Assembly (NCBI GenBank): GCA_035288805.1
Contig: DATDZG010000036.1
Location: 1-45,413 of the forward strand
Reading direction: 5' to 3'
DNA: 45,413 nucleotides
Source: Candidatus Nanoarchaeia archaeon
GTDB taxonomy: Archaea; Nanobdellota; Nanobdellia; SCGC-AAA011-G17; GW2011-AR20
In this document: in pieces, positions 1-45,413 of the stretch
Layout of the letters: each line of letters starts with the position of its first letter
Numbering within the stretch: the first letter of the stretch is position 1
The notes under the pieces: generated by a model
The model's database searches: none
Seen by the model: the letters and a program-made list of their open reading frames with translations, nothing else
What the model was told of the DNA's origin: nothing
Position numbers and translations under genes: made by a program

Positions 1-238
1 GGGAAGGATGTCTTAGTACGAGAGGAACAGGCATTCGTAGCCTCTGGTGATCAGTTGTCTTACAAGGCAGGCTGAGCAGCTACGCTATAAGTCATAACTT
101 CTGAAAGCATCTAAGAAGGAAAGACCCCTTGAAAAGAGACACGAGAAACTCCTGTAAAATACAGGGTTGATAGGATCGTGGTGTACGCACGCAGCGCAAG
201 CAACGTGTTCAGCCAGCGATTACTAATCGTTTCGAAAA
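1..238 (+). rRNA. rrl: 23S rRNA, 3'-terminal ~240 nt (gene continues off the left edge)
   Basis: Sarcin-ricin loop motif AGTACGAGAGGAAC at 15-28, then GAAAGCATCTAAG and GGGTTGATAGG...TACTAAT blocks typical of the LSU 3' domain. No ORF. The 3' end is approximate. Confidence 0.9.
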
Positions 239-263
239 TCTACACTATGTTTTCCAGCAAAAG

Positions 264-323
264 TATTTCTTTTGCGAACTTTTCTTTTTAAGAAAAGCTC
301 TGCACAGCTCTTTTCTTTTTCAC
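264..323 (+). repeat. Composite T/A-rich hairpin repeat, copy R1
   Basis: TATTTCTTTTGCGAAC / TTTTCTTTTTAAGAAAAG hairpin / CTCTGCACAGCTC / TTTTCTTTTTCAC. Same module order as 1218-1284. Confidence 0.6.
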
Positions 324-328
324 ATTAA

Positions 329-337
329 TTTTATAAA
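329..337 (+). promoter_or_regulatory. Archaeal TATA-like box for the NIF3 gene
   Basis: TTTTATAAA ends 23 nt before the ATG at 360. The same spacing recurs at many genes in the window. Confidence 0.5.
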
Positions 338-359
338 CCATCTTTCTTTAGTATAAACT

Positions 360-1211
360 ATGAAAGCAAGTCAACTCTACAAAACACTTGAAAAAGATTT
401 CATTACTCCAAAATTGAGTGATGAATGGGCAAAACATATGACCTCTATTGCAGATTTTGTGAGTGCGAATTTTAAAAAAAGATCAATGGGTTTGGTTTGT
501 GATTTCTCAAAAGAAATTAATCACGTGTACACCGCAGTATTTCCCTCAAACCCGGTTTTACAAAGAATCCTAGATGATGACACTCAAGATGCAATGCTCT
601 TTGTTCATCACCCATCAACGTGGGATATTACGAAAGCTCCAAACGTCTTTCAGCTGATGGACAGAAAATTGCTTGAAGAATTAAAATCAAGAAGAATCTC
701 TATCTACAATCTTCATGTACCTTTAGACGATTACGGTCCATATTCTACCAGTGTTACCTTAGCAAAAGCTCTTGCAATCCAACCAGAAAAACCTTTTGCT
801 CATTATTTTGGCTCATTATCCGGAGTACTCGGAAGAACAGAAGTATCAACAGTACAGGAACTAAGAAAATTCTTTGAAAAAGCAATGGAACATAAAGTGA
901 GTTTATACTCTTATGGAGACAAGAAGATAAAAGGGGGCATTGTTGCGGTTATTGCTGGTGGAGGAAACGATGTTGATATGCTCACAGAAATTGCTGAAGC
1001 AGGAGTAAATACTTTTGTAACAGGCATTACAGCAAAGAATAGTCATTCACAAAAAGCACACGAGTTTGCAAAAGAACACGGAATCAACATCTTAGGGGGA
1101 ACGCATTACTCTACGGAGACTTTTGCATGCATTGCAATGTGCAACTATTTTAAGAAACAAGGATTGCCAGCCGAATTTATTAAGGATAAACCCGTAATGG
1201 AAGATTTATAG
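360..1211 (+). CDS. NIF3 family (DUF34) dinuclear-metal-centre protein
   Basis: 283 aa. It has the HHP motif (LFVHHPSTWD) and the C-terminal GGTHYSTE motif characteristic of NIF3/YbgI proteins. Confidence 0.75.
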   Translation: MKASQLYKTLEKDFITPKLSDEWAKHMTSIADFVSANFKKRSMGLVCDFSKEINHVYTAVFPSNPVLQRILDDDTQDAMLFVHHPSTWDITKAPNVFQLMDRKLLEELKSRRISIYNLHVPLDDYGPYSTSVTLAKALAIQPEKPFAHYFGSLSGVLGRTEVSTVQELRKFFEKAMEHKVSLYSYGDKKIKGGIVAVIAGGGNDVDMLTEIAEAGVNTFVTGITAKNSHSQKAHEFAKEHGINILGGTHYSTETFACIAMCNYFKKQGLPAEFIKDKPVMEDL

Positions 1212-1217
1212 TTTAAC

Positions 1218-1284
1218 GTTTTCTTTTTTCCGAATTTTTTTCTTTACAAAAAGAAAAAAACTCTAGCACAGCTCTTTTCTTTCA
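1218..1284 (+). repeat. Composite T/A-rich hairpin repeat, copy R2
   Basis: GTTTTCTTTTTTCCGAA / TTTTTTTCTTTACAAAAAGAAAAAAA hairpin / CTCTAGCACAGCTC / TTTTCTTTCAC. Collinear with R1. Confidence 0.6.
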
Positions 1285-1309
1285 CAAATTGACTTATCGC
1301 CTGTGCCCC

Positions 1310-1326
1310 GTTGAGATTTTCTCAAC
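1310..1326. other. Perfect 7-bp hairpin between two repeat copies, upstream of the sigma genes
   Basis: GTTGAGA-TTT-TCTCAAC in a locally GC-richer patch (CGCCTGTGCCCCG...). Function unknown. Confidence 0.3.
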
Positions 1327-1351
1327 TAGGGTTCACAATTGTTTACATTCT

Positions 1352-1397
1352 GTTTTCTTTTTTGCGAACGTTTTTCTTTCCTAAAGAAAAGCTTTTT
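1352..1397 (+). repeat. Composite T/A-rich hairpin repeat, copy R3
   Basis: GTTTTCTTTTTTGCGAAC / GTTTTTCTTTCCTAAAGAAAAGC. Confidence 0.55.
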
Positions 1398-1404
1398 TAA
1401 ATTT
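1394..1404 (+). promoter_or_regulatory. Archaeal TATA-like box upstream of sigma gene 1
   Basis: TTTTTAAATTT lies about 26-28 nt upstream of the ATG at 1430. No Shine-Dalgarno sequence is present. Confidence 0.45.
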
Positions 1405-1429
1405 TTCTATCCTCTCCAAATAGAGGAAT

Positions 1430-2305
1430 ATGTTAACAGACAAAATACAAGAACCAACTTCAATTCAGCTAAGAGTTATAGGAAGATCTTTAGAAGTGTA
1501 TGCCCAAGATATTGGTGAATATGGCCTTATCTCACGTGAAGAGGAAGAGAATCTCGCCCGCAGGATTCAATTAGGAGATAAAAAAGCAAGAAATAAATTA
1601 GTTGAGGCTAATCTAAGATTCGTATGGACAATAGCAAATGAATATTATTCAGGAAGAACCCCTTTAGAAGATTTAATCAGTTATGGAAATCTAGGATTAA
1701 TTGCTGCGGCAGAAAGATTCAATCCAAAAAAAGCCAGATTCATAACCTACGGCGTTTGGTGGATTAGACAAACTATTCTTCAAGGTATTTTAGAGCAAAG
1801 AACAGTAAGACTCCCAAACAATCGGGTTGATAAACTATCAGACATCCTTGAATTGCAGGGATTAGGATTAAACAATAACCAAATTTCAGAAGAGTTAAGT
1901 TTAACTCAAAAACAATTGGACAGATATCTTTTAGATTTAAGAAACCCTCTTTCTTTAGACCAGCCAATTAATGAGGATAATCAACACACCTTATCATCAA
2001 TTATTCCAGATTTTTATCAAAAAACTCCAGAAGAAGAACTCAAGGAATCAAGTATGAAAGAAGCTGTTAAAGAAGCTCTAGCAACCTTAGAGGAAAGAGA
2101 AGCTGAAGTGATTAGACTAAACTTTGGTCTTGATGATCATGAAGAAAAAAGTCTTGAAGACATAAGCAAACAATTTAGTTTAACAAAAGAAAGGATTAGG
2201 CAAATTAGAAATAAAGCTCTTGAAAAATTAAGGCATTCAAAGAGAGCAAGTATCCTTCAAAGATGCTCTCCAAACCACAAATATACCCTCCCCCAGTATC
2301 TTTAA
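1430..2305 (+). CDS. Sigma-70 family RNA polymerase sigma factor, paralog 1 (regions 1.2, 2, 3, 4)
   Basis: 291 aa. Region 2: LVEANLRFVWTIANEY, DLISYGNLGLIAAAERF, YGVWWIRQTI. Region 3.0: RTVRLPNNRVDKL. Region 4.1: EREAEVIRLNFGL. Region 4.2 HTH: SLTKERIRQIRNKALEKLRH. Confidence 0.9.
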   Translation: MLTDKIQEPTSIQLRVIGRSLEVYAQDIGEYGLISREEEENLARRIQLGDKKARNKLVEANLRFVWTIANEYYSGRTPLEDLISYGNLGLIAAAERFNPKKARFITYGVWWIRQTILQGILEQRTVRLPNNRVDKLSDILELQGLGLNNNQISEELSLTQKQLDRYLLDLRNPLSLDQPINEDNQHTLSSIIPDFYQKTPEEELKESSMKEAVKEALATLEEREAEVIRLNFGLDDHEEKSLEDISKQFSLTKERIRQIRNKALEKLRHSKRASILQRCSPNHKYTLPQYL

Positions 2306-2329
2306 AAATAAAAAAGAACCCCTTATATA

Positions 2330-3241
2330 ATGTCAAGATTACAATACAAAGAAGAACCAACAAAGCAGGATATGAGAGCAATCTCTCAATATCTTAAAGA
2401 GCTGGGAATAGAAGATGTATTGTCAAAAGAAGAAGAATATTCTTTGGTAAAAAGAATGAAGCTAGGCGATGCCGAGGCAAAAGAAAAACTAATAACCTCA
2501 AATCTTCGTTTTGTAGTTTCAGTAGCAAACAAAGAAGCAAGAAAAAGATTTTCTCATTTAAGGGATGACCCATCAGAGTATGATGAAGCAAAAAGTGATC
2601 TTATTTCAGAAGGAAACCTGGGATTAATGAAAGCTATAGAAAGATTTGATGAAACTCAGGGGTATAAACTCATCAGTTATGCAGTCTTTTGGATTAGACA
2701 GGCAATGATAGTTTACTCTTTAAACCAGTCACATACAGTAAGGCTTCCAAGCAATAGAATTGCAGTGCGTTCAAAAGTGAGAAAATTAGAAGATAGCCAT
2801 TATGTCGAAACAGGAGAAAAATTAACCCTGGATGAAATCGCATGTGAAACAGGATTAACAAAATCATCTATCCGTAATGCATTTGCAGTGGACAACAAAC
2901 CAATACGCCTCGACATCCCAATATCTAATGACACAGAGACAACACTTTATGATTTCTTGACCGACCCCCATCAACTCTCCCTGGAGGCATCACTATTAAA
3001 ATCAAAACTCAGGAAAGATATAGAATATTCACTAAAAGGGCTTGCAGAAAGAGAAGCAGAGGTTATCAGATTGTATTTCGGATTAGAAGATAATGGAGAT
3101 GGAAAAACTTTAGAAGAGATAGGAATTAAATTTGGAGTAACAAGAGAAAGAGTCAGGCAAATAAAGGAACAAGCAATAAGAAAGTTAAGGCACCATTCAA
3201 GAAGAGGGAAACTTGAATCTCATTGGAGAGAAATGAATTAA
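2330..3241 (+). CDS. Sigma-70 family RNA polymerase sigma factor, paralog 2
   Basis: 303 aa. Motifs: LITSNLRFVVSVANKE, DLISEGNLGLMKAIERF, YAVFWIRQAM, HTVRLPSNR, EREAEVIRLYFGL, VTRERVRQIKEQAIRKLRH. An extra insert (KRFSHLRDDPSEYDEAKS) lies between regions 2.1 and 2.2. A TTTAAAAATA box at 2301-2310 overlaps the stop of paralog 1. Confidence 0.9.
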   Translation: MSRLQYKEEPTKQDMRAISQYLKELGIEDVLSKEEEYSLVKRMKLGDAEAKEKLITSNLRFVVSVANKEARKRFSHLRDDPSEYDEAKSDLISEGNLGLMKAIERFDETQGYKLISYAVFWIRQAMIVYSLNQSHTVRLPSNRIAVRSKVRKLEDSHYVETGEKLTLDEIACETGLTKSSIRNAFAVDNKPIRLDIPISNDTETTLYDFLTDPHQLSLEASLLKSKLRKDIEYSLKGLAEREAEVIRLYFGLEDNGDGKTLEEIGIKFGVTRERVRQIKEQAIRKLRHHSRRGKLESHWREMN

Positions 3242-3258
3242 TAAACAAGGAAAATCAA

Positions 3259-4116
3259 ATGGCAAATTATGAAAGAGAACCAACATCAATAGGTCTAGAT
3301 TCTTTGGACATTTATTTCAAAGAAGTTAAATCATCAGATAATCTAAGCTATGAACAAGAAAGAGATCTTACAAGAAGAATAAGGTCGGGAGACGAAAGTG
3401 CAAGAGAGGAGTTAGTAGTAAAAAATCTCCGCTTTGTTATCTCTGTTGCAAGAGAGTATAGAAATCTAGGATTGCCTTTAGAAGATTTAATAGGTTGTGG
3501 AAATCTAGGATTAATGAATGCCATACAAGGATTTGACGAAACAAAAGGATTCAAATTTATCAGCTACGCAGTCTTTTGGATTCGACAAGCAATCCTGCAA
3601 AAATTAGCAGAAGAAAGAACAGTAAGAGTTCCTTTAAATCAAATAGACCTTTACTTGAAAATAAAAAAACAAAGAGATGAATACGCAAAAGATAACAATG
3701 GAGAAGAAATCTCTTTAGAAGAACTTGCACAAAAAACAGGCTCAACAACAGCCAAGATAGAATATGCTCTTAAAGCAACGAGAACAAATTTATCCCTAGA
3801 CGCACAATTTGATGAAGATGGAGAAAGAAATTTATATAATCTTCTTGCCTCAAGTGAAACTTCACCCGAACAAGCAGCTTATTTATCCGAGCTCAAAGAA
3901 AAAGTGAGAAGAGCATTAAGCCAGTTAGAACAAAATGAAGCAGAAGTTATCTCTTTGTACTTTGGATTAGAAGATGGAAGGGATAGAATAACCTTAGAAG
4001 AAATCGGCAAGCAGAAGGATTTAACTCGAGAAAGAGTCAGGCAAATCAAAGAAAAAGCCCTAAAGAAGTTAAGGCATAGGAATAGAGGCCTTCATGAATT
4101 ATACAAAGAGATGTAA
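3259..4116 (+). CDS. Sigma-70 family RNA polymerase sigma factor, paralog 3
   Basis: Motifs: LVVKNLRFVISVAREY, DLIGCGNLGLMNAIQGF, YAVFWIRQAI, RTVRVPLNQ, QNEAEVISLYFGL, LTRERVRQIKEKALKKLRH. The start is set at MANYEREPTS by alignment with the EPT(S/K) N-termini of paralogs 1 and 2. The ORF track start at 3223 is less likely. Confidence 0.88.
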   Translation: MANYEREPTSIGLDSLDIYFKEVKSSDNLSYEQERDLTRRIRSGDESAREELVVKNLRFVISVAREYRNLGLPLEDLIGCGNLGLMNAIQGFDETKGFKFISYAVFWIRQAILQKLAEERTVRVPLNQIDLYLKIKKQRDEYAKDNNGEEISLEELAQKTGSTTAKIEYALKATRTNLSLDAQFDEDGERNLYNLLASSETSPEQAAYLSELKEKVRRALSQLEQNEAEVISLYFGLEDGRDRITLEEIGKQKDLTRERVRQIKEKALKKLRHRNRGLHELYKEM

Positions 4117-4133
4117 AAAGAGGCCTAGCAATC

Positions 4134-4141
4134 TTTATAAA
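4134..4141 (+). promoter_or_regulatory. Archaeal TATA box of the ncRNA gene
   Basis: TTTATAAA is centred about 27 nt upstream of the GCCGCG at 4166. Confidence 0.55.
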
Positions 4142-4165
4142 CAATCAACTCGACTTTTTTCATAA

Positions 4166-4420
4166 GCCGCGATGGCACAACCCGGTACTGCGCAAACCTT
4201 TTCTTTTTGAAAAAAGAAAACCTTTACGAAAAGAAAAACAAAGGGCGTTGGCCTGGAAGAGCCTTTTTAGAAAAAAGGTTCGCGAAAAAACGCGATAGGA
4301 AAACTTCCGTACCAGTGAGCTTGTTTCCGCAAGGATATCCCGGTTCAAAAATAAGGGTGCCCACCGGTCCCCTTATAAACCCTCGGGAACCATGAGGGTG
4401 CTGAAAGTCCGGGTCGCGGC
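4166..4420 (+). ncRNA. Structured RNA gene of uncertain identity (RNase P RNA-like motifs; see findings)
   Basis: There is no credible ORF. A TATA box lies at 4134-4141 and a T5 run at 4426-4430. The 5' GCCGCG (4166-4171) pairs with the 3' CGCGGC (4415-4420), and ACCCGG (4180-4185) pairs with CCGGGT (4409-4414). Local hairpins are ACCCTC/GAGGGT (4379-4399) and CC-GCAA-GG (4327-4334). GAAAGTCCGGG (4403-4413) equals the RNase P CR-I core, and ACAACCCGGTA (4177-4187) resembles CR-V. Confidence 0.6.
4196..4290 (-). repeat. Two tandem copies of the hairpin repeat (reverse orientation) inside the ncRNA gene
   Basis: Reverse complement reads CGTTTTTTCGCGAAC-CTTTTTTCTAAAAAGG-CTCTTCCAGGCC... and GTTTTTCTTTTCGTAAA-GGTTTTCTTTTTTCAAAAAGAAAAGG. 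Module order matches R1-R3. Confidence 0.5.
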
Positions 4421-4500
4421 GATTATTTTTCTGGGTGTCTACAAAACAACCCAATTGTAGTCACCTAAGATAGAAACGAAAAACAAAGGAGGAGGAAAAA

Positions 4501-4959
4501 ATGAAAACAAAAAATATTCTAACATTTTTGGCAATAGTAATGTTGATAGCTTTAACTGCATGCAACTCAAAACAAACAAGTCCAGATACAGGAACAATAA
4601 CAACAGGCACACAAGCGTCAACAGGCGCAGAACCAACAACAACTTTAAAATCATCAGCAACAGGACAAGCAGTCTCGGAAACAATAAAAGAGATTAACAT
4701 CGAAGCATACAATTTCGGATTTAATCAAGACAAGGTTGCAATAAATAAAGGAGATAAAGTAAGACTCCGCATTACAAGCAAATCAGGAACTCATGGTGTA
4801 AAAATCCCAGGATTAGGTTTATCAACAGGAAAAATTTCCCCTGGAGAAGAAAAAATCTTAGAGTTCACAGCAGATAATCCTGGAAGCTACGATTACTATT
4901 GCAATGTTCCTTGCGGTGAAGGCCATAAAAGTATGAAAGGAACTTTGGTGGTGCAGTAA
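4501..4959 (+). CDS. Secreted lipobox protein with a cupredoxin domain and a CuA-like ligand motif
   Basis: The signal peptide ends in the lipobox LTAC (MKTKNILTFLAIVMLIALTAC), followed by a T/S/G-rich linker. The C-terminus has THG...CNVPCGEGHKSM, matching C-x3-C-G-x2-H-x2-M as in COX2/N2OR CuA sites. An AGGAGGAGG Shine-Dalgarno sequence lies upstream. Confidence 0.7.
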   Translation: MKTKNILTFLAIVMLIALTACNSKQTSPDTGTITTGTQASTGAEPTTTLKSSATGQAVSETIKEINIEAYNFGFNQDKVAINKGDKVRLRITSKSGTHGVKIPGLGLSTGKISPGEEKILEFTADNPGSYDYYCNVPCGEGHKSMKGTLVVQ

Positions 4960-5369
4960 TGACCACTCCTTCTTTATTTCCCTTAAGGCTTTCTTTCCTA
5001 AAGAAAGGCTTAAAATACTCCCCAATAATCATGCGTATTTCAATAGCCTTAGTTTTCTTATGGTTCGGATTTAATCAAATATTTTTACCGGAAGATTTTC
5101 TTGGCTACCTGCCAGATTTTACATCTTCATTCAATCCATCATTACTAATACTCTTAAACGGTTGTTTAGAAGTAATCCTGGGAATCTTTTTAATTCTAGG
5201 ATTATTCACAAGGCTAGCATCATTCATCTTAGCAATTCACTTGCTAGGAATCATGTTCTCTCTTGGTTACAACGAGATAGAAGTAAGAGATTTTGGATTG
5301 ATGATGGCAACATTCGCTATTTTCCTTCATGGAGAAGATGAGTGGTGCTTGGATATTAAACGAAAATAG
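4959..5369 (+). CDS. DoxX-family small membrane protein
   Basis: 136 aa with 4 predicted TM segments. RISIALVFLWFGFNQIF is DoxX-like. Its start overlaps the cupredoxin stop (ATGA-type coupling). Confidence 0.55.
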   Translation: MTTPSLFPLRLSFLKKGLKYSPIIMRISIALVFLWFGFNQIFLPEDFLGYLPDFTSSFNPSLLILLNGCLEVILGIFLILGLFTRLASFILAIHLLGIMFSLGYNEIEVRDFGLMMATFAIFLHGEDEWCLDIKRK

Positions 5370-5417
5370 ATAAAGAAAATTGATAAACCATTTAAACATT
5401 AAATCTATTAATCAACA

Positions 5418-5744
5418 ATGCCTATAAAAGAAGATTTTATCGAAATGATGCATAAACTAACAGAGATTACATCATATTCTCATGCTGCATTAAAATTTTT
5501 AAATCCTCAACATTCTTTGCTTAAAAGAGTGATTATATACTATTCTGAAGAATTAGGCAGAGTAGAATTTATTCCATTATTAAGCTACCATCTTAACTAT
5601 ATGAACTGGCACGAGGAAAGAGTATCTGACATATCATCTCTGTTAGAATCCAACGAAGATTTATTAGGGGTTATTAAAACAATAAAAACAAAAGAGAGAG
5701 AAGATTTCTACACCATGTACCCAGAATTTTATTGTCAAAATTAA
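5418..5744 (+). CDS. Hypothetical protein
   Basis: 108-aa ORF on the same strand as the two preceding genes. No recognisable motif. Confidence 0.4.
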   Translation: MPIKEDFIEMMHKLTEITSYSHAALKFLNPQHSLLKRVIIYYSEELGRVEFIPLLSYHLNYMNWHEERVSDISSLLESNEDLLGVIKTIKTKEREDFYTMYPEFYCQN

Positions 5745-5766
5745 AAAAATAAAAAAAGCAAATTAA
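5743..5766 (-). terminator. Oligo-T terminator block shared with 8701-8723
   Basis: The minus strand reads TTAATTTGCTTTTTTTATTTTTTT, i.e. the stop codon of the TrmB gene followed by T7 and T7 runs. A 23-nt stretch is identical to 8701-8723. Confidence 0.5.
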
Positions 5767-6518
5767 CTGCTAGAATTCTTCCACATAATACTAAAATAAG
5801 ATTTGAAACTGTTTGCTAATGCTCTATCCCTTACAACGAATGCAAGAGGATTATCAAGAAGGATAACAAATAATACCTTATCTGGGAAAATATCAATCCA
5901 ATTAGGACTAACGAGATTATCAGGGAGATAGCGCACATATGTTAGATTCATCTTTTTTCTAATCTCGCCGTACTTTCTAGCATCGGAATTATAAATAATC
6001 TTTAAATTTATCCTCCTTCTAATTCTTTTTTTATGGAAATCTAAAAACCACCCTTCCCATTTGAGGTTGGCAATCTTTGGCGCGCCAAGAACTAAAAGGG
6101 TATCATTAGGTTTAAATTGAGTCATGAGCTCCTCACGTATTGTTTTAATACCATGAAAACCTTCATATATTTCAGCAACTCTTTTCCCAGGAGAAGAGTT
6201 TCTCTCTCGTACTAATCTAGGCAGAATATCAGAGATAACCTCTTTTTTGGTCATCCCAAGTTCGTGTTCTTTCTTCTCGACATAATCCAGGAGCATATTA
6301 GGATTATTGGCTGCAAAGTATTTTGTTCCGTTTTTCGTGATATACCCCACTAACCCTTTTTCAATAAGTCTGTCAAGGATATCATAGATTTTAGATTTAG
6401 AAACTTTGCTTCCTTTGCCAATGGACCCAATGCTTGACTCACCAAGTTTATTCAATGCCAGATATACTTTAACTTCTCCCTGAGTTAAACCAAGTTTTTC
6501 AAGCAGCAAGGTATTCAT
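5763..6518 (-). CDS. TrmB-family transcriptional regulator
   Basis: N-terminal wHTH: LGLTQGEVKVYLALNKLGESSIGSIGKGSKVSKSKIYDILDRLIEKGLV. The length (251 aa) and C-terminal domain are typical of TrmB. Confidence 0.75.
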   Translation of the reverse strand: MNTLLLEKLGLTQGEVKVYLALNKLGESSIGSIGKGSKVSKSKIYDILDRLIEKGLVGYITKNGTKYFAANNPNMLLDYVEKKEHELGMTKKEVISDILPRLVRERNSSPGKRVAEIYEGFHGIKTIREELMTQFKPNDTLLVLGAPKIANLKWEGWFLDFHKKRIRRRINLKIIYNSDARKYGEIRKKMNLTYVRYLPDNLVSPNWIDIFPDKVLFVILLDNPLAFVVRDRALANSFKSYFSIMWKNSSS

Positions 6519-6613
6519 CTTCTCATCAAATAAACAGAGTTTATTAATCTTTCTATAAGTAACCCCCTATAGGGGAGACTAAATTTATAAACCTAATTTA
6601 TCTATTCACCACT

Positions 6614-7975
6614 ATGAAAAGGCAACTAAACTGGGAGGAAGAAATAAAACAACTCTTTCCAAAATCGAGTATGGAATTTTTAGTTGAGACGACTAAAGGA
6701 CTAGTTAGAGAGGTCAACTTAGATAACGCTGCTACCACCACACCATTTTCAGCAGTAAACCAGAGAGTAGCTGAATTCCTAAAATCATATGGAAGTGTTC
6801 ATCGGGGTTCAGGTCAAAGATCAATAACATCTACCAAGGATTATGAGGAAGCTAGAAGTAAAATCCAACGATTCGTAGGAGCATCTCTAGAAGATTATGT
6901 TATATTTACAAAAAACACCACTGAAGCAATAAATCATGCAGCAGAATTATGGTCTAACATTCCAGGAAAAGTTCTTGTTTCTGATATTGAACACTCCTCT
7001 AATCTACTTCCATGGTTAGCGAGAAATGAAGTAATACAATATAGGACAAATAGTGATGGGACTCTAAATCTTACTTCTATCAAAGAAATGTTCAAAAAAC
7101 ATCGAGATATAAAACTCCTAGCAGTTACAGGTAGTTCAAATGTAACAGGATACAAACCACAAATTCATAATCTTGCAGAACTTACACACAAGCATAGTGC
7201 TATGATTTTAATTGATGGTTGTCAGTTGATTCAACATGAAAAAATTGATGTTCTTCCAAACAATGATCCAAGACATTTAGATTTCATTGCTTTTTCAGGG
7301 CATAAAATGTACGCTCCTTTTGGTGTCGGAGTTCTTATCGGACAAAAAAAGTTTTTTGATCAAGCAACCCCTTACCAAATAGGTGGTGGAAATCTAGCAT
7401 ATATCTCAAGAGATTTGAAGATAAAAAGATTCAATAGAGTACAAACTCATGATCCAGGAACACCTAATGCTGTTGGAGCCATAGCACTTGCAAAATCAAT
7501 AGACATTATCAAATCAATAGGTTATGATAGAATTTATGAGTATGAGTCTAATCTGGTTAGAAGGGCATATAAAGGGTTAAGTAAAATGGAGGGTGTAGAA
7601 GTTTACCTCTCTGAATCAGGATTAGGAAGTATTATTCCTTTTGATGTTACAGGAATAGATAGTAGACTAACTGCCGAGGTTCTAAGAGATGATTATGGGA
7701 TTGGAGTTAGGGCTGGTACATTTTGTGCGTATGAATTAATACGAAAAATCAAGAACATCTCTGATAAACAAGATCAAAGAATTACAGAAGAAGTTGAGAG
7801 GGGGATTACAAGGAATATTCCAGGGGTTGTCAGAGCTAGTTTTGGTTTAGTGAATAATGAAGAAGATGTTCTAAGGTTAGTTTCCGCTATCAATGAAATT
7901 GCAAGAAATGGGATAGAGCATTATTCTCAAGTATACAGGCAAGATACATCAACAGGATTTTGGATAAAGGAGTAA
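6614..7975 (+). CDS. PLP-dependent aminotransferase class V (cysteine desulfurase / C-S lyase-like)
   Basis: 453 aa. It has FSGHKMYAPFGVGVL (PLP-lysine context), TKNTTEAIN and DPGTPN motifs typical of the SufS/CsdA/NifS fold. Confidence 0.7.
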   Translation: MKRQLNWEEEIKQLFPKSSMEFLVETTKGLVREVNLDNAATTTPFSAVNQRVAEFLKSYGSVHRGSGQRSITSTKDYEEARSKIQRFVGASLEDYVIFTKNTTEAINHAAELWSNIPGKVLVSDIEHSSNLLPWLARNEVIQYRTNSDGTLNLTSIKEMFKKHRDIKLLAVTGSSNVTGYKPQIHNLAELTHKHSAMILIDGCQLIQHEKIDVLPNNDPRHLDFIAFSGHKMYAPFGVGVLIGQKKFFDQATPYQIGGGNLAYISRDLKIKRFNRVQTHDPGTPNAVGAIALAKSIDIIKSIGYDRIYEYESNLVRRAYKGLSKMEGVEVYLSESGLGSIIPFDVTGIDSRLTAEVLRDDYGIGVRAGTFCAYELIRKIKNISDKQDQRITEEVERGITRNIPGVVRASFGLVNNEEDVLRLVSAINEIARNGIEHYSQVYRQDTSTGFWIKE

Positions 7976-7979
7976 AAAA

Positions 7980-8678
7980 ATGTCGACAAATGTTAAACCA
8001 GAAGATTTGAATTATGATCATTATGAATCTAAGAGATATAATGATGAGATTATTAGTTCTATTCCAGGGCATGAGGAAATTCATCAGCATATTGATAGGG
8101 TTATAGAAAGAGAATATATTTTAAGAGGAAGGATTAAAATTCTGGAACTTGGAGTTGGAACAGGATTAACAGCAGAAAGAATATTAAGGAAAATCCCTAA
8201 TATTAATTACACAGCAATCGACTTTTCAGATAAAATGTTAGAAGGAGCAAGAAAACTCTTATCCCAATATCACATAAGGTTTGTAAAAGGGGATTATGGA
8301 CAAATAATCCTTCCACAAAATAATGATTTGATAGTTTCAGTCATAGGCATGCACCATCAAGAAACAAATGAGGATAAAAAAATTCTCTTTCAAAAGGTTT
8401 ACAACTCTCTTAATAAAAATGGAGCGTTTATATTTGGAGATTTAATGACATATAGGAATCCAATGGAAGCCGCATTAAACGAGGCTAAACATTTTCATTA
8501 TCTTGTAGAGAATGCTAAAAATAAAGAATCATTAATGGAATGGGCACATCATCATAAATATCTTAACAAACTAGCATCAATAGAAGATCAGATAGAATGG
8601 CTGAGAGAAGTCGGTTTTAGTGATGTAGCAATTTTATATCAAAGATTCAACACAGCATTAATATATGCTAAGAATTAA
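7980..8678 (+). CDS. Class I SAM-dependent methyltransferase (CmoA/YrrT-like architecture)
   Basis: Motif I is ILELGVGTGLTAERIL, with downstream AIDFSDKML and GAFIFGD. It starts 4 nt after the preceding gene. Confidence 0.7.
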   Translation: MSTNVKPEDLNYDHYESKRYNDEIISSIPGHEEIHQHIDRVIEREYILRGRIKILELGVGTGLTAERILRKIPNINYTAIDFSDKMLEGARKLLSQYHIRFVKGDYGQIILPQNNDLIVSVIGMHHQETNEDKKILFQKVYNSLNKNGAFIFGDLMTYRNPMEAALNEAKHFHYLVENAKNKESLMEWAHHHKYLNKLASIEDQIEWLREVGFSDVAILYQRFNTALIYAKN

Positions 8679-8700
8679 AATTAAAAGAAAAAAAGAAAAT

Positions 8701-8723
8701 AAAAAATAAAAAAAGCAAATTAA
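8701..8723 (-). terminator. Oligo-T terminator block, duplicate of 5744-5766
   Basis: The minus strand reads TTAATTTGCTTTTTTTATTTTTT directly from the DoxX stop codon. Confidence 0.5.
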
Positions 8724-9103
8724 TGCTTTATTTTATTGTCAATTGCCCACTTGCCAGCGCCGTATCCAAGCAGCACTAAGAAAGCTGCAAAGAACAGCAC
8801 AGCAGGTTCACCTTTGTTCACCAAAGGACTCAATCCATTGGAAGCATGCGCATAGAAATAAGCAACAGCCATCTGCACAGCTGAAACAAGTGCAACCCAC
8901 CTGGTTAACAATCCAAGTATAAGCATCAATCCAGCAGCAATTTCAATAATCATTGCCAATCCAAACAAGCTCATCAATTGCAATTTGCCATCTGAGAAAT
9001 TAGACCATTTTTGCAATCCATGCAGCAGGAATAACAATCCCACCAAAACACGAAACACAAAATATAATTTATCATTATGTTTTGCAAAAAACTTTACCGT
9101 CAT
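8720..9103 (-). CDS. DoxX-family membrane protein
   Basis: 127 aa. FRVLVGLLFLLHGLQKW and four hydrophobic segments are typical of DoxX. Confidence 0.65.
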   Translation of the reverse strand: MTVKFFAKHNDKLYFVFRVLVGLLFLLHGLQKWSNFSDGKLQLMSLFGLAMIIEIAAGLMLILGLLTRWVALVSAVQMAVAYFYAHASNGLSPLVNKGEPAVLFFAAFLVLLGYGAGKWAIDNKIKH

Positions 9104-9198
9104 ATAAACACCCCCTTGTTTTTAATAAAAAGAACAACATGAAGCAGTTTTTAAACGTTTTGATAACACTTTTAAATTTAGCAATTATCACATAATCA

Positions 9199-10887
9199 AT
9201 GAAAAACCTCTTAGTTGCACAAATTCTCTACAAAATAGCAGATTTACTGGAACTTCAAGAGCAAGGAAGCCCATTTATCCCAAGAGCTTTCCGAAGAGCA
9301 GCAGCAACCATTGAAGCCTTGCAAGAACCCATAGAGGAAATAGCAAAAAAAAATAAGTTAAGAGAAATTCCAGGCGTTGGCGAGGGTATAGCAAAGAAAA
9401 TCATTGAAATAATAAACACAGGTAGTTGTAAAGAATACGAATCATTAAAAAAATCCACCCCTATGGATTACGAAGAGTTAATGAAAGTCCAAGGTCTCGG
9501 TCCAAAAAAAATAAAACAGTTGTATCAAACTCTCCATATCAAAAACCTCAAAGATTTAGAATCAGCAATCAAGCAGGGAAAAATTTCAGGATTAGAGCAT
9601 TTTGGAGAAAAAACCCAGGAAAACTTAAAACAGTCTTTATCATTCGCAAAATCTCCAACCAGATTCTTGCTCTCAGAAGCATACCCAGCAGCACAGGAAT
9701 TCAAGAAATACATGCAAAAGAAAGCACAACAAGTAGAGATTGCAGGCTCTCTAAGAAGATGCAAAGAGTCAGTTGGCGACGTTGACATTCTAGCAGCAGG
9801 AAATAAAGAACTGGCAGACTATTTTACAAAATACAAAGATGTTAAGAAAGTCCTGGCAAAAGGAGAAACAAGATCCTCAGTAATCCTCAACAACGGATTA
9901 CAAATAGACCTAAGAATAATTCCAAAAGAATCATGGGGAGCAGCACTAAATTATTTTACAGGAAGCAAAGAGCACAATATAGCCTTAAGGCAAATTGCTA
10001 TAAAGCATAACCGGAAACTCAATGAATATGGTTTATTCCAAGGAGAAGAACAAATAGCAGGGAAAACCGAGGAAGAGCTCTACAAGAAGTTAGGATTAAA
10101 ATACATAGAACCAGAGCTAAGAGAAAATCTTGGAGAGATAGAATCCAGTAATAACAACTCACTGCCGTCATTAATCCAGTTAAAAGACATCAAAGCAGAT
10201 TTTCATATTCATACAAAATACTCCGATGGCTCATCAACAATTCAGGAAATTGCCAATGAGTGCATTAAACTAGGCTACAAGCAAATAGCCATAACAGACC
10301 ATTATGGAAATCTTCCAATTGCAAACCCAATGAATAAAAAAACAATTCAAAAACAATGGAAAGAGATAGAGTTAATCAACAAAAGCTCAAAAATTAAAAT
10401 CTTAAAGGGAGCAGAAATAAACATAAAACTCGACGGTTCTCTCGATATAGAATCAGAAATTCTTAAAGAACTCGACATCGTAGTGGCGTCAATCCACTCA
10501 GGATTAAACAACAACCCAACAGAACGCATTATCAAAGCTATGGAAAACAAATATGTAAATATTATTGGTCATCCATCGGGAAGACTTATCAATAAAAGAG
10601 AAGCATCGCAATTAAATTATGAAAGTATATTCGATAAAGCAAAATCCTCATCAACCATCCTGGAAATTAATTGCTCACCAGAAAGATTAGACTTGGAAAG
10701 CCAGCAAGTAAAACACGCAATTGAAAATTCATGCTTAATTTCAATAAACACAGACTCACATTCAATAAATTCATTAAACAATATGATATTTGGCGTCGGT
10801 GTTGCAAGAAGGGGATGGTGCACAAAAAATAAGGTGATAAACACATTTTCCTTTGAAAAGTTAGAAAAAAATCTAAACAAAAAATAA
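9199..10887 (+). CDS. polX: Family X DNA polymerase with C-terminal PHP domain (PolX)
   Basis: 562 aa. HhH motifs are IPGVGEGIAKKI and VQGLGPKKIKQL. The nucleotidyltransferase motif is GSLRRCKESVGDVDIL. The PHP start is DFHIHTKYSDG, followed by ITDHYG. Confidence 0.85.
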   Translation: MKNLLVAQILYKIADLLELQEQGSPFIPRAFRRAAATIEALQEPIEEIAKKNKLREIPGVGEGIAKKIIEIINTGSCKEYESLKKSTPMDYEELMKVQGLGPKKIKQLYQTLHIKNLKDLESAIKQGKISGLEHFGEKTQENLKQSLSFAKSPTRFLLSEAYPAAQEFKKYMQKKAQQVEIAGSLRRCKESVGDVDILAAGNKELADYFTKYKDVKKVLAKGETRSSVILNNGLQIDLRIIPKESWGAALNYFTGSKEHNIALRQIAIKHNRKLNEYGLFQGEEQIAGKTEEELYKKLGLKYIEPELRENLGEIESSNNNSLPSLIQLKDIKADFHIHTKYSDGSSTIQEIANECIKLGYKQIAITDHYGNLPIANPMNKKTIQKQWKEIELINKSSKIKILKGAEINIKLDGSLDIESEILKELDIVVASIHSGLNNNPTERIIKAMENKYVNIIGHPSGRLINKREASQLNYESIFDKAKSSSTILEINCSPERLDLESQQVKHAIENSCLISINTDSHSINSLNNMIFGVGVARRGWCTKNKVINTFSFEKLEKNLNKK

Positions 10888-11058
10888 AATACATTTTTGT
10901 CGACGGGAAAATCAAACAAAGATTATGAAAATTAAAATTGAAAACAAAACATTTATATACTAAAATTATATATTTACAGTAATAAAAATAGTATTTTGAG
11001 TGGTAAATTCTTTCTTTAACAGAAAAAAATGAATCATTCAAACACAAAGGAGGTAAAA

Positions 11059-11166
11059 ATGGCTGCAAGACGAACAACTGCAAGAAGAACTACTGCACGA
11101 AGATCGACCGCAAAACGATCAACTGCACGAAGATCCACTGCTAGAAGAACAACAAGAAGAAGTTAA
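11059..11166 (+). CDS. 35-aa arginine-rich pentapeptide-repeat micro-protein
   Basis: ATG at 11059 lies 5 nt after AGGAGGT (11048-11054). Translation is MAARRTTARRTTARRSTAKRSTARRSTARRTTRRS, with stop TAA at 11164-11166. A hairpin plus T-run terminator follows. It is absent from the ORF track, presumably because it is under 60 aa. Confidence 0.5.
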   Translation: MAARRTTARRTTARRSTAKRSTARRSTARRTTRRS

Positions 11167-11177
11167 TTTCATTGTTG

Positions 11178-11207
11178 ATGGGCTGAAAAGCCCATACTTT
11201 TTTTCTC
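11178..11207 (+). terminator. Stem-loop plus T-run terminator
   Basis: ATGGGCT-GAAA-AGCCCAT is followed by ACTTTTTTTCTC. Confidence 0.55.
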
Positions 11208-11263
11208 ATGCTTTTATTCATCATAAATCTTTTGTCGTCATCAACTTATTAGGCACGCAATAC

Positions 11264-11518
11264 TTATTTTCCCGCAACACGCAACAGCCAAGCGAGAACA
11301 AACAACAAAATCACTATGCCAAGAGTATACAAGAGTTTTCTATGCGATTCAACTACTAACAAAGGGATGGGTCCAAAAGGGATGGGTCCAAGACCAATAA
11401 ATCTCACAGCTCTACCCTTGATTGTTGATTTCCCTTCGGATTTGGAGAATCCTTTTGCTAAGATCAGAGCGCCAATCGCCAAAAAAACAAGCCCAATTAA
11501 AAAATATTCCCACCGCAT
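11264..11518 (-). CDS. Small membrane protein (DUF131/TIGR00304-like)
   Basis: 84 aa with two hydrophobic segments flanking IGLGPIPFGPIPLLV, which resembles the GPIPI motif of archaeal DUF131 proteins. Confidence 0.5.
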   Translation of the reverse strand: MRWEYFLIGLVFLAIGALILAKGFSKSEGKSTIKGRAVRFIGLGPIPFGPIPLLVVESHRKLLYTLGIVILLFVLAWLLRVAGK

Positions 11519-11519
11519 G

Positions 11520-11798
11520 CTAAAACTCCATCAATTTTTTATCCCAAAATGGCCAAGGGGAATGCCCAAAATGTATTAAAGCCTCAACTTTTAAATTCTT
11601 CAATTCTAAAGGCAAATCGCAAGAACCAAAACAAGAATCCATCCAAATAAGTATCTTTGCTCCAGTATTCCTCTCCAATTGCTCAGAAATCTCAACCGCT
11701 TTTGGCTTCAAACCATCAGGCATTTGTATTGCAACAAGCTTAAACTTCTCCTTATTAATAAATTCAATCGCATCCTGTATTTCAAAGTCATATTCCAT
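11520..11798 (-). pseudogene. dph2: N-terminal stub of diphthamide synthase Dph2
   Basis: The 92-aa ORF has KLVAIQMPDGLKPKAVEISEQLE...ILIWMDSCFGSCDLP...EALIHFGHS. This is collinear with the first ~80 aa of archaeal Dph2 (about 340 aa). The remainder is absent, and the next gene starts 2 nt downstream. Confidence 0.6.
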
Positions 11799-11804
11799 TT
11801 TCAG

Positions 11805-11963
11805 TTGTTTTCTTTTTGTAAAACTTTTCTTTGTTTTCCAAGGTTTTTTTCTTTGAAAAGAAAAAAAGCTTTATCGTATTCCATTTTATTTTACATCCTT
11901 AGTTTTCTTTATTCCCCAAGGGCTTTTTCTTTTACAAAAGAAAAAGGGCTTTATCGTATTCCA
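11805..11963 (+). repeat. Two tandem ~80-bp units of the hairpin repeat, each ending in CTTTATCGTATTCCAT
   Basis: The units end at 11884 and 11963 with an identical 16-mer. Its reverse complement ATGGAATACGATAAAG mimics the dph2 start ATGGAATATGAC at 11798. Confidence 0.65.
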
Positions 11964-12064
11964 TGAGCTATAAATGCAAATAACTCCTTTTAAAACTTTC
12001 TATAATTACAATAGCAATCTTTTTATTCTCACTCATACTTCTTTAAACTTATCAAGAGGTTAAC

Positions 12065-12499
12065 ATGCAAATAAAAAGCAGCGCAATTCAATCAGGAAAA
12101 AACATTCCTTCTAAATATACCTGCGATGGAAAAAATATCTCTCCAGGATTAATTTTAATAGATGTTCCAAAATCAGCAAAATCTTTAGCATTAATAATGG
12201 ACGACCCAGATGCTCCAAAAGGAACCTTTACTCATTGGGTTCTTTGGAATCTGCCAGGGAATCTAACAGAAATAAAAGAAGCAGTATCCCCAGGAATCTT
12301 GGGAAAAAACAGCGCAGGCAAACTAGGTTACCTAGGCCCATGCCCACCATCAGGCACTCATAGATATGTTTTCAAGGTTTATGCCTTAGATTCAACATTA
12401 ACTCTTCAGGAAGGAAGCAATAAACAGCAATTAGAAACAGCAATCAAAACACACATTATAGAATCGGCAGAAATAGTAGGAAGATACTCAAGGATTTAA
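12065..12499 (+). CDS. PEBP/YbhB-family protein
   Basis: 144 aa. MDDPDAPKGTFTHWVLWN and GPCPPSGTHRYVFKVYAL are the PEBP signature blocks. Confidence 0.8.
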   Translation: MQIKSSAIQSGKNIPSKYTCDGKNISPGLILIDVPKSAKSLALIMDDPDAPKGTFTHWVLWNLPGNLTEIKEAVSPGILGKNSAGKLGYLGPCPPSGTHRYVFKVYALDSTLTLQEGSNKQQLETAIKTHIIESAEIVGRYSRI

Positions 12500-12500
12500 T

Positions 12501-13223
12501 ATGAAAATTGCTCTTTTTGATTTAGATGAAACTTTAGTAAGAGCAGAATGCAGGAACTATGCTTTAGAAGTGATCTGCCAGGATATCTCAAAAAAAACAA
12601 AAATTCCAGTAAAAATCCTTTCAAATAGCCTCATCCAAATCTGGCATCAAGAAAAAGATCCAAGAAAAAAATATGATTGGGACCAACATATCAAAAAACT
12701 TTGCTCAGAAGTAAAAGTAGAGTTCATATATAATTATGAAACCTCAATCAAAAAAAATATTAACAAAGCAAAACTATTTCCAGATGTCCTGCCTTTATTA
12801 AAATACCTAAAGAAAAATAAATATAAAATCTGCATAATCACAAATGGGTTAAAAAAATACCAATATCCAATAATGAAAAAATTAGGCTTATTGAAATACA
12901 TAAGCAAAGTTTACTCTCCTCACCAAGGGTTTCTAAAACCAGACCCAAGAATCTTTAATAATGAGCTAAAAAACAAACAAGTCTCGTTTTACGCAGATGA
13001 CCAATTATATCAAGGAGTATTTCTGGCAAGAAAAATCCACACAAAATCAATTTTAATCGACAGAAAATTCAAAGCAAAAAATCTAAACAGCTATCTAAGA
13101 AACAAGCTAAGTAATGAGCTAAAAGAAAGAAGATTTGATGTTTCTTTAAAGCATCTTACTCCAGATTACATTGTAAATGATTTAAGAAAAATAATTAAAA
13201 TCCTGGAAAATGAATCTAAATGA
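12501..13223 (+). CDS. HAD-superfamily hydrolase
   Basis: Motif I is ALFDLDETLV (DxDxT), with ITNG and a YADD-type later motif. Confidence 0.65.
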   Translation: MKIALFDLDETLVRAECRNYALEVICQDISKKTKIPVKILSNSLIQIWHQEKDPRKKYDWDQHIKKLCSEVKVEFIYNYETSIKKNINKAKLFPDVLPLLKYLKKNKYKICIITNGLKKYQYPIMKKLGLLKYISKVYSPHQGFLKPDPRIFNNELKNKQVSFYADDQLYQGVFLARKIHTKSILIDRKFKAKNLNSYLRNKLSNELKERRFDVSLKHLTPDYIVNDLRKIIKILENESK

Positions 13224-13265
13224 GCCTTTTTCTTTTGTAAAAGAAAAACCCTCGGGAAAAAGAAA
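13224..13265 (-). repeat. Hairpin repeat copy filling the whole HAD-ogt spacer
   Basis: The plus strand reads GCCTTTTTCTTTTGTAAAAGAAAAACCCTCGGGAAAAAGAAAA. This is the reverse complement of the TTTCTTT-CCCGAGGG-TTTTTCTTTT-loop-AAAAGAAAAAGGC module. Confidence 0.65.
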
Positions 13266-13577
13266 ATGAATTTCAACGAAAAAGTGTATAAGGAATGTAA
13301 GAAAATTCCGAAAGGAAAAGTTTCTACATATAAAGAAATAGGCAAAAAGCTAAACACAAGAGCATATAGGGCAATAGGACAAGCATTAAAAAATAATCCT
13401 TATCCCATACAAGTTCCTTGCCATAGAGTTGTTTCTTCTCAAGGAAAATTGCATGGATTTAAAGGAAAAACCAAAGGAAAAGCATTGAAGGAAAAGCAAA
13501 GAATGTTAGAAGAAGAAGGTTTAACAATCATTAATAATAAAATCCAGGATTTCCAAGATAAACTATTTACTTTCTAA
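13266..13577 (+). CDS. ogt: Methylated-DNA-protein-cysteine methyltransferase, DNA-binding/active-site domain only
   Basis: 103 aa with the PCHRVV active-site motif preceded by the TYKEIGKKL HTH. Confidence 0.8.
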   Translation: MNFNEKVYKECKKIPKGKVSTYKEIGKKLNTRAYRAIGQALKNNPYPIQVPCHRVVSSQGKLHGFKGKTKGKALKEKQRMLEEEGLTIINNKIQDFQDKLFTF

Positions 13578-15212
13578 ACAACCTATCAGCAAATCAACAT
13601 TCAAATCTAATAAAGCAGCAGGATAATCTAAATTAAAATTCAATAAAACCTGAGGATGCAGTTCTCCAATTACTCCAATCTTCTTTCCATTAACAGCAAT
13701 CTCTCCAGCTCTTCCAGAAATACACATTCCAATATCTTTCTCTTCCAGCTTATAAGAAACATTCAGCAGTTTAAACAAGCAATCCATTATCTGTTTAATA
13801 TCTGTAAATCCAGCATTGGAGCTTGTTAAAGCTATGCATAAATTATCTCTCTCAACAACTCCAGTCTCACCAGTTCCTTTGCTGAAAACAGTATTTAATT
13901 CAAATATATTCTGGGGATATTCATTGTGTTTATTCTCAGAAATAATCTTCAACAAACTAGGAATCAAACTTGCTTTCAAAGCATTGTAATCCTGATCAAG
14001 AGCATTTCCAAGTTCAACAACCTCTTTACTCATTAAACATTTTTTGCAGTCATCTCTATGCATTAAAGTATAGCTGGAAACTTCCAATAGTCCTAATCCA
14101 GTCAATATTTCAATAATCTTCTCCTTCAAAACTCTTTCCTTATCCTCAGAAGCAATCGTGCTTACGTTTGGAAGTTCTTCTTTAAAGTTCTCATAACCAT
14201 AAGCAATCGCAATATCTTCAACAATATCTATTTGATGCAGAATATCTGCTCTATACGCAGGAACCAAAACCTTCTTGCTTTGATAGCCAAAACCCATTCT
14301 CTCCAGATAATTCTTAATCTGTTTCTCATTCAAATTAAGTCCAAGAATCTTATTTACATAAGCAGCATCCAAATTAATTTTCCAGGGTTCTAAACTAGGA
14401 GTTATTTCTTTTGCTCTGCCATCAACCACGTCTATACTATAAACTTCCCCATTCATATCAGCAAGAGCAGTGACAACAATATTCAAACATTGTTTTAATG
14501 TATTGAAATCAAATCCAGAGCATTCAACAAAGACATCCTTAGTACCAACAACAACCTTGCCAACATCATCAGAATTAATAATAGGAGGCATTGACAAAAT
14601 CTTTCCAGCTGCATCAATAAACACGGGAAACACTTTCCTGCCATTTAACAACCCAGCATACTCCTTTCCTTTAGGATGCAATTTTAAAATATCATAACCA
14701 TTCAACTCTTTATGATACTCCAAAGGTTTAAACTTAATCTCTTCAGGTTTCATCCCTAAAAAAGTAATAGGCATTTTTATTCTTTCCAGAGGATAAACTC
14801 CAATCGCAGCTTTTTTCCTGTTTCTTCCAAAAGTAACATGCAGTTTTTCCTGCAGCTGCATAATCTGTTCAATCCTCTTATCATCCAGTTTTAAATTCTT
14901 AACAATTGCACAGGCAGTAAATGGTCTTACATCCTTTACAGATTTATCAACAATAACTTTATCATTCGATTTTTTAACTTTATAATTTTTTAATCCTGTT
15001 TTATTTCCAATAAACGAAGAAAATGCTCTGGCAAATCCTTGTTCAGAAAGCATATCGGGTCTATTCGGGAAAACTTCAACAATAATCTCCTTCCCATTGA
15101 CCTCTTCCAAATCAGTCCCCAGCATTGAAATCCTATTCTTCAAAGTATCATCTGGCAATTTCTTTCCCACCAATCGTTCAAATTCTTTTCTGTCTAATGT
15201 TATCGTAGGCAT
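13563..15212 (-). CDS. pheT: Phenylalanyl-tRNA synthetase beta subunit (archaeal type)
   Basis: 549 aa. It has MPTITLDRKEFERLVGK...EVFPNRPDMLSEQGFARA typical of the archaeal PheT B3/4 domain, and lies immediately downstream of pheS. Confidence 0.9.
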   Translation of the reverse strand: MPTITLDRKEFERLVGKKLPDDTLKNRISMLGTDLEEVNGKEIIVEVFPNRPDMLSEQGFARAFSSFIGNKTGLKNYKVKKSNDKVIVDKSVKDVRPFTACAIVKNLKLDDKRIEQIMQLQEKLHVTFGRNRKKAAIGVYPLERIKMPITFLGMKPEEIKFKPLEYHKELNGYDILKLHPKGKEYAGLLNGRKVFPVFIDAAGKILSMPPIINSDDVGKVVVGTKDVFVECSGFDFNTLKQCLNIVVTALADMNGEVYSIDVVDGRAKEITPSLEPWKINLDAAYVNKILGLNLNEKQIKNYLERMGFGYQSKKVLVPAYRADILHQIDIVEDIAIAYGYENFKEELPNVSTIASEDKERVLKEKIIEILTGLGLLEVSSYTLMHRDDCKKCLMSKEVVELGNALDQDYNALKASLIPSLLKIISENKHNEYPQNIFELNTVFSKGTGETGVVERDNLCIALTSSNAGFTDIKQIMDCLFKLLNVSYKLEEKDIGMCISGRAGEIAVNGKKIGVIGELHPQVLLNFNLDYPAALLDLNVDLLIGCLESK

Positions 15213-15213
15213 T

Positions 15214-16719
15214 TTATCTCGTCCAAACCTTCATCTCCCTCAATTGTTTCAAATCATTTCTATGCAGCTCTCTTATGTCAGTAATGTTGTAATAATCAGA
15301 AATTATCCTGCCAATGCCTAAACCCCATGCTAAAACTTGAGTATCCTTGCCCATCAAAGGCTTAACCACTTCAGGTCTAAACACTCCAGCCCCGCCAAGT
15401 TCAATCCATTTCTTATGCACAGGATGATAAACATCAACCTCAACCGAAGGTTCTGTATATGGAAAATAAGCAGGCCTAAATCTTACTTTTTCAAAACCCA
15501 TTTTATTGAAAAACTCTTTTAAATATCCAAGCAAATGTCTAAAGTTCACATTTTCATCAACCACAATCCCTTCAGTCTGGTCAAATTCAAATAAATGAGT
15601 TGCATCCAAAGTTTCATTTCTAAAGCATTTTCCAATTGCAAAGTATTTTCCAGGAGTATTTTTTAATCCTGCAATTGTCTTTGCTGATAAAGCAGTAGTA
15701 TGGGTTCTTAACACATTTTTCTTCCCATCTTCACTATTCCAATTATATTTCCAGCCTAAACTTCCCGTATTCCCGCCATCCTCATGCACTTTTTTTATTC
15801 TCTCAACCAAGCTATTTTCAGGCAATTTTCCTTTTTCAGGATTCTTAATAAAAAAAGTATCCTGCATCTCTCTAACAGGATGGTCTTGAGCAGTAAACAA
15901 AGCATCAAAATTCCAGAAACTCGTTTGCACCTTGCTCCCTTTCATCTCTTTAAAACCCATCTCAAGCCAAATTTTTCTTACATATCTCAAAGCTTCATTG
16001 GTAAAATGAACTCTTCCAGCATAAACTTTAGGAACCTCACTATTAATCTGATATCTTCTGAATTTTTTCCCTTTCCAATACTCGCTTTTCAATAAGCTAG
16101 GAGTTAAACTCTCAATTAATTCTTGGTCAATTTTCTCTTTTTTAATCTCATTCCCAAGAACGGTCAGATTAATTGTCATCTCTTTTGTCAGCTCGCTTTT
16201 AAGAATCTCTTTTCTATTTTTCAATTCATTGTAAATATGCAGTTCTTCTCTGTTAAAAGATTCAAGATTCCTGGGAAGAGTTTTCAAGAATTTTTCTTCA
16301 TGAAATCCTTTTTTCAATAATTCCTTTCCATCACTTGTGATGGTAATTTGTTTTCCAAGCAAAATTGCATTCTTTCTTTTCAGCATCCCAAGAGAAACTC
16401 CAGCTTCATTGTCATCCAATCCAGCTTTAGCTTTAATCTCATTTAAGCTCAGGTTAGATTTTTCAATAGCAATTAAAAATCTCTTCTCAGGCAAACCATC
16501 TTTCAAATATCTTTTCCCATTTTCTCCAAGACCAATATGCTCAGAAGCATCTTTCTTAATTGTAATAATCTTCTTGTTTTCAAGCCATCCTAAAGCACGT
16601 AAGACTTCAATCTCTTTTAACTCAGATTCCTTAACCAACCCATTCATAGTGCAGCCGGTTTTAACAAAACTCCAAATCTTTCTTTCTAAAGGCGAGAAAC
16701 TCTCCAAAATTTTCTGCAT
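15214..16719 (-). CDS. pheS: Phenylalanyl-tRNA synthetase alpha subunit (archaeal type)
   Basis: 501 aa. Class II motifs are HPVREMQDTFF, RTHTTA, FRNETLDATHLFEFDQTEG and GGAGVFRPEV. Confidence 0.92.
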   Translation of the reverse strand: MQKILESFSPLERKIWSFVKTGCTMNGLVKESELKEIEVLRALGWLENKKIITIKKDASEHIGLGENGKRYLKDGLPEKRFLIAIEKSNLSLNEIKAKAGLDDNEAGVSLGMLKRKNAILLGKQITITSDGKELLKKGFHEEKFLKTLPRNLESFNREELHIYNELKNRKEILKSELTKEMTINLTVLGNEIKKEKIDQELIESLTPSLLKSEYWKGKKFRRYQINSEVPKVYAGRVHFTNEALRYVRKIWLEMGFKEMKGSKVQTSFWNFDALFTAQDHPVREMQDTFFIKNPEKGKLPENSLVERIKKVHEDGGNTGSLGWKYNWNSEDGKKNVLRTHTTALSAKTIAGLKNTPGKYFAIGKCFRNETLDATHLFEFDQTEGIVVDENVNFRHLLGYLKEFFNKMGFEKVRFRPAYFPYTEPSVEVDVYHPVHKKWIELGGAGVFRPEVVKPLMGKDTQVLAWGLGIGRIISDYYNITDIRELHRNDLKQLREMKVWTR

Positions 16720-16757
16720 ACAATATCAATTATAGATTTATATAAAAAGGTTATGGA

Positions 16758-17198
16758 TTATTTTATTAAAGCAAGAACTTCTTTCAATGTTACAACTCTG
16801 AATGTATCCGCCTTTATTTTCAGGAAATGCCTGTTTTCAGTAATCAAATATTCAGCTTTAATATACTCACAGAATGCAGCAATACCAATATCTCCCTTCT
16901 TTAAGCCGAGCTTTTTGTATTTTTGAATCAGGGAAATTGGGAGTTGCGCATGGAATATTGGAATCTCATTCTTAAAAAGAAAGGAATAAAATTCTTTTTT
17001 AACCTCCTCTTTAATATTCCTTAAGACTTCTTTAACGATAAGCTCATCAATGAAAATAGTGGCTTTTTGGTCATTTAAAATCTTTTCAATTAAAAAAGAC
17101 TTCTTATATAAATATAATATATATTCATTGCTGTCTAAAACAAGAATCAATTTAACTCGCCTTAAACCATTGCTTATATTTCTTATCCCATAGCTCAT
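16758..17198 (-). CDS. PIN-domain toxin (VapC-like)
   Basis: LILVLDSNEYILYL carries the N-terminal acidic residue and YLITENRHFLKI is the C-terminal PIN block. It overlaps the upstream RHH gene. The true start is possibly the internal TTG at 17150. Confidence 0.6.
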   Translation of the reverse strand: MSYGIRNISNGLRRVKLILVLDSNEYILYLYKKSFLIEKILNDQKATIFIDELIVKEVLRNIKEEVKKEFYSFLFKNEIPIFHAQLPISLIQKYKKLGLKKGDIGIAAFCEYIKAEYLITENRHFLKIKADTFRVVTLKEVLALIK

Positions 17199-17457
17199 TT
17201 CGGGTTTTACGAATTCTCTTTATCAACTCATCCTGAGTTAAGGAGGAGGTATCAAAACCTTTCCCTTTTTCCTCTTTAAACCATTTATCAAGGATTGCTT
17301 TCTTCTCGATTAAACCCATATCAAGAAGTAATTCATTTTTAATGCTCTCTCTCACAAGTTCAGAGAAATTCCCATAGAGCCCTTCATCTATCAAAACCCT
17401 CGATTTCTCAACCAATTTCTTAGGTAAGGTAATGTTAATTCTTTGGACTTCTCCCAT
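17152..17457 (-). CDS. Ribbon-helix-helix (CopG/MetJ-like) antitoxin
   Basis: RINITLPKKLVEKSRVLIDEGLYGNFSELVRESIKNEL is an RHH fold signature. The start is set at MGEVQR, because a TTTTTATATC box lies about 25 nt upstream on the minus strand. Confidence 0.6.
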   Translation of the reverse strand: MGEVQRINITLPKKLVEKSRVLIDEGLYGNFSELVRESIKNELLLDMGLIEKKAILDKWFKEEKGKGFDTSSLTQDELIKRIRKTRNELWDKKYKQWFKAS

Positions 17458-17560
17458 ATACACACTCAATACACACTGATATAAAAAGGTTTTCTTGTAC
17501 ATCTAGTGATTCTAAAAAGAGAAGATAGTTACTACTTTGAAGAGACTATAAAAACGATAG

Positions 17561-17569
17561 GTTTAAATA
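17561..17569 (+). promoter_or_regulatory. Archaeal TATA-like box (GTTTAAATACCC type)
   Basis: GTTTAAATA ends 22 nt before the ATG at 17591. The same box and spacing occur at 32481, 37111 and 44596. Confidence 0.55.
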
Positions 17570-17590
17570 CCCTCCAGAGAACAAAGAATC

Positions 17591-18244
17591 ATGGTAAATG
17601 AAGTTGTATCAAGAAGAGACAAAATGTTTTCAGAATACACACATCCTGAATTAGAAGGATTTATTCAAAATGTAATTGATAGGTATAAAAATGAGTTACC
17701 CGATCTCAAATCTCAAAAAATAGTAAGGGAATTATTTTTGTATGGATTCATCAGGGCGAGTGGACAAGAATTTTTTTGGAATAGAAACAATCAAGTCATC
17801 CCAATACCGCGAGAAACAGAAGGCGGTTTAGGTTTATTCTTTACCAATAACGGAATTTTAGCCCTTTCAGACTTTGATGGAGAAATATATATAAGAGGCG
17901 GAGAAAGTCGTCTTGGATACTTTCCAGGTTTAGAAGAAAAACCTCAAGGAATTGAAGGCACACTCTTAAATTCAGGGTACAGATCTAAAAACATCTACGT
18001 TCCCCATAGCAATGGAGATGTCTTTGTGGATGAACAACGAGAAAAGCTGTTTCAAGCTATAAACTACTTTTCAAGGAATGTCAGGAATCTTAGAGGAGAA
18101 TCAACCTCTGGAGTAACAATACAAGACTTGTCAGAGCCAACGCCATCAGCACCTTACAAATCAAGAAATCCGAATTTGCCAAGAATAATGATGGGTGACG
18201 CATTCTTAATCCCGGGTAATAAAGAAAGAACCGTTAGAATATGA
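17591..18244 (+). CDS. Hypothetical protein
   Basis: 217-aa ORF with its own TATA box. No recognised motif. It lies between two TA modules. Confidence 0.5.
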   Translation: MVNEVVSRRDKMFSEYTHPELEGFIQNVIDRYKNELPDLKSQKIVRELFLYGFIRASGQEFFWNRNNQVIPIPRETEGGLGLFFTNNGILALSDFDGEIYIRGGESRLGYFPGLEEKPQGIEGTLLNSGYRSKNIYVPHSNGDVFVDEQREKLFQAINYFSRNVRNLRGESTSGVTIQDLSEPTPSAPYKSRNPNLPRIMMGDAFLIPGNKERTVRI

Positions 18245-18338
18245 ATGAAAGATTTAGTCCAAAACGTCAGCCCCCAAACAGCAATTTCCTTAAACATCAA
18301 AGGAAACATTTATATACCTAAGTATACTTCAGTATACC

Positions 18339-18581
18339 ATGAACCAAACAACAACAATCAAACTTCAGGGAATAACAAAGCAGGGATTAGACCATCTCAG
18401 AGAATACAAAAATGAAAGTTACGATGAAGTTATTCAGAAAATGCTCTCTATTGTTAAAAATATCAAAAAACAGCCAGCATTAAGTCAGGAAGCAATTATC
18501 TCTATAGAAAAAGCCAGAGAGAGAATAAAAAAAGGAAATTTTCTTACTGAAGAACAAGCAAGAAAGAGGCTTGCTCTATAA
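18339..18581 (+). CDS. Putative antitoxin of the downstream RelE/ParE-like gene
   Basis: 80-aa ORF whose stop overlaps the start of the toxin gene (ATAATG). A TATA-like ATTTATATA lies about 24 nt upstream. Confidence 0.5.
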   Translation: MNQTTTIKLQGITKQGLDHLREYKNESYDEVIQKMLSIVKNIKKQPALSQEAIISIEKARERIKKGNFLTEEQARKRLAL

Positions 18582-18835
18582 TGTATCAAGTTATCTTTGA
18601 TGAAGCCGCTATCAATTTCTTAAATAAATTACCCAATTCAATAAAGGAAAGAATTTTTAACAAGATTATTGCCTCAAAGGAAAATCCTCTTCGTTACTTT
18701 GAAAGACTTTCAGGAAGGCAGGATTACAAATTAAGGATTGGAGATTACAGAATTATCGCAGACATCTCACAGGAAGAGAAGGTAATTGAAATCACTTTAA
18801 TAGGACATAGAAAGAATATCTATAAGAACATTTAG
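18581..18835 (+). CDS. RelE/ParE-family toxin
   Basis: 84 aa. YKLRIGDYRIIADISQEEKVIEITLIGHRKNIY is the typical RelE/ParE C-terminal beta-sheet motif. Confidence 0.7.
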   Translation: MYQVIFDEAAINFLNKLPNSIKERIFNKIIASKENPLRYFERLSGRQDYKLRIGDYRIIADISQEEKVIEITLIGHRKNIYKNI

Positions 18836-19140
18836 TCTAAAACATCAATAGAAATATTAACACCTTCAGGAACCTGAACTCTCATCACCAATCTTAAAGC
18901 CCTGTCATCAACCTGCAAGTCCATCATTCTTTTATGAACTCTCATTTCCCAGTTGTCAAAACTAGCTTTTCCATCCCCGCAAGGGCTTTTTCTAGTATTC
19001 AACTTCATCTTCTTGGTAGGCAAAGGAATAGGCCCATATAATTTTGTTTTGGTTTTCTCAGCAATATCTTTGATACTTGCACATATTGCATTCAAATCAC
19101 CAATATGAGTTCCCGATAAATGTATTCTCGCCTTTTGCAT
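18832..19140 (-). CDS. rps10: 30S ribosomal protein S10 (uS10)
   Basis: 102 aa with ARIHLSG...GPIPLPTKK...RKSPCGDG...FDNWEMRVHKR. Confidence 0.92.
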   Translation of the reverse strand: MQKARIHLSGTHIGDLNAICASIKDIAEKTKTKLYGPIPLPTKKMKLNTRKSPCGDGKASFDNWEMRVHKRMMDLQVDDRALRLVMRVQVPEGVNISIDVLD

Positions 19141-19159
19141 TCTTTAAACTCCAGAATAA

Positions 19160-19471
19160 TCATATATAAAGCTTTCTCTCTGCAAGAGATTTACCGATAG
19201 GAGTGTATCCAATCCAAATTTCTTTGCAGGAATAGCTATGAGTGTCATCAGTTTCTTTAGGAATTCCATTTAACCCCTTATAACCTTGCAAAGCTCTAAG
19301 TTGTGCAACAACCATTGAGTGTAAATCATCTTTTCTCAAATCAAGAATATCTCTGACATCAATCTCAGGATCTCCTTCTTTGAAATCTCCTTTAAGAAAT
19401 AATCCTGGAAGACCACCACCAGAGCTTGTTCCCCCATTAACCCCGATATGATTTCCTATCCCTGCTTTCAT
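19160..19471 (-). CDS. Hypothetical protein inserted between tuf and rps10
   Basis: 103-aa ORF on the same strand as both neighbours. It has a Gly-rich N-terminus (GVNGGTSSGGGLPG). No recognised motif. Confidence 0.45.
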   Translation of the reverse strand: MKAGIGNHIGVNGGTSSGGGLPGLFLKGDFKEGDPEIDVRDILDLRKDDLHSMVVAQLRALQGYKGLNGIPKETDDTHSYSCKEIWIGYTPIGKSLAERKLYI

Positions 19472-19556
19472 ATTCTTCTCATAACCACTTTTTATTTTTT
19501 TTAGTTAAGGTTTCTTTTTATAAAAAAAAGTTAAAAGAAAAAAGAAGAAAATCTTC

Positions 19557-20840
19557 TTACTTTTTAGCAACCAAATCAATACACATTCCTGCAGCAACAG
19601 TTGAACCAGCATCTCTGATAGCAAACCTTGCCATATGAGGAATATCTTTCTGCCTTTCCATGCACAGAGGTTTAGTAGGTTTAACCCTGACAATCGCAGC
19701 ATCCCCTGTCTTTAGCATATCAGGTTTTTCCTGAATAACCTGTCCTGTTGCAGGATCAATTTTCTTAACCAATTCAACAAACTGGCAGGCAACCTGTGCA
19801 GTATGGATATGGAAAACAGGTGTATATCCTGCTGTTATCACAGTTGGATGATTCAGAACAATAATCTGCGCTGTAAACTCCGAAACAACTGTAGGAGGAT
19901 TTGAAGCATGTCCTAAAACATCTCCTCTTGCAATATCCTTCTTTCCAATTCCACGAACATTGAAGCCAATATTATCACCAGGTTCAGCAACTTGAACTTG
20001 CTCATGATGCATTTCAATAGTCTTAACCTCTCCAGGAACTCCTTTGCCCTCTCTTCCTGGAACAAAAATAACTTTATCTCCAATTTTCATTATCCCTGTT
20101 TCAACTCTTCCAACAGGCACAACTCCAATCCCCGTGATGTTATACACATCTTGGATTGGCAGCCTTAATGGTAAATGAGTTGGTTTTTCAGGCTCTTTAA
20201 ATTGGTCAATCAATTCCAATAAAGTAGGTCCAGTAAACCAGGTTAAATGCTCTGATTTCTTAGTAACATTCTCCCCATTCAATGAACTCAATGGAATAAA
20301 TGTAACATTCTCAGTCTTATATCCAGCAGTCTTCAAAACAGTCTGAACATCTTTCTTAACTTGTTCAAACTTCTCTTGTTTGTATCCAACAACATCCATC
20401 TTATTTACAGCAACTGCTAATTGGTTAACCCCAAGAGTTTTACACAACCAAATATGCTCTTTTGTCTGAGCCATTACACCATCAGATGCAGCAATAACCA
20501 ATACCCCAGCATCTGCCTGGCTAGCCCCAGTAATCATATTCTTGATAAAATCTCTATGCCCAGGAGCATCAATAATGGTAAATTCATATTTATTAGTAAC
20601 AAATTTTTTGTGAGACAAATCAATTGTAACCCCTCTCTCTCTTTCCTCTTTTAAATTGTCCATGACAAAAGCAAATTCAAATCCAGATTTTCCAAGTTCT
20701 TGAGCTTTTTCTTTCAGTTTTCTCATCGCTTGCTCATTGATATTTCCAGAATCATACAGTAATCTTCCTACTGTAGTGCTCTTTCCATGGTCAACATGAC
20801 CAACAAATACTAAATTTAAGTGTGGTTTTTCTTTAGCCAT
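19557..20840 (-). CDS. tuf: Translation elongation factor aEF-1 alpha
   Basis: 427 aa with [26 protein letters not shown] and NKMD G-motifs. The archaeal/eukaryotic-type sequence holds throughout. Confidence 0.97.
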
Positions 20841-20940
20841 TTTAATTCTTCATCCTCCGTTTCAATGTAAATAAAGAGTGTTAAACCCTGATTTCTTTGC
20901 TATATTCACCATTTATAAAGTTTGCTATCTTCGCTGGAAT

Positions 20941-21294
20941 ATGGAAAAATATGTTGTATTCACAGAAAAGAATAATGAAAGAGGAACAAGAGGAGATGCA
21001 TCTCCAGGCAGAATACACAGAATACTAGGATATTTTGATAATATGGCAACCCAAAAAATTATAGAGGAGAAAATAGTTTGGGCAGAGATATGGAAAGAAT
21101 CAGACATTGATTTATGGTTTCGTGAAGATTCAGAATTAAAAAGAATTTTAGCAGAAATGGAGCATCCAGAAAGATATCTGGTACTAAGGGCAGGAGTTTT
21201 GGATGAACAAAAGTTAGGAGAGTTCACAAGTGATATTGAGGAGGGATACGGACTTCAATCAAGAATTTACCCCCCAAATAACTTAAACAAATAA
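20941..21294 (+). CDS. Hypothetical protein
   Basis: The start is set at MEKYV, with an ATTTATAAAG box 22 nt upstream. No recognised motif. Confidence 0.45.
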   Translation: MEKYVVFTEKNNERGTRGDASPGRIHRILGYFDNMATQKIIEEKIVWAEIWKESDIDLWFREDSELKRILAEMEHPERYLVLRAGVLDEQKLGEFTSDIEEGYGLQSRIYPPNNLNK

Positions 21295-21333
21295 AAGCAA
21301 AACATTTATCAATATCCTAAACATCAAACAACC

Positions 21334-21594
21334 ATGAATCCAGCATTCTCCAACCTTGGAATCATTGTTCTCGGAATAGTTATAGGCTATGCATTGGGAG
21401 AAGCCCTGGAATACATTGGAAAGAGAACAGCAACAGTAACAGGAACAATTATTGTTGCAGTTTTAAATTTCTCTTCTACGTTATTAAAAACAGAGTCAGA
21501 TTTTCTTCCAATTCTTGGATGGGGATTATTTCTAGGATTATTCATAAGCTTGTTTGCAAATCTAAACAAAGATGAATCCAAGAGTAAAACTTAA
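21334..21594 (+). CDS. Small membrane protein
   Basis: 86 aa with three hydrophobic segments. Confidence 0.4.
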   Translation: MNPAFSNLGIIVLGIVIGYALGEALEYIGKRTATVTGTIIVAVLNFSSTLLKTESDFLPILGWGLFLGLFISLFANLNKDESKSKT

Positions 21595-21684
21595 GATAAC
21601 CCTCAATTGAAAAATTCCAGGAAGAGAAAAGGAAATTTTACATAAAAAAATAACTATTTTGTTTATGATTAACACACAAAAAAA

Positions 21685-22191
21685 TTATTGCCCTTTTAAT
21701 TCTTTAACCTTCATCATTCTTAATTCTTTAACCTTCATAACCATTATTAAACTCTCGGGTGCACTACGATGGCTGGGCCGTTCATCACCAGTATCAATTA
21801 TAGTCTCATAACTAAAAACATACCTGCCAGAATCTAACTCAATCAAAATCGGACCTTCAAATTGAATCATACTAACAATATTTTCTGCTAATCCCGGATC
21901 TTTAGGTTCAGGGTCAGTATAACCGCTTCCACCCAGATATATTCTAGGTCTAAAATGAAAACCCTCAAACCAAGAACCAGATTCATGACCGAAATTACAA
22001 TACGATCTCGGTTCAAATCTGTATCTTGTAGGTTTTCCACTTTTTTGATCATATAAAACCGGAATTTTTTCTTCTTCAGGATAGTAATTAGTAAATAAAT
22101 CAACAATGCCTTCTAATGCCCTTCTAGGATCTTTCTCTCTTTTAATAGCTAAAATCCTTTGCAATGTTGAAGGAGGTATTCTTGTAGACAT
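21685..22191 (-). CDS. Hypothetical protein
   Basis: The start is set at ATG (MSTRIPP), 22 nt downstream of a TATATAAAA box on the minus strand. The C-terminus carries a 24-nt tandem duplication (KVKELRMM/KVKELKGQ). Confidence 0.45.
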   Translation of the reverse strand: MSTRIPPSTLQRILAIKREKDPRRALEGIVDLFTNYYPEEEKIPVLYDQKSGKPTRYRFEPRSYCNFGHESGSWFEGFHFRPRIYLGGSGYTDPEPKDPGLAENIVSMIQFEGPILIELDSGRYVFSYETIIDTGDERPSHRSAPESLIMVMKVKELRMMKVKELKGQ

Positions 22192-22504
22192 ACTATCTAC
22201 CAATACATTCCATTTTATATAGTCTTTGATGATATAACCACTCAGGAATAAATACCATTAGTTCTCATCAACAATCCTTAGGAAATTTTATCTTGGAAAA
22301 TAATCTAGATTACACCAAACATCTTTAATAAAATCCATATGGCTATCCCTATCAAAACAAGTATTGCTAGAATATCCCAAAAACTTCTCCCTCTTTTGCC
22401 CATGCAAACAAGTAAGCCTCCAAACCTTATTAAATTTTTTATTTGCTCAAAATGTATATTAAACCCCATAAATTCTTATTAAGTCAAACTCATTCTGCTA
22501 ACCA

Positions 22505-22960
22505 ATGAAAGCTTACAAAGTCTTAAGAGAAACATACCAATATGGATTTGGTAGCGACCAAAAGATTACTGATTCTTTTTTTCTAGTTATTCCTGATGCA
22601 GGGCTTAAATTAAGATATTCACCATCAGATCTGGGATTTATAAAAGAGCAATTAGTAAATGATAGGTTCTTTGAGCTTAGGATAGAACATATAGAACACC
22701 CTAAACAATTACACTACACTCATGATCCATCAATCGATCAGTGGATGAAGCTAAAAGAAATGTCCCCAGATGAATGGAATGAATACATGAAGACCCAAGA
22801 TACTAAACACACAGAATATCACGCAGTTGAGTGTGAAGTTTCAGATGAACTTGTTACAGATTTAAGAAACATAATCCAGATGGATGAAACAAGAAAGAGA
22901 GTAAACTCTGGGCTAAGAGGGATAATTCTAGATAATCCAAAGCAGGCAGTGGCAGCGTAG
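22505..22960 (+). CDS. Hypothetical protein
   Basis: 151-aa ORF. No recognised motif. Confidence 0.4.
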   Translation: MKAYKVLRETYQYGFGSDQKITDSFFLVIPDAGLKLRYSPSDLGFIKEQLVNDRFFELRIEHIEHPKQLHYTHDPSIDQWMKLKEMSPDEWNEYMKTQDTKHTEYHAVECEVSDELVTDLRNIIQMDETRKRVNSGLRGIILDNPKQAVAA

Positions 22961-23000
22961 TAAGATAAACAGCTTATGTCTAATATTACTTGGATTTAAG

Positions 23001-23360
23001 TTATTGGATCAGAAAATTATGGTGATTCTCTCCTTCTACAAAAGGATCTCCTAAATAAACCAGGGTTGATATGATTTTATATGCTTCCCACAGTTTAGCC
23101 CATGGAAAAACATCTTCCCAAGGTTCACCATATGTTGCTCTGCCATAATTTTGCATTATCATTTCTTGCTTTAATTCTAAAGCTAATTCTGGTGCAATCT
23201 TAGCAAATCTCCCATAACATGGCCAATCCCCAATACGTTCATCAATAATCATACTGCAAGCAGAATCTACAATCATATGAGCATAAAAATTATTATTCCC
23301 ATCAATAAAATCTTCAAGTGATGCAAACTGGATTTGAAGAACGATTTTTTGTTTTTCCAT
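23001..23360 (-). CDS. Hypothetical protein
   Basis: 119-aa ORF. No recognised motif. Confidence 0.4.
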   Translation of the reverse strand: MEKQKIVLQIQFASLEDFIDGNNNFYAHMIVDSACSMIIDERIGDWPCYGRFAKIAPELALELKQEMIMQNYGRATYGEPWEDVFPWAKLWEAYKIISTLVYLGDPFVEGENHHNFLIQ

Positions 23361-23406
23361 TTATCACGGAAATACTAATCTATATTAAAATCTATCTATC
23401 AAAATC

Positions 23407-23414
23407 TTTATAAA
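23407..23414 (+). promoter_or_regulatory. Archaeal TATA box of the 5S rRNA gene
   Basis: TTTATAAA ends 22 nt before the first paired base of 5S helix I. Confidence 0.6.
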
Positions 23415-23435
23415 CCATTCATATTCCATAATCTT

Positions 23436-23549
23436 GGACGGTCATAGGAGTCTGGTTCCACCAGTTCCCATTTCGAACACTGAAGTTAAACAGGTTTCCG
23501 TTCCTTGCTGTACTGCACTTACGTGTGGGAATCTTGGAAAGCTGTCCTC
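23436..23549 (+). rRNA. rrf: 5S rRNA (stand-alone gene)
   Basis: GGACGGTCATAGG...CCCATTTCGAACAC.GAAGTTAAAC...GTACTG...TGGGAA... is collinear with archaeal 5S. The helix I pairing is GGACGG/CTGTCC. A TTATTTTT terminator lies at 23551-23558. Confidence 0.9.
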
Positions 23550-23560
23550 CTTATTTTTCT

Positions 23561-23643
23561 AAAATAGCACAACGTTTTGGGGATACAAGACCCTTGTTTC
23601 TTTTTTAAATACAATGTTTTTTATTTACAAAGAAAAAAAATTG
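23561..23643 (+). repeat. Composite repeat copy inserted after 5S, bracketed by a duplicated 5S 3' end
   Basis: It contains TTTTGGGGATACAAGACC (identical 18-mer at 42658-42675), followed by a T-rich TTTTTTATTTACAAAGAAAAAAAA hairpin. It is flanked by TTGGAAAGCTGTCCTCCTTATTTTTCT (23534-23560) and TTGGGGAAGCTGTCCTCTTATTTTTCT (23645-23671). Confidence 0.65.
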
Positions 23644-23670
23644 TTTGGGGAAGCTGTCCTCTTATTTTTC

Positions 23671-24048
23671 TTAACTAACCTTAATATTATCCCAAACCAA
23701 CAACCCGCCAAGAATTAAAGACAGCCAAGGTATAATCCAGCGAGGGATAATCAAAGTCCAGTTCAAAACATGATAATTAATCAGGAGGGGGTATAAACCA
23801 ATTCCAATTGCCAAAGCCCCGACAACAAAACTTATTGCCCCATTAAACAATTTTGTTCTCCTGGAAACATCAATCCATAAAAAAAACCCGCCAACAATCA
23901 ACAAAATCCACATAACCAGTTCAGGCAAAGAAACAGCAGCATTGGCTATTTGGCTCGGCAAACCAGTTTGCAAACCAATCTGCGAGCTGATATTCACTGC
24001 AGCAAGAATCAAAAACAATACTCCTAGCAATACCCCTATAATTAACAT
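23671..24048 (-). CDS. Membrane protein (4 TM), unknown function
   Basis: 125 aa, strongly hydrophobic. Confidence 0.45.
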   Translation of the reverse strand: MLIIGVLLGVLFLILAAVNISSQIGLQTGLPSQIANAAVSLPELVMWILLIVGGFFLWIDVSRRTKLFNGAISFVVGALAIGIGLYPLLINYHVLNWTLIIPRWIIPWLSLILGGLLVWDNIKVS

Positions 24049-24094
24049 CCTCCTAAAAAGAAAGACTTAATTATAAGCTTTATCATTCAGAGAT

Positions 24095-24400
24095 ATGGCA
24101 AAGAAAAGCAAATCCCAATTAAAAGACCTAGCATTAAAACGCGTTAAAGATTTATTCAGCGAAGCAGAAATTATCTTTCCAAAGAACAAAGAATTAGCAA
24201 ACAGATACATACAAATTGCAAGAAAAACAGCAATGAAGGTTAATTTAAAACTGCCAAGAAATTTAAAAAGAAAATTCTGCAAGCATTGCTACTCCTATCT
24301 CGTCCCAGGCAAAACTTCAAGAACCCGTATTCATAAATCAAGAGTAACAATCTATTGCTTTACTTGTAAAAAATACATGAGGTTTATGATAAAGGAATAA
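24095..24400 (+). CDS. rnp4: RNase P protein component 4 (Rpp21/Rnp4)
   Basis: 101 aa. It has RVKDLFSEAE...NRYIQIARKTAMK helices and a zinc ribbon (FCKHCYSYLVPG...CFTCKKYMR), typical of Rpp21. Confidence 0.8.
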   Translation: MAKKSKSQLKDLALKRVKDLFSEAEIIFPKNKELANRYIQIARKTAMKVNLKLPRNLKRKFCKHCYSYLVPGKTSRTRIHKSRVTIYCFTCKKYMRFMIKE

Positions 24401-24811
24401 TCACCGGTTCATCAATCCCTTATAAATTCCAGGCCACTCCTTCCTTAAAAAATTTCTTTCAATCCTGACCCAATGGCCAAATCCTCTTTTCAATAATTCC
24501 TTGTTCACAACACCATTTTTATGAGGATGAGTATATTTTCTAGGCAAAGGACTATTAAATCCATGAGCATAATGAGCAAGTTCATGCGCTAAAGTAATAT
24601 CAATCATATACTCAGGTATAATCTCATTCTTAAACAGACCATTAACAACAATCTCACTATCATCCTTAATCTTCTTAATATGCCCAAACTTATTCTTCCA
24701 GCGTCCTTTAAATCTCACATTAACATTATTCAGCTTAGGAACATCGCTATACAATAATCCCCAGATACTCTCAAGTCTATCCTTAAGCCAAACATCATCT
24801 CTCATAACCAA
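24401..24811 (-). CDS. SprT-like/DUF45-like zinc metallopeptidase
   Basis: 136 aa with the HExxH motif in TLAHELAHYAHG. Confidence 0.5.
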   Translation of the reverse strand: MVMRDDVWLKDRLESIWGLLYSDVPKLNNVNVRFKGRWKNKFGHIKKIKDDSEIVVNGLFKNEIIPEYMIDITLAHELAHYAHGFNSPLPRKYTHPHKNGVVNKELLKRGFGHWVRIERNFLRKEWPGIYKGLMNR

Positions 24812-24844
24812 AAATTAATAAAGCTGGTTTATAACTCTTATTAA

Positions 24845-25339
24845 ATGGCACTTAGAGAGAAATCAGCAGGAATTATCTTATTCAGGCGGGAATCCTTTCA
24901 AAAAAAGAGCCCGCTGAATCTAGAATGTTTTAGGTCACTCGGATTGCACGAGTTTTATTTTCTCCTTCTCCAATACGAAGCAGGCCATTGGGATTTTTCA
25001 AAAGGCCATATCGAGCAAGGAGAATCAGAACAGCAGGCAGCAATCCGAGAATTAAAAGAAGAGACAGGCATTACAAAAATCCATATTTATTCAGATTTCA
25101 GGGAAAAAATCAGTTTTTTTTATAAACGCAATACCCAGCTAATCAGCAAAGATGTTGTCTATTTTCTGGCAGAAACAAAAGAAGAAAAAATAAAATTAAC
25201 CGAACATCAAGGATATAAATGGCTCCCTTACGAACAGGCAATCAAGCAGGTAACTTTCAAGAACTCCCAGGAAATTCTAAGAAAAGCAAAAGAGCATATA
25301 AGATTGCAGGATTCTTTCAAAAAACTGATAAGGGAATAA
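24845..25339 (+). CDS. NUDIX hydrolase
   Basis: The Nudix box is GHIEQGESEQQAAIRELKEETGI. Confidence 0.85.
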   Translation: MALREKSAGIILFRRESFQKKSPLNLECFRSLGLHEFYFLLLQYEAGHWDFSKGHIEQGESEQQAAIRELKEETGITKIHIYSDFREKISFFYKRNTQLISKDVVYFLAETKEEKIKLTEHQGYKWLPYEQAIKQVTFKNSQEILRKAKEHIRLQDSFKKLIRE

Positions 25340-25368
25340 CTTTTAAACTTTCTTGTTCTTATCCAACC

Positions 25369-25653
25369 ATGAGTCACATAATAAAACACACTTCAGGAAT
25401 AGTGGAAAGAGTGTATGAAAGAGGTGGAAAGTATTTTGCAGACATAAGAATAAGCTATTCCAGACCATATATGCCAGAAATTTCTAGAGTAGAGAATATG
25501 CCTCTCGAAGAAGGAGAATATCACATCTTGCAAAGAATGCTTGAAGAAAAAAGGAGTAATGACCCGCATCAACAGGCTACAGAAGGATTTAGATTAGATA
25601 TAAATTTAGAGGGAAGAACAGTAATTAATTTAACAAAAACACCTTTAGGATAA
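25369..25653 (+). CDS. Hypothetical protein
   Basis: The start is set at MSHIIKH, with a CTTTTAAAC box about 22 nt upstream. The longer ORF-track start overlaps the NUDIX gene. Confidence 0.4.
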   Translation: MSHIIKHTSGIVERVYERGGKYFADIRISYSRPYMPEISRVENMPLEEGEYHILQRMLEEKRSNDPHQQATEGFRLDINLEGRTVINLTKTPLG

Positions 25654-25669
25654 AACAGGAAAAATAATA

Positions 25670-26140
25670 TTAAATTGTAAATTCTTCAATTCTCGGTTTC
25701 AAAATCTTAACCAAATCTTTAGCTTTCATCAGAGCAGAATGCGTATGCTGTCCAATATTAAAATCAACATCTTCATTCTCCAAAATGCTCTTGTCCATCA
25801 AAATCTCAAGTTTCATTAAAAACCCAAAAGGATGTACACTTCCAATCTCACATCCAGAAATTTTTAAAACCTCTTCAGGACTAGCCAATCGAATATTTTT
25901 AACATGAAGAATCTCTCTTAATCTTTTAGAATCAGCTTTTCTATCTGCTCGTACAAGAATCAGCTTAAATTCATCTTTATCCAGTTTAAATATCAAAGAC
26001 TTAACACCCATTTTCAAAGGCATTCCTCTTTCTTTAGCAGCCTCTTCAGAAGTATAAACAACCCTGTGCACAATCAGTTTATATTTTATTTTTGACTTGT
26101 CAAGAAATTCAATAATCTGTTTAGTCTGTTGTTCTGCCAT
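25670..26140 (-). CDS. YbaK/ProX-type aminoacyl-tRNA deacylase domain protein
   Basis: 156 aa. GVKSLIFKLDKDEFKLILVRADRKADSKRL and GCEIGSVHPFG are typical of YbaK/EbsC editing domains. Confidence 0.7.
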   Translation of the reverse strand: MAEQQTKQIIEFLDKSKIKYKLIVHRVVYTSEEAAKERGMPLKMGVKSLIFKLDKDEFKLILVRADRKADSKRLREILHVKNIRLASPEEVLKISGCEIGSVHPFGFLMKLEILMDKSILENEDVDFNIGQHTHSALMKAKDLVKILKPRIEEFTI

Positions 26141-26825
26141 CTTTATCAGCTTGACTCTTGCCTCTTCTTAATGAATGGTAAGGCTTTCTTAAAAGTCTTC
26201 TTCTCATCTCATTTTCTAAACAAATAGATGCAACATCATATCCCCCGCTCTCTAGTCTTGTCTGCTCTAATTCTTCCACACCAATAATTTCTGAACGAAA
26301 CATATAGTTGTACCTGCTTTTGCTTAGGATGCCTAATTCTTTAAGAGTCGTTCTTAGATAATTCCTAGCCAGCCAGATTTTATCTCCAAGTTCTTTTCCA
26401 GTGAAAAAAGATTCATTGTTGCCATAGTCTAATTCAACTCTTTTTCTTAAAAAATCAAAATCTTGTGAGTAAACAATCCTCTGTGCTTCTATCTCGACAA
26501 AATCTCCTTCCCTAAAACCAGCCTGTTCAGTTTTATCAATAACATCAAACCAAATGCCATATTTTGTTAAGGAATCCGGCTGAGGGATAACATAAAAACA
26601 TCTCCCATTCCTAAAAGCAGCAATGGGGGTTTTATCTGCAATTAAAACAGCACCGCAAATTCCATCTAAAGTGAGGCAATCCCCGCGAATATCTGCCAGC
26701 ATATCAAAACTCAGAATTCTTCTTCTAAATGTTTTACAAACCCACAGAGAAAGAACAGGGTAAATTGCGTCTTGAGTAAAATTATCCCCCCAATCAAAGT
26801 CATCAAAATCATTTTCATTAGCCAT
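26121..26825 (-). CDS. Hypothetical protein (distant paralog of 26861-27505?)
   Basis: 234-aa ORF on the same strand as and tightly packed with rpoN and ybaK. R/E/G/L-rich composition. It shares LWVCKTF and DSLTKYG blocks with the upstream ORF (LFLCRDF, ESLSKYG). Confidence 0.5.
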   Translation of the reverse strand: MANENDFDDFDWGDNFTQDAIYPVLSLWVCKTFRRRILSFDMLADIRGDCLTLDGICGAVLIADKTPIAAFRNGRCFYVIPQPDSLTKYGIWFDVIDKTEQAGFREGDFVEIEAQRIVYSQDFDFLRKRVELDYGNNESFFTGKELGDKIWLARNYLRTTLKELGILSKSRYNYMFRSEIIGVEELEQTRLESGGYDVASICLENEMRRRLLRKPYHSLRRGKSQADKDGRTTD

Positions 26826-26860
26826 AAAAGAAAATAAAACAAAAAACTATAAGAACTTAT

Positions 26861-27505
26861 CTACAGCATGCCTTCTATTTGGAGACGCGTTTTGATGTCA
26901 TCAATCTTATCTTGATGAAAATATGCTGTAAAGCTCTCAACATAATGCACTGAAGAGGGGGTAAGCCCGAGCTGTTCAAAGGCTCTATCAAATGTCTCTT
27001 CACAAGTATCTAAACTTCTTCGGAACAGCGCAAGCTCAATAGAGGTAACAGTAAAATCAAGATTTGAAGATCCCTTTCCTTGGAGCATCTCTCTCGCTTG
27101 AATGTAAAAGGGTCTTCTGGCTGAACATGTAAGTTCAACCCCCGGATACAATTCTCCCCCCCTCAAAGTTCTTTTAGGGCGTAATTCAACACCATACTTT
27201 GAAAGGGATTCATCTCCAGTCATACACCCCACACCATTCAACAATTCTTTGATTATCAGCCTCTCCACTCTCCAAAGATCTCCTTCGAGCTCAAGGGTAG
27301 AATCAGCAAAATCAACTTCACGGCAATAAATAAGAGGAACGCCATTCGGAAGCAAGAAGGTAAGAACCCTTTTCTCAGGAAGCACGATGGGGTTTCCATA
27401 AAGATCATGAAGCTCTTCTCTCATCACACCATGAAGAGAAAAATCTCTGCAAAGAAAAAGAAGGTTGTAAGGGTTTTCAAGAGAATCATGAAAGATTGCA
27501 GGCAT
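26861..27505 (-). CDS. Hypothetical protein translationally coupled to rpoN
   Basis: The ATG at 27505 lies 1 nt after the rpoN stop (27507-27509). 214 aa. No recognised motif. Confidence 0.5.
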   Translation of the reverse strand: MPAIFHDSLENPYNLLFLCRDFSLHGVMREELHDLYGNPIVLPEKRVLTFLLPNGVPLIYCREVDFADSTLELEGDLWRVERLIIKELLNGVGCMTGDESLSKYGVELRPKRTLRGGELYPGVELTCSARRPFYIQAREMLQGKGSSNLDFTVTSIELALFRRSLDTCEETFDRAFEQLGLTPSSVHYVESFTAYFHQDKIDDIKTRLQIEGML

Positions 27506-27506
27506 C

Positions 27507-27707
27507 CTAATCCTTCTTAAACCCAGCAATATCATCAATCAAGTCAATATGCCCAAGGAAAACACTTCTGCAGCATGCTCTTTCCAATCCCAATTCATCC
27601 ATGGTCTCTTTCATATTCTTCTTTCTATGGTCAGTCTTTTCTAAAAAGGTCTCCCATAAATGAGCAATAGGTTTCCCGCATGTCATGCAGCGAATAGGAA
27701 TTATCAT
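27507..27707 (-). CDS. rpoN: DNA-directed RNA polymerase subunit N (Rpo10)
   Basis: 66 aa. MIIPIRCMTCGKPIAHLWE...CCR is the zinc-binding motif. Confidence 0.92.
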   Translation of the reverse strand: MIIPIRCMTCGKPIAHLWETFLEKTDHRKKNMKETMDELGLERACCRSVFLGHIDLIDDIAGFKKD

Positions 27708-27719
27708 AGTAATCTTCCG

Positions 27720-28289
27720 TTAAACTCCCTTTTTAAGCTTTTCTGCTTTCTTTTCTCGTTGCCATTCCCTGGGCGAATAATGAGAATATATTCCATTGTC
27801 CGTAAAGAACTTCAAAGTCTTTGAAAACAACCCCTTGCTCTCTACTTTAACTTGCTCAGTTTCTGGATAAAACAAGTCTTTAGGCAATTTATGTTTTACC
27901 AGTTCCTTCTGCAAAATCTTAAACTGTTTTTCATCAATCTCAAGCTGCCACATGCTCAATCCTTCAATGTAGTTAAATAAGATTCTTTGGTTTTTCCTAT
28001 TATAATCTTCATACAAATACAATCGAAAATAATAAGGCATCAAAGAATGTCGTGTTGCCCAAGAAAATAAATCAGCAATACACTTTTCTTTTTCACGTAA
28101 TGAACGAGGAAGAGTACCCTTCTTATACTTTTCATCTTTATTCTTCTTACCATCTTTTTTAAATGAAGAAAGTAAGTAACATTCATACCCATCACACCAA
28201 TTCATAAAAACATACAAAGAAATCAACAAAGCTTTTTTTGTAGAAAACTTTTCATCATACCAATAATAAGTTTCAGGATAATAAATCAT
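27720..28289 (-). CDS. Hypothetical protein between rps9 and rpoN
   Basis: The start is set at the ATG at 28289 (MIYYPETYYWYDEKF), 1 nt after the rps9 stop. The longer ORF-track start overlaps rps9. 189 aa, Y/K/W-rich, with no recognised motif. Confidence 0.5.
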   Translation of the reverse strand: MIYYPETYYWYDEKFSTKKALLISLYVFMNWCDGYECYLLSSFKKDGKKNKDEKYKKGTLPRSLREKEKCIADLFSWATRHSLMPYYFRLYLYEDYNRKNQRILFNYIEGLSMWQLEIDEKQFKILQKELVKHKLPKDLFYPETEQVKVESKGLFSKTLKFFTDNGIYSHYSPREWQREKKAEKLKKGV

Positions 28290-28290
28290 C

Positions 28291-28695
28291 TTAACGATAA
28301 GATTTTTGGCGTTTAGCACGAGCTTTAGAGTCATTAGGTTTGTACGGCTCTTTTCGTCTGACATCAGCAACGAGAAGATTCCTATCATATGCTAAAAAGT
28401 CTTTCTCTAATTTTTTGCTTCCCGTGTATCCGACCAAAGCTTTTGCAATGGCTAATCTTGAAGCTTCACTTTGTCCAAGCCATCCACCACCTTGAACGAA
28501 TACATTAATATCAACTTTTTTAACAATTTCATCACCAGCAATATGGAGGGGTTCAGAAATTTTTAATTTTCCGAGCAAAGGATTATAATGGTCAAGCAAT
28601 CTTTTATTAATTCTTATTATCCCTTTTCCATCAGTAATAGTTGCCCGAGCTATTGCAAGCTTTCTCCTTCCTGATGTGTGAAATGTTTTTGTCAT
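28291..28695 (-). CDS. rps9: 30S ribosomal protein S9 (uS9)
   Basis: 134 aa. It has GRRKLAIARATI...GGGWLGQSEASRLAIAKAL and the C-terminal KRQKSYR. Confidence 0.93.
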   Translation of the reverse strand: MTKTFHTSGRRKLAIARATITDGKGIIRINKRLLDHYNPLLGKLKISEPLHIAGDEIVKKVDINVFVQGGGWLGQSEASRLAIAKALVGYTGSKKLEKDFLAYDRNLLVADVRRKEPYKPNDSKARAKRQKSYR

Positions 28696-28750
28696 TTTTT
28701 TCCTTTGTTTTTTCTTTCCCGAAGGTTTCTTTTTTACAAAAAAGAAAGGC
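28696..28750 (+). repeat. Hairpin repeat copy filling the whole rpl13-rps9 intercistronic spacer
   Basis: TTTTTTCTTTCCCGAAGG / TTTCTTTTTTACAAAAAAGAAAGG. Confidence 0.7.
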
Positions 28751-29176
28751 TCATCCGTAGTGTTTCTTTCCTCTTAACAGTACAGATAATTCCTCTAAAG
28801 TAACATGTCTTAAGCTTTTTGATTTTCCAATATCGGCTTTTTCTACTTTCATGGCTTCCTTGCCTTCAAACTGGTCAGGAACCCCAAGATAGCATTTTAC
28901 TCTTTTAAAAGCTTCTTGACCTCTTGAAACCTTCCAAGGCAGCATTCCTCTAATGGTTCTTTTCAAGATTCTATCCGAAGTTTTAGGAAAGTAAGGTCCT
29001 TTGAAAGGGTTTCCTCTTTTAACCTTGGCATCATAATGTGCAAGAATCATTTTCTTGCTTCCTGTAATGCAGGCCTTATCAGCATTGATAATATCAACCT
29101 GTTGCCCAAGCAATACCTGCTTCGCAGCATAAGCAGCTATTTTTCCAGCAATCCCATTTTCAGCATCGATTATCAT
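28751..29176 (-). CDS. rpl13: 50S ribosomal protein L13 (uL13)
   Basis: MIIDAENGIAGKIAAYAAKQVLLGQQVDIINADKACITG is the typical uL13 N-terminus. An alternative GTG start at 29182 would overlap the upstream ORF stop. Confidence 0.92.
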   Translation of the reverse strand: MIIDAENGIAGKIAAYAAKQVLLGQQVDIINADKACITGSKKMILAHYDAKVKRGNPFKGPYFPKTSDRILKRTIRGMLPWKVSRGQEAFKRVKCYLGVPDQFEGKEAMKVEKADIGKSKSLRHVTLEELSVLLRGKKHYG

Positions 29177-29178
29177 TT

Positions 29179-29574
29179 TCACACCAAAAATTGAGAGCGT
29201 GCACGTTCTATCACTGCTAAAAGCGTAAATGCAGCAACCTTCTCATTTTCTCCTATGTCTTTATACAATTCCACAACACCCATATGCCCCTCAAGTACTT
29301 CCACAAAACAGGCATCTATTCCACGAGGATTATGATGTTGGATGTCAGTTAACGCTGAAATCTCCCCATCATCTGTTCCTTTTCTTTCCCAAATTCCAGC
29401 AATAATCCTAATAGCTTCTCCTTCCCTCATGCGATATCCAAGAGAGAATCCAAAATTCACATCATCATATTGATACCTCTTATCAAGTGTTTCAGAATTG
29501 CAAGGACCTTCTTGCCATATTCCATTTACACGTTCTGCATATCCTGTTTCAGTTCCACTATTCATCTTAACCAA
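29179..29574 (-). CDS. Hypothetical protein wedged between rpl18e and rpl13
   Basis: 131-aa ORF. Its start overlaps the rpl18e stop by 8 nt and its stop abuts the rpl13 start. It has an internal GIWQEG / GIWERKG echo. No recognised motif. Confidence 0.5.
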   Translation of the reverse strand: MVKMNSGTETGYAERVNGIWQEGPCNSETLDKRYQYDDVNFGFSLGYRMREGEAIRIIAGIWERKGTDDGEISALTDIQHHNPRGIDACFVEVLEGHMGVVELYKDIGENEKVAAFTLLAVIERARSQFLV

Positions 29575-29929
29575 TAATCCTCACTTTGTTTCCCTTAGGA
29601 TTTTTCTTTAATAATTCTTGAATGGAAATCGCTTTTCCTGTTTTATTAATCTTTCCTTCAGCGCTTTCAGAAAATTTATACGCAGCAACAATATTTTTCT
29701 TATTAAATTCTCCAAGACTTAAAACCTTGCCAGGCACAATTGCGGTTTCTCCTTCTCTAACACTCTCTTGTAAAGTATACAAATTAACCTCTCTTCTTAT
29801 TCTCCGGGGTCTTTCTAAATCTGCTGCAATCCTTAGCCAGAGAGGGACCTTTTGCTCTCTTCCTGCTTTTTTAAGTTCAACAATAAGATTTTGCAGTTCT
29901 AATGTTGAAGGTCCTGTTCTTTTTGACAT
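29567..29929 (-). CDS. rpl18e: 50S ribosomal protein L18e
   Basis: 120 aa. It has LIVELKKAGREQKVPLWLRIAADLERPRR...VPGKVL, typical of archaeal L18e. Confidence 0.88.
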   Translation of the reverse strand: MSKRTGPSTLELQNLIVELKKAGREQKVPLWLRIAADLERPRRIRREVNLYTLQESVREGETAIVPGKVLSLGEFNKKNIVAAYKFSESAEGKINKTGKAISIQELLKKNPKGNKVRIIG

Positions 29930-30040
29930 GTTGTATCTCTAAATTATTTTTAATGCTCTGCAGTAGAAAAAACATCTCTACTATATGCGTAAGCTCGCAG
30001 AGGTATAATGAATGGAAAATGCGGTGTTTTTAAACCTATT

Positions 30041-30064
30041 GTTTTCTTTTTGGAAGAAAAGAAA
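30041..30064 (+). repeat. Partial hairpin repeat just 3' of the tRNA
   Basis: GTTTTCTTTTTGGAAGAAAAGAAA. Confidence 0.4.
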
Positions 30065-30067
30065 TTG

Positions 30068-30214
30068 TGCGGAGAACAGGATTCGAAATCGCAGCCTCTT
30101 AGGATTCTCGGTTTTCTTTCCCGAGGGTTTCTTTTCCCAAAAGAAAGGCTCCTGCGTAGGCACTAAGCCACCAGCTCCTTAGGCTGGCGCGTTTGACCAC
30201 TCCGCCATCTCCGC
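30068..30214 (-). tRNA. tRNA-Leu, anticodon read as AAG, with a ~63-nt intron in the T-arm (30088-30150)
   Basis: The minus strand reads GCGGAGA-TG-GCGGAGTGGTCAAACGC-G-CCAGC-CTAAGGA-GCTGG-T-GGCTTAGTGCC-TAC-GCAGG-[intron]-TTCGAAT-CCTGT-TCTCCGC-A. It has a class II long variable arm. The T-stem GCAGG/CCTGT forms only if 30088-30150 is removed. No CCA is encoded. A TATA box lies at 30240-30247. Confidence 0.75.
30110..30149 (+). repeat. Hairpin repeat copy forming most of the tRNA intron
   Basis: GGTTTTCTTTCCCGAGGG / TTTCTTTTCCCAAAAGAAAGGC. Near-identical module to 28710-28750. Confidence 0.65.
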
Positions 30215-30239
30215 ATAAATAAGAAAAACACATGCAGCA

Positions 30240-30247
30240 TTTATAAC
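30240..30247 (-). promoter_or_regulatory. Archaeal TATA box of tRNA-Leu
   Basis: The minus strand reads TTATAAAT, about 26 nt upstream of the tRNA 5' end at 30214. Confidence 0.5.
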
Positions 30248-30313
30248 TGTTTTTATGTGTGGCTAGGTAGAAATAATCGGAAGGTTTATATATACATGCA
30301 TATGCATATGCAT

Positions 30314-30547
30314 ATGGTAAAAGTGATATCTCTATCAGAACACGCATACGCAAGTCTAAAAAATCTCAAAGAAGGAAGCGATTCTTTCTCTGAAGTAGTA
30401 TTAAGGTTGATACATAAAGAAAAGAAAAAATCCTTATTATCTTTCGCAGGAATTTGGAAAGACATGCCAGAAATGGATCTAGTTTTTAATGACATTCTTT
30501 CAGAAAGGCACAAAACAAAAGATAGGAAATTGAATCTGAAATGGTAG
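30314..30547 (+). CDS. VapB-like antitoxin
   Basis: MVKVISLSEHAYASLKNLKEGSDSFSEVVLRL is typical of small archaeal VapB/DUF217-type antitoxins. It overlaps the downstream PIN gene by 7 nt. The start is chosen 21 nt after a GTTTATATATA box. Confidence 0.6.
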   Translation: MVKVISLSEHAYASLKNLKEGSDSFSEVVLRLIHKEKKKSLLSFAGIWKDMPEMDLVFNDILSERHKTKDRKLNLKW

Positions 30548-30936
30548 TGCTTGATACCGATATACTCATCGGACTTTTAAGAAATAATGGGGAAGCCGTA
30601 ACAAAAATACAGGAATTGGAGCAGCAATACTCAAATAGATATACAACATCCATATCATCGTACGAGCTGTTGAAGGGAGCATACCAATCTTCAAATCCCT
30701 CAAAAGGCATAACTCAAGTTTCAACCATGTTGCAAAGTCTAACAATACTAGATTTTGATTTCAACTCCTCAAAGATAAGTGCACAGATTTTTAGCTATTT
30801 AAAGAAAAAGGGGGTATTAACCAGCTCAATGGATCAAATGATTGCAGCAATAGCAATTTCTCAGGGTAAGATTTTAGTAACAAGGAATGCGAAGCATTAT
30901 CAGCATATACCTCATTTGAAAATTGAGGAATGGTAA
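30541..30936 (+). CDS. vapC: PIN-domain toxin VapC
   Basis: MVVLDTDILIGLL..., ...SSYELLKG..., ...SSMDQMIAAIAISQGKILVTRNAKHY are the four conserved acidic and T.N blocks of PIN. Confidence 0.8.
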   Translation: MVVLDTDILIGLLRNNGEAVTKIQELEQQYSNRYTTSISSYELLKGAYQSSNPSKGITQVSTMLQSLTILDFDFNSSKISAQIFSYLKKKGVLTSSMDQMIAAIAISQGKILVTRNAKHYQHIPHLKIEEW

Positions 30937-31075
30937 AACTCAAGAAATTACTTTTAATTATTTTGTTTTGATGTATTAAATCACATTCTTCTATTTTGTG
31001 GATCAATCATAGCGATATAATTTCTAAGCTCTCTTAATTCAGGATCTTCAATTTGAGACATGATTTCAGCTTGTT

Positions 31076-31387
31076 TTAATTCTGCACAAAAATCCATAAG
31101 ATGCCTTGCCAGTGTCCTTCCAAACAAAACAAATAATCTTGTCTATGAGAATATTCAATCAACCCAGAAAGATTCTCCCCAAGAGCATATTCTTTTTCAT
31201 AGATAACAAAGATGTGCAATACAGCACCGCCGTGGCTTCTCAAAAGTCTTTTAAGCACATCTCCCCTTTCTTCTTCAGTTAAGCCTTCAGGTAATTGAGA
31301 TAAATAAAAATCATACAATTTTCTATAAGAACGAAGGGACGATTCACGCGAAACTTTTTCTTGATTTAAAACCTGCATGTTAACCAC
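31076..31387 (-). CDS. Hypothetical protein immediately downstream of rpoD
   Basis: 103-aa ORF that starts 6 nt after the rpoD stop. No recognised motif. Confidence 0.4.
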   Translation of the reverse strand: MVNMQVLNQEKVSRESSLRSYRKLYDFYLSQLPEGLTEEERGDVLKRLLRSHGGAVLHIFVIYEKEYALGENLSGLIEYSHRQDYLFCLEGHWQGILWIFVQN

Positions 31388-31393
31388 AGAAAA

Positions 31394-32173
31394 TTATTTG
31401 CTCTTTTTCAACTCTTTTTCAAACTCATTCAGTTTCTTATCAAAAATCTCAAGGGCCTTTAAAAAAATCTCTTTAATCTCTAACTGCCCAAAGCTTTCCA
31501 TTGTAAAAATAAACTTATCTTTTTTTCCTCGAACCTCAACATTGTCATCATTATCCATGCACGCATTACAAAGAACGCATTTCTCAAGATGCTTCACTTT
31601 TAATTTCCCAGAATCAACTTCAAAAACTTTTGTAGGGCATACAGAAGCAACAGATTCAGGATTTTTCACAGCCCCAATTTTAATCTCAGGATAATGCTGG
31701 TAGTAAAACCATCCAGGAGAAAATTTCATATGTGTTTTTCCTTTTCCAAGAACAGCAACAGCATCTAATTTAAGCTTCTGATTTTTTTCAAGTTTAACCA
31801 AAACCATGTTGTCATAAACCGGTTTTACTTCAGGGTCTTTGCATTTCAAATCCCCAGAATAAACAGTGCAGGGTCCAGCAGCTTCCAAAGTAAAATCAAC
31901 CTGGCATAAAGCACATCCTTCTCCCTTGCATTTGCATTCATCTTTTAAATTGTAAGATTTCAAATCTGTTTTCAAAGGAACCAAACCAATTCTGTGAGCA
32001 AGAAACTCATCGTACAAAGCAGAGCCATTTTTATGAAATTCAACTTCAGCTATAGCCATAGTAGGAACCTCAGCAATCATCAATCTCCTTAGAGTATTTG
32101 CCATAACATAATCAATACCCTCAAGAGAAATTTGCAGTTTATTTTCAGATTGAGCCAGAATCTTAGTTTCCAT
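31394..32173 (-). CDS. rpoD: DNA-directed RNA polymerase subunit D (Rpo3) with Fe-S cluster domain
   Basis: It has VMANTLRRLMIAEVPTMAI and LAHRIGLVPL, plus the cysteine clusters CKCKGEGCALCQ and CPTKVF...CVLCNAC. The start is set at METKIL, with an alternative at 32194. Confidence 0.9.
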   Translation of the reverse strand: METKILAQSENKLQISLEGIDYVMANTLRRLMIAEVPTMAIAEVEFHKNGSALYDEFLAHRIGLVPLKTDLKSYNLKDECKCKGEGCALCQVDFTLEAAGPCTVYSGDLKCKDPEVKPVYDNMVLVKLEKNQKLKLDAVAVLGKGKTHMKFSPGWFYYQHYPEIKIGAVKNPESVASVCPTKVFEVDSGKLKVKHLEKCVLCNACMDNDDNVEVRGKKDKFIFTMESFGQLEIKEIFLKALEIFDKKLNEFEKELKKSK

Positions 32174-32199
32174 TGATAGAAAACTGAAAAACACACTTT

Positions 32200-32433
32200 T
32201 TAAGCTTTGTGTTTATTACGAGGAATTAAAACTTCTTCTAAAATCTTCTTATAGACAAGATATTCCTTGCCAAGCATCTGAATTCCTCCAAGCACCGCAT
32301 CAGCACCGAGATAAAAACAATCAGCTTTATTAGAAATATTTCCCCCGCCACCCCCATTCTCAGCAGGATGTTGTACGCGTAAGATAATCTCCCCTCTCTC
32401 AATCCCCAGTCCAGATAAATCTTTAACAATCAT
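32200..32433 (-). CDS. Short ORF resembling the C-terminal phosphate-binding segment of a TIM-barrel enzyme (possible remnant)
   Basis: 77 aa. NGGGGGNISNKADCFYLGADAVLGG resembles the GGG(I/V)...aGAD.vvvG C-terminal strands of GGGP-synthase/ThiE/RPE-type barrels. It is far too short to be a full barrel. Confidence 0.3.
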   Translation of the reverse strand: MIVKDLSGLGIERGEIILRVQHPAENGGGGGNISNKADCFYLGADAVLGGIQMLGKEYLVYKKILEEVLIPRNKHKA

Positions 32434-32480
32434 AATCTTATTGAGAGCAAAAAATTAATAAAACTAACGAAAACAAAAAG

Positions 32481-32489
32481 ATTTAAATA
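32481..32489 (+). promoter_or_regulatory. Archaeal TATA-like box of the aEF-2 gene
   Basis: ATTTAAATACCCTC. The box ends 25 nt before the ATG at 32514. Confidence 0.55.
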
Positions 32490-32513
32490 CCCTCTTCGAA
32501 AATTTCTAAAGCA

Positions 32514-34703
32514 ATGGCAGAAGAGCATTTAGTAAAAAAGATTCGTGAATTAATGAACGACCCGAAACACATCAGAAATATTGGTGTAGCCGCCCATATC
32601 GACCATGGAAAAACCACATTCTCAGACAACTTATTGCTTGGCGCAGGAATGGTCTCTGAAGAATTAGCAGGAAAACAATTAGTTCTGGATTTTCATGACG
32701 ATGAAAAAGAGCGTGGAATCACAATCGATTCTGCAAATGTTTCCATGATTCACAACATGGAAGGCCAGGATTTCTTAATCAACTTAATCGACACTCCAGG
32801 ACATGTTGATTTTGGGGGAGATGTAACCAGAGCAATGAGAGCTGTTGACGGTGCAATTGTAGTTGTCTGTGCAGTCGAAGGAATAATGCCTCAAACAGAA
32901 ACAGTTCTAAGACAAGCTCTAAGAGAAAGAGTCAAACCTGTTTTATTCATCAACAAAGTTGACAGATTAATCAAAGAAGTAAAATTAACTCCTGAAGTCA
33001 TGCAGGAACGATTTATTAAAATCATCAACGATGTTAACAAATTAATCAGGCAAATAGCCCCGGAAGAATTCAAAGAAAAGTGGCAGGTAAATGTTTTAGC
33101 TGGAAGTGTATCTTTTGGTTCAGCATTCCACAAATGGGCATTGTCATTTCCTTATATGAAAAAACATAATCTAACATTTAAAGATGTGATTAATGCATAT
33201 GAAAAAGATGATTATAATTCATTATCAAAAAAAGCCCCCCTACATCAAGTAATCTTAAACATGGTTATCCAGCACCATCCAAATCCAGTAGAAGCTCAAG
33301 TATACAGAATCCCGCAAATTTGGAGAGGAGATATTGATAGTGAAGAAGGAAAATCTATTTTATCTTGCAATCCAAATGGCATTGTCGCATTCGTTGTAAC
33401 AAAAATTGTTGTCGATAAGCACGCAGGAGAGATTGCAGCAGGACGTTTATTTTCAGGGACAATAAGACAAGGTCAGGAAGTTTACATGAACATGGCTAAG
33501 CGAGCTGTCAGAGTTCAGCAAGTTAATATTTACAAAGGCCCAACAAGGTTGCAGGTTGATTCAGCTGTAGCAGGTAATATTGTAGGGATAGTAGGATTAA
33601 AAGATGCATACGCAGGAGAAACAGTATCATCAACACCCATCGAACCTTTTGAAGCCATTAAACATATTTTCGAGCCAGTTGTTACAAAAAGCATTGAAGC
33701 TAAAAAAGCTTCAGATTTAACAAGATTGGTTGAAGTTTTAAAACAGGTAAGCAAAGAAGACCCCTCTGTTTTCATTAAAATCAACCAGGAAACAGGAGAG
33801 AACTTAATCTCAGGAATGGGCGAACTTCATTTAGAGGTTATTGAAAACAGAATCAAAAAAGAAAAAGGGTTAGACGTTGTCACTTCCCCCCCTATTGTTG
33901 TCTACAGAGAAGCAATTGAAAAGAAAGGAATCGAATTTGAAGGAAAATCTCCTAATAAACACAATAAGTTCTACATGATTGCAGAGCCTTTGGAAGAAGA
34001 AGTTTATCAAGCAATCAAATCAGGAGAAATCCCAGAATGTAGAATAAAAAAGAATGATAAAGACATCTATCCAAAATTCATCAAAGCAGGTTATGAAACG
34101 AAATTAGCAAGAAGCATCAAAGAAGTGTTTAATGGATGTATATTAATTGATGGAACACGTGGTGTAGTGCATATTGGCGAAGTTATAGAGTTAATTATGG
34201 ACGGTTTTGACCAAGTCATAAGAGAAGGTCCCTTAGCAAAAGAGCCATGTATGAAATTAAAGGTTACGATTAAAGACTTGAAACTGCACGAGGATGCTAT
34301 CCATAGAGGTCCTGCACAAGTTCTTCCAGCAGTAAGAGAATCTGTAAGAGGAAGCATGAACTCTGCAGGCGCCGTTATTTTCGAGCCAATGCAAATTTTA
34401 CAAGTTGAATGTCCTGCAGAATACATGGGAGAGATTTCCAGGTTAACAGGAAATAAGCGAGGCCAATTGCTTGAAGTAAATCAGGAAGGCGAACACATGA
34501 CAATCAAATGCAAATTACCAGTTTCAGAAATGTTTGGTTTGTCAAATGATTTACGTTCAGCTACCGGAGGAAGAGGCCATTTCTTCGTTGTAGACCAGGT
34601 CTTCGAGAGACTCCCACATGAACTCCAGGCAAAGACTATCTACAAAATCAGAGAAAGAAAAGGCTTGAAACAGGAAGACTTTGTAGAAAAAGAAGAAGCT
34701 TAA
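32514..34703 (+). CDS. fusA: Translation elongation factor aEF-2
   Basis: 729 aa with AAHIDHGKTT, DTPGHVDF and NKVD. The diphthamide-site context is HEDAIHRGPAQV (His codon 34302-34304). Confidence 0.97.
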   Translation: MAEEHLVKKIRELMNDPKHIRNIGVAAHIDHGKTTFSDNLLLGAGMVSEELAGKQLVLDFHDDEKERGITIDSANVSMIHNMEGQDFLINLIDTPGHVDFGGDVTRAMRAVDGAIVVVCAVEGIMPQTETVLRQALRERVKPVLFINKVDRLIKEVKLTPEVMQERFIKIINDVNKLIRQIAPEEFKEKWQVNVLAGSVSFGSAFHKWALSFPYMKKHNLTFKDVINAYEKDDYNSLSKKAPLHQVILNMVIQHHPNPVEAQVYRIPQIWRGDIDSEEGKSILSCNPNGIVAFVVTKIVVDKHAGEIAAGRLFSGTIRQGQEVYMNMAKRAVRVQQVNIYKGPTRLQVDSAVAGNIVGIVGLKDAYAGETVSSTPIEPFEAIKHIFEPVVTKSIEAKKASDLTRLVEVLKQVSKEDPSVFIKINQETGENLISGMGELHLEVIENRIKKEKGLDVVTSPPIVVYREAIEKKGIEFEGKSPNKHNKFYMIAEPLEEEVYQAIKSGEIPECRIKKNDKDIYPKFIKAGYETKLARSIKEVFNGCILIDGTRGVVHIGEVIELIMDGFDQVIREGPLAKEPCMKLKVTIKDLKLHEDAIHRGPAQVLPAVRESVRGSMNSAGAVIFEPMQILQVECPAEYMGEISRLTGNKRGQLLEVNQEGEHMTIKCKLPVSEMFGLSNDLRSATGGRGHFFVVDQVFERLPHELQAKTIYKIRERKGLKQEDFVEKEEA

Positions 34704-34747
34704 ATCTTAAGAGATAGCTTTAAATGTTTTTCTAACATCTCATCACT

Positions 34748-35089
34748 ATGACAGACTTAACTAATTTAACTATTGTTGTTGATACAAGTAATGCACAAAG
34801 ATTGCCCCTTGAAGAACATCAAAGAATCTCTCTGTATGCTGCAAGATTAATCGCTCATTTTCCAATAGGGGAAAGATGTGTTGATGAAAAAAGATGTAGT
34901 TACGTTGAAATAACACCCTACTCAAATGAGCAAGGAATTATTCGAAGATGCAGTATAACATGTTATAAGGACGAAACAAAAGCAGCTATTCTAGGAAGAG
35001 CAGATCTTCCGAGAGAGGATCTTGATGGTCTAAGCAGGAAAGTATTAACTCCAGGAATTCCTGGAAGAGAGCACATTCTTTCTCAATAA
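34748..35089 (+). CDS. Hypothetical protein
   Basis: 113-aa ORF with a CTTTAAATG box about 24 nt upstream. It has several Cys (CVDEKRC, RRCSITC). No recognised motif. Confidence 0.4.
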   Translation: MTDLTNLTIVVDTSNAQRLPLEEHQRISLYAARLIAHFPIGERCVDEKRCSYVEITPYSNEQGIIRRCSITCYKDETKAAILGRADLPREDLDGLSRKVLTPGIPGREHILSQ

Positions 35090-35091
35090 AC

Positions 35092-35436
35092 CTATAATAA
35101 CTTCAATTCCCCAGTTAAAATATCTAATTTCTCTTCACCATCAGGCCCAATTGCCAAACAAGTTGTTGTAGAAGTATCAAAATAAGTTTTTCCAGCATCT
35201 GTAATCAAAGCAGTTGTAAATCCTTTGTCTTTTGCCCATTGATTATACATCAATAACTCTTTCTTATCCTTAACCTTCAAAAGAATTTTCTTCATTCCTT
35301 GTTTTCTCCATTCCTGAAGTACAGGAACATCACTTCGTAAAGCAGCCTCAACAGAGGCGTGGCATGTCTGAACCGCCATCTTCCCGCGGGGCATCTTCAA
35401 ATCCTGCCTTATAAGAATAACTTGTTTGAGTTCCAT
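35092..35436 (-). CDS. pth: Peptidyl-tRNA hydrolase, archaeal type (Pth2)
   Basis: 114 aa with KQVILIRQDLKMPRGKMAVQTCHASVEA...AIGP. Confidence 0.88.
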   Translation of the reverse strand: MELKQVILIRQDLKMPRGKMAVQTCHASVEAALRSDVPVLQEWRKQGMKKILLKVKDKKELLMYNQWAKDKGFTTALITDAGKTYFDTSTTTCLAIGPDGEEKLDILTGELKLL

Positions 35437-35483
35437 AAGAATGAGTAAGTTAAAGACTTTTTAATAATTTCTCTTTAAGTGTT

Positions 35484-35614
35484 CTTTTGGGAATACAAAA
35501 CATTATGCTTTTCTTTGTGGATACAAAGTTTTTTTTAAATTCTTTCTTTATTTCCCGAGGGTTTTTCGTTTTGCTTTTTCTTTCCCAGGGGTTTCTTTTT
35601 ACAAAAAGAAAGGC
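35484..35614 (+). repeat. Composite repeat block (two degenerate GGGAATACAAAAC-type heads plus two T-rich/CCCGAGGG modules plus hairpin)
   Basis: CTTTTGGGAATACAAAAC, CTTTGTGGATACAAAG, TTTCTTTATTTCCCGAGGGTTTTTCG and TTTTTCTTTCCCAGGGGTTTCTTTTTACAAAAAGAAAGGCC. It ends at the helicase stop codon. Confidence 0.6.
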
Positions 35615-37003
35615 CTACATGTTGTATTGGCTTCTTCCAAAACCTCTTCCTTTAGAATCCTGATGCTCTCTTCTTCCTTCTCTTCCAGGGCTAAAGCTTC
35701 TTCTTCCATCACTATACTCTCTCTTCTCTCCAGAGTGTTCTCTTCTCCCATCAGAATCTCTCCTGCCCTGGAATCCACCACGAGAACCTCCAGAGTGTCC
35801 TCCTCGGAACCCAGAAGAACCTCTCCCTCTAAACCCAGAACCCTCCCTAAAATTTCCTCGAGAAAACTCTCTTCTCTGCTTCTGCAAATAAGGATATCTT
35901 TGAAACTCAGGAACATCAATTCTTGGAATATCCAAACTTCTATCTCTTAAAACGTTTCTAAAATTATCATGGTCTTTATTTGAAAGGAAAGTTATAGCCT
36001 CTCCAGATTCTCCCGCTCTTGCCGTTCTCCCAATCCTATGCACATAATCTTCAGAAGTTTTAGGAACATCATAATTGTAAACATAAACAACATTCTTAAT
36101 ATCCAATCCTCGGGCAGCAACATCAGTAGCAACGAGAACTTGAATATGCTGTTTCTTCAGAGAATCCAGGGCAAAATCTCTTCTATTCTGGCTTAAACCG
36201 CCGTGAATAGCCATCGCATTAACCCCATTTTTCTGCAAGTTATAGGACAAAGAATCAACTTGATGTCTTGTAGCACAAAAAACCAAAGATAAGCCTTTAT
36301 TATGTTTATTCAAAAAATGAACCATCAAAGAAAATCTTTCATATTCTTTAACCTCATAATAACTCTGTTTCAACAAGCTTTTGTCAACACTAGTTTTTGT
36401 TTTCAGCATAACAGGATTATGCAAATATCTATGGATAATGCCTTTGACATTTTCAGGGATAGTAGCGCTAAACAACAATGTTTGCCTTTGTTTGGGCAAT
36501 TGATTTATAATGCTTTCAACATCTTCAACAAAGCCCATCTCACACATCTTATCAACCTCATCTAAAACAAGAAATTTTATATGTTTTGTATTAAAAGAGC
36601 CTCTTTTCAAATGGTCCATAAGTCTTCCAGGTGTTGCAACAATAACTTCAGCTCTTCTAAACTCGTTAAATTGAGGATTAATCCCAACCCCTCCATAAAC
36701 AGCACCAACATGCAATCCAATTCCTCTTCCAAATAATTCAAAAGCGTCTTTAACCTGAACACATAGCTCTCTTGTAGGGGTTAAAACCAGTACTTGTACA
36801 CCCTTTCCCTTAACTATCTTATCAAGAATAGGTAAGTTAAACGCAATAGTCTTTCCAGAACCAGTTTCAGATTGTCCAACAACATCTTTTCCTTTATGTA
36901 TCTCAGGAATAACTTTTTCTTGGATAGAAGTTGCATCAGTAAATCCATGTTTATGGAGTTGTTCTAGTAAGCTTGGTTTCAAGCCGAATTCTTCAAATTT
37001 CAT
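35615..37003 (-). CDS. DEAD-box ATP-dependent RNA helicase with RG/RGG-rich C-terminal tail
   Basis: Motifs: Q-motif/GFTDATSIQ, SETGSGKT, PTRELC, DEVD (in LVLDEVDKM), SAT, HRIGRTARAG. The last ~90 aa are RG/RGG repeats. Confidence 0.92.
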   Translation of the reverse strand: MKFEEFGLKPSLLEQLHKHGFTDATSIQEKVIPEIHKGKDVVGQSETGSGKTIAFNLPILDKIVKGKGVQVLVLTPTRELCVQVKDAFELFGRGIGLHVGAVYGGVGINPQFNEFRRAEVIVATPGRLMDHLKRGSFNTKHIKFLVLDEVDKMCEMGFVEDVESIINQLPKQRQTLLFSATIPENVKGIIHRYLHNPVMLKTKTSVDKSLLKQSYYEVKEYERFSLMVHFLNKHNKGLSLVFCATRHQVDSLSYNLQKNGVNAMAIHGGLSQNRRDFALDSLKKQHIQVLVATDVAARGLDIKNVVYVYNYDVPKTSEDYVHRIGRTARAGESGEAITFLSNKDHDNFRNVLRDRSLDIPRIDVPEFQRYPYLQKQRREFSRGNFREGSGFRGRGSSGFRGGHSGGSRGGFQGRRDSDGRREHSGEKREYSDGRRSFSPGREGRREHQDSKGRGFGRSQYNM

Positions 37004-37110
37004 CTTTGTTCACTTTATTTAAACACTTTTAGAAGCAGTAATGCTTTCTTTAATGCTTTTAATAATCCTTGTTTTACCATTTAAAAAGCTATTGGTTTTC
37101 CAAAAAATAG

Positions 37111-37119
37111 TTTTAAATA
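37111..37119 (+). promoter_or_regulatory. Archaeal TATA-like box
   Basis: TTTTAAATATCCCCC. The box ends 22 nt before the ATG at 37141. Confidence 0.5.
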
Positions 37120-37140
37120 TCCCCCAATAATCCCAATACA

Positions 37141-37704
37141 ATGGAAATTAAAAAGATTATAGTATTCTCAAGAGAGGACTTCAGAAACTGGTTGCAAAAG
37201 CATCATAAAACAGAAACCAAAGTCCAAATCATTATCCATAAAAAACACACAGGCAAACCTTCTCCAAGCCATAGGGAGCAAATAGAGGAAGCTCTTTGTT
37301 TTGGCTGGATTGACACCACATTAAAAAGACTTGACCAAAATACTTACATGAGGAATTTCTCTAAAAGAAATCAAAACAGCAGATGGAGTTCCAACACGTT
37401 ATCCTATGCAAGGCAATTAATCAAACAAGGAAAAATGACAGAAGAAGGATTAAAATATTATAAACTAGGATTACAAAAACTCCCTCATGACCACGATATT
37501 CCAAAGAATCCAGATATTCCAGAATCATTAAAAAAAGCTCTTGAAAAAAACAAACAAGCAAAAGAAAATTTCAACAAGTACCCGCCATCAACAAAAAGAA
37601 TGCTCTATCGTTGGTTTCTTCATGTAAAACTCCCAGAAACTCAAAAGAAAAGAATCTCATCAATTATAAAAAATGCTGAAGAAGGAAAAAAAGAAATCTG
37701 GTGA
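37141..37704 (+). CDS. YdeI/OmpD-associated family protein
   Basis: 187 aa. FRNWLQKHH, ALCFGWIDT and PPSTKRMLYRWF are typical blocks of the YdeI family. Confidence 0.6.
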   Translation: MEIKKIIVFSREDFRNWLQKHHKTETKVQIIIHKKHTGKPSPSHREQIEEALCFGWIDTTLKRLDQNTYMRNFSKRNQNSRWSSNTLSYARQLIKQGKMTEEGLKYYKLGLQKLPHDHDIPKNPDIPESLKKALEKNKQAKENFNKYPPSTKRMLYRWFLHVKLPETQKKRISSIIKNAEEGKKEIW

Positions 37705-37799
37705 AATCTATCGCTTGCTTCTTAATAATCAGTCATAGGAACCTTTAAATACAACTATTAACAAAGAGTTAATAACTATTAACTAAAAGGAAACAGCAA

Positions 37800-38402
37800 A
37801 TGGATAAAAATAAAAAGAACACAGAGATTTTGAAAATAATACTAAAGCAGTTCACGATAAAATGGACAATTACATCTTTGGCTAAAGAAATAAAAATGAG
37901 CAGGGTTGGTATCTGGAAGGCTTTAAAAAAATTGGAGGCAGAAAACTTAATTCTTTTATCTCCTGTCGGCGGGGGTGAAACAAGCACGTTTAACATACTC
38001 TTAAATTGGGAAAACCAGATTTTAGAGAAAAGATTATCATTAATTTTGACAGAAGATGCTTTAAAAAATCAAAGATGGTTGAATAATTTTAAAGAACTTG
38101 AAAATAAATTAGATTTTCTAATTTTATATGGAAGTATGATGCACTCTCCAAGAGAAGCTAACGATGTAGATGTTCTTGGAGTAGTATCAAATAAGAATAA
38201 ATTTAAGGAAATTGAAGAAGCCGTACAAAAAATACAAAAAATCCAAAGTAAAAAGGTTCATTCAGAAAATTTTACACGAACTGAATTTAAAGAAGAATTA
38301 AAAAAGAAAAATAAGATATTTATTGACGCGATAAAAAAAGGAGTTGTAATCTTTGGGCAGGAAAAGTTTATTAGATTTATAAAAGAGGTATATGTAAAAT
38401 GA
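37800..38402 (+). CDS. wHTH plus minimal nucleotidyltransferase (MNT) antitoxin-like protein
   Basis: It has an N-terminal wHTH. The NTase motif is ILYGSMMHSPREANDVDVLGVV (GS...DxD). Confidence 0.65.
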   Translation: MDKNKKNTEILKIILKQFTIKWTITSLAKEIKMSRVGIWKALKKLEAENLILLSPVGGGETSTFNILLNWENQILEKRLSLILTEDALKNQRWLNNFKELENKLDFLILYGSMMHSPREANDVDVLGVVSNKNKFKEIEEAVQKIQKIQSKKVHSENFTRTEFKEELKKKNKIFIDAIKKGVVIFGQEKFIRFIKEVYVK

Positions 38403-38935
38403 ATGAGAAAGTAAGAGCCTGTTTTGTAAATGCTTTGAAAGACGAAAATGATGGCAAAAAACATAAGGGTTTGCTCATTACTAAACCTGACAATAAGACA
38501 GCAGAAGAGTATATCAGAAAAGCAAAGCTAAACCTTGAACTTTGTGATTTTTACAAGCAAAAAGGTTTTGATTACAAAATTCCAGAAGAATGGTTTTACA
38601 CTCTTTATTATTGTGCTTTAGCAATCTTATCTAAATTTGGAATCGAAAGCAGAAGCCAAAAATGCACAGCTGATTTCTTGAGATACGCAAAAGATAACAA
38701 TTTAATAGACTATGATAATGAATTTATCGATAGAATAATGGTATATAGGGAAAAAGAAGAAAAATCAGATGTAGACGAAAGAGAAAATGCGAGATACAGT
38801 TCTTCTATAACAAGCAAGGCTATCGAAAGCAAATACGAAAAGATGAATTCTATATGTAAAGAGGCAATTTCTCAGGCAGAAGAAATAGTGTTTTCTGATA
38901 AAGAGTTTAAAGTTCCAAAAGAGTTATACGCTTGA
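38399..38935 (+). CDS. HEPN-domain protein (partner of the MNT gene)
   Basis: It overlaps the MNT stop by 4 nt. It has AEEYIRKAKLNLELC... and helical HEPN-like repeats. The assignment is partly by context. Confidence 0.5.
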   Translation: MNEKVRACFVNALKDENDGKKHKGLLITKPDNKTAEEYIRKAKLNLELCDFYKQKGFDYKIPEEWFYTLYYCALAILSKFGIESRSQKCTADFLRYAKDNNLIDYDNEFIDRIMVYREKEEKSDVDERENARYSSSITSKAIESKYEKMNSICKEAISQAEEIVFSDKEFKVPKELYA

Positions 38936-38984
38936 GTTGAAAAGAAAGAAGTCTGGTGAACCTAAAGTCTCGGTGTAAAGACCA

Positions 38985-39365
38985 TTAAGATTGTGCAGCA
39001 AAAATAGCATCCATATCTTCTCCATGCATTTCCATAATGTTTATGCGAGTATATAAAAAAGATACAGCATGAAACGGAACGATTTTGCGGTTTAAGATGG
39101 AGTAAGAAACTTCATCCCAATATTGTAATGCTTCTTTAAAATTTTTAAAAAATGTATCTGTTCCGGGTGCAAGATTTTCAGCCATCCCAGTAACCCTTCC
39201 AAAAGATTCTCTATATCTCATAAACTCAGGAGAATTAAAAGCAGCACTAAGTGTTTGATAGGCAGCACTAACTCGATAATATTCAGCATCTCTTCCATCA
39301 ACCATCACAGCTAATAACCCAGATAGAGATTTGCTAACTCTTTGAATGGGTGTTGGATTACTCAT
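38985..39365 (-). CDS. Hypothetical helical protein downstream of the macro-domain gene
   Basis: 126-aa ORF. No recognised motif. Confidence 0.4.
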   Translation of the reverse strand: MSNPTPIQRVSKSLSGLLAVMVDGRDAEYYRVSAAYQTLSAAFNSPEFMRYRESFGRVTGMAENLAPGTDTFFKNFKEALQYWDEVSYSILNRKIVPFHAVSFLYTRINIMEMHGEDMDAIFAAQS

Positions 39366-39440
39366 CTTTTAAAATAAGAAAGAAAGATTTATAAGCCTAT
39401 CTTTGAGATTTCATCAGCCACCATCCACCAATCAAAATCA

Positions 39441-40106
39441 TCACAATACTATATCAACGGTTCTTTCTGCGAACTGATAGGCTCTTGGACCATAAAGAAT
39501 TAAACTTACTCTCTGTAAAGAGGTTTGTCCAAGTAAATGGTCTCGAATAGGCTGAACCATGTTTCCAATCGCAACCTCTAAAGGTACACCATAAAGACCA
39601 GTTCCAAATGCTGGAAAGCCCACAGAATCAAAACCGTGTTCATTCGCTAATTTTAAACCTGATTTTACAGACTCTTTAATAGCCACATCATCGATATAAC
39701 TTCCATCTCCGAGTATCACAAGTTCATTTGCATTTACAGGTATTCTGTGCCCAAAAAAATCTTTAGAAACAAGATGGATTAAGGATATTTCCCTTAAGTT
39801 CCCTCCAGAGGTAACAACCCCTTGAAAAGGCTGAACACATCCATCATAACCCATTCCAGAAAATTTCACATATCCATTTTTTTGTGCTATCTCTTTACCT
39901 TTCATAATCGCTTCTTCAAAAGGCTGCTCACCTGCCGCTCTCACGAGAGCACCGAGAACGCCTTGGAGACCACCATCATATGTAAAATCAATATTTGCAG
40001 GCACTACAATCGATTCGCCATCATATGTAGTAATATTCCCCCAGACTAATTCTAGAACCCTATCATTAAAATTATATTTTTTCCTCATTTCTTTTTTGGC
40101 AACCAT
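39441..40106 (-). CDS. Macro-domain protein (MacroD-like)
   Basis: LELVWGNITTYDGESIVVPAN...GGLQGVLGAL and SVGFPAFGTGLYGVP correspond to the GDIT/NAAN...GGGV and the G-x-G-x-(Y/F)-G macro motifs. Confidence 0.65.
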   Translation of the reverse strand: MVAKKEMRKKYNFNDRVLELVWGNITTYDGESIVVPANIDFTYDGGLQGVLGALVRAAGEQPFEEAIMKGKEIAQKNGYVKFSGMGYDGCVQPFQGVVTSGGNLREISLIHLVSKDFFGHRIPVNANELVILGDGSYIDDVAIKESVKSGLKLANEHGFDSVGFPAFGTGLYGVPLEVAIGNMVQPIRDHLLGQTSLQRVSLILYGPRAYQFAERTVDIVL

Positions 40107-40128
40107 AGTGCAATGACAAACTGATAGT

Positions 40129-40911
40129 TTATAAATATTTACTTTGTACCAACTTTTTAGTGGGATTAAAACAATTTTTCATCAACAAATATCCCCCAAT
40201 CAAAATCATCGCAATACTAAACCACTGCCCTAAACTCAAACCAAGATAATGTAAATCCTCTCTAAAGAAATCAACAGCAAATCTTCCAATCCCTTCTAAT
40301 AAAAGATAAGAAAAGAACACAACCCCAGCTTTTTTCTTTATTTTGCTTATCCCTAAAAGACCAAAGAAAATAAAGAATCTATATCCAGCAGCATACAGTT
40401 GTTGGGGATGTCTGCACCCATCAACCAAAGGAAACACAACGCACCAGGAAACATTTGTCACAGTTCCAACAAGTTCTCCATTAATAAAATTCCCAATCCT
40501 TCCAAAAGCCAAAGCTAATGCAGCAGGAATCACAATCACATCAGCCAGTTCCAAGAAAGCAAGTTTCCTTTTCTTAGAAAACAACCAAACAGCAATAACC
40601 AGCCCAAATAAACCACCATGATAACTCATCCCGGAAATCCCTTTCCAAAAAGCAATAATTTCTATAAGATGATTATAATAATAACCAGGACTCCAAAACA
40701 AAACTTCAAATAACCTCGCCCCAATAATTGTTCCTATAATCATCCATGCAGTTAAGTCATAACAATCATCCTTGCTCAATCCAAGTTTCTCTCTTTTTCT
40801 AATCAATAAAAACAAAGCAAGTAAGAATCCAAATAAATAAGCTAAGCTGTAATAATAAATCTTAAAGCTCCCGAGAGAGAACAAAACAGGATTTAAATCG
40901 TGGATGTACAT
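40129..40911 (-). CDS. lgt: Prolipoprotein diacylglyceryl transferase (Lgt)
   Basis: 260 aa. GMSYHGGLFG, FGRIGNFINGELVG, RHPQQLY and DFFRED match the conserved Lgt blocks one for one. Confidence 0.88.
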   Translation of the reverse strand: MYIHDLNPVLFSLGSFKIYYYSLAYLFGFLLALFLLIRKREKLGLSKDDCYDLTAWMIIGTIIGARLFEVLFWSPGYYYNHLIEIIAFWKGISGMSYHGGLFGLVIAVWLFSKKRKLAFLELADVIVIPAALALAFGRIGNFINGELVGTVTNVSWCVVFPLVDGCRHPQQLYAAGYRFFIFFGLLGISKIKKKAGVVFFSYLLLEGIGRFAVDFFREDLHYLGLSLGQWFSIAMILIGGYLLMKNCFNPTKKLVQSKYL

Positions 40912-41441
40912 CGAACGCTCATCTCTAGCCCAGCACCAATCTGCAAAGTCTCGCTGGAATATTTCTTTTTCACATAACTCAAATAAGAATCAACCTTTTC
41001 ACTATGTGAGATAATATTATCTGCAATTATCAAACAGCAGGGATTCATATTCTTCTCCAATAATTTGATATACTTAATATAATCTTTTTTAACAGCATCC
41101 AAAAATATCATATCAACTTTAACATTAAATTTTTTCAAAACTTTTAAAGCATCTCCATGAAGTAATTCAATATTTTTTAAGCCAGCTTTCTTAAAATTAT
41201 TCTTAGCCATCTCAACTTTCTTGTCATCAATTTCAATAGTGTAAACTTTTGTCTTTTTATCAGCAGAAGCCAATAAGATTGTAGAGTAACCATTTGAAGT
41301 TCCAATCTCAATAATGTTTTTTGGCCTTTTAACCTTAACAAGCAAATGCAAAAACTTTCCAGAGTCAGGTTTAATATTAAACATATACATATTCTCATTA
41401 TACACTTCAAGTTCTCTTAAAATTTTTTTAATATCAGACAT
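40893..41441 (-). CDS. Class I SAM-dependent O-methyltransferase (family 3, YrrM/CCoAOMT-like)
   Basis: It has IIEIGTSNGYSTILLA and MIFLDAVKKDY. The start is set at MSDIKK. Confidence 0.7.
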   Translation of the reverse strand: MSDIKKILRELEVYNENMYMFNIKPDSGKFLHLLVKVKRPKNIIEIGTSNGYSTILLASADKKTKVYTIEIDDKKVEMAKNNFKKAGLKNIELLHGDALKVLKKFNVKVDMIFLDAVKKDYIKYIKLLEKNMNPCCLIIADNIISHSEKVDSYLSYVKKKYSSETLQIGAGLEMSVRCTSTI

Positions 41442-41868
41442 GATAATCACCTTTAGCCCCATAAGAATTTAATAAATTCCTCATTATTGTTCTTACATCT
41501 TGTTCATGATGAGAAGTTACCTCGTTTTTGGCATACAAATCATGATGCACTCCTTCATGCTCTCTAGCCTCTCTATCAACCCCAACAGCTTCTTTAGTGC
41601 TAGGATTATACCACCCAGCAATTCCAGGAGGTAATTCTTGAGGAGTAACAAACTTAAATGTAAACCCCTCTCTTATTCTTTGCTCATAATGCGTTTCTCT
41701 TATTCTGTAAGAATCATCTACAAACTCATTTTCTTTTTCCCAAGGGTTTTTCTTTCCAGAAGAAAAAGGCTTATCTAAGACAGGTACATTCCCAATCAAA
41801 TAATATTGAGGTTTTTCAGAACTTTTCTCAGCTTCTTTAACCATATACTCTAAACTAACCCTGACCAT
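41434..41868 (-). CDS. Hypothetical protein carrying an in-frame copy of the hairpin repeat
   Basis: 144-aa ORF that overlaps both neighbours (operonic). Residues VLDKPFSSGKKNPWEKEN are encoded by the repeat copy at 41729-41770. Confidence 0.5.
   Translation of the reverse strand: MVRVSLEYMVKEAEKSSEKPQYYLIGNVPVLDKPFSSGKKNPWEKENEFVDDSYRIRETHYEQRIREGFTFKFVTPQELPPGIAGWYNPSTKEAVGVDREAREHEGVHHDLYAKNEVTSHHEQDVRTIMRNLLNSYGAKGDYHV
41729..41770 (+). repeat. Hairpin repeat copy inside a CDS
   Basis: TTTTCTTTTTCCCAAGGG / TTTTTCTTTCCAGAAGAAAAAGGC. It is close to the intergenic copy at 42170-42212. Confidence 0.65.
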
Positions 41869-42091
41869 CTAGCCACTCCATAATATCATCATCCTGATTT
41901 TCCCTTCCAATCACATGCAAAAGCACAGGAACAGAATCTTGGCCTGAAATCTCTTTCAAAAGAGTTCTTTTGCTCTTCTCAGAAGGAACCTCAATTTTCT
42001 TATATCTAATTCTCCTTTTGGCAAGTTCTTTCTCAACTCTAACACAATAAGGGCAGCCCTCTAATCTGAACAAAACAAGATTTTTTTCCAT
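41855..42091 (-). CDS. Glutaredoxin/NrdH-like thiol-disulfide oxidoreductase
   Basis: It has the CPYC motif (LFRLEGCPYCVRVEKEL) and ...SVPVLL. The start is set at MEKNLV, 22 nt after a TTTATATAA box. Confidence 0.75.
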   Translation of the reverse strand: MEKNLVLFRLEGCPYCVRVEKELAKRRIRYKKIEVPSEKSKRTLLKEISGQDSVPVLLHVIGRENQDDDIMEWLDGQG

Positions 42092-42132
42092 ACCCTTGTA
42101 AAGAATATGCATTATATAAATTTTTGGTTAAG

Positions 42133-42212
42133 CTTTGTTTTCTTTTTCCCAAGGATTTCTTCTATATGCTTTCTTTTTCCCAAGGATTTTTTCTTTGCAA
42201 AGAAAAAAGGCT
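42133..42212 (+). repeat. Two tandem hairpin-repeat modules upstream of the glutaredoxin operon
   Basis: GCTTTGTTTTCTTTTTCCCAAGGATTTCTTC... and GCTTTCTTTTTCCCAAGGATTTTTTCTTTGCAAAGAAAAAAGGC. Confidence 0.65.
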
Positions 42213-42215
42213 TAT

Positions 42216-42548
42216 TTAAAGCCCTAATCTTCTCTCCTTGTCTTGTATCAATCTATGTTCAACTCTTCTCAAAGTCTTATCAACGCTTTGACCTATTCCA
42301 TACTCACTTCCATGAGCAGCTATACTTCTTCCTCTGCCCCAAAACCTCGCCTTGCAAAGAAACAAAGGCACTTTTTTCAGCCTCTCACTGTTTTGTCTTA
42401 TATTTAGCTTTAATGCCCCAGATTTCAATACTCTCTTGTATTTGCCAACAAGCCCAGAAACCTCTTCTCTTATCCCTCTTTTATCTATAGGGTTCAATCT
42501 CCTTAACTTACCAACAAATCTTATAGAGATAGCTACATCTTCTACCAT
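42216..42548 (-). CDS. Possible ribosome hibernation factor (HPF/RaiA, S30AE family)-like protein
   Basis: The pattern is collinear with HPF: ISIRFVGKLRRLNPIDKRGIREEV..., KLNIRQ..., then FWGRGRSIAAHGSEYGIGQSVDKTLRRVEHRLIQDKERR. Compare HPF V.I.G..hhAs.e..D.Y.AID...DKL.RQL.K.K. The start is uncertain (42548, 42620 or the TTG at 42671). Confidence 0.4.
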   Translation of the reverse strand: MVEDVAISIRFVGKLRRLNPIDKRGIREEVSGLVGKYKRVLKSGALKLNIRQNSERLKKVPLFLCKARFWGRGRSIAAHGSEYGIGQSVDKTLRRVEHRLIQDKERRLGL

Positions 42549-42692
42549 CTCATCCACCCCCCTGATTGTTCTTTCCTCTACAAAATAAATAAGTCTTAGA
42601 ACTATATATAACTTAGCCATATACTGTATATATTTCTGGATGCAGGGGGCTAGTTTGTTTTGGGGATACAAGACCTTTCCTAAAGGGATTGT

Positions 42693-42761
42693 TAAGGGAG
42701 ACGCAGGTAGCCCACAAGTGAAAGGGATGCAGAGGGTTCATAAGGGAGACGCAGGTAGCCC
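42693..42761 (+). repeat. Two identical 21-nt direct repeats separated by 27 nt
   Basis: TAAGGGAGACGCAGGTAGCCC occurs at 42693-42713 and 42741-42761. Each copy is preceded by a GGATGCAG(G/A)GGG box (42638-42649 and 42725-42736). Confidence 0.7.
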
Positions 42762-43610
42762 TTATTTAGAATGCAGTTCAACCTCATCATCATCCCCAAG
42801 CTTATAATTCAACCCAACAACCTGGCCTGGAAACTTTGCAGAACCCCAAATCCTGGCAAACTTAAACTTCTTTGAAAAATCCTTATGCACATGACTCGCT
42901 AAATCCTCAACAACAGCTCCTTTCTTAAACGCTATGGGGGGAAAATCAGGCTTTTTGCCAGGCTGCTTGGTATAAACTTTAACCAATCCCAAAGCTTTCC
43001 AAACAGAATCTTTCAACTCCTCAATATTTTCATCTCTTTCAACAATCAATAATTTCTTATGAACATCATTCTCCCTTAACTCCTTCTCAATAAATCGTAA
43101 ATCCTCAGAACTTTTTTTCATAATCAATAATAAATCAGCATTCCTAATCAAACCGAGAAAAGCCAGCCCATTTTCAGTTTTATTAAATCCCCGAACAATT
43201 GCAGGAATCTCAATGCATTGAATCTTAATCCCATGATAGTTCATAATTCCAAGCTCAGGCTCCATCGTAGTAAATTCGTAATCAGCAATCTTCACATCAG
43301 CTTTAGTCAAAGCATTTAACAAAGTTGATTTCCCAGAATTCGTAACCCCTAAAATTGCAATTGTCCCAGCACCTTCTTTTTTAATTGAAAACTTGCTCTT
43401 TCCCCCTTTCTTTTGTTTAACCTCTCTTTCCTGCTGCTCTTTTAATTTAACCATCCTTCCTTTAAGCTGTTTCTGCAATCCTTCAGCAGATTTATGTGAA
43501 GGAGCAACAGTCATCATTTTCTTTAAAGCAAGAATCTTCTTCTCAGTAGTATCCGCAGCCAAATACTCCTCTTCAGCTTTCTGATAAAAAAAACTCGCAT
43601 TGATAGGCAT
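42762..43610 (-). CDS. DRG/Rbg-like GTPase with C-terminal TGS domain, shortened and with degenerate G3/G4
   Basis: G1 is GVTNSGKST and G2 is YEFTT. The TGS domain is VKVYTKQPGKKPDFPPIAFKKGAVVEDLASHVHKDF...ARIWG...VGLNYKLGDDDEVEL. The position of DxPG reads EIPA, and no NKxD is seen. Confidence 0.7.
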   Translation of the reverse strand: MPINASFFYQKAEEEYLAADTTEKKILALKKMMTVAPSHKSAEGLQKQLKGRMVKLKEQQEREVKQKKGGKSKFSIKKEGAGTIAILGVTNSGKSTLLNALTKADVKIADYEFTTMEPELGIMNYHGIKIQCIEIPAIVRGFNKTENGLAFLGLIRNADLLLIMKKSSEDLRFIEKELRENDVHKKLLIVERDENIEELKDSVWKALGLVKVYTKQPGKKPDFPPIAFKKGAVVEDLASHVHKDFSKKFKFARIWGSAKFPGQVVGLNYKLGDDDEVELHSK

Positions 43611-43714
43611 ACGTTTCTTGAATCAAAAGAATATAAAAATACTTCGCTTAATCTTTGTCAAAGAACTGGAAAGGAACATTGCTTAAATTATATAAACTGA
43701 AAGATAAACCATTT

Positions 43715-43942
43715 TTATCCATTCTTAAAATAATCAACAACCTCTTCCTGGAAGTTATCAGAAAAACGATACTCTAGAATAGAAAGTATCTGCCCTGCAG
43801 AAGTTCTTCCAAGCCATTTTGCAGATTGATAGATTACCCCTTTAACCAATTGTTCAGCATCCTCAGGCAAAAATCTCGCATTTATCTTTTTAACAGTCTC
43901 AGGATAAATATTGTATTTAAATCGCATACCTAAGAGGAACAA
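43715..43942 (-). CDS. Hypothetical protein
   Basis: 75-aa ORF. No recognised motif. Confidence 0.35.
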   Translation of the reverse strand: MFLLGMRFKYNIYPETVKKINARFLPEDAEQLVKGVIYQSAKWLGRTSAGQILSILEYRFSDNFQEEVVDYFKNG

Positions 43943-44028
43943 CCCAAATATATAAACATGATTCTAATAAAATATACCCATCAAAAGAGATAAGTTAGGT
44001 TTTTAAACATAAAAAATAATCAAAATCA

Positions 44029-44577
44029 ATGCTATTTGACAATTTCATAGAGAATCCATCATTAGGAAAAATAGTAGCATCATTGGCAATTATTCTTCTC
44101 GGATTAGTCCTGGGAAAATTCTTCGGCTCATTGTCAAGAACAATTCTAAATGAGCTGGAAGCAAACTCATTAATAAAAAACAAGCTCAAATCAAATTTCA
44201 ATCTGGAAGGCTACACTTATTATATAATAAGTTTCATTGTTTACTTATTAGCAATAAACCTGGCTTTAAAACAATTAGGAATCACAACAATCGTCCTGTA
44301 TATAATTTCAGGAATAGCATTAATTGCAGGAATCTTAGTTATCTTTTTCAGCATAAAAGGAATGCTGCCAAATCTTGTATCAGGATTTAACCTTGCAATT
44401 TACCAGCCATTTAAGGAGAAAGACACAATCTCAATTGAAGAAATCCAGGGAAAAAAATTCAATCTTGAAGGCAGAATAATCAAAATAAAAACAACAGAAA
44501 CATTAATCTTATCAGGACAGCAATTGATTTTTATTCCAAATTCAGTGCTTACAAGAAATAAAGTGATAAGGCTGTAA
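44029..44577 (+). CDS. Short MscS-family mechanosensitive channel-like protein
   Basis: It has three TM segments, then LPNLVSGFNLAIYQPFKEKDTISI...GRIIKIKTTETLIL...IFIPNSVL (MscS TM3/beta-domain blocks). It lacks the usual C-terminal domain. Confidence 0.6.
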   Translation: MLFDNFIENPSLGKIVASLAIILLGLVLGKFFGSLSRTILNELEANSLIKNKLKSNFNLEGYTYYIISFIVYLLAINLALKQLGITTIVLYIISGIALIAGILVIFFSIKGMLPNLVSGFNLAIYQPFKEKDTISIEEIQGKKFNLEGRIIKIKTTETLILSGQQLIFIPNSVLTRNKVIRL

Positions 44578-44595
44578 AAAAAGTTCCTGACAAAA

Positions 44596-44604
44596 GTTTA
44601 AATA
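44596..44604 (+). promoter_or_regulatory. Archaeal TATA-like box of the cca gene
   Basis: GTTTAAATACC. The box ends 22 nt before the ATG at 44626. Confidence 0.5.
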
Positions 44605-44625
44605 CCAATCTTCTTTTTCATTATA

Positions 44626-45413
44626 ATGCTCACAATCATCAAAAAAATAAAACCCTCTGACAGAGAAAGAGCATTGGTTAGCAAAAAAGTAAATTCTTTT
44701 TTATCCCAGCTAAAACAGGCTCTTCCAGGTTTAAAGCCAGAGCTGGCAGGAAGTTTTGCAAAGGATACATGGTTGTCAGGAGATCATGATATTGACATTT
44801 TCATCAAATTTCCATACAAAAAATATCATTCTCAGGACATTTCAAAACTGCTTGAAAGAAAATTAACAGCCCATACTAAAGTTCATGGCTCCCGGGATTA
44901 CTTTCAAGTTCAATCCCAAGGTTACATGTTTGAATTAATTCCGGTGCTAGATATAAATTCAGCAGAAAAGGCAAAAAACGTAACAGATGTAAGCCCATTG
45001 CATTCAATCTGGGTTAAAAAACACATAAAAGGCAAGGCAGATGAAATAAGATTAGTAAAACAATTCACAAAAGCTAATAACCTCTACGGAGCAGAATCTT
45101 ACATAAAAGGATTTTCAGGATATTTATTGGAAGTATTAACAATTCATTATAAGGGATTCAACAATTTTATAAAAAAAGCATCGCAATGGAGTCAAGAAGA
45201 AATAATCGACCCTGAAAAGAATTATAAAAATAAAGCAAAAATAAAATCAACTTTAAATCCTTCAAAACACTCTCATCTTATAGTCATCGACCCTGTTCAA
45301 AAGTCAAGAAACATAGCAGCAGCATTATCAGAAAAAAAATACAAAGAGTTCATCTCAATCTGCAATAAATTCCTTCATAACCCCTCAACATCATTTTTTG
45401 AAAAAAAGAAATT
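44626..45413 (+). CDS. cca: Archaeal class I CCA-adding enzyme (partial, runs off the right edge)
   Basis: My own translation from the ATG at 44626 is MLTIIKKIKPSDRERALV...LAGSFAKDTWLSGDHDIDIFIKFP...DVSPLHSIWVKKH...YGAESYIKGFSGYLLEVL. This gives the GS..K.T.L.G..DID.F nucleotidyltransferase motif. The frame stays open to the window end. Confidence 0.85.
   Translation, partial: MLTIIKKIKPSDRERALVSKKVNSFLSQLKQALPGLKPELAGSFAKDTWLSGDHDIDIFIKFPYKKYHSQDISKLLERKLTAHTKVHGSRDYFQVQSQGYMFELIPVLDINSAEKAKNVTDVSPLHSIWVKKHIKGKADEIRLVKQFTKANNLYGAESYIKGFSGYLLEVLTIHYKGFNNFIKKASQWSQEEIIDPEKNYKNKAKIKSTLNPSKHSHLIVIDPVQKSRNIAAALSEKKYKEFISICNKFLHNPSTSFFEKKK

Follow-up and report, generated by a model that had tools for sequence, protein, structure and literature searches.

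Copies of the element in the window

What is the short T- and A-rich hairpin module that recurs in this archaeal DNA, in either orientation, between genes, inside operons and inside genes? The window (the whole stretch of 45,413 nucleotides that was analysed) contained 15 perfect Y/R hairpins with a stem of at least 7 and a loop of 2-6, whereas dinucleotide shuffles of the window gave a mean of 1.1 and a maximum of 4, and shuffles of local 60-nt blocks gave a mean of 1.3 and a maximum of 5. Exact pattern matches numbered 4, against 0.00 expected from shuffles, and a de novo repeat search of the window recovered a 55-nt family with 8 copies. When the window was scanned, with filters off, by a covariance model (R1) built on 50 copies, 12 full-length copies were found, all with E ≤ 0.034, together with ~4 partial ones. 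The genome has ~35% GC, and shuffled U/A-rich modules fold nearly as well as real ones, both of which would suit an origin by chance from low-complexity poly-T and poly-A. However, shuffles, including those that keep local composition, do not reproduce the hairpin count, the exact-pattern count and the covariation described below speak against chance as well, and the same design is seen again in many genomes; chance was therefore rejected, and we give it a negligible probability. The dispersed hairpin family proposed in the preliminary description is thus real.

Copies are called T-sense or R-sense here according to whether the T strand or the purine-rich strand lies in the sense of the local transcript. 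At 18 nt past the 3' end of the 23S rRNA gene, a degenerate T-sense copy with core GCGAAC and tail GCTC (255-304, + strand, E = 0.2) is followed by a T-run and then by the promoter-like TTTTATAAACC of NIF3. A full T-sense copy with core CCGAAT (1211-1267, +, 37 bits) lies 7 nt past the NIF3 stop codon, and a T-sense variant with core GCGAAC (1345-1398, +, E = 0.034), followed by TTTTTTAAATTT, lies 5' of the first sigma-70-like gene. Behind the third sigma-like gene, a full R-sense copy (4190-4246, -, 42 bits) stands in tandem with a degenerate one (4255-4302, -, E = 0.27). The copy that separates the stop codon of the cupredoxin gene from the probable start of DoxX at ~5031 (4962-5015, +, core CCCTTAAGG, tail GGCTTAA) was missing from the earlier list and is now a full copy at 28.6 bits; gene callers read straight through it. 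The divergent dph/PBP spacer holds two copies on the + strand, copy e (11819-11875), which is part of an 80-nt tandem duplication, and copy f (11897-11955), which is orthologous to a copy in a relative (locus L143, 252-310). Each unit of the 80-nt duplication carries the dph 5' end, ATGGAATAYGA.

Two R-sense copies fill gene junctions and are flanked on both sides by ATGA, one of them exactly filling that between HAD and MGMT (13218-13274, -, 69 bits) and the other that between L13 and S9 (28700-28756, +). In the tRNA-Leu(AAG) gene, the R1 scan gave a full-length match (30102-30155, +), and the 63-nt non-canonical intron at positions 53/54 (30088-30150, -) has an R-sense module as its 5' 48 nt. 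A partial unit (Y1-core-Y2; 35536-35565) and a full copy (35566-35620) make up the R-sense composite at 35536-35620 (+), where the DEAD-box helicase gene ends in a TAG stop codon that adjoins GCC, and a partial 31-nt unit (42130-42160) and a full copy (42161-42217) make up that at 42130-42217 (+, R-sense), where a TAA stop codon lies 4 nt from GCC. The copy at 41721-41776 (+) is in frame in the N-terminal variable part of an open reading frame (41434-41868).

This census also removed some of what had been listed before. The sites at 30041-30064 and 23617-23638 are only bare hairpins; that just 3' of the tRNA (30043-30064, no strand assigned) is without core or third tract. The degenerate copy proposed near 19508-19550 is not significant (E ~2), and an 18-mer "head" that had been taken as part of the module, exact at 23575 and 42658 and with 3 mismatches at 35485, is a separate element. 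Of the two RNA genes said to contain copies, one does, within the intron of the tRNA at 30068-30214 (-), whereas the copies near 23S and 5S lie just downstream of those genes.

Distribution in other genomes

A pattern scan over 185,579 species genomes, with N'N' left free and Y1 left free beyond TTT, gave at least 107 loci, and the covariance model gave 89 matches in 76 loci. At least 60 archaeal genomes have this architecture, and most of them belong to DPANN archaea, of many phyla. The hairpin-bearing matches listed are all from archaeal metagenome-assembled genomes (Aenigmatarchaeota, Micrarchaeota, Pacearchaeota, Woesearchaeota, Iainarchaeota, Parvarchaeota, Altiarchaeota and Nanobdellati). 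The element is not peculiar to this genome but is a design common to DPANN phyla. Copies recur in contigs of the same species as well as in numerous other genomes, so the absence elsewhere that would have counted against the family is not what is seen. No Rfam family matched it, and no prior description was found in Rfam or in the literature searched.

Anatomy and predicted fold

The element is ~50 bases long and reads, on its T strand, Y1-CCC-NN-GGG-Y2-loop-R3-GGC-N'N'. It had been described as a T-run, a GC core and a hairpin closed by GG/GGC, but it is really a three-tract mirror/inverted design: the loop of the core base-pairs with the dinucleotide that follows GGC, and the first T-run runs parallel to the A-run that it matches. 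In an alignment of 50 copies, taken from the window and from 42 loci elsewhere, the Watson-Crick structure, in which Y2 pairs with R3, was 99.8% paired, and NN covaried perfectly with N'N'. Pair 22-60 was GC in 27 and AU in 23, pair 23-59 was AU in 39, GC in 10 and GU in 1, and the observed covariation was reached by no shuffle. There was no G.U pair in ~400 hairpin base pairs. Since Y1 is the mirror image of Y2, it is the parallel (Hoogsteen) complement of R3, and in the parallel Y1-R3 columns C stood opposite G in 17/18, 8/8 and 14/16 cases, a signal abolished by a slide of ±1. Where the distal stem is of mixed sequence, a copy retains just the proximal T/T/A runs, which is what a triplex dependent on a purine run would lead one to expect. 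The sequence has both the Y/R hairpin and the third tract in Hoogsteen register by which intrastrand triplex motifs are recognised, and the three tracts covary as would be required of an intramolecular triple helix with a small pseudoknot.

In the fold we propose, Y2 and R3 would form a Watson-Crick hairpin, and NN plus G would pair with C plus N'N' in a 3-bp helix stacked beneath it. The GG/GG gap between the two helices could be filled by CCC, which would make the whole an H-type pseudoknot, and Y1 would lie parallel to R3 in the major groove, where it would form T.A-T triples and isolated ones of C+.G-C. By itself the Watson-Crick part has little stability, its z-scores ranging from +0.5 to -1.5 with folding tools that model Watson-Crick pairs only. 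Judged by comparison of copies, what is conserved is the fold and not the sequence. The triple next to the core is C.G-C in copy f of the window and T.A-T in its orthologue in the relative, with all three tracts changed, which looks like a three-way compensatory change; such coordinated change, keeping the fold at one site, argues for function there and not mere selfishness.

Gain and loss of copies

The copies are insertions, as is shown by sites that are empty in close relatives, four in all. The L13 and S9 genes overlap or abut in three relatives, and the element fills their junction in the window; HAD and MGMT have a 4-nt ATGA overlap without element in two relatives, and the ATGA is duplicated in the window. 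The copy in coding sequence is missing from a homologue (P0002) and from locus L131, and tRNA-Leu(AAG) is intron-less in three relatives, while the gene in the window has 63 nt inserted precisely after G53 and before U54. Among same-species contigs, the partial 31-nt unit at 42130-42217 is present or absent. Copies are gained at the DNA level, and vary through local tandem duplication. Flanking duplications were of ATGA or AAATGA (4-6 nt) at two junctions, of 11-17 nt at dph and absent at the tRNA, and this variable length is not the classical footprint of a transposase; at operon junctions, selection alone would call for a duplicated ATGA. Neither a transposase nor a nuclease gene was seen among the called genes and ORFs of the 45-kb window and a 10-kb extension. 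The likeness to REP and MITE elements drawn in the preliminary description accordingly holds for the filled and empty sites and for the 31-nt copy-number variation, but not for a transposase, a fixed-length duplication or a REP/RAYT hallmark.

We consider the best explanation, with a probability of about 0.5, to be that DPANN archaea carry a REP-like, structured insertion element whose fold is conserved. The agent that moves it would recognise the single-stranded fold of the T strand, and copies would persist where they are harmless, namely at operon stop/start junctions (where ATGA is regenerated), within a variable coding region, where the frame is kept, and in the spacers between genes. These are the places where copies are found, and we infer that harmlessness is the cause of their persistence there.

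Introns in tRNA and rRNA genes

Modules lie inside tRNA genes at seven other loci (L069, L064, L087, L096, L095, L015 and L036) and inside 16S rRNA genes at two (L050 and L074), all R-sense. The 23S introns of L007 and L100, which occupy two different sites and have near-identical first halves, are pairs of an R-module and a T-module; these composite introns end GGCC... and ...GGCU(C/U), as inverted module pairs, and the predicted fold of each is a long hairpin (z-scores -2.5 and -4.5). Solo copies are without terminal inverted repeats. In the tRNA-Leu of the window, the 3' end of the intron, AAGAGGCUGCGAU, pairs back to the 5' AGCCUUU and the exon, and removal of the 63-nt insert restores a canonical tRNA, as judged by exact alignment with the intron-less orthologues. 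In such genes, a 5' N1N2GCC-U-run would pair with a 3' A-run-GGCN'N', which would be a second, inverted copy, complete or vestigial, and the closing helix would give a bulge-helix-bulge-type intron, putatively removable by the splicing endonuclease. The closing helices are predictions from folding, and the bulge-helix-bulge of L036 and the hBH motif of the window tRNA were drawn by hand. In genes for stable RNAs, non-canonical introns probably have the element as their core, which makes it a component of introns and not an insertion that the mature RNA tolerates. Fragments of tRNA adjoin copies in L079 and L095.

Orientation, transcription and alternative explanations

Only 4 of 14 window copies are T-sense. 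R-sense copies outnumber T-sense ones by ~12 to 5 in tandem-gene contexts and by at least 10 to 0 in tRNA introns, suggesting that, where transcription has to pass through the element (in all tRNA introns, at operon junctions and in the coding sequence), it is the purine-rich strand that is transcribed. Of the four T-sense copies in the window, three are at the ends of transcription units, as are T-sense copies in other genomes, and a T-run often follows. The fourth (4962-5015) is 22 nt 5' of the DoxX start with no promoter between, and since there is none between cupredoxin and DoxX, this copy would also need read-through; T-sense modules are likewise transcribed through in the two 23S introns. 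The modules contain no BRE/TATA, and canonical TTTATAAACC / TTATAAAT boxes are found elsewhere, ahead of NIF3, the gene that starts at 6614 and the tRNA. The earlier view that copies occur in both orientations and in varied contexts, and are neither plain terminators nor promoters, is borne out by the window copies. At unit ends, the folded RNA could be a 3'-end cap or an aid to termination.

This last possibility can be extended to a host RNA element, in which a T-sense triple helix of U.A-U and C+.G-C blocks 3' exonucleases and/or aids termination by a U-tract and aCPSF1, and R-sense copies stop antisense transcripts on the opposite strand or are by-products. The topology is that of ENE+A helices (U-tract 1, short GC stem, U-tract 2 and an A-tract with isolated C+.G-C; PMC6633196), T-sense copies, often with a T-run after them, stand behind 23S rRNA, NIF3 and tRNAs (L078, L079) and flank RNase P RNA (L022), and the orthologous copy appears to evolve by compensatory change. 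A general RNA role of the fold is nevertheless excluded, because in most places that are transcribed, among them all tRNA-intron copies, the strand that best suits a triplex is the antisense one. Moreover, the 10-kb stretch beside the window (~16 genes) and 88 kb of S9-relative loci have no copy, so the element is not the general terminator, and the T-sense modules inside 23S rRNA genes and the recent insertions shown by empty sites also speak against this explanation, which we regard as unlikely.

Somewhat less likely again is an intrastrand triplex of the H-DNA type that acts in DNA, on a single-stranded T strand or under negative supercoiling of the duplex, with possible roles in supercoil buffering at divergent or tandem junctions, in replication pausing or as a site for a structure-specific protein, its mobility being incidental and due to triplex-provoked slippage or duplication. 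Mirror repeats define H-DNA, and bacterial PIT/BoxC/TMECO intrastrand triplex repeats are conserved and tied to local instability (PMC4666352). The absence of G.U pairs, the conserved copy in a divergent and possibly untranscribed spacer, and the gene fragments carried along in tandem duplications would fit as well. Of 14 window copies, 11 have their T strand on the + strand, but this 11:3 ratio falls short of significance, and gene direction is a confounder; in tRNA introns, orientation strictly follows transcription, and a role in DNA only does not explain the spliceable ends of the insertions in RNA genes. A mobile bulge-helix-bulge intron, spreading as RNA by entry into abundant RNAs (tRNA, rRNA and ribosomal-protein mRNAs) and copied back to DNA with the intergenic solo copies as relics, seems to us improbable. 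No reverse transcriptase was seen here, and none is known; the direct duplications at operon junctions are footprints of events in DNA, and the coding-sequence copy is in frame, as if translated and not spliced. In favour of such spread are the enrichment of copies within or near genes for stable RNAs and a ribosomal-protein operon, the exact tRNA insertion without duplication, one composite intron at two different 23S sites, and intron transposition in Thermoproteales, which PMC3239211 mentions, with citation, as having been suggested.

Beyond the REP-like insertion element that we prefer, a wider reading is tentative: a natural, genome-wide archaeal family of self-contained triple-helix "knots", selected for three-strand complementarity and orientation-dependent in effect, may seed the non-canonical tRNA and rRNA introns of DPANN archaea. 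If so, the element is an archaeal counterpart of eukaryotic introners, based on a triplex instead of on terminal repeats.

Comparison with known systems

The bacterial PIT, BoxC and TMECO repeats belong to the purine (G-rich) triplex class. The present element, by its covariation, would be a pyrimidine-motif triplex (T.A-T, C+.G-C); it also differs from them in its extra covarying core-tail helix (the pseudoknot), in being archaeal, and in lying in tRNA and rRNA genes as an intron core and in frame in coding sequence. Both are dispersed intergenic repeats with three tracts on one strand that could fold back twice into a triplex, and conserved as a design at unusually variable loci; the function of the bacterial repeats, which are intrastrand triplexes (Holder et al., 2015), is unknown, and earlier work gave them neither promoter nor terminator activity (PMC4666352).

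REP/BIME elements and MITEs are likewise short, abundant, hairpin-forming, found in both orientations, clustered or in tandem and mostly at gene ends, and differ in presence among relatives. Unlike REP/BIME, which are extragenic only, the element is also in coding sequence, tRNA and rRNA genes, its consensus is without a GTAG-type head, and no RAYT or transposase is in the 45-kb window and 10-kb extension; unlike MITEs, it has no fixed-length target duplication. Both lack its constrained third mirror tract and its structure common to several phyla.

The ENE+A helices of MALAT1, MENbeta, KSHV PAN and transposon ENEs share the order of U-tract 1, GC stem, U-tract 2 and A-tract, have U.A-U triples with isolated C+.G-C like those predicted here, and stand at transcript 3' ends, as T-sense copies at unit ends may do. 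They are, however, eukaryotic or viral single-copy RNA elements, whereas the element is archaeal, has a stem of only CCC-NN-GGG with a loop pairing to the 3' tail, and carries the ENE+A layout on its T strand, with most copies antisense to the local transcript and only the 4 of 14 in the window T-sense.

The element may also resemble Rickettsia palindromic elements and eukaryotic introners (PMC11282704). These are small selfish repeats that survive in genes, by in-frame translation or by splicing as new introns, but they belong to other domains of life, with other structures and splicing machinery. Archaeal bulge-helix-bulge introns at non-canonical positions offer the last comparison, since there too exact insertion is evident from intron-less orthologues. 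The positions seen here (53/54, ~59/60, D-loop and 37/38) match reports from ultrasmall archaea (ARMAN-2 tRNAs, PMC3239211), and intron transposition and tRNA disruption by mobile DNA have been described (PMC3293823). As read here, neither paper gives a shared intron core, whereas the present introns have in common a module found in intergenic DNA too.

A dispersed polypyrimidine/polypurine repeat family

The window (GC ∼35%) had been described in a preliminary account as carrying at least 15 composite hairpin copies resembling REP/BIME or MITE elements, and a dispersed repeat family is indeed present. Perfect polypyrimidine/polypurine hairpins (stem of at least 7, loop of 2-6) number 15, compared with 1.1 expected from dinucleotide shuffles and 1.3 from local-composition block shuffles; a repeat search returned one 55-nt family with 8 copies, and a strict pattern matched 4 times (0.00 expected). 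Trained on 50 copies, a covariance model recovered 12 full-length copies in the window, and ∼4 that are partial or degenerate. The preliminary list overlooked the copy at 4962-5015, and the sequences that it gives at 19508-19550, 30041-30064 and, apart from its hairpin, 23561-23643 are only bare hairpins or noise. The 18-mer TTTTGGGGATACAAGACC, previously taken for the head of some copies, is a real sequence, present exactly at 23575-23592 and 42658-42675 (both +) and with 3 mismatches at 35485-35502 (+), when 0.06 occurrences are expected, but it is a conserved element distinct from the module; read on the minus strand, it precedes two gene starts by ∼40-65 nt. The family is thus real, and more interesting than first stated.

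RNA genes in the window are an archaeal 23S rRNA gene, represented by its 3′ end (1-246, +), a 5S rRNA gene (23434-23550, +) and an interrupted tRNA gene (30068-30214, minus strand). The window also codes for archaeal EF-2, both PheRS subunits (alpha and beta), and ribosomal proteins L18e, L13 and S9. Homologues of its MGMT carry the source labels Nanoarchaeota or Woesearchaeota, and contigs of the same species originate from groundwater metagenomes. These features mark the source as a DPANN archaeon. With 23 kb between it and the 23S gene, the 5S gene is unlinked from the rRNA operon. Three tandem paralogous genes of the sigma-70 family are found in this archaeal genome (1430-2305, 2330-3241 and 3223-4116, all +); their translations show the motifs of regions 2 and 4, and called genes on a same-species contig, L138, match Pfam Sigma70_r2 and r4. 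Within the ribosomal-protein cluster, the L18e and L13 genes are separated by a 131-aa ORF (29179-29574, -) for which a Pfam search gave no match, and two short ORFs occupy the matching place in L108, the closest relative. A DUF7557 and ParE-toxin gene pair (type II toxin-antitoxin; 18339-18835, +) adjoins the ribosomal protein S10 gene.

Covariation points to a triplex-plus-pseudoknot fold

Read on its pyrimidine-rich (T) strand, the module has the form Y1-CCC-NN-GGG-Y2-loop-R3-GGC-N′N′, in which Y1, Y2 and R3 are tracts, NN the core bases and N′N′ the tail bases. A perfect Watson-Crick hairpin joins Y2 to R3, and its 4-5 proximal pairs are always U-A. NN and N′N′ covary (GA/TC, AA/TT, AG/CT, GG/CC), and since N′N′ was left free in the search pattern, this covariation is unbiased. 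Among 50 sequences, one of the two NN-N′N′ pairs was GC in 27 and AU in 23, the other AU in 39, GC in 10 and GU in 1, with overall Watson-Crick pairing of 99.8%, and the observed covariation was reached by no shuffle or slide control. Y1 mirrors Y2, and is hence the parallel complement of R3, as in the loci L008 (TTTTCTTTTCTTT with AAAAGAAAAGAAA), L020 (CTTTCTCTTTTT with GAAAGAGAAAAA) and L017 (CTCTTTCTTT with GAGAAAGAAA). In core-anchored columns, C in Y1 stood opposite G in R3 in 17 of 18, 8 of 8, and 14 of 16 cases, a signal that was abolished by sliding one column. Tables of flanks and tracts were compiled by eye and then checked by column pair counts.

We considered other relations among the tracts. 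If Y1 and Y2 were a direct repeat, the C-to-core distances in asymmetric copies would not be equal on both sides as they are (6,3|3,6; 5,3|3,5; 3,5|6,3), and covariation of the core-anchored columns also rejects this arrangement. Watson-Crick pairing of Y1 with R3 would itself favor a direct repeat, and none was seen. A K-turn or bulge-helix-bulge inside the solo module fits no better, as the 2x2 GG/GG gap matches neither. We know of no copying mechanism that generates mirror repeats, and the sole rationale for a mirror design known to us is a pyrimidine-motif triple helix (T.A-T, with isolated C+.G-C). Such triplexes prefer A/T-rich tracts with isolated G/C, as in MALAT1, and the module has this composition. 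Where the distal stem is of mixed sequence, copies retain T/T/A runs in the proximal part alone, in line with the needs of a triplex. On the T strand, NN-GGG-Y2 would be paired without interruption, its partners being successively the tail, CC of the core, and R3; this would make an H-type pseudoknot, and Y1 would lie in the major groove of the Y2-R3 hairpin. In folding calculations, the Watson-Crick part of the module alone was only marginally stable. The conserved property of the repeat would be this triplex-plus-pseudoknot fold, with formation of the triplex itself predicted from the covariation.

Copies are gained as insertions

Four comparisons of filled and empty sites with relatives show that the copies are insertions. 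At the L13-S9 junction, the window has ...GGATGA-[module]-ATGACAAAA, whereas the two genes overlap (ATGGTTAA) or directly adjoin (TAATG) in relatives whose S9 is 82% and 77% identical. In L108, the closest relative (87%), the junction contains a degenerate module, which has a different tract pattern and is split by another repeat. That second intergenic hairpin repeat of L108, GGAATTTGGCGTGCTCAAGAAC-NNNN-GTTCTTGAC, is found at 2890-2940, after L13 and inside the degenerate module, and at 3445-3490, after S9. HAD and MGMT overlap by 4 nt (ATGA) in loci L143 and L144, and are joined by AAATGA-[module]-(A)AATGA in the window and a 96% strain. Relative to its homologue P0002 and locus L131, which are without a module, the ORF at 41434-41868 has gained a net 63 nt in frame. 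Finally, tRNA-Leu(AAG) is intron-less in L113, L114 and L120, and the window gene is longer by exactly 63 nt, inserted between G53 and U54.

Around S9, 88 kb from 23 relatives contained no copy, nor did 10 kb of the same species adjoining the window, so density is lineage-specific and patchy. Contigs of the same species differ by one 31-nt Y1-core unit. Tandem duplications include pieces of neighboring genes: ATGGAATAYGA at 11805-11963, the 3′ part of a tRNA in L079, where a 109-nt unit (tRNA 3′ part, trailer and module) is duplicated in tandem, giving a partial tRNA copy (4687-4953, -), and the 5′ part in L095, where it is followed by a module upstream of the intact tRNA (1096-1215, -). The element is therefore an insertion-prone, REP-like repeat, and how it moves we infer. 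A nearby transposase as mover was rejected, as none was found among called genes and ORFs of the window and its 10-kb neighbor. An origin from viruses or plasmids was likewise rejected, with 2 matches among 2.9 million viral contigs. One copy, in the dph/PBP spacer, is common to the window and L143, a relative with an MGMT of 70% identity; its tracts in L143 are T4CT6 / T6CT4 / A4GA6, and in the window copy at 11897-11955 the triple next to the core is changed in all three tracts, to C / C / G. This single example suggests that the fold is maintained at a fixed site.

Modules form the core of non-canonical introns

Modules in tRNA genes were found in the window (53/54), in L069, L064, L095, L087 and L096 (37/38), and in L015 and L036 (T-loop and others). 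They are always R-sense, i.e., the purine-rich strand is the transcribed-sense one, giving RNA of the form N1N2GCC-U-run-loop-A-run-CCYNYGGG-A-run, and begin 0-4 nt past the 5′ splice site. At the intron's 3′ end, an A-run-GGCN′N′ is predicted to pair with the 5′ N1N2GCC-U-run, closing the intron. Bulge-helix-bulge structures of these introns are predicted; in L036, drawn by hand, exon UUC would pair with intron GAA to leave a mature loop UUCAAAU. The tRNA genes at L015 3240-3610 (+) and L036 6230-6372 (+) are broken by at least two long introns, each with a module at its start, and neither gene was called by Rfam tRNA or ARAGORN. ARAGORN also found no tRNA in the window, missing the tRNA-Leu (30068-30214, -) because of its T-arm intron. 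The anticodon of this tRNA is AAG, with A at the wobble position, as in its orthologues in L113, L114 and L120; the same peculiarity has been reported for ARMAN-4 and -5 (PMC3239211). In the 23S rRNA gene of two genomes, composites of R-module, spacer and T-module occupy two different conserved sites, and their first halves are nearly identical. Copies were also present in the 16S rRNA genes of L050 and L074. The module is thus the core of non-canonical introns of DPANN archaea.

Orientation and transcription context

Window copies at 13218, 28700, 30102, 35566, 41721, 42161, 4190 and 4255 are R-sense, those at 255, 1211, 1345 and 4962 are T-sense, and two (11819, 11897) lie in a divergent spacer. 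R-sense was again commoner in ten other loci, where such copies often abut or overlap the upstream stop codon (TGA-GCC, TAA-GCC, TAG-GCC), so that its last two bases pair with the core loop. Sites of R-sense copies are ones that require read-through, namely an intron, the inside of a coding sequence, and junctions in operons with a promoterless downstream gene. T-sense copies follow 23S rRNA, NIF3 and tRNAs (L078, L079) and flank RNase P RNA on both sides (L022), often with a T-run after them. The one exception in the window, 4962-5015, precedes the DoxX start by 22 nt, and these contain no promoter, so read-through would be needed. Given the small counts, and since T-sense modules are also transcribed through in 23S introns, an orientation-dependent RNA effect is only plausible, and any function of the module we likewise infer.

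A promoter role was rejected, as canonical TATA boxes are located elsewhere. A role as general terminator was also rejected, given the copies inside tRNA and rRNA genes, the position of S9 and MGMT, which lack their own promoters, downstream of R-sense copies, and the absence of copies from the 10 kb beside the window. In 11 of 14 window copies the T strand coincides with the + strand, irrespective of gene direction, and cumulative GC skew declines steadily between ∼10 kb and 45 kb; the counts by DNA strand (11:3) and by transcription direction (∼12:5) are too small and confounded to separate replication from transcription.

Gene calls run through modules at 4959-5369 (+) and 11679-11966 (+). 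DoxX is called from 4959, and the family-like start is an ATG near 5031; the 95-aa ORF at 11679-11966 is probably spurious. The module misleads gene callers into false N-termini and read-through ORFs, and tRNAs interrupted by it escape standard finders.

Distribution and relation to known repeats

The pattern TTTCCCRRGGGTTT-N12-24-AAAGGC, scanned over one genome from each of 185,579 species, gave at least 107 loci. Among those listed, bacterial matches had no hairpin and were taken as chance background, while hairpin-bearing matches were archaeal metagenome-assembled genomes labeled Aenigmat-, Micr-, Pace-, Woese-, Iain-, Parv- or Altiarchaeota, Nanobdellati, and a few others. The covariance model found at least 89 copies in at least 76 of the listed loci. 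The module is therefore widespread in DPANN archaea. It belongs to no known Rfam family, as neither the gathering threshold nor a cutoff of E≤10 gave a match, and our literature search found no description of it.

With the same module lying between genes, in tRNAs and in rRNAs, and gain evident from intron-less orthologues, the puzzling non-canonical introns of ultrasmall archaea, and their fragmented tRNA genes, have a concrete candidate source. In DPANN metagenome-assembled genomes, modules also mark places where indels and duplications concentrate. They make it possible to test triple helices as RNA 3′-end caps or DNA structures outside eukaryotes and viruses, and this would be the first prokaryotic repeat family in which three-way covariation, seen in dozens of genomes, supports a triple helix. 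The nearest concept is that of the bacterial intrastrand triplex repeats PIT/BoxC/TMECO.

Follow-up and report, generated by a model that had tools for sequence, protein, structure and literature searches.

The window, that is, the whole stretch of DNA analysed, is a contig of 45,413 nucleotides from Candidatus Nanoarchaeia archaeon (GCA_035288805.1, DATDZG010000036.1:1-45413). Near its start lie three consecutive open reading frames (ORFs) on the same strand, of exactly the sizes given in the preliminary description (291, 303 and 285 aa), which we call sigma-1, sigma-2 and sigma-3. The features of the locus, and two further genes of the contig that bear on it, are the following.

1-246, plus strand: 3' exon of the archaeal 23S (LSU) rRNA gene (Rfam RF02540 LSU_rRNA_archaea, 204 bits, E=1e-60).
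1208-1262 and 1342-1396, no strand assigned: two copies of a contig-wide intergenic T-rich hairpin repeat (TTTTCTTTTT..CCCAAGG..TTTTTCTTTacaaAAGAAAAA; repeat family D1), upstream of sigma-1.
1396-1402, plus strand: TATA box (TTTAAAT), 34 nt upstream of the sigma-1 ATG; archaeal leaderless-type promoter.
1430-2305, plus strand: sigma-1, 291 aa, sigma-70 family, regions 1.2-4.2 without region 1.1; Pfam r1_2, r2, r3 and r4 above the gathering score.
2301-2308, plus strand: TATA-like box (TTTAAAAA), 29 nt upstream of the sigma-2 ATG, overlapping the sigma-1 stop codon.
2330-3241, plus strand: sigma-2, 303 aa, sigma-70 family, with W433F and an altered region 2.4; Pfam r1_2, r2, r3 and r4 above the gathering score.
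2555-2590, plus strand: 12-aa insertion (HLRDDPSEYDEA; residues 76-87 of sigma-2), placed by alignment between regions 2.1 and 2.2.
3259-4116, plus strand: sigma-3, 285 aa from its ATG, sigma-70 family, with W433F and E407C; Pfam r1_2, r2 and r4 above the gathering score.
4197-4244, no strand assigned: further copy of the intergenic hairpin repeat, downstream of sigma-3 (inverted-repeat pairs I3 and I8).
31394-32194, minus strand: archaeal RNA polymerase subunit D (Rpo3; NCBIfam PRK00783 equivalog, 303 bits against a cut-off of 153; Pfam RNA_pol_A_bac and RNA_pol_L).
40129-40911: Lgt, a clearly bacterial-type gene on the same contig as the sigma cluster.

Each ORF had been described as carrying the complete sigma-70 signature, and the motifs quoted for it (NLRFV, GNLGL, VWWIRQ/VFWIRQ, RTVRxP, EAEVIxLxFGL and T[KR]ER[IV]RQI...KLRH) are indeed present in the translations. 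In Pfam searches, Sigma70_r1_2 (PF00140) scored above its gathering threshold in all three ORFs, as did Sigma70_r2 (PF04542; 53.4, 42.3 and 53.2 bits for sigma-1, -2 and -3, cut-off 24) and Sigma70_r4 (PF04545; 51.6, 73.7 and 55.2 bits, cut-off 24.1). Sigma70_r3 (PF04539) exceeded its cut-off in sigma-1 and sigma-2 and remained slightly under it in sigma-3 (23.9 against 25.3 bits). Regions 1.2 and 3 occur in the expected order, and alignment to the SigA chains of the PDB is full-length, the entry closest in sequence to sigma-3 being SigA 7l7b (E=8e-54). An AlphaFold2 model of sigma-2 was all-helical (pLDDT 72.4), and its top 50 Foldseek matches were exclusively sigma A, RpoD, RpoS and SigB entries (probability 1.0). 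The corresponding TM-scores were low (0.26-0.32) because the domain arrangements of free and holoenzyme-bound sigma differ. The proteins did not reach the NCBIfam equivalog thresholds for RpoD/SigA (best RpoD models 209-213 bits, cut-offs 555-572), nor that of the RpoS model (189-208 bits, cut-off 378.7). Region 1.1 is absent from all three, their N-termini beginning 14-20 residues ahead of region 1.2; an alternative TTG start at 3223 would extend sigma-3 to 297 aa. Judged by their sequences, the three ORFs are genuine, intact genes of the sigma-70 family.

The archaeal 23S exon lies 1.2 kb upstream of the sigma cluster on the same contig, and the cluster is thus physically linked to an archaeal chromosome. 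The presence of RNA polymerase (RNAP) subunit D indicates that the polymerase of the host is of archaeal type. Other archaeal markers listed in the preliminary description were also recovered (aEF-1alpha, aEF-2, archaeal-type PheRS, L18e, Rpr2/Rpp21 and PTH2), together with S10, S9 and L13, and one member of the 90% cluster of EF-1alpha is a 'Candidatus Nanoarchaeia archaeon' protein. The statement that every lineage-diagnostic gene of the window is archaeal was too strong, Lgt being of bacterial type. Among the scanned ORFs of the 45-kb window we found no bacterial core RNAP (beta, beta-prime), and no anti-sigma domain among those of at least 100 aa.

Eight more contigs, drawn from seven other samples, carry the NIF3/three-sigma/cupredoxin locus with 98.4-99.9% identity, as expected if it is no assembly artefact. 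One of these independent assemblies (L001) also carries the archaeal 23S exon, at 365-608, upstream of the same sigma locus, and contigs from other samples span both flanks of the sigma block (1212-1430 and 4117-4500). The window and five of the eight contigs have all three ORFs intact; two of the others end inside sigma-1, and the last is a strain variant in which region 4.2 of sigma-3 is deleted. Population SNVs at the locus are scarce, below the number needed for pN/pS. The sigma genes do share the local composition: their GC (0.34-0.36) and GC3 (0.23-0.26) match those of the other contig genes, and their RSCU distance is 0.49-0.66, against 0.56+-0.10 for other genes. The sigma-70 genes reside in the archaeal chromosome and are not part of a chimera.

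The nearest relatives of the three proteins are sigmas of about 285 aa (284-287 aa) from Latescibacteria, Zixibacteria, Bacteroidota and Gemmatimonadota, with 47-52% identity; they include primary sigmas of Zixibacteria from the Rifle site. For sigma-1, an exhaustive search of 1.84 G representatives gave as best non-self relative the Latescibacteria-type protein P0009 (48% identity), while sigma-3 is nearest to primary sigmas of Bacteroidota and Latescibacteria (49-52%). The closest relatives on viral contigs reach only 32%. The three copies had been called clearly diverged paralogs. They are strongly diverged (38-44% identity among themselves), but each is closer to bacterial sigmas than to the other two, and their monophyly was recovered in 0 of 100 neighbour-joining (NJ) bootstraps; duplication within the archaeon is therefore unsupported. 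An ancestor of this DPANN (Nanoarchaeia, Woesearchaeota-like) lineage probably took the genes from an FCB-type bacterium (Latescibacteria, Zixibacteria, Bacteroidota), a group whose primary sigma has about 285 aa and no region 1.1. They have since been domesticated, with host-like composition and codon usage, and archaeal TATA boxes at sigma-1 and sigma-2.

The insert reported in one copy between regions 2.1 and 2.2 proved to be the 12-aa insertion of sigma-2. It is common only to P0123, a sigma-2 ortholog on a second archaeal contig (53% identity, grouped with sigma-2 in 100 of 100 NJ bootstraps), and was found in none of 79 metagenome loci besides the window's own and in none of four viral loci checked. 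The sigma-2 clade, which has two lineages in a set of 5.8 G proteins, is very rare. An archaeal 23S 3' exon precedes P0123 by 2.9 kb, and the gene of P0123 has a TATA box at -30. This suggests that at least the sigma-2 type was handed down within an archaeal lineage, at a site immediately following the 23S rRNA gene. The 23S exons of the two contigs share about 93% identity while sigma-2 and P0123 share 53%, and the sigma-2 protein thus evolves fast.

TTTAWA motifs start at -30 to -26 from the ATG in 13 of 57 genes of the contig, and in at most 3 in any other 5-nt bin. The sigma-2 box (-29) falls inside this peak and the sigma-1 box (-34) just outside it. The three genes had been said to sit behind TTTAAAT-type boxes at leaderless spacing; this holds for sigma-1 and sigma-2 but not for sigma-3, which starts 17 nt after sigma-2 without a TATA of its own and is therefore probably co-transcribed with it. 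The hairpin repeat does occur on both flanks of the cluster, as described, and has eight copies across the contig. Sigma-type promoter sites are not enriched in the window: TTGACA/TATAAT-like sites numbered 63 in the first 20 kb (64.6+-8.3 expected), Bacteroidetes-type TTTG-N-TAnnTTTG sites 3 in the window (4.2 expected) and TAnnTTTG sites 45 in the window (63 expected).

Conservation was assessed against 299 bacterial relatives, which show at least 90% conservation in 86 alignment columns. Of these columns, 10-17 differ in the archaeal copies, within the range seen in bacteria, where E. coli sigma-70 differs at 20. Identity between archaeal pairs was 0.66-0.82 in conserved, 0.31-0.44 in intermediate and 0.12-0.33 in variable columns, against 0.86, 0.36 and 0.13 for bacterial pairs of equal divergence. 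Functional positions mostly match the FCB primary-sigma consensus. Retained residues comprise D403, L404, I405, G408, N409, G411 and L412, with the region 2 motif DLIxxGNxGL; F419, Y430, W434, R436 and Q437, which form the pocket for the single-stranded -10 element; and E585, R586, R588 and Q589 in region 4, whose 4.2 helix-turn-helix (HTH) is the best-conserved part of the proteins. In the region 3.2 linker signature, D508 is present in all four archaeal copies, S506 in sigma-1 and sigma-3, and P510 in sigma-1, sigma-2 and P0123. The residues that serve core binding, melting of the -10 element and recognition of the -35 element are thus largely kept. W433, invariant in 299 of 299 bacterial relatives, has been replaced by F in sigma-2 and sigma-3, and sigma-1 and sigma-3 lack E407 (E407Y/C); some relaxation is therefore evident.

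Sigma factors in archaea are less new than the preliminary description implied. PMC6126073 credits them to Rinke et al. 2013, and Castelle et al. 2021 (PMC8204110) describe sigma-70 (protein family fam00359) as 'particularly prevalent in Woesearchaeota', with mis-binning excluded, anti-sigma not found and the mechanism unknown. The window locus is another case of these reported, unexplained genes. It resembles them in combining bacterial-type sigma-70 with archaeal markers on one contig and in coming from a Nanoarchaeia (Woesearchaeota-like) organism in the same kind of aquifer data; it differs in its tandem array of three strongly diverged copies. Relative to the available portion of Castelle et al., the FCB-type affinity, the rRNA-proximal position in two archaeal lineages, the sigma-2 insert, W433F and the archaeal TATA promoters are new here.

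Three known systems were compared with the locus. The FCB/Bacteroidota primary sigma has the same length (about 285 aa), the same regions 1.2-4.2 without 1.1, and the highest identity (47-52%). In contrast, the window proteins miss the RpoD equivalog thresholds, two of them have W433 replaced, their host RNAP is archaeal, and Bacteroidetes -33/-7 motifs are not enriched in the window. The nuclear-encoded plastid sigmas of plants (SIG1-SIG6) and the sigmas of phages are also encoded by genomes without the bacterial core that they serve, as several diverged paralogs lacking region 1.1. The window resembles them in all these respects, whereas their bacterial-type core partner is known and that of the window sigmas is not, and viral-contig relatives of the latter reach only the 32% given above. 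Sigma genes of huge phages are mentioned in PMC7162821. In the third system, the MZA anti-phage system, the C-terminal sigma domain of MzaA aligns with the window proteins (PADLOC 114-125 bits, NCBIfam 186-214 bits), but only over some 240 C-terminal positions of profiles with 683 (PADLOC) and 726 (NCBIfam). A full-length MzaA of about 700 aa, and with it an MZA system, was rejected, as the match covers PADLOC positions 420-666 of 683 and the NCBIfam scores lie far under the cut-off of 800. Seven scanned neighbours gave no meaningful PADLOC match to MzaB-E or other defence proteins; a TrmB gene 1.6 kb from the sigma cluster gave a marginal CasR match (E=0.00098).

Taken as a whole, the best explanation, which we advance tentatively, is that the sigmas may act in association with the archaeon's own polymerase. 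Selection would keep the sigma architecture: the region 2.2 helix gripping the clamp coiled-coil of RNAP, the aromatic and basic residues that capture the -10 strand once it has melted, the linker of region 3.2 and the HTH of region 4.2, which reads the -35 element. That the -10 single-strand pocket and the 3.2 linker are retained speaks for a role on RNAP and against one on duplex DNA only. The sigmas would be sequence-specific promoter factors inside the archaeon, region 2 docking on the structurally homologous clamp coiled-coil of archaeal Rpo1. Binding to AT-rich -10/-35-like DNA, they might modulate or redirect the start of transcription at some of the promoters, together with TBP/TFB/TFE. 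Three specificities are proposed for the three copies because these differ in region 2.4, at W433 and at E407. We infer that the genes are expressed and under purifying selection within archaea, and that they have a polymerase partner and target promoters. Sigma further depends on the beta flap-tip helix and on the beta protrusion, of which we know no clear equivalent in archaeal RNAP, and TFB already lies where region 3.2 would have to run. Against action on the archaeal polymerase also stand the lack of sigma-type promoter enrichment in the 45-kb window, W433F, the loss of E407, the fast evolution of sigma-2 and the strain without region 4.2 of sigma-3.

The core-contact residues appear bacterial-like and not re-adapted, which would fit a bacterial core partner at least as well. 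The sigmas could accordingly be made by the archaeon and work in trans on the bacterial-type RNAP core of a physically associated bacterium, host or prey (an FCB-group member of that aquifer, for example), redirecting its transcription, a reading that we consider unlikely. It would agree with the bacterial form of the core-binding, -10-melting and -35 residues, with the kinship to bacterial primary sigmas, Rifle-site Zixibacteria included, and with the absence of a bacterial core and of sigma-type promoters from the window. Lgt, another bacterial import on the contig, suggests intimate contact with bacteria, and the analysis published in PMC8204110 found no anti-sigma factors. We saw, however, neither a signal peptide nor a secretion-related neighbour of the sigma genes; the sigmas would work less well with a bacterial core, given W433F and the missing E407; and a host would have no obvious advantage from being given near-housekeeping sigmas. 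The DPANN hosts that we know of so far are archaea, which also counts against such a partner.

It is likewise improbable that the sigmas are stand-alone regulators, binding duplex DNA through region 4.2 (with 2.4 and 3.0) without contacting a polymerase. Archaea routinely use bacterial-type HTH proteins as repressors and activators, and the nearby TrmB gene fits such use. The lack of the auto-inhibitory region 1.1, the proteins starting at region 1.2, the strong conservation of the 4.2 HTH and the changes at some core-contact and melting residues (W433F, E407Y/C) are also consistent with it. A duplex binder would, however, not need the -10 pocket residues, the region 2.2 helix or the 3.2 linker signature, all of which are conserved nearly as in bacterial pairs of equal divergence, and no -35-like motif is enriched.

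We give little credence to the idea that the genes are functionless, horizontally acquired passengers drifting toward loss. The rapid divergence of sigma-2 from P0123, the replacement of the otherwise invariant W433, the region 4.2 deletion in one strain variant and the rarity of the sigma-2 clade would all suit decay. Against it stand the intact ORFs in most assemblies, a strongly non-neutral conservation pattern, ameliorated codon usage with archaeal promoters of their own at sigma-1 and sigma-2, and the persistence of the sigma-2 type in two archaeal lineages at the same rRNA-proximal position. Finally, a chimeric sigma block, a bacterial contig or an undetected bacterial-type core RNAP is largely refuted and extremely improbable: gene content was judged on 45 kb of the genome and close relatives are absent from a scan of GTDB representatives, but both junctions are spanned in other samples, the contig carries the archaeal 23S exon, subunit D and translation factors, its composition is homogeneous, no beta or beta-prime gene occurs in the window, and Castelle et al. 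(PMC8204110) excluded mis-binning for the family and report TBP/TFB/TFE in the genomes.

Intact sigma genes beside an archaeal polymerase raise the question of whether sigma works on archaeal RNAP or is exported to a bacterial partner, a question sharpened by the conserved core-binding and DNA-melting residues, the archaeal promoters and what appears to be inheritance at one shared locus in two related archaea. Sigma on the one hand and TBP/TFB/TFE on the other are textbook markers of bacterial and of archaeal/eukaryotic transcription start, and to our knowledge archaeal sigma genes have been noted in the literature and never examined. The locus offers three diverged test proteins and one ortholog, in which W433F, E407Y/C, the insert between regions 2.1 and 2.2 and region 2.4 are the residues to probe. 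That the sigmas are used with a non-cognate polymerase, be it through the clamp coiled-coil of the archaeon's own RNAP or by reprogramming that of a bacterial host, seems to us plausible, if a little short of probable. If they act on the archaeal enzyme, initiation or its regulation would follow a hybrid bacterial/archaeal pathway with three promoter specificities; if on a bacterial host, the sigmas would be passed to it and would reprogram its RNAP in the manner of those made by plant nuclei and phages. In both cases a function would be established for the first time for an archaeon-encoded sigma factor, which would bear on the interchangeability of initiation factors across the domains of life.

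The sigma cluster and associated features on the contig are listed here.

1-246, 3' end of an archaeal 23S rRNA (Rfam RF02540, 204 bits)
1396-1402, TATA box TTTAAAT of sigma-1, at -34 from the ATG
1430-2305, + strand, sigma-1, ORF of 291 aa
2301-2308, box TTTAAAAA of sigma-2, at -29 from the ATG, overlapping the sigma-1 stop codon
2330-3241, + strand, sigma-2, ORF of 303 aa
3259-4116, + strand, sigma-3, 285 aa counted from the ATG; alternative start TTG at 3223
31394-32194, archaeal RNA polymerase (RNAP) subunit D (NCBIfam equivalog, 303 bits vs a cut-off of 153)

The three tandem ORFs are real and intact sigma-70 genes. Every signature motif quoted in the preliminary description was found in them, and a profile check recovered the corresponding regions: the Pfam models Sigma70_r1_2, Sigma70_r2 and Sigma70_r4 were over gathering score in all three proteins and Sigma70_r3 in sigma-1 and sigma-2, with sigma-3 marginally under the threshold of this last model (23.9 vs 25.3 bits). 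The closest NCBIfam models were of the RpoD/RpoS/SigB type, at 189-214 bits, far short of the equivalog cut-offs (378-572 bits). A sequence search of the PDB returned SigA, RpoD and RpoS chains (best 7l7b, E=8e-54). The AlphaFold2 model of sigma-2 (pLDDT 72.4) contains helices throughout and matched in Foldseek only sigma chains of holoenzyme structures, with a probability of 1.0. Region 1.1 is missing from the three proteins. The insert that had been noticed in one copy between regions 2.1 and 2.2 is that of sigma-2 and comprises 12 residues (76-87).

These genes are resident and ameliorated in the chromosome of a DPANN archaeon. In addition to the 23S rRNA end and RNAP subunit D, the window encodes aEF-1alpha, aEF-2, archaeal-type PheRS alpha/beta, S10, S9, L13, L18e, Rpr2/Rpp21 and PTH2, together with a 5S rRNA and a tRNA that presumably contains an intron. 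Since a protein named 'Candidatus Nanoarchaeia archaeon' belongs to the EF-1alpha cluster at 90% identity, the source was assigned to the DPANN class that includes Woesearchaeota/Pacearchaeota. The stretch running from NIF3 through the three sigma genes to cupredoxin and DoxX was recovered, at 98.4-99.9% identity, on eight further contigs. These derive from seven other samples, two of them JGI metagenomes and five ENA assemblies, with two reassembled Rifle samples among the latter. On one of the contigs, L001, the archaeal 23S exon again lies upstream of the sigma locus. The composition of the sigma genes (GC 0.34-0.36, GC3 0.23-0.26, RSCU distance 0.49-0.66) falls inside the spread of the other window genes (GC3 0.288+-0.038, RSCU distance 0.56+-0.10), and a T-rich hairpin repeat with copies contig-wide flanks the cluster at 1208-1262, 1342-1396 and 4197-4244. 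Recurrence of the locus in other samples, host-like composition and the contig-wide repeat effectively exclude a chimera or mis-binning. The genes are therefore no assembly artefact, as had been proposed from their local composition and from the repeat family on both sides.

Another bacterial import on the contig, besides the cupredoxin and DoxX genes adjoining the sigma cluster, is a bacterial-type prolipoprotein diacylglyceryl transferase, Lgt (40129-40911, - strand; TIGR00544, 175 bits vs a cut-off of 118.9). A 147-nt tRNA found by Rfam (30068-30214, - strand; 37.6 bits) and missed by ARAGORN is presumably an intron-containing archaeal tRNA. At 11063-11152 (+ strand) lies a tandem 15-nt unit, CTGCAAGAAGAACTA-like, in about six units, or five overlapping 30-nt copies at 15-nt spacing; no + strand ORF of at least 100 aa was present there.

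The motif TTTAWA starts at -30 to -26 from the ATG in 13 of 57 genes, every other 5-nt bin holding at most 3, a peak characteristic of leaderless archaeal promoters. Archaeal TATA boxes precede sigma-1 and sigma-2; sigma-3 starts 17 nt past sigma-2 without a box of its own. The TATA-type box at leaderless spacing, previously attributed to the sigma genes as a group, thus holds for the first two copies and not for the third. The 385-nt intergenic region between sigma-3 and the cupredoxin gene (4117-4500) contains a GC-richer stretch (4166-4425, + strand) that folds far better than shuffled sequences on the + strand (z = -4.16; - strand, z = -1.0), with a closing helix GCCGCGA/UCGCGGC and the motif 'CUGAAAGUCCGGG'. 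No Rfam RNA, including 6S, SRP and RNase P, was detected in the flanks of the sigma cluster, this stretch included, even at E up to 10. In the strain variant L006 the sub-domain at 4357-4402 has a different sequence and the closing helices are retained. The stretch is a candidate for an unclassified structured RNA; alternatively, the cupredoxin gene, which is Shine-Dalgarno-led, may have it as a long 5' leader. The hairpin repeats are intergenic elements of about 50 nt, in both orientations, made of a T-rich run, CCCAAGG/CCCGAGG and a TTTTTCTTT-loop-AAAGAAAAA hairpin. Besides the three copies that flank the sigma cluster, they occur at 11806-11964 and 13217-13289 in the first half, and at 28697-28751, 30099-30153, 35562-35616, 41717-41777 and 42136-42226 in the second. 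They may serve as bidirectional terminators or may represent a small mobile/REP-like repeat.

Pairwise identity is 38-44% among the three sigmas and 47-52% to the best bacterial proteins. The named best matches are 284-289-aa proteins called 'primary sigma / RpoD/SigA' from Latescibacteria, Zixibacteria, Bacteroidota (Cytophagales) and Gemmatimonadota, that is, short FCB-type primary sigmas that likewise lack region 1.1. Judged by sequence comparison, the sigma genes are of FCB-type bacterial ancestry. An exhaustive HMMER pass with sigma-1 over 1.84 billion representatives gave, its own cluster aside, nothing above 48% identity. The scan of GTDB species representatives with sigma-3 gave Bacillota sigmas at 40% identity only, which indicates that the organism and its close relatives are absent from that collection. 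The contexts of P0006 and P0008, the next-best non-self hits, look bacterial (NlpC/P60, Obg). A viral origin is unsupported, as IMG/VR holds no close relatives (none for sigma-2; phage sigmas at 32% for sigma-1).

A neighbour-joining (NJ) tree of 82 sequences was star-like, and its sole supported grouping (100/100) joined sigma-2 to P0123, its ortholog on a second archaeal contig. The number of shared residues that bacteria rarely have (<10%) is 9-13 for archaeal pairs and 2.8+-4.1 for equally diverged bacterial pairs, a hint of common descent with AT-driven amino-acid convergence as a confounder. The earlier designation of the genes as diverged paralogs is accurate as to divergence; duplication within the archaeon is plausible only, since monophyly of the three window sigmas was obtained in 0/100 NJ bootstraps and the sharing of rare residues may be AT-driven. 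In regions 2.2-2.3, copies that are about 40% identical as proteins are 77-80% identical in DNA over 73-95 nt (2612-2706 vs 3499-3593; 1661-1733 vs 3475-3547). F433, M413 and I416 are common to sigma-2 and sigma-3 and absent from P0123. Gene conversion among the tandem copies is possible.

P0123 (304 aa, 53% identity to sigma-2) carries the sigma-2 insert. It is encoded on CAZVAU010000019.1 (NCBI MAG GCA_964625195.1), 2.9 kb downstream of an archaeal 23S 3' exon (207.8 bits, model positions 2724-2973), and has a TTTATAA box at -30. The LAGLIDADG endonuclease ORF ahead of this exon indicates an rRNA intron. The 23S exons of the two contigs are about 93% identical. In both organisms a sigma gene follows the 23S gene at a distance of 1.2-2.9 kb, which points to a common ancestor that already had the sigma-2 type and passed it on vertically. 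No member of this insert-bearing clade other than sigma-2 and P0123 turned up in 5.8 billion proteins or in the 79 metagenome loci that remain with the window's own set aside, these loci having standard bacterial-type spacing only; the metagenome scan with P0123 was dominated by the universal motif FDETKGFK. One metagenome locus, L040, seemed similar at first and is probably bacterial, as its next ORF reads as an electron-transfer flavoprotein. The 23S match has an abrupt start, at model position 2724, in both organisms (window 1-246; L001 1-608; L012, the locus of the second organism, 214-1131). Ahead of it lie a LAGLIDADG homing-endonuclease ORF in L012 and 364 nt of non-rRNA sequence in L001, so that the 23S gene probably has an intron at this site. 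The window contig starts 12 nt inside the last 23S exon.

Conservation was analyzed on 86 alignment columns at least 90% conserved in 299 bacterial-type relatives, with residues numbered on what we take to be the E. coli sigma-70 sequence (length of 613 aa and landmark residues checked). Deviations numbered 17 in sigma-1, 15 in sigma-2, 10 in sigma-3, 16 in P0123 and 20 in E. coli sigma-70. The four archaeal copies lie inside the bacterial range, as many deviations being present in 15 to 54 of these 299 relatives. Archaeal pairs, compared with bacterial pairs matched for overall divergence, had identities of 0.66-0.82 vs 0.86 in conserved columns, 0.31-0.44 vs 0.36 in intermediate columns and 0.12-0.33 vs 0.13 in variable columns. 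The conservation pattern is sigma-like; as read from these alignments, it is clearly non-neutral, with a modest relaxation.

Functional residues kept in the archaeal copies
Region 2.2 clamp-binding helix: D403, L404, I405, G408, N409, G411, L412
-10 single-strand pocket and melting: F419, Y430, W434, R436, Q437
Region 3.2 signature: D508 in 4/4 copies; S506 in sigma-1 and sigma-3 (R in sigma-2 and P0123); P510 in three (Q in sigma-3)
Flap contact: F563, G564, L598, L607
-35 readers: R584 (K in sigma-1), E585, R586, R588, Q589

W433 is present in all 299 bacterial sequences and replaced by F in sigma-2 and sigma-3; E407, found in 88% of bacteria, is replaced by Y in sigma-1 and by C in sigma-3. 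In sigma-2 and P0123, region 2.4 reads I-[V/L]-Y-S in place of L-Q-A-L. SNVs among the nine strain assemblies were too few for pN/pS. In L014, a contig of a Rifle-sample assembly (SAMN03202994), a deletion/replacement of about 160 nt (1926-1946 vs window 3970-4130) removes region 4.2 of sigma-3, and the ORF runs into downstream intergenic sequence (protein P0005). This variant is either a natural strain without sigma-3 function or an assembly error.

We infer that the three sigmas are expressed and have kept some sigma-like function. An RNAP-associated role is favoured over pure duplex-DNA binding because the proteins retain the region 2.2 helix, the 3.2 linker and the -10 single-strand pocket. 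Our first-ranked proposal, a tentative one, is that the sigmas act on the archaeon's own RNAP, on which they would dock through the structurally conserved Rpo1 clamp coiled-coil; it was placed first because an acquired gene is by default used in the recipient cell. Action on the RNAP of a bacterial partner fits about as well, the core contacts being in a bacterial-like state, and is a possibility to which we give rather little weight. Stand-alone DNA binding is likewise unlikely, as it would have no need of the three retained elements. Drift of the genes toward loss seems improbable. Lastly, an artefact or a hidden bacterial core is very hard to credit. No bacterial beta/beta-prime or anti-sigma gene was found among the scanned window ORFs of at least 100 aa. 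E. coli-type promoter sites were not enriched in the first 20 kb (63 vs 64.6+-8.3 in shuffles), and neither were Bacteroidetes-type TTTG-N17-21-TAnnTTTG sites (3 vs 4.2+-1.9 expected) nor TAnnTTTG alone (45 vs 63+-8 expected). An MZA defence system was rejected, the sole PADLOC match being to the C-terminal sigma domain of MzaA.

Archaeal sigma-70 genes have already been published. A 2018 review (PMC6126073) credits their first description to Rinke et al. 2013. Castelle et al. 2021 (PMC8204110) report sigma-70 genes (fam00359) in DPANN genomes, 'particularly prevalent in Woesearchaeota', with mis-binning ruled out, anti-sigma factors not found and the controlling mechanism unclear. No report of a function for archaeal sigma factors was found in the literature searched. 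The present locus is thus a well-documented case and no new category. The phenomenon itself is genuinely odd and directly testable.

Follow-up and report, generated by a model that had tools for sequence, protein, structure and literature searches.

Are genes that sit almost without spacing among ribosomal protein and RNA polymerase (RNAP) genes partners of those machines, or passengers on their expression? The question is raised by two open reading frames (ORFs), which we call orf131 and orf189, in the L18e–L13–S9–RpoN operon of a groundwater Woesearchaeota (DPANN) archaeon. The operon lies on the minus strand of the window, by which we mean the whole 45,413-nt stretch of DNA analyzed here (Table 1), and a literature search found no prior description of either ORF.

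Table 1. Coordinates of the operon, its inserted ORFs and neighboring features in the window
Feature	Position	Strand	Remarks
VapBC pair	30257-30936		matches toxin-antitoxin/defence profiles, unlike orf131 and orf189
rpl18e	29567-29929	-	ribosomal protein L18e; heads the block; Pfam PF00828, 26.7 bits, over cut-off
orf131	29179-29565 from ATG (128 aa); 29179-29574 from TTG (131 aa)	-	between L18e and L13
orf131 C-terminal module	29179-29394	-	residues 58-128; sole part common to the L037 ORF
rpl13	28751-29176 from ATG 29176; 28751-29182 as first called	-	ribosomal protein L13; Pfam PF00572
L13–S9 spacer	28696-28750	no strand	holds a dispersed-repeat copy with a T6 run
rps9	28291-28695	-	ribosomal protein S9; Pfam PF00380, 114.6 bits
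orf189	27720-28289 (189 aa)	-	between S9 and rpoN
rpoN	27507-27707	-	RNA polymerase subunit N / Rpb10; Pfam PF01194, 80.7 bits
orf215	26861-27505	-	orphan; starts 1 nt past the rpoN stop; no Pfam match
orf234	26121-26825	-	orphan between rpoN and a ybaK-like gene; no Pfam match

Both ORFs are fitted closely into the operon

Re-reading the coordinates bore out the placement that a sequence-only reading of this DNA had given for orf189, with a start 1 nt past the rps9 stop (TAA-G-ATG) and 12 nt between its end and the rpoN ATG. The gene opens with ATGAT, which repeats the ancestral rpoN start context at the ancestral position. The insertion of orf131 between rpl18e and rpl13 also stands, but the TTG start first proposed for it, with an 8-nt overlap of rpl18e, gives way to a likelier ATG at 29565, 1 nt past the L18e stop (TAA-G-ATG); the public gene call has the same length, 128 aa. 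The orf131 TGA is followed after 2 nt by the L13 ATG at 29176, which our junction comparison makes the likelier rpl13 start, in agreement with the MIID/MIIN starts of homologues. A TATA-like TTAAAAATA box is found ~20 nt 5' of the rpl18e ATG.

This geometry resembles that of known coupled genes. In Haloferax, termination–reinitiation works at +1 nt, drops 40–60% at 13–14 nt and is lost at 22–23 nt, and coupling was demonstrated for the native pair HVO_0685/0686, whose TAA-N-ATG arrangement leaves +1 nt (Huber et al. 2023, PMC10666635). Like that pair, orf131 and orf189 begin at TAA-N-ATG with +1 nt spacing; transcription of both together with L18e and S9, and translational coupling to them, are probable.

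orf131 and orf189 look like genuine genes

With stops at a frequency of 0.072 per codon, a run of 128 codons would stay open by chance with a probability of 7e-5, and a run of 189 codons with one of 7e-7. In-frame codon-usage scores are 0.218 (orf131) and 0.108 (orf189), against a mean of 0.19 (sd 0.06) for the long genes of the genome; rather than foreign in composition, both ORFs are host-like and inside the range of those genes. Identical DNA is present in contigs from groundwater and soil runs, with 7 studies among the matches listed, so the locus is not an assembly artefact. Contigs from 4 of these 7 studies, compared over both ORFs, showed identical copies only.

Each ORF has a single relative. 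In L037, the nearest relative, the L18e–L13 junction holds a 68-aa ORF that matches the orf131 C-terminus, together with another orphan. The shared module is 70% identical over 71 aa (BLASTP, E 3e-32) and has a dN/dS of 0.23 (Fisher p 2e-5), whereas L18e, L13 and S9 in the same source–L037 pair have 0.07–0.09; the dN/dS check suggested earlier thus finds purifying selection on the C-terminal module of orf131, although weaker than on the ribosomal proteins. The N-terminal half is absent from L037, and the C-terminal half recurs in this one close relative only. The sole relative of orf189, P0006, is 76% identical over 162 aa, with one 1-residue indel and the frame intact.

A skeptical reader could take both ORFs for noncoding spacers or for decayed remnants, for example of a LAGLIDADG gene, that happen to be open. 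Such a reading would account for their failure to match any family, for their poor structure models (pLDDT 45 and 41 in two AlphaFold models, 0.48 in an ESM Atlas model) and for the finding that no RNA run was among the sequencing runs listed as containing the locus. We regard it as highly improbable in view of the ORF lengths and host-like codon usage, the purifying selection on orf131 and the survival of the orf189 frame at 24% protein divergence. An HMM built from 13 LAGLIDADG homologues also found nothing in the source operon, with E 5.9 or worse across six frames, and BLASTP of orf189 against P0008, the LAGLIDADG gene of L037, gave E 2.3, so that we rejected a decayed LAGLIDADG origin for orf189. 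Judged by frame, codon usage and conservation, orf131 and orf189 look like genuine genes.

Family searches and the origin of the two ORFs

Neither ORF had been credited with a recognizable motif, and profile and PDB sequence searches agree: Pfam, NCBIfam and PDB gave no ribosomal-protein, RNAP-family or solved-structure match, and PADLOC, Pfam and NCBIfam gave no toxin, antitoxin or defence profile. We saw no nuclease, transposase or toxin signature in either ORF and no mobility gene in the source operon, and Rfam placed no RNA family in either region.

For orf131, searches of Pfam, PHROGs, NCBIfam and PADLOC returned no match; among 5.8e9 proteins it matched itself only, and among 1.84e9 representatives it matched itself and one ankyrin protein, a match that we judge to be chance. 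The apparent strength of that match (E 1e-9) was inflated by 16 near-identical repeats in the 1270-aa protein; the best single domain, against orf131 residues 73–110, scored 7.2 bits, 1 of 300 shuffles reached 46.8 bits and no Pfam Ank family matched at E up to 5. There is a weak resemblance between residues 73–110 and the second helix and loop of one ankyrin repeat. By eye, against what we take to be the ankyrin consensus, orf131 lacks the TPLH motif and L037 has not preserved the GH pair, and we rejected orf131 as an ankyrin protein.

The orf189 protein, 18% of which is aromatic, had no match in Pfam, PHROGs, NCBIfam or PADLOC, and a metagenome scan with its alignment found none; its ESM Atlas feature matches were all below 0.9 and in unnamed clusters. 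A PD-(D/E)xK motif considered by eye was dropped, as P0006 does not keep the acidic candidates D95 and D119.

Could the ORFs have arisen where they now stand, out of junction DNA that expanded or was duplicated, with the old start codon of the downstream gene, as young genes still being shaped? Several features are consistent with such a de novo origin: the lack of homologues, apart from one close relative per ORF, among 5.8e9 or 1.84e9 proteins, the host-like codon usage, the likeness of the orf189 ATGAT to the rpoN start at its ancestral position, the missing N-terminal half in L037 and the low-confidence structure predictions. However, a dN/dS of 0.23 on the 70-aa orf131 module indicates an established fold or function, the 570 nt of new DNA would need a source and neither ORF has detectable similarity to neighboring genes or to other DNA of the genome. 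Specifically, orf131 as a diverged L13 duplicate, which its similar termini had brought to mind, gave a Smith-Waterman z of 1.4 against 300 shuffles, and no pairing of the ORFs with neighboring genes exceeded z 2.8 or had a BLASTP E of 0.1 or below. Diverged duplication of a neighboring gene was rejected on these scores, and we consider an origin in place unlikely.

Neither ORF was found in the same-genus genome

Our comparison set consisted of a same-genus genome (G001, 91% complete), 60 relatives and 240 genomes of the order, and neither orf131 nor orf189 had a match in any of the three. In a DNA comparison with G001, all flanking genes match at 72–77%, and exactly orf131, orf189 and orf215 with orf234 are skipped; there is no DNA match across 29180–29561 (orf131) or over orf189. 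L18e and L13 are contiguous in G001 (L18e-TAA-A-ATG-L13), and its S9–rpoN junction is a 157-nt spacer. The block itself is well kept, with L18e 76–79% identical to the copies of relatives. Where the source genome has its L13–S9 spacer, L13 and S9 overlap in G001. Genome-internal matches of the dispersed repeat in this spacer span 28708–28752, with 85–98% identical copies on many G001 contigs; the repeat does not adjoin orf131 or orf189.

The three nearest metagenomic lineages (L037, L057 and L040) also lack orf189, and other genes occupy its slot: a free-standing LAGLIDADG–HTH gene in L037 and L057, and an unrelated 133-aa orphan in L040.

These distributions bear directly on the proposal that the ORFs encode lineage-specific proteins that bind the ribosome or RNAP and are co-translated in a fixed ratio with their neighbors, for which the tight embedding had been taken as a sign. 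Some of the evidence is compatible with this proposal. The +1 nt spacing to the upstream genes would allow termination–reinitiation, the orf131 module is under purifying selection, orf189 is basic (pI 9.3), and subunits of complexes are overrepresented among gene pairs that overlap or lie close together (PMC10666635). However, the proposal fails on conservation, a check that the sequence-only reading had itself named as a way to refute it, with both ORFs not found in a genome of the same genus and orf189 missing from the nearest metagenomic relatives. In addition, orf131 is acidic (pI 4.7) and L037 does without half of it, neither protein has similarity to any ribosomal-protein or RNAP family, and unrelated ORFs stand at the same junctions in relatives with the same coupling grammar, so the embedding loses its force as a sign of stoichiometric partnership. 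Unlike in coupled pairs enriched for subunits of one complex, the coupled partner here varies among close relatives, and the coupling is therefore more likely a constraint on which insertions are tolerated. We now see a ribosome or RNAP partnership as improbable, which removes two tempting candidates for new DPANN subunits and shows why a close fit within an operon, on its own, argues only weakly for partnership.

Three operon junctions are recurrent sites of gene turnover

The four genes had been described as normally contiguous in archaea, which holds only in part for this lineage. In relatives, all three junctions can be open by 150 nt or more: L18e–L13 (11 of 45 loci), L13–S9 (8 of 47) and S9–rpoN (15 of 33). 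These counts include some loci from duplicate records of a single organism. Most of the occupants are same-strand ORFs. They include Bro-N, LAGLIDADG, DUF7282, DUF498 and Zn-ribbon proteins, the rest being orphans, and 32 of the 53 junction ORFs are singletons. As expected of accessory cassettes, genes are present or absent between conserved flanks, and unrelated occupants are found at the same site. Across this order, genes have repeatedly been gained, lost and replaced at the three junctions. We found no flanking direct repeats or target-site duplications at the ORFs, and only a shared junction motif was present.

That motif is a matter of register. Of 13 distinct occupied L18e–L13 loci, 9 have an occupant whose start falls on the ancestral TAA-N-ATG or an ATGA overlap, and in the loci read in detail (the source contig, L012, L015 and L024) the occupant ends 1–4 nt ahead of the L13 ATG. 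The junctions of a near-universal archaeal operon are turnover sites in Woesearchaeota, with LAGLIDADG genes, mobile-element genes and many orphans, and their occupants often keep a strict stop-N-start grammar.

A LAGLIDADG gene shares the orf189 slot

The LAGLIDADG–HTH gene of L037 scores 27.4 bits on PF14528 (cut-off 22.5), and its family is present in 38 of the 240 order genomes. Among 12 loci examined, 11 have the gene directly after S9, and 2 are inverted; some other family matches carry internal stops. These genes are 44–65% identical, compared with 49–70% for S9, which is about equal divergence.

Free-standing homing endonucleases between conserved genes, such as the seg/mob genes of T4-like phages, are known for 'intronless homing'. 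The junctions described here are similar in that an extra gene lies between conserved touching genes, is patchy among close relatives and turns over, and the LAGLIDADG gene of the nearest relative occupies the very slot of orf189. Unlike the LAGLIDADG slot genes, orf131 and orf189 have no nuclease motif or family similarity, and Pfam finds no LAGLIDADG domain in them. The spacing differs as well: LAGLIDADG genes keep spacers of 100–200 nt, with a TATA-like box ahead of the L037 gene, whereas orf131 and orf189 are fused into the translational coupling of the operon.

One consequence of a shared slot is that the orf189 insertion might persist mainly by splitting an endonuclease target at S9–rpoN, yielding a cleavage-immune allele for which the protein is secondary. 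Finding the LAGLIDADG–HTH gene at precisely this slot, both in the nearest relative and across many order genomes, points this way, as do the three different S9–rpoN occupants among close lineages. Nevertheless, the target and activity of the endonuclease are only putative, its S9-like divergence would be expected from long residence no less than from active homing, the conservation between orf189 and P0006 suggests selection on the protein itself and orf131 is left without explanation. Persistence as a blocked cleavage site therefore strikes us as a poor bet.

Probable passengers on a highly expressed operon

The reading that we favor, and hold to be probable although far from certain, is that orf131 and orf189 are real ORFan genes, accessory at the level of the species, that came as single-gene cassettes into a hotspot, as passengers and not as core parts of the ribosome or RNAP. 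The operon would be essential, and the insertions to survive in it would be those on the same strand that do not terminate transcription and that keep TAA-N-ATG for termination–reinitiation. A survival filter of this kind, rather than functional partnership, could have produced the tight embedding: if only coupling-preserving insertions survive, the close fit is explained. Both genes would then ride on a strongly expressed operon, much as phage 'morons' do, under moderate purifying selection for an accessory role.

The parallel with morons, and with ORFans in variable hotspots, extends to single extra genes between conserved neighbors, absent from close relatives, which are carried along by the expression of the genes around them. 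Typical morons come with a promoter and a terminator of their own. By contrast, the spacers flanking orf131 and orf189 measure 1, 2, 1 and 12 nt, which leaves no room for either element, and so expression must come from the operon. Also unlike prophage morons, these genes are hosted by a cellular ribosomal/RNAP operon, with spacers of 1–12 nt.

Selfish hitch-hiking on an expressed operon had been offered as the alternative to partnership. Its insertion component gains broad support from the hotspot junctions and from the LAGLIDADG gene at S9–rpoN in relatives, but we found no selfish function for either ORF; even so, this alternative fits better than the ribosome/RNAP-partner idea. The host-like codon usage and the purifying selection count against our reading in so far as they would allow a host-beneficial role in this species, including one linked to the ribosome.

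A more ambitious version would make the TAA-N-ATG junctions exchange sites for single-ORF cassettes in Woesearchaeota, with orf131 and orf189 encoding modulators particular to the strain and produced in concert with L18e/L13 and S9/RpoN. Unrelated genes could be swapped in register, perhaps via microhomology at the junction motif or cuts by homing endonucleases, and a newcomer would instantly gain translationally coupled expression at ribosomal level. We find this version doubtful, but it carries an implication: if the grammar is a mechanism and not just a filter, it could offer reduced genomes a simple route to test genes at high expression.

Downstream of the four-gene block, rpoN is followed by ybaK in the family relatives L007 and L008, and G001 carries a partial homologue of orf234 that is 35% identical.

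An operon interrupted by two orphan genes

The gene order (table below) and the junction sequences uphold the observation of the sequence-only reading that two ORFs are wedged into the L18e-L13-S9-RpoN operon, at the coordinates it gave. L18e passes into orf131 as TAA-G-ATG and orf131 into L13 as TGA-AA-ATG, S9 passes into orf189 as TAA-G-ATG, and 12 nt separate orf189 from rpoN. Only the start of orf131 is refined: an ATG at 29565, giving the 128-aa product of the public gene call, is likelier than the overlapping TTG. The window, contig C36, belongs to an 837-kb genome (54 contigs, 83% complete), and identical DNA is present in groundwater and soil metagenome runs from several studies.

Features of the window and of relatives' loci (L-numbers)
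Feature	Position	Strand	Remark
rpoD	31394-32194	-	
103-aa ORF	31076-31387	-	no Pfam match
VapB/VapC-PIN pair	30257-30936	+	PF02697 (VapB antitoxin), PF01850 (VapC PIN-domain toxin)
tRNA, 147 nt	30068-30214	-	Rfam full-length, 37.6 bits
Dispersed-repeat copy	30112-30171		inside the tRNA
L18e	29567-29929	-	
orf131	29179-29565	-	
L13	28751-29176	-	
L13/S9 spacer, 55 nt	28696-28750		between L13 and S9
S9	28291-28695	-	
orf189	27720-28289	-	
rpoN	27507-27707	-	
orf215	26861-27505	-	
orf234	26121-26825	-	
ybaK-like gene	25670-26140	-	
L009 Bro-N gene	1724-2563	+	279 aa, PF02498
L037 hairpin element	~3225-3290, ~3785-3830		
L037 LAGLIDADG-HTH gene	3905-5143	+	412 aa
L057 LAGLIDADG-HTH gene	294-1203		

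From several lines of sequence evidence, we conclude that both ORFs encode proteins. With 7.2% stops expected per codon, the chance of an open frame is 7e-5 for the 128 codons of orf131 and 7e-7 for the 189 codons of orf189, and a codon model built from 343 long ORFs of this genome favours the annotated frame, relative to the other five, by 0.218 and 0.108 nats per codon, respectively (training genes, mean 0.19, s.d. 0.06). The nearest relative found, metagenome contig L037 (S9 87%, L13 84% and L18e 79% identical), carries at its L18e/L13 junction a 68-aa ORF sharing 70% identity with residues 58-128 of orf131. The dN/dS comparison that the earlier reading had proposed finds this module under selection (0.23, Fisher p 2e-5); the three flanking ribosomal-protein genes give 0.07-0.09 between the same two contigs. 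The selected portion of orf131, judged from this pair, is the C-terminal 70 aa. For orf189 the sole relative is P0006 (ENA): the two share 76% identity over 162 residues, differ by one indel of a single residue, and the frame is intact.

Neither protein has a match in Pfam, PHROGs, NCBIfam or PADLOC; PDB sequence searches with two-sequence profiles were empty, and a word-indexed search of 5.8 billion proteins returned only the two themselves and the close relatives named here. The AlphaFold2 models (pLDDT 45 and 41) and the ESM Atlas model were unusable. orf131 is acidic (pI 4.7) and orf189 basic (pI 9.3, 18% aromatic), and none of the block's four orphans resembles another or a neighbouring gene. 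By these searches, orf131 and orf189 are new orphan families. Searching orf131 with phmmer against 1.84 billion representatives gave one extra match, a 1270-aa ankyrin-repeat protein at 54.5 bits, a score that sums 16 near-identical repeats of at most 7.2 bits each; among 300 shuffled queries one scored 46.8 bits, and the Pfam Ank models had no match, leaving the resemblance at residues 73-110 a weak lead.

Absence from close relatives and turnover at the junctions

Neither gene turned up in G001, a 91%-complete genome from the same genus, nor in searches of 60 relatives and of 240 genomes belonging to the order. Across 20 kb, L18e, L13, S9, rpoN and ybaK match G001 DNA at 72-77% identity, and the match skips exactly 29180-29561 (orf131), 27663-28294 (orf189) and 26131-27507 (orf215 and orf234). 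In G001, L13 begins directly after the L18e stop, as A-ATG, with no gene between; L13 and S9 overlap without a spacer, and S9 and rpoN are separated by 157 nt. At the S9/rpoN junction, L037 has a 412-aa gene in place of orf189 and L040 (S9 80% identical) an unrelated 133-aa orphan. By the criterion that the sequence-only reading had itself named, absence from close relatives, its main proposal of lineage-specific ribosome- or RNAP-associated proteins is refuted for the lineage. Its alternative, insertions riding on the operon, is supported in outline: orf131 and orf189 are most likely accessory cassettes, passengers at a turnover hotspot of this operon in Woesearchaeota.

We surveyed the junctions in loci of relatives, both genomic and metagenomic (duplicate records of one organism account for a few loci), scoring gaps of at least 150 nt and, within them, same-strand ORFs of at least 40 aa. 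Such gaps occur at L18e/L13 in 11 of 45 loci (all 11 with an ORF), at L13/S9 in 8 of 47 (6 with an ORF) and at S9/rpoN in 15 of 33 (11 with an ORF). The occupants are heterogeneous, including Bro-N, DUF7282, DUF498/Mth938-like and Zn-ribbon proteins, the rest being without family; 32 of 53 are singletons, and the small families that hold the remainder have dN/dS of 0.43-0.56, relaxed yet non-neutral.

The Bro-N protein, of a domain typical of viruses and mobile elements, lies in the S9/rpoN slot of a family relative (L009); after it comes a small Zn-ribbon ORF that L008 also has. In L037, one hairpin element (GGAATTTGGCGTGCTCAAGAAC...GTTCTTGACA), distinct from the dispersed repeat of the window, is present in both spacers flanking rps9.

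Tight coupling as a proposed survival filter

Occupants start at the ancestral position (TAA-N-ATG or ATGA overlap) in 9 of 13 distinct occupied L18e/L13 loci and, in the loci read in detail (the window, L012, L015 and L024), end 1-4 nt ahead of the L13 ATG, so that the cassette is flanked by two copies of the junction grammar. Unrelated occupants reuse the ancestral TAA-N-ATG in L012, L015, L024, L028, L037, L042, L043, L055 and L078, and the orf189 start sits on the ancestral TAA-G-ATGAT of S9/rpoN. In Haloferax (PMC10666635), reinitiation works at a native spacing of +1 nt, is 40-60% lower at 13-14 nt and no longer occurs at 22-23 nt. An essential operon would tolerate only insertions that keep read-through and reinitiation; tight coupling would thus be a survival filter common to unrelated occupants rather than a sign of partnership. 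Less probably, recombination at the junction motif could be a mechanistic cause of the fit.

A LAGLIDADG-HTH gene at S9/rpoN

The 412-aa gene of L037 scores 27.4 bits for LAGLIDADG_3 (Pfam threshold 22.5) and has C-terminal HTH-like matches. Free-standing genes of this type (~410-500 aa) also lie between S9 and rpoN in L057, L015, L022 and L069-L080. Of 240 genomes from the order, 38 carry the family, which lies directly after S9 in 11 of 12 fetched loci and is inverted in two; several copies have internal stops. An HMM of the family found no remnant in the window operon. Since divergence among the members of the family is close to that of S9 (44-65% versus 49-70% identity, r 0.32), long residence accompanied by losses and homing specific to the site are both possible histories.

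Other features of the window

The rpoN/ybaK junction is filled by two acidic orphans without family match, orf215 (214 aa) and orf234 (234 aa), the first starting 1 nt past the rpoN stop (TAG-G-ATG). Family relatives have rpoN then ybaK without them, and G001 has only a partial, 35%-identical homologue of orf234. The L13/S9 spacer is entirely one dispersed-repeat copy (28696-28752), including a T6 run, with five other matches in the genome and many 85-98%-identical copies on G001 contigs. The 103-aa ORF lies directly downstream of rpoD, ahead of the VapB/VapC pair, which lies on the plus strand with rpoD on one side and the tRNA and L18e on the other. That tRNA was found by Rfam and missed by ARAGORN, as would fit a long intron in a non-canonical position, holding a dispersed-repeat copy.
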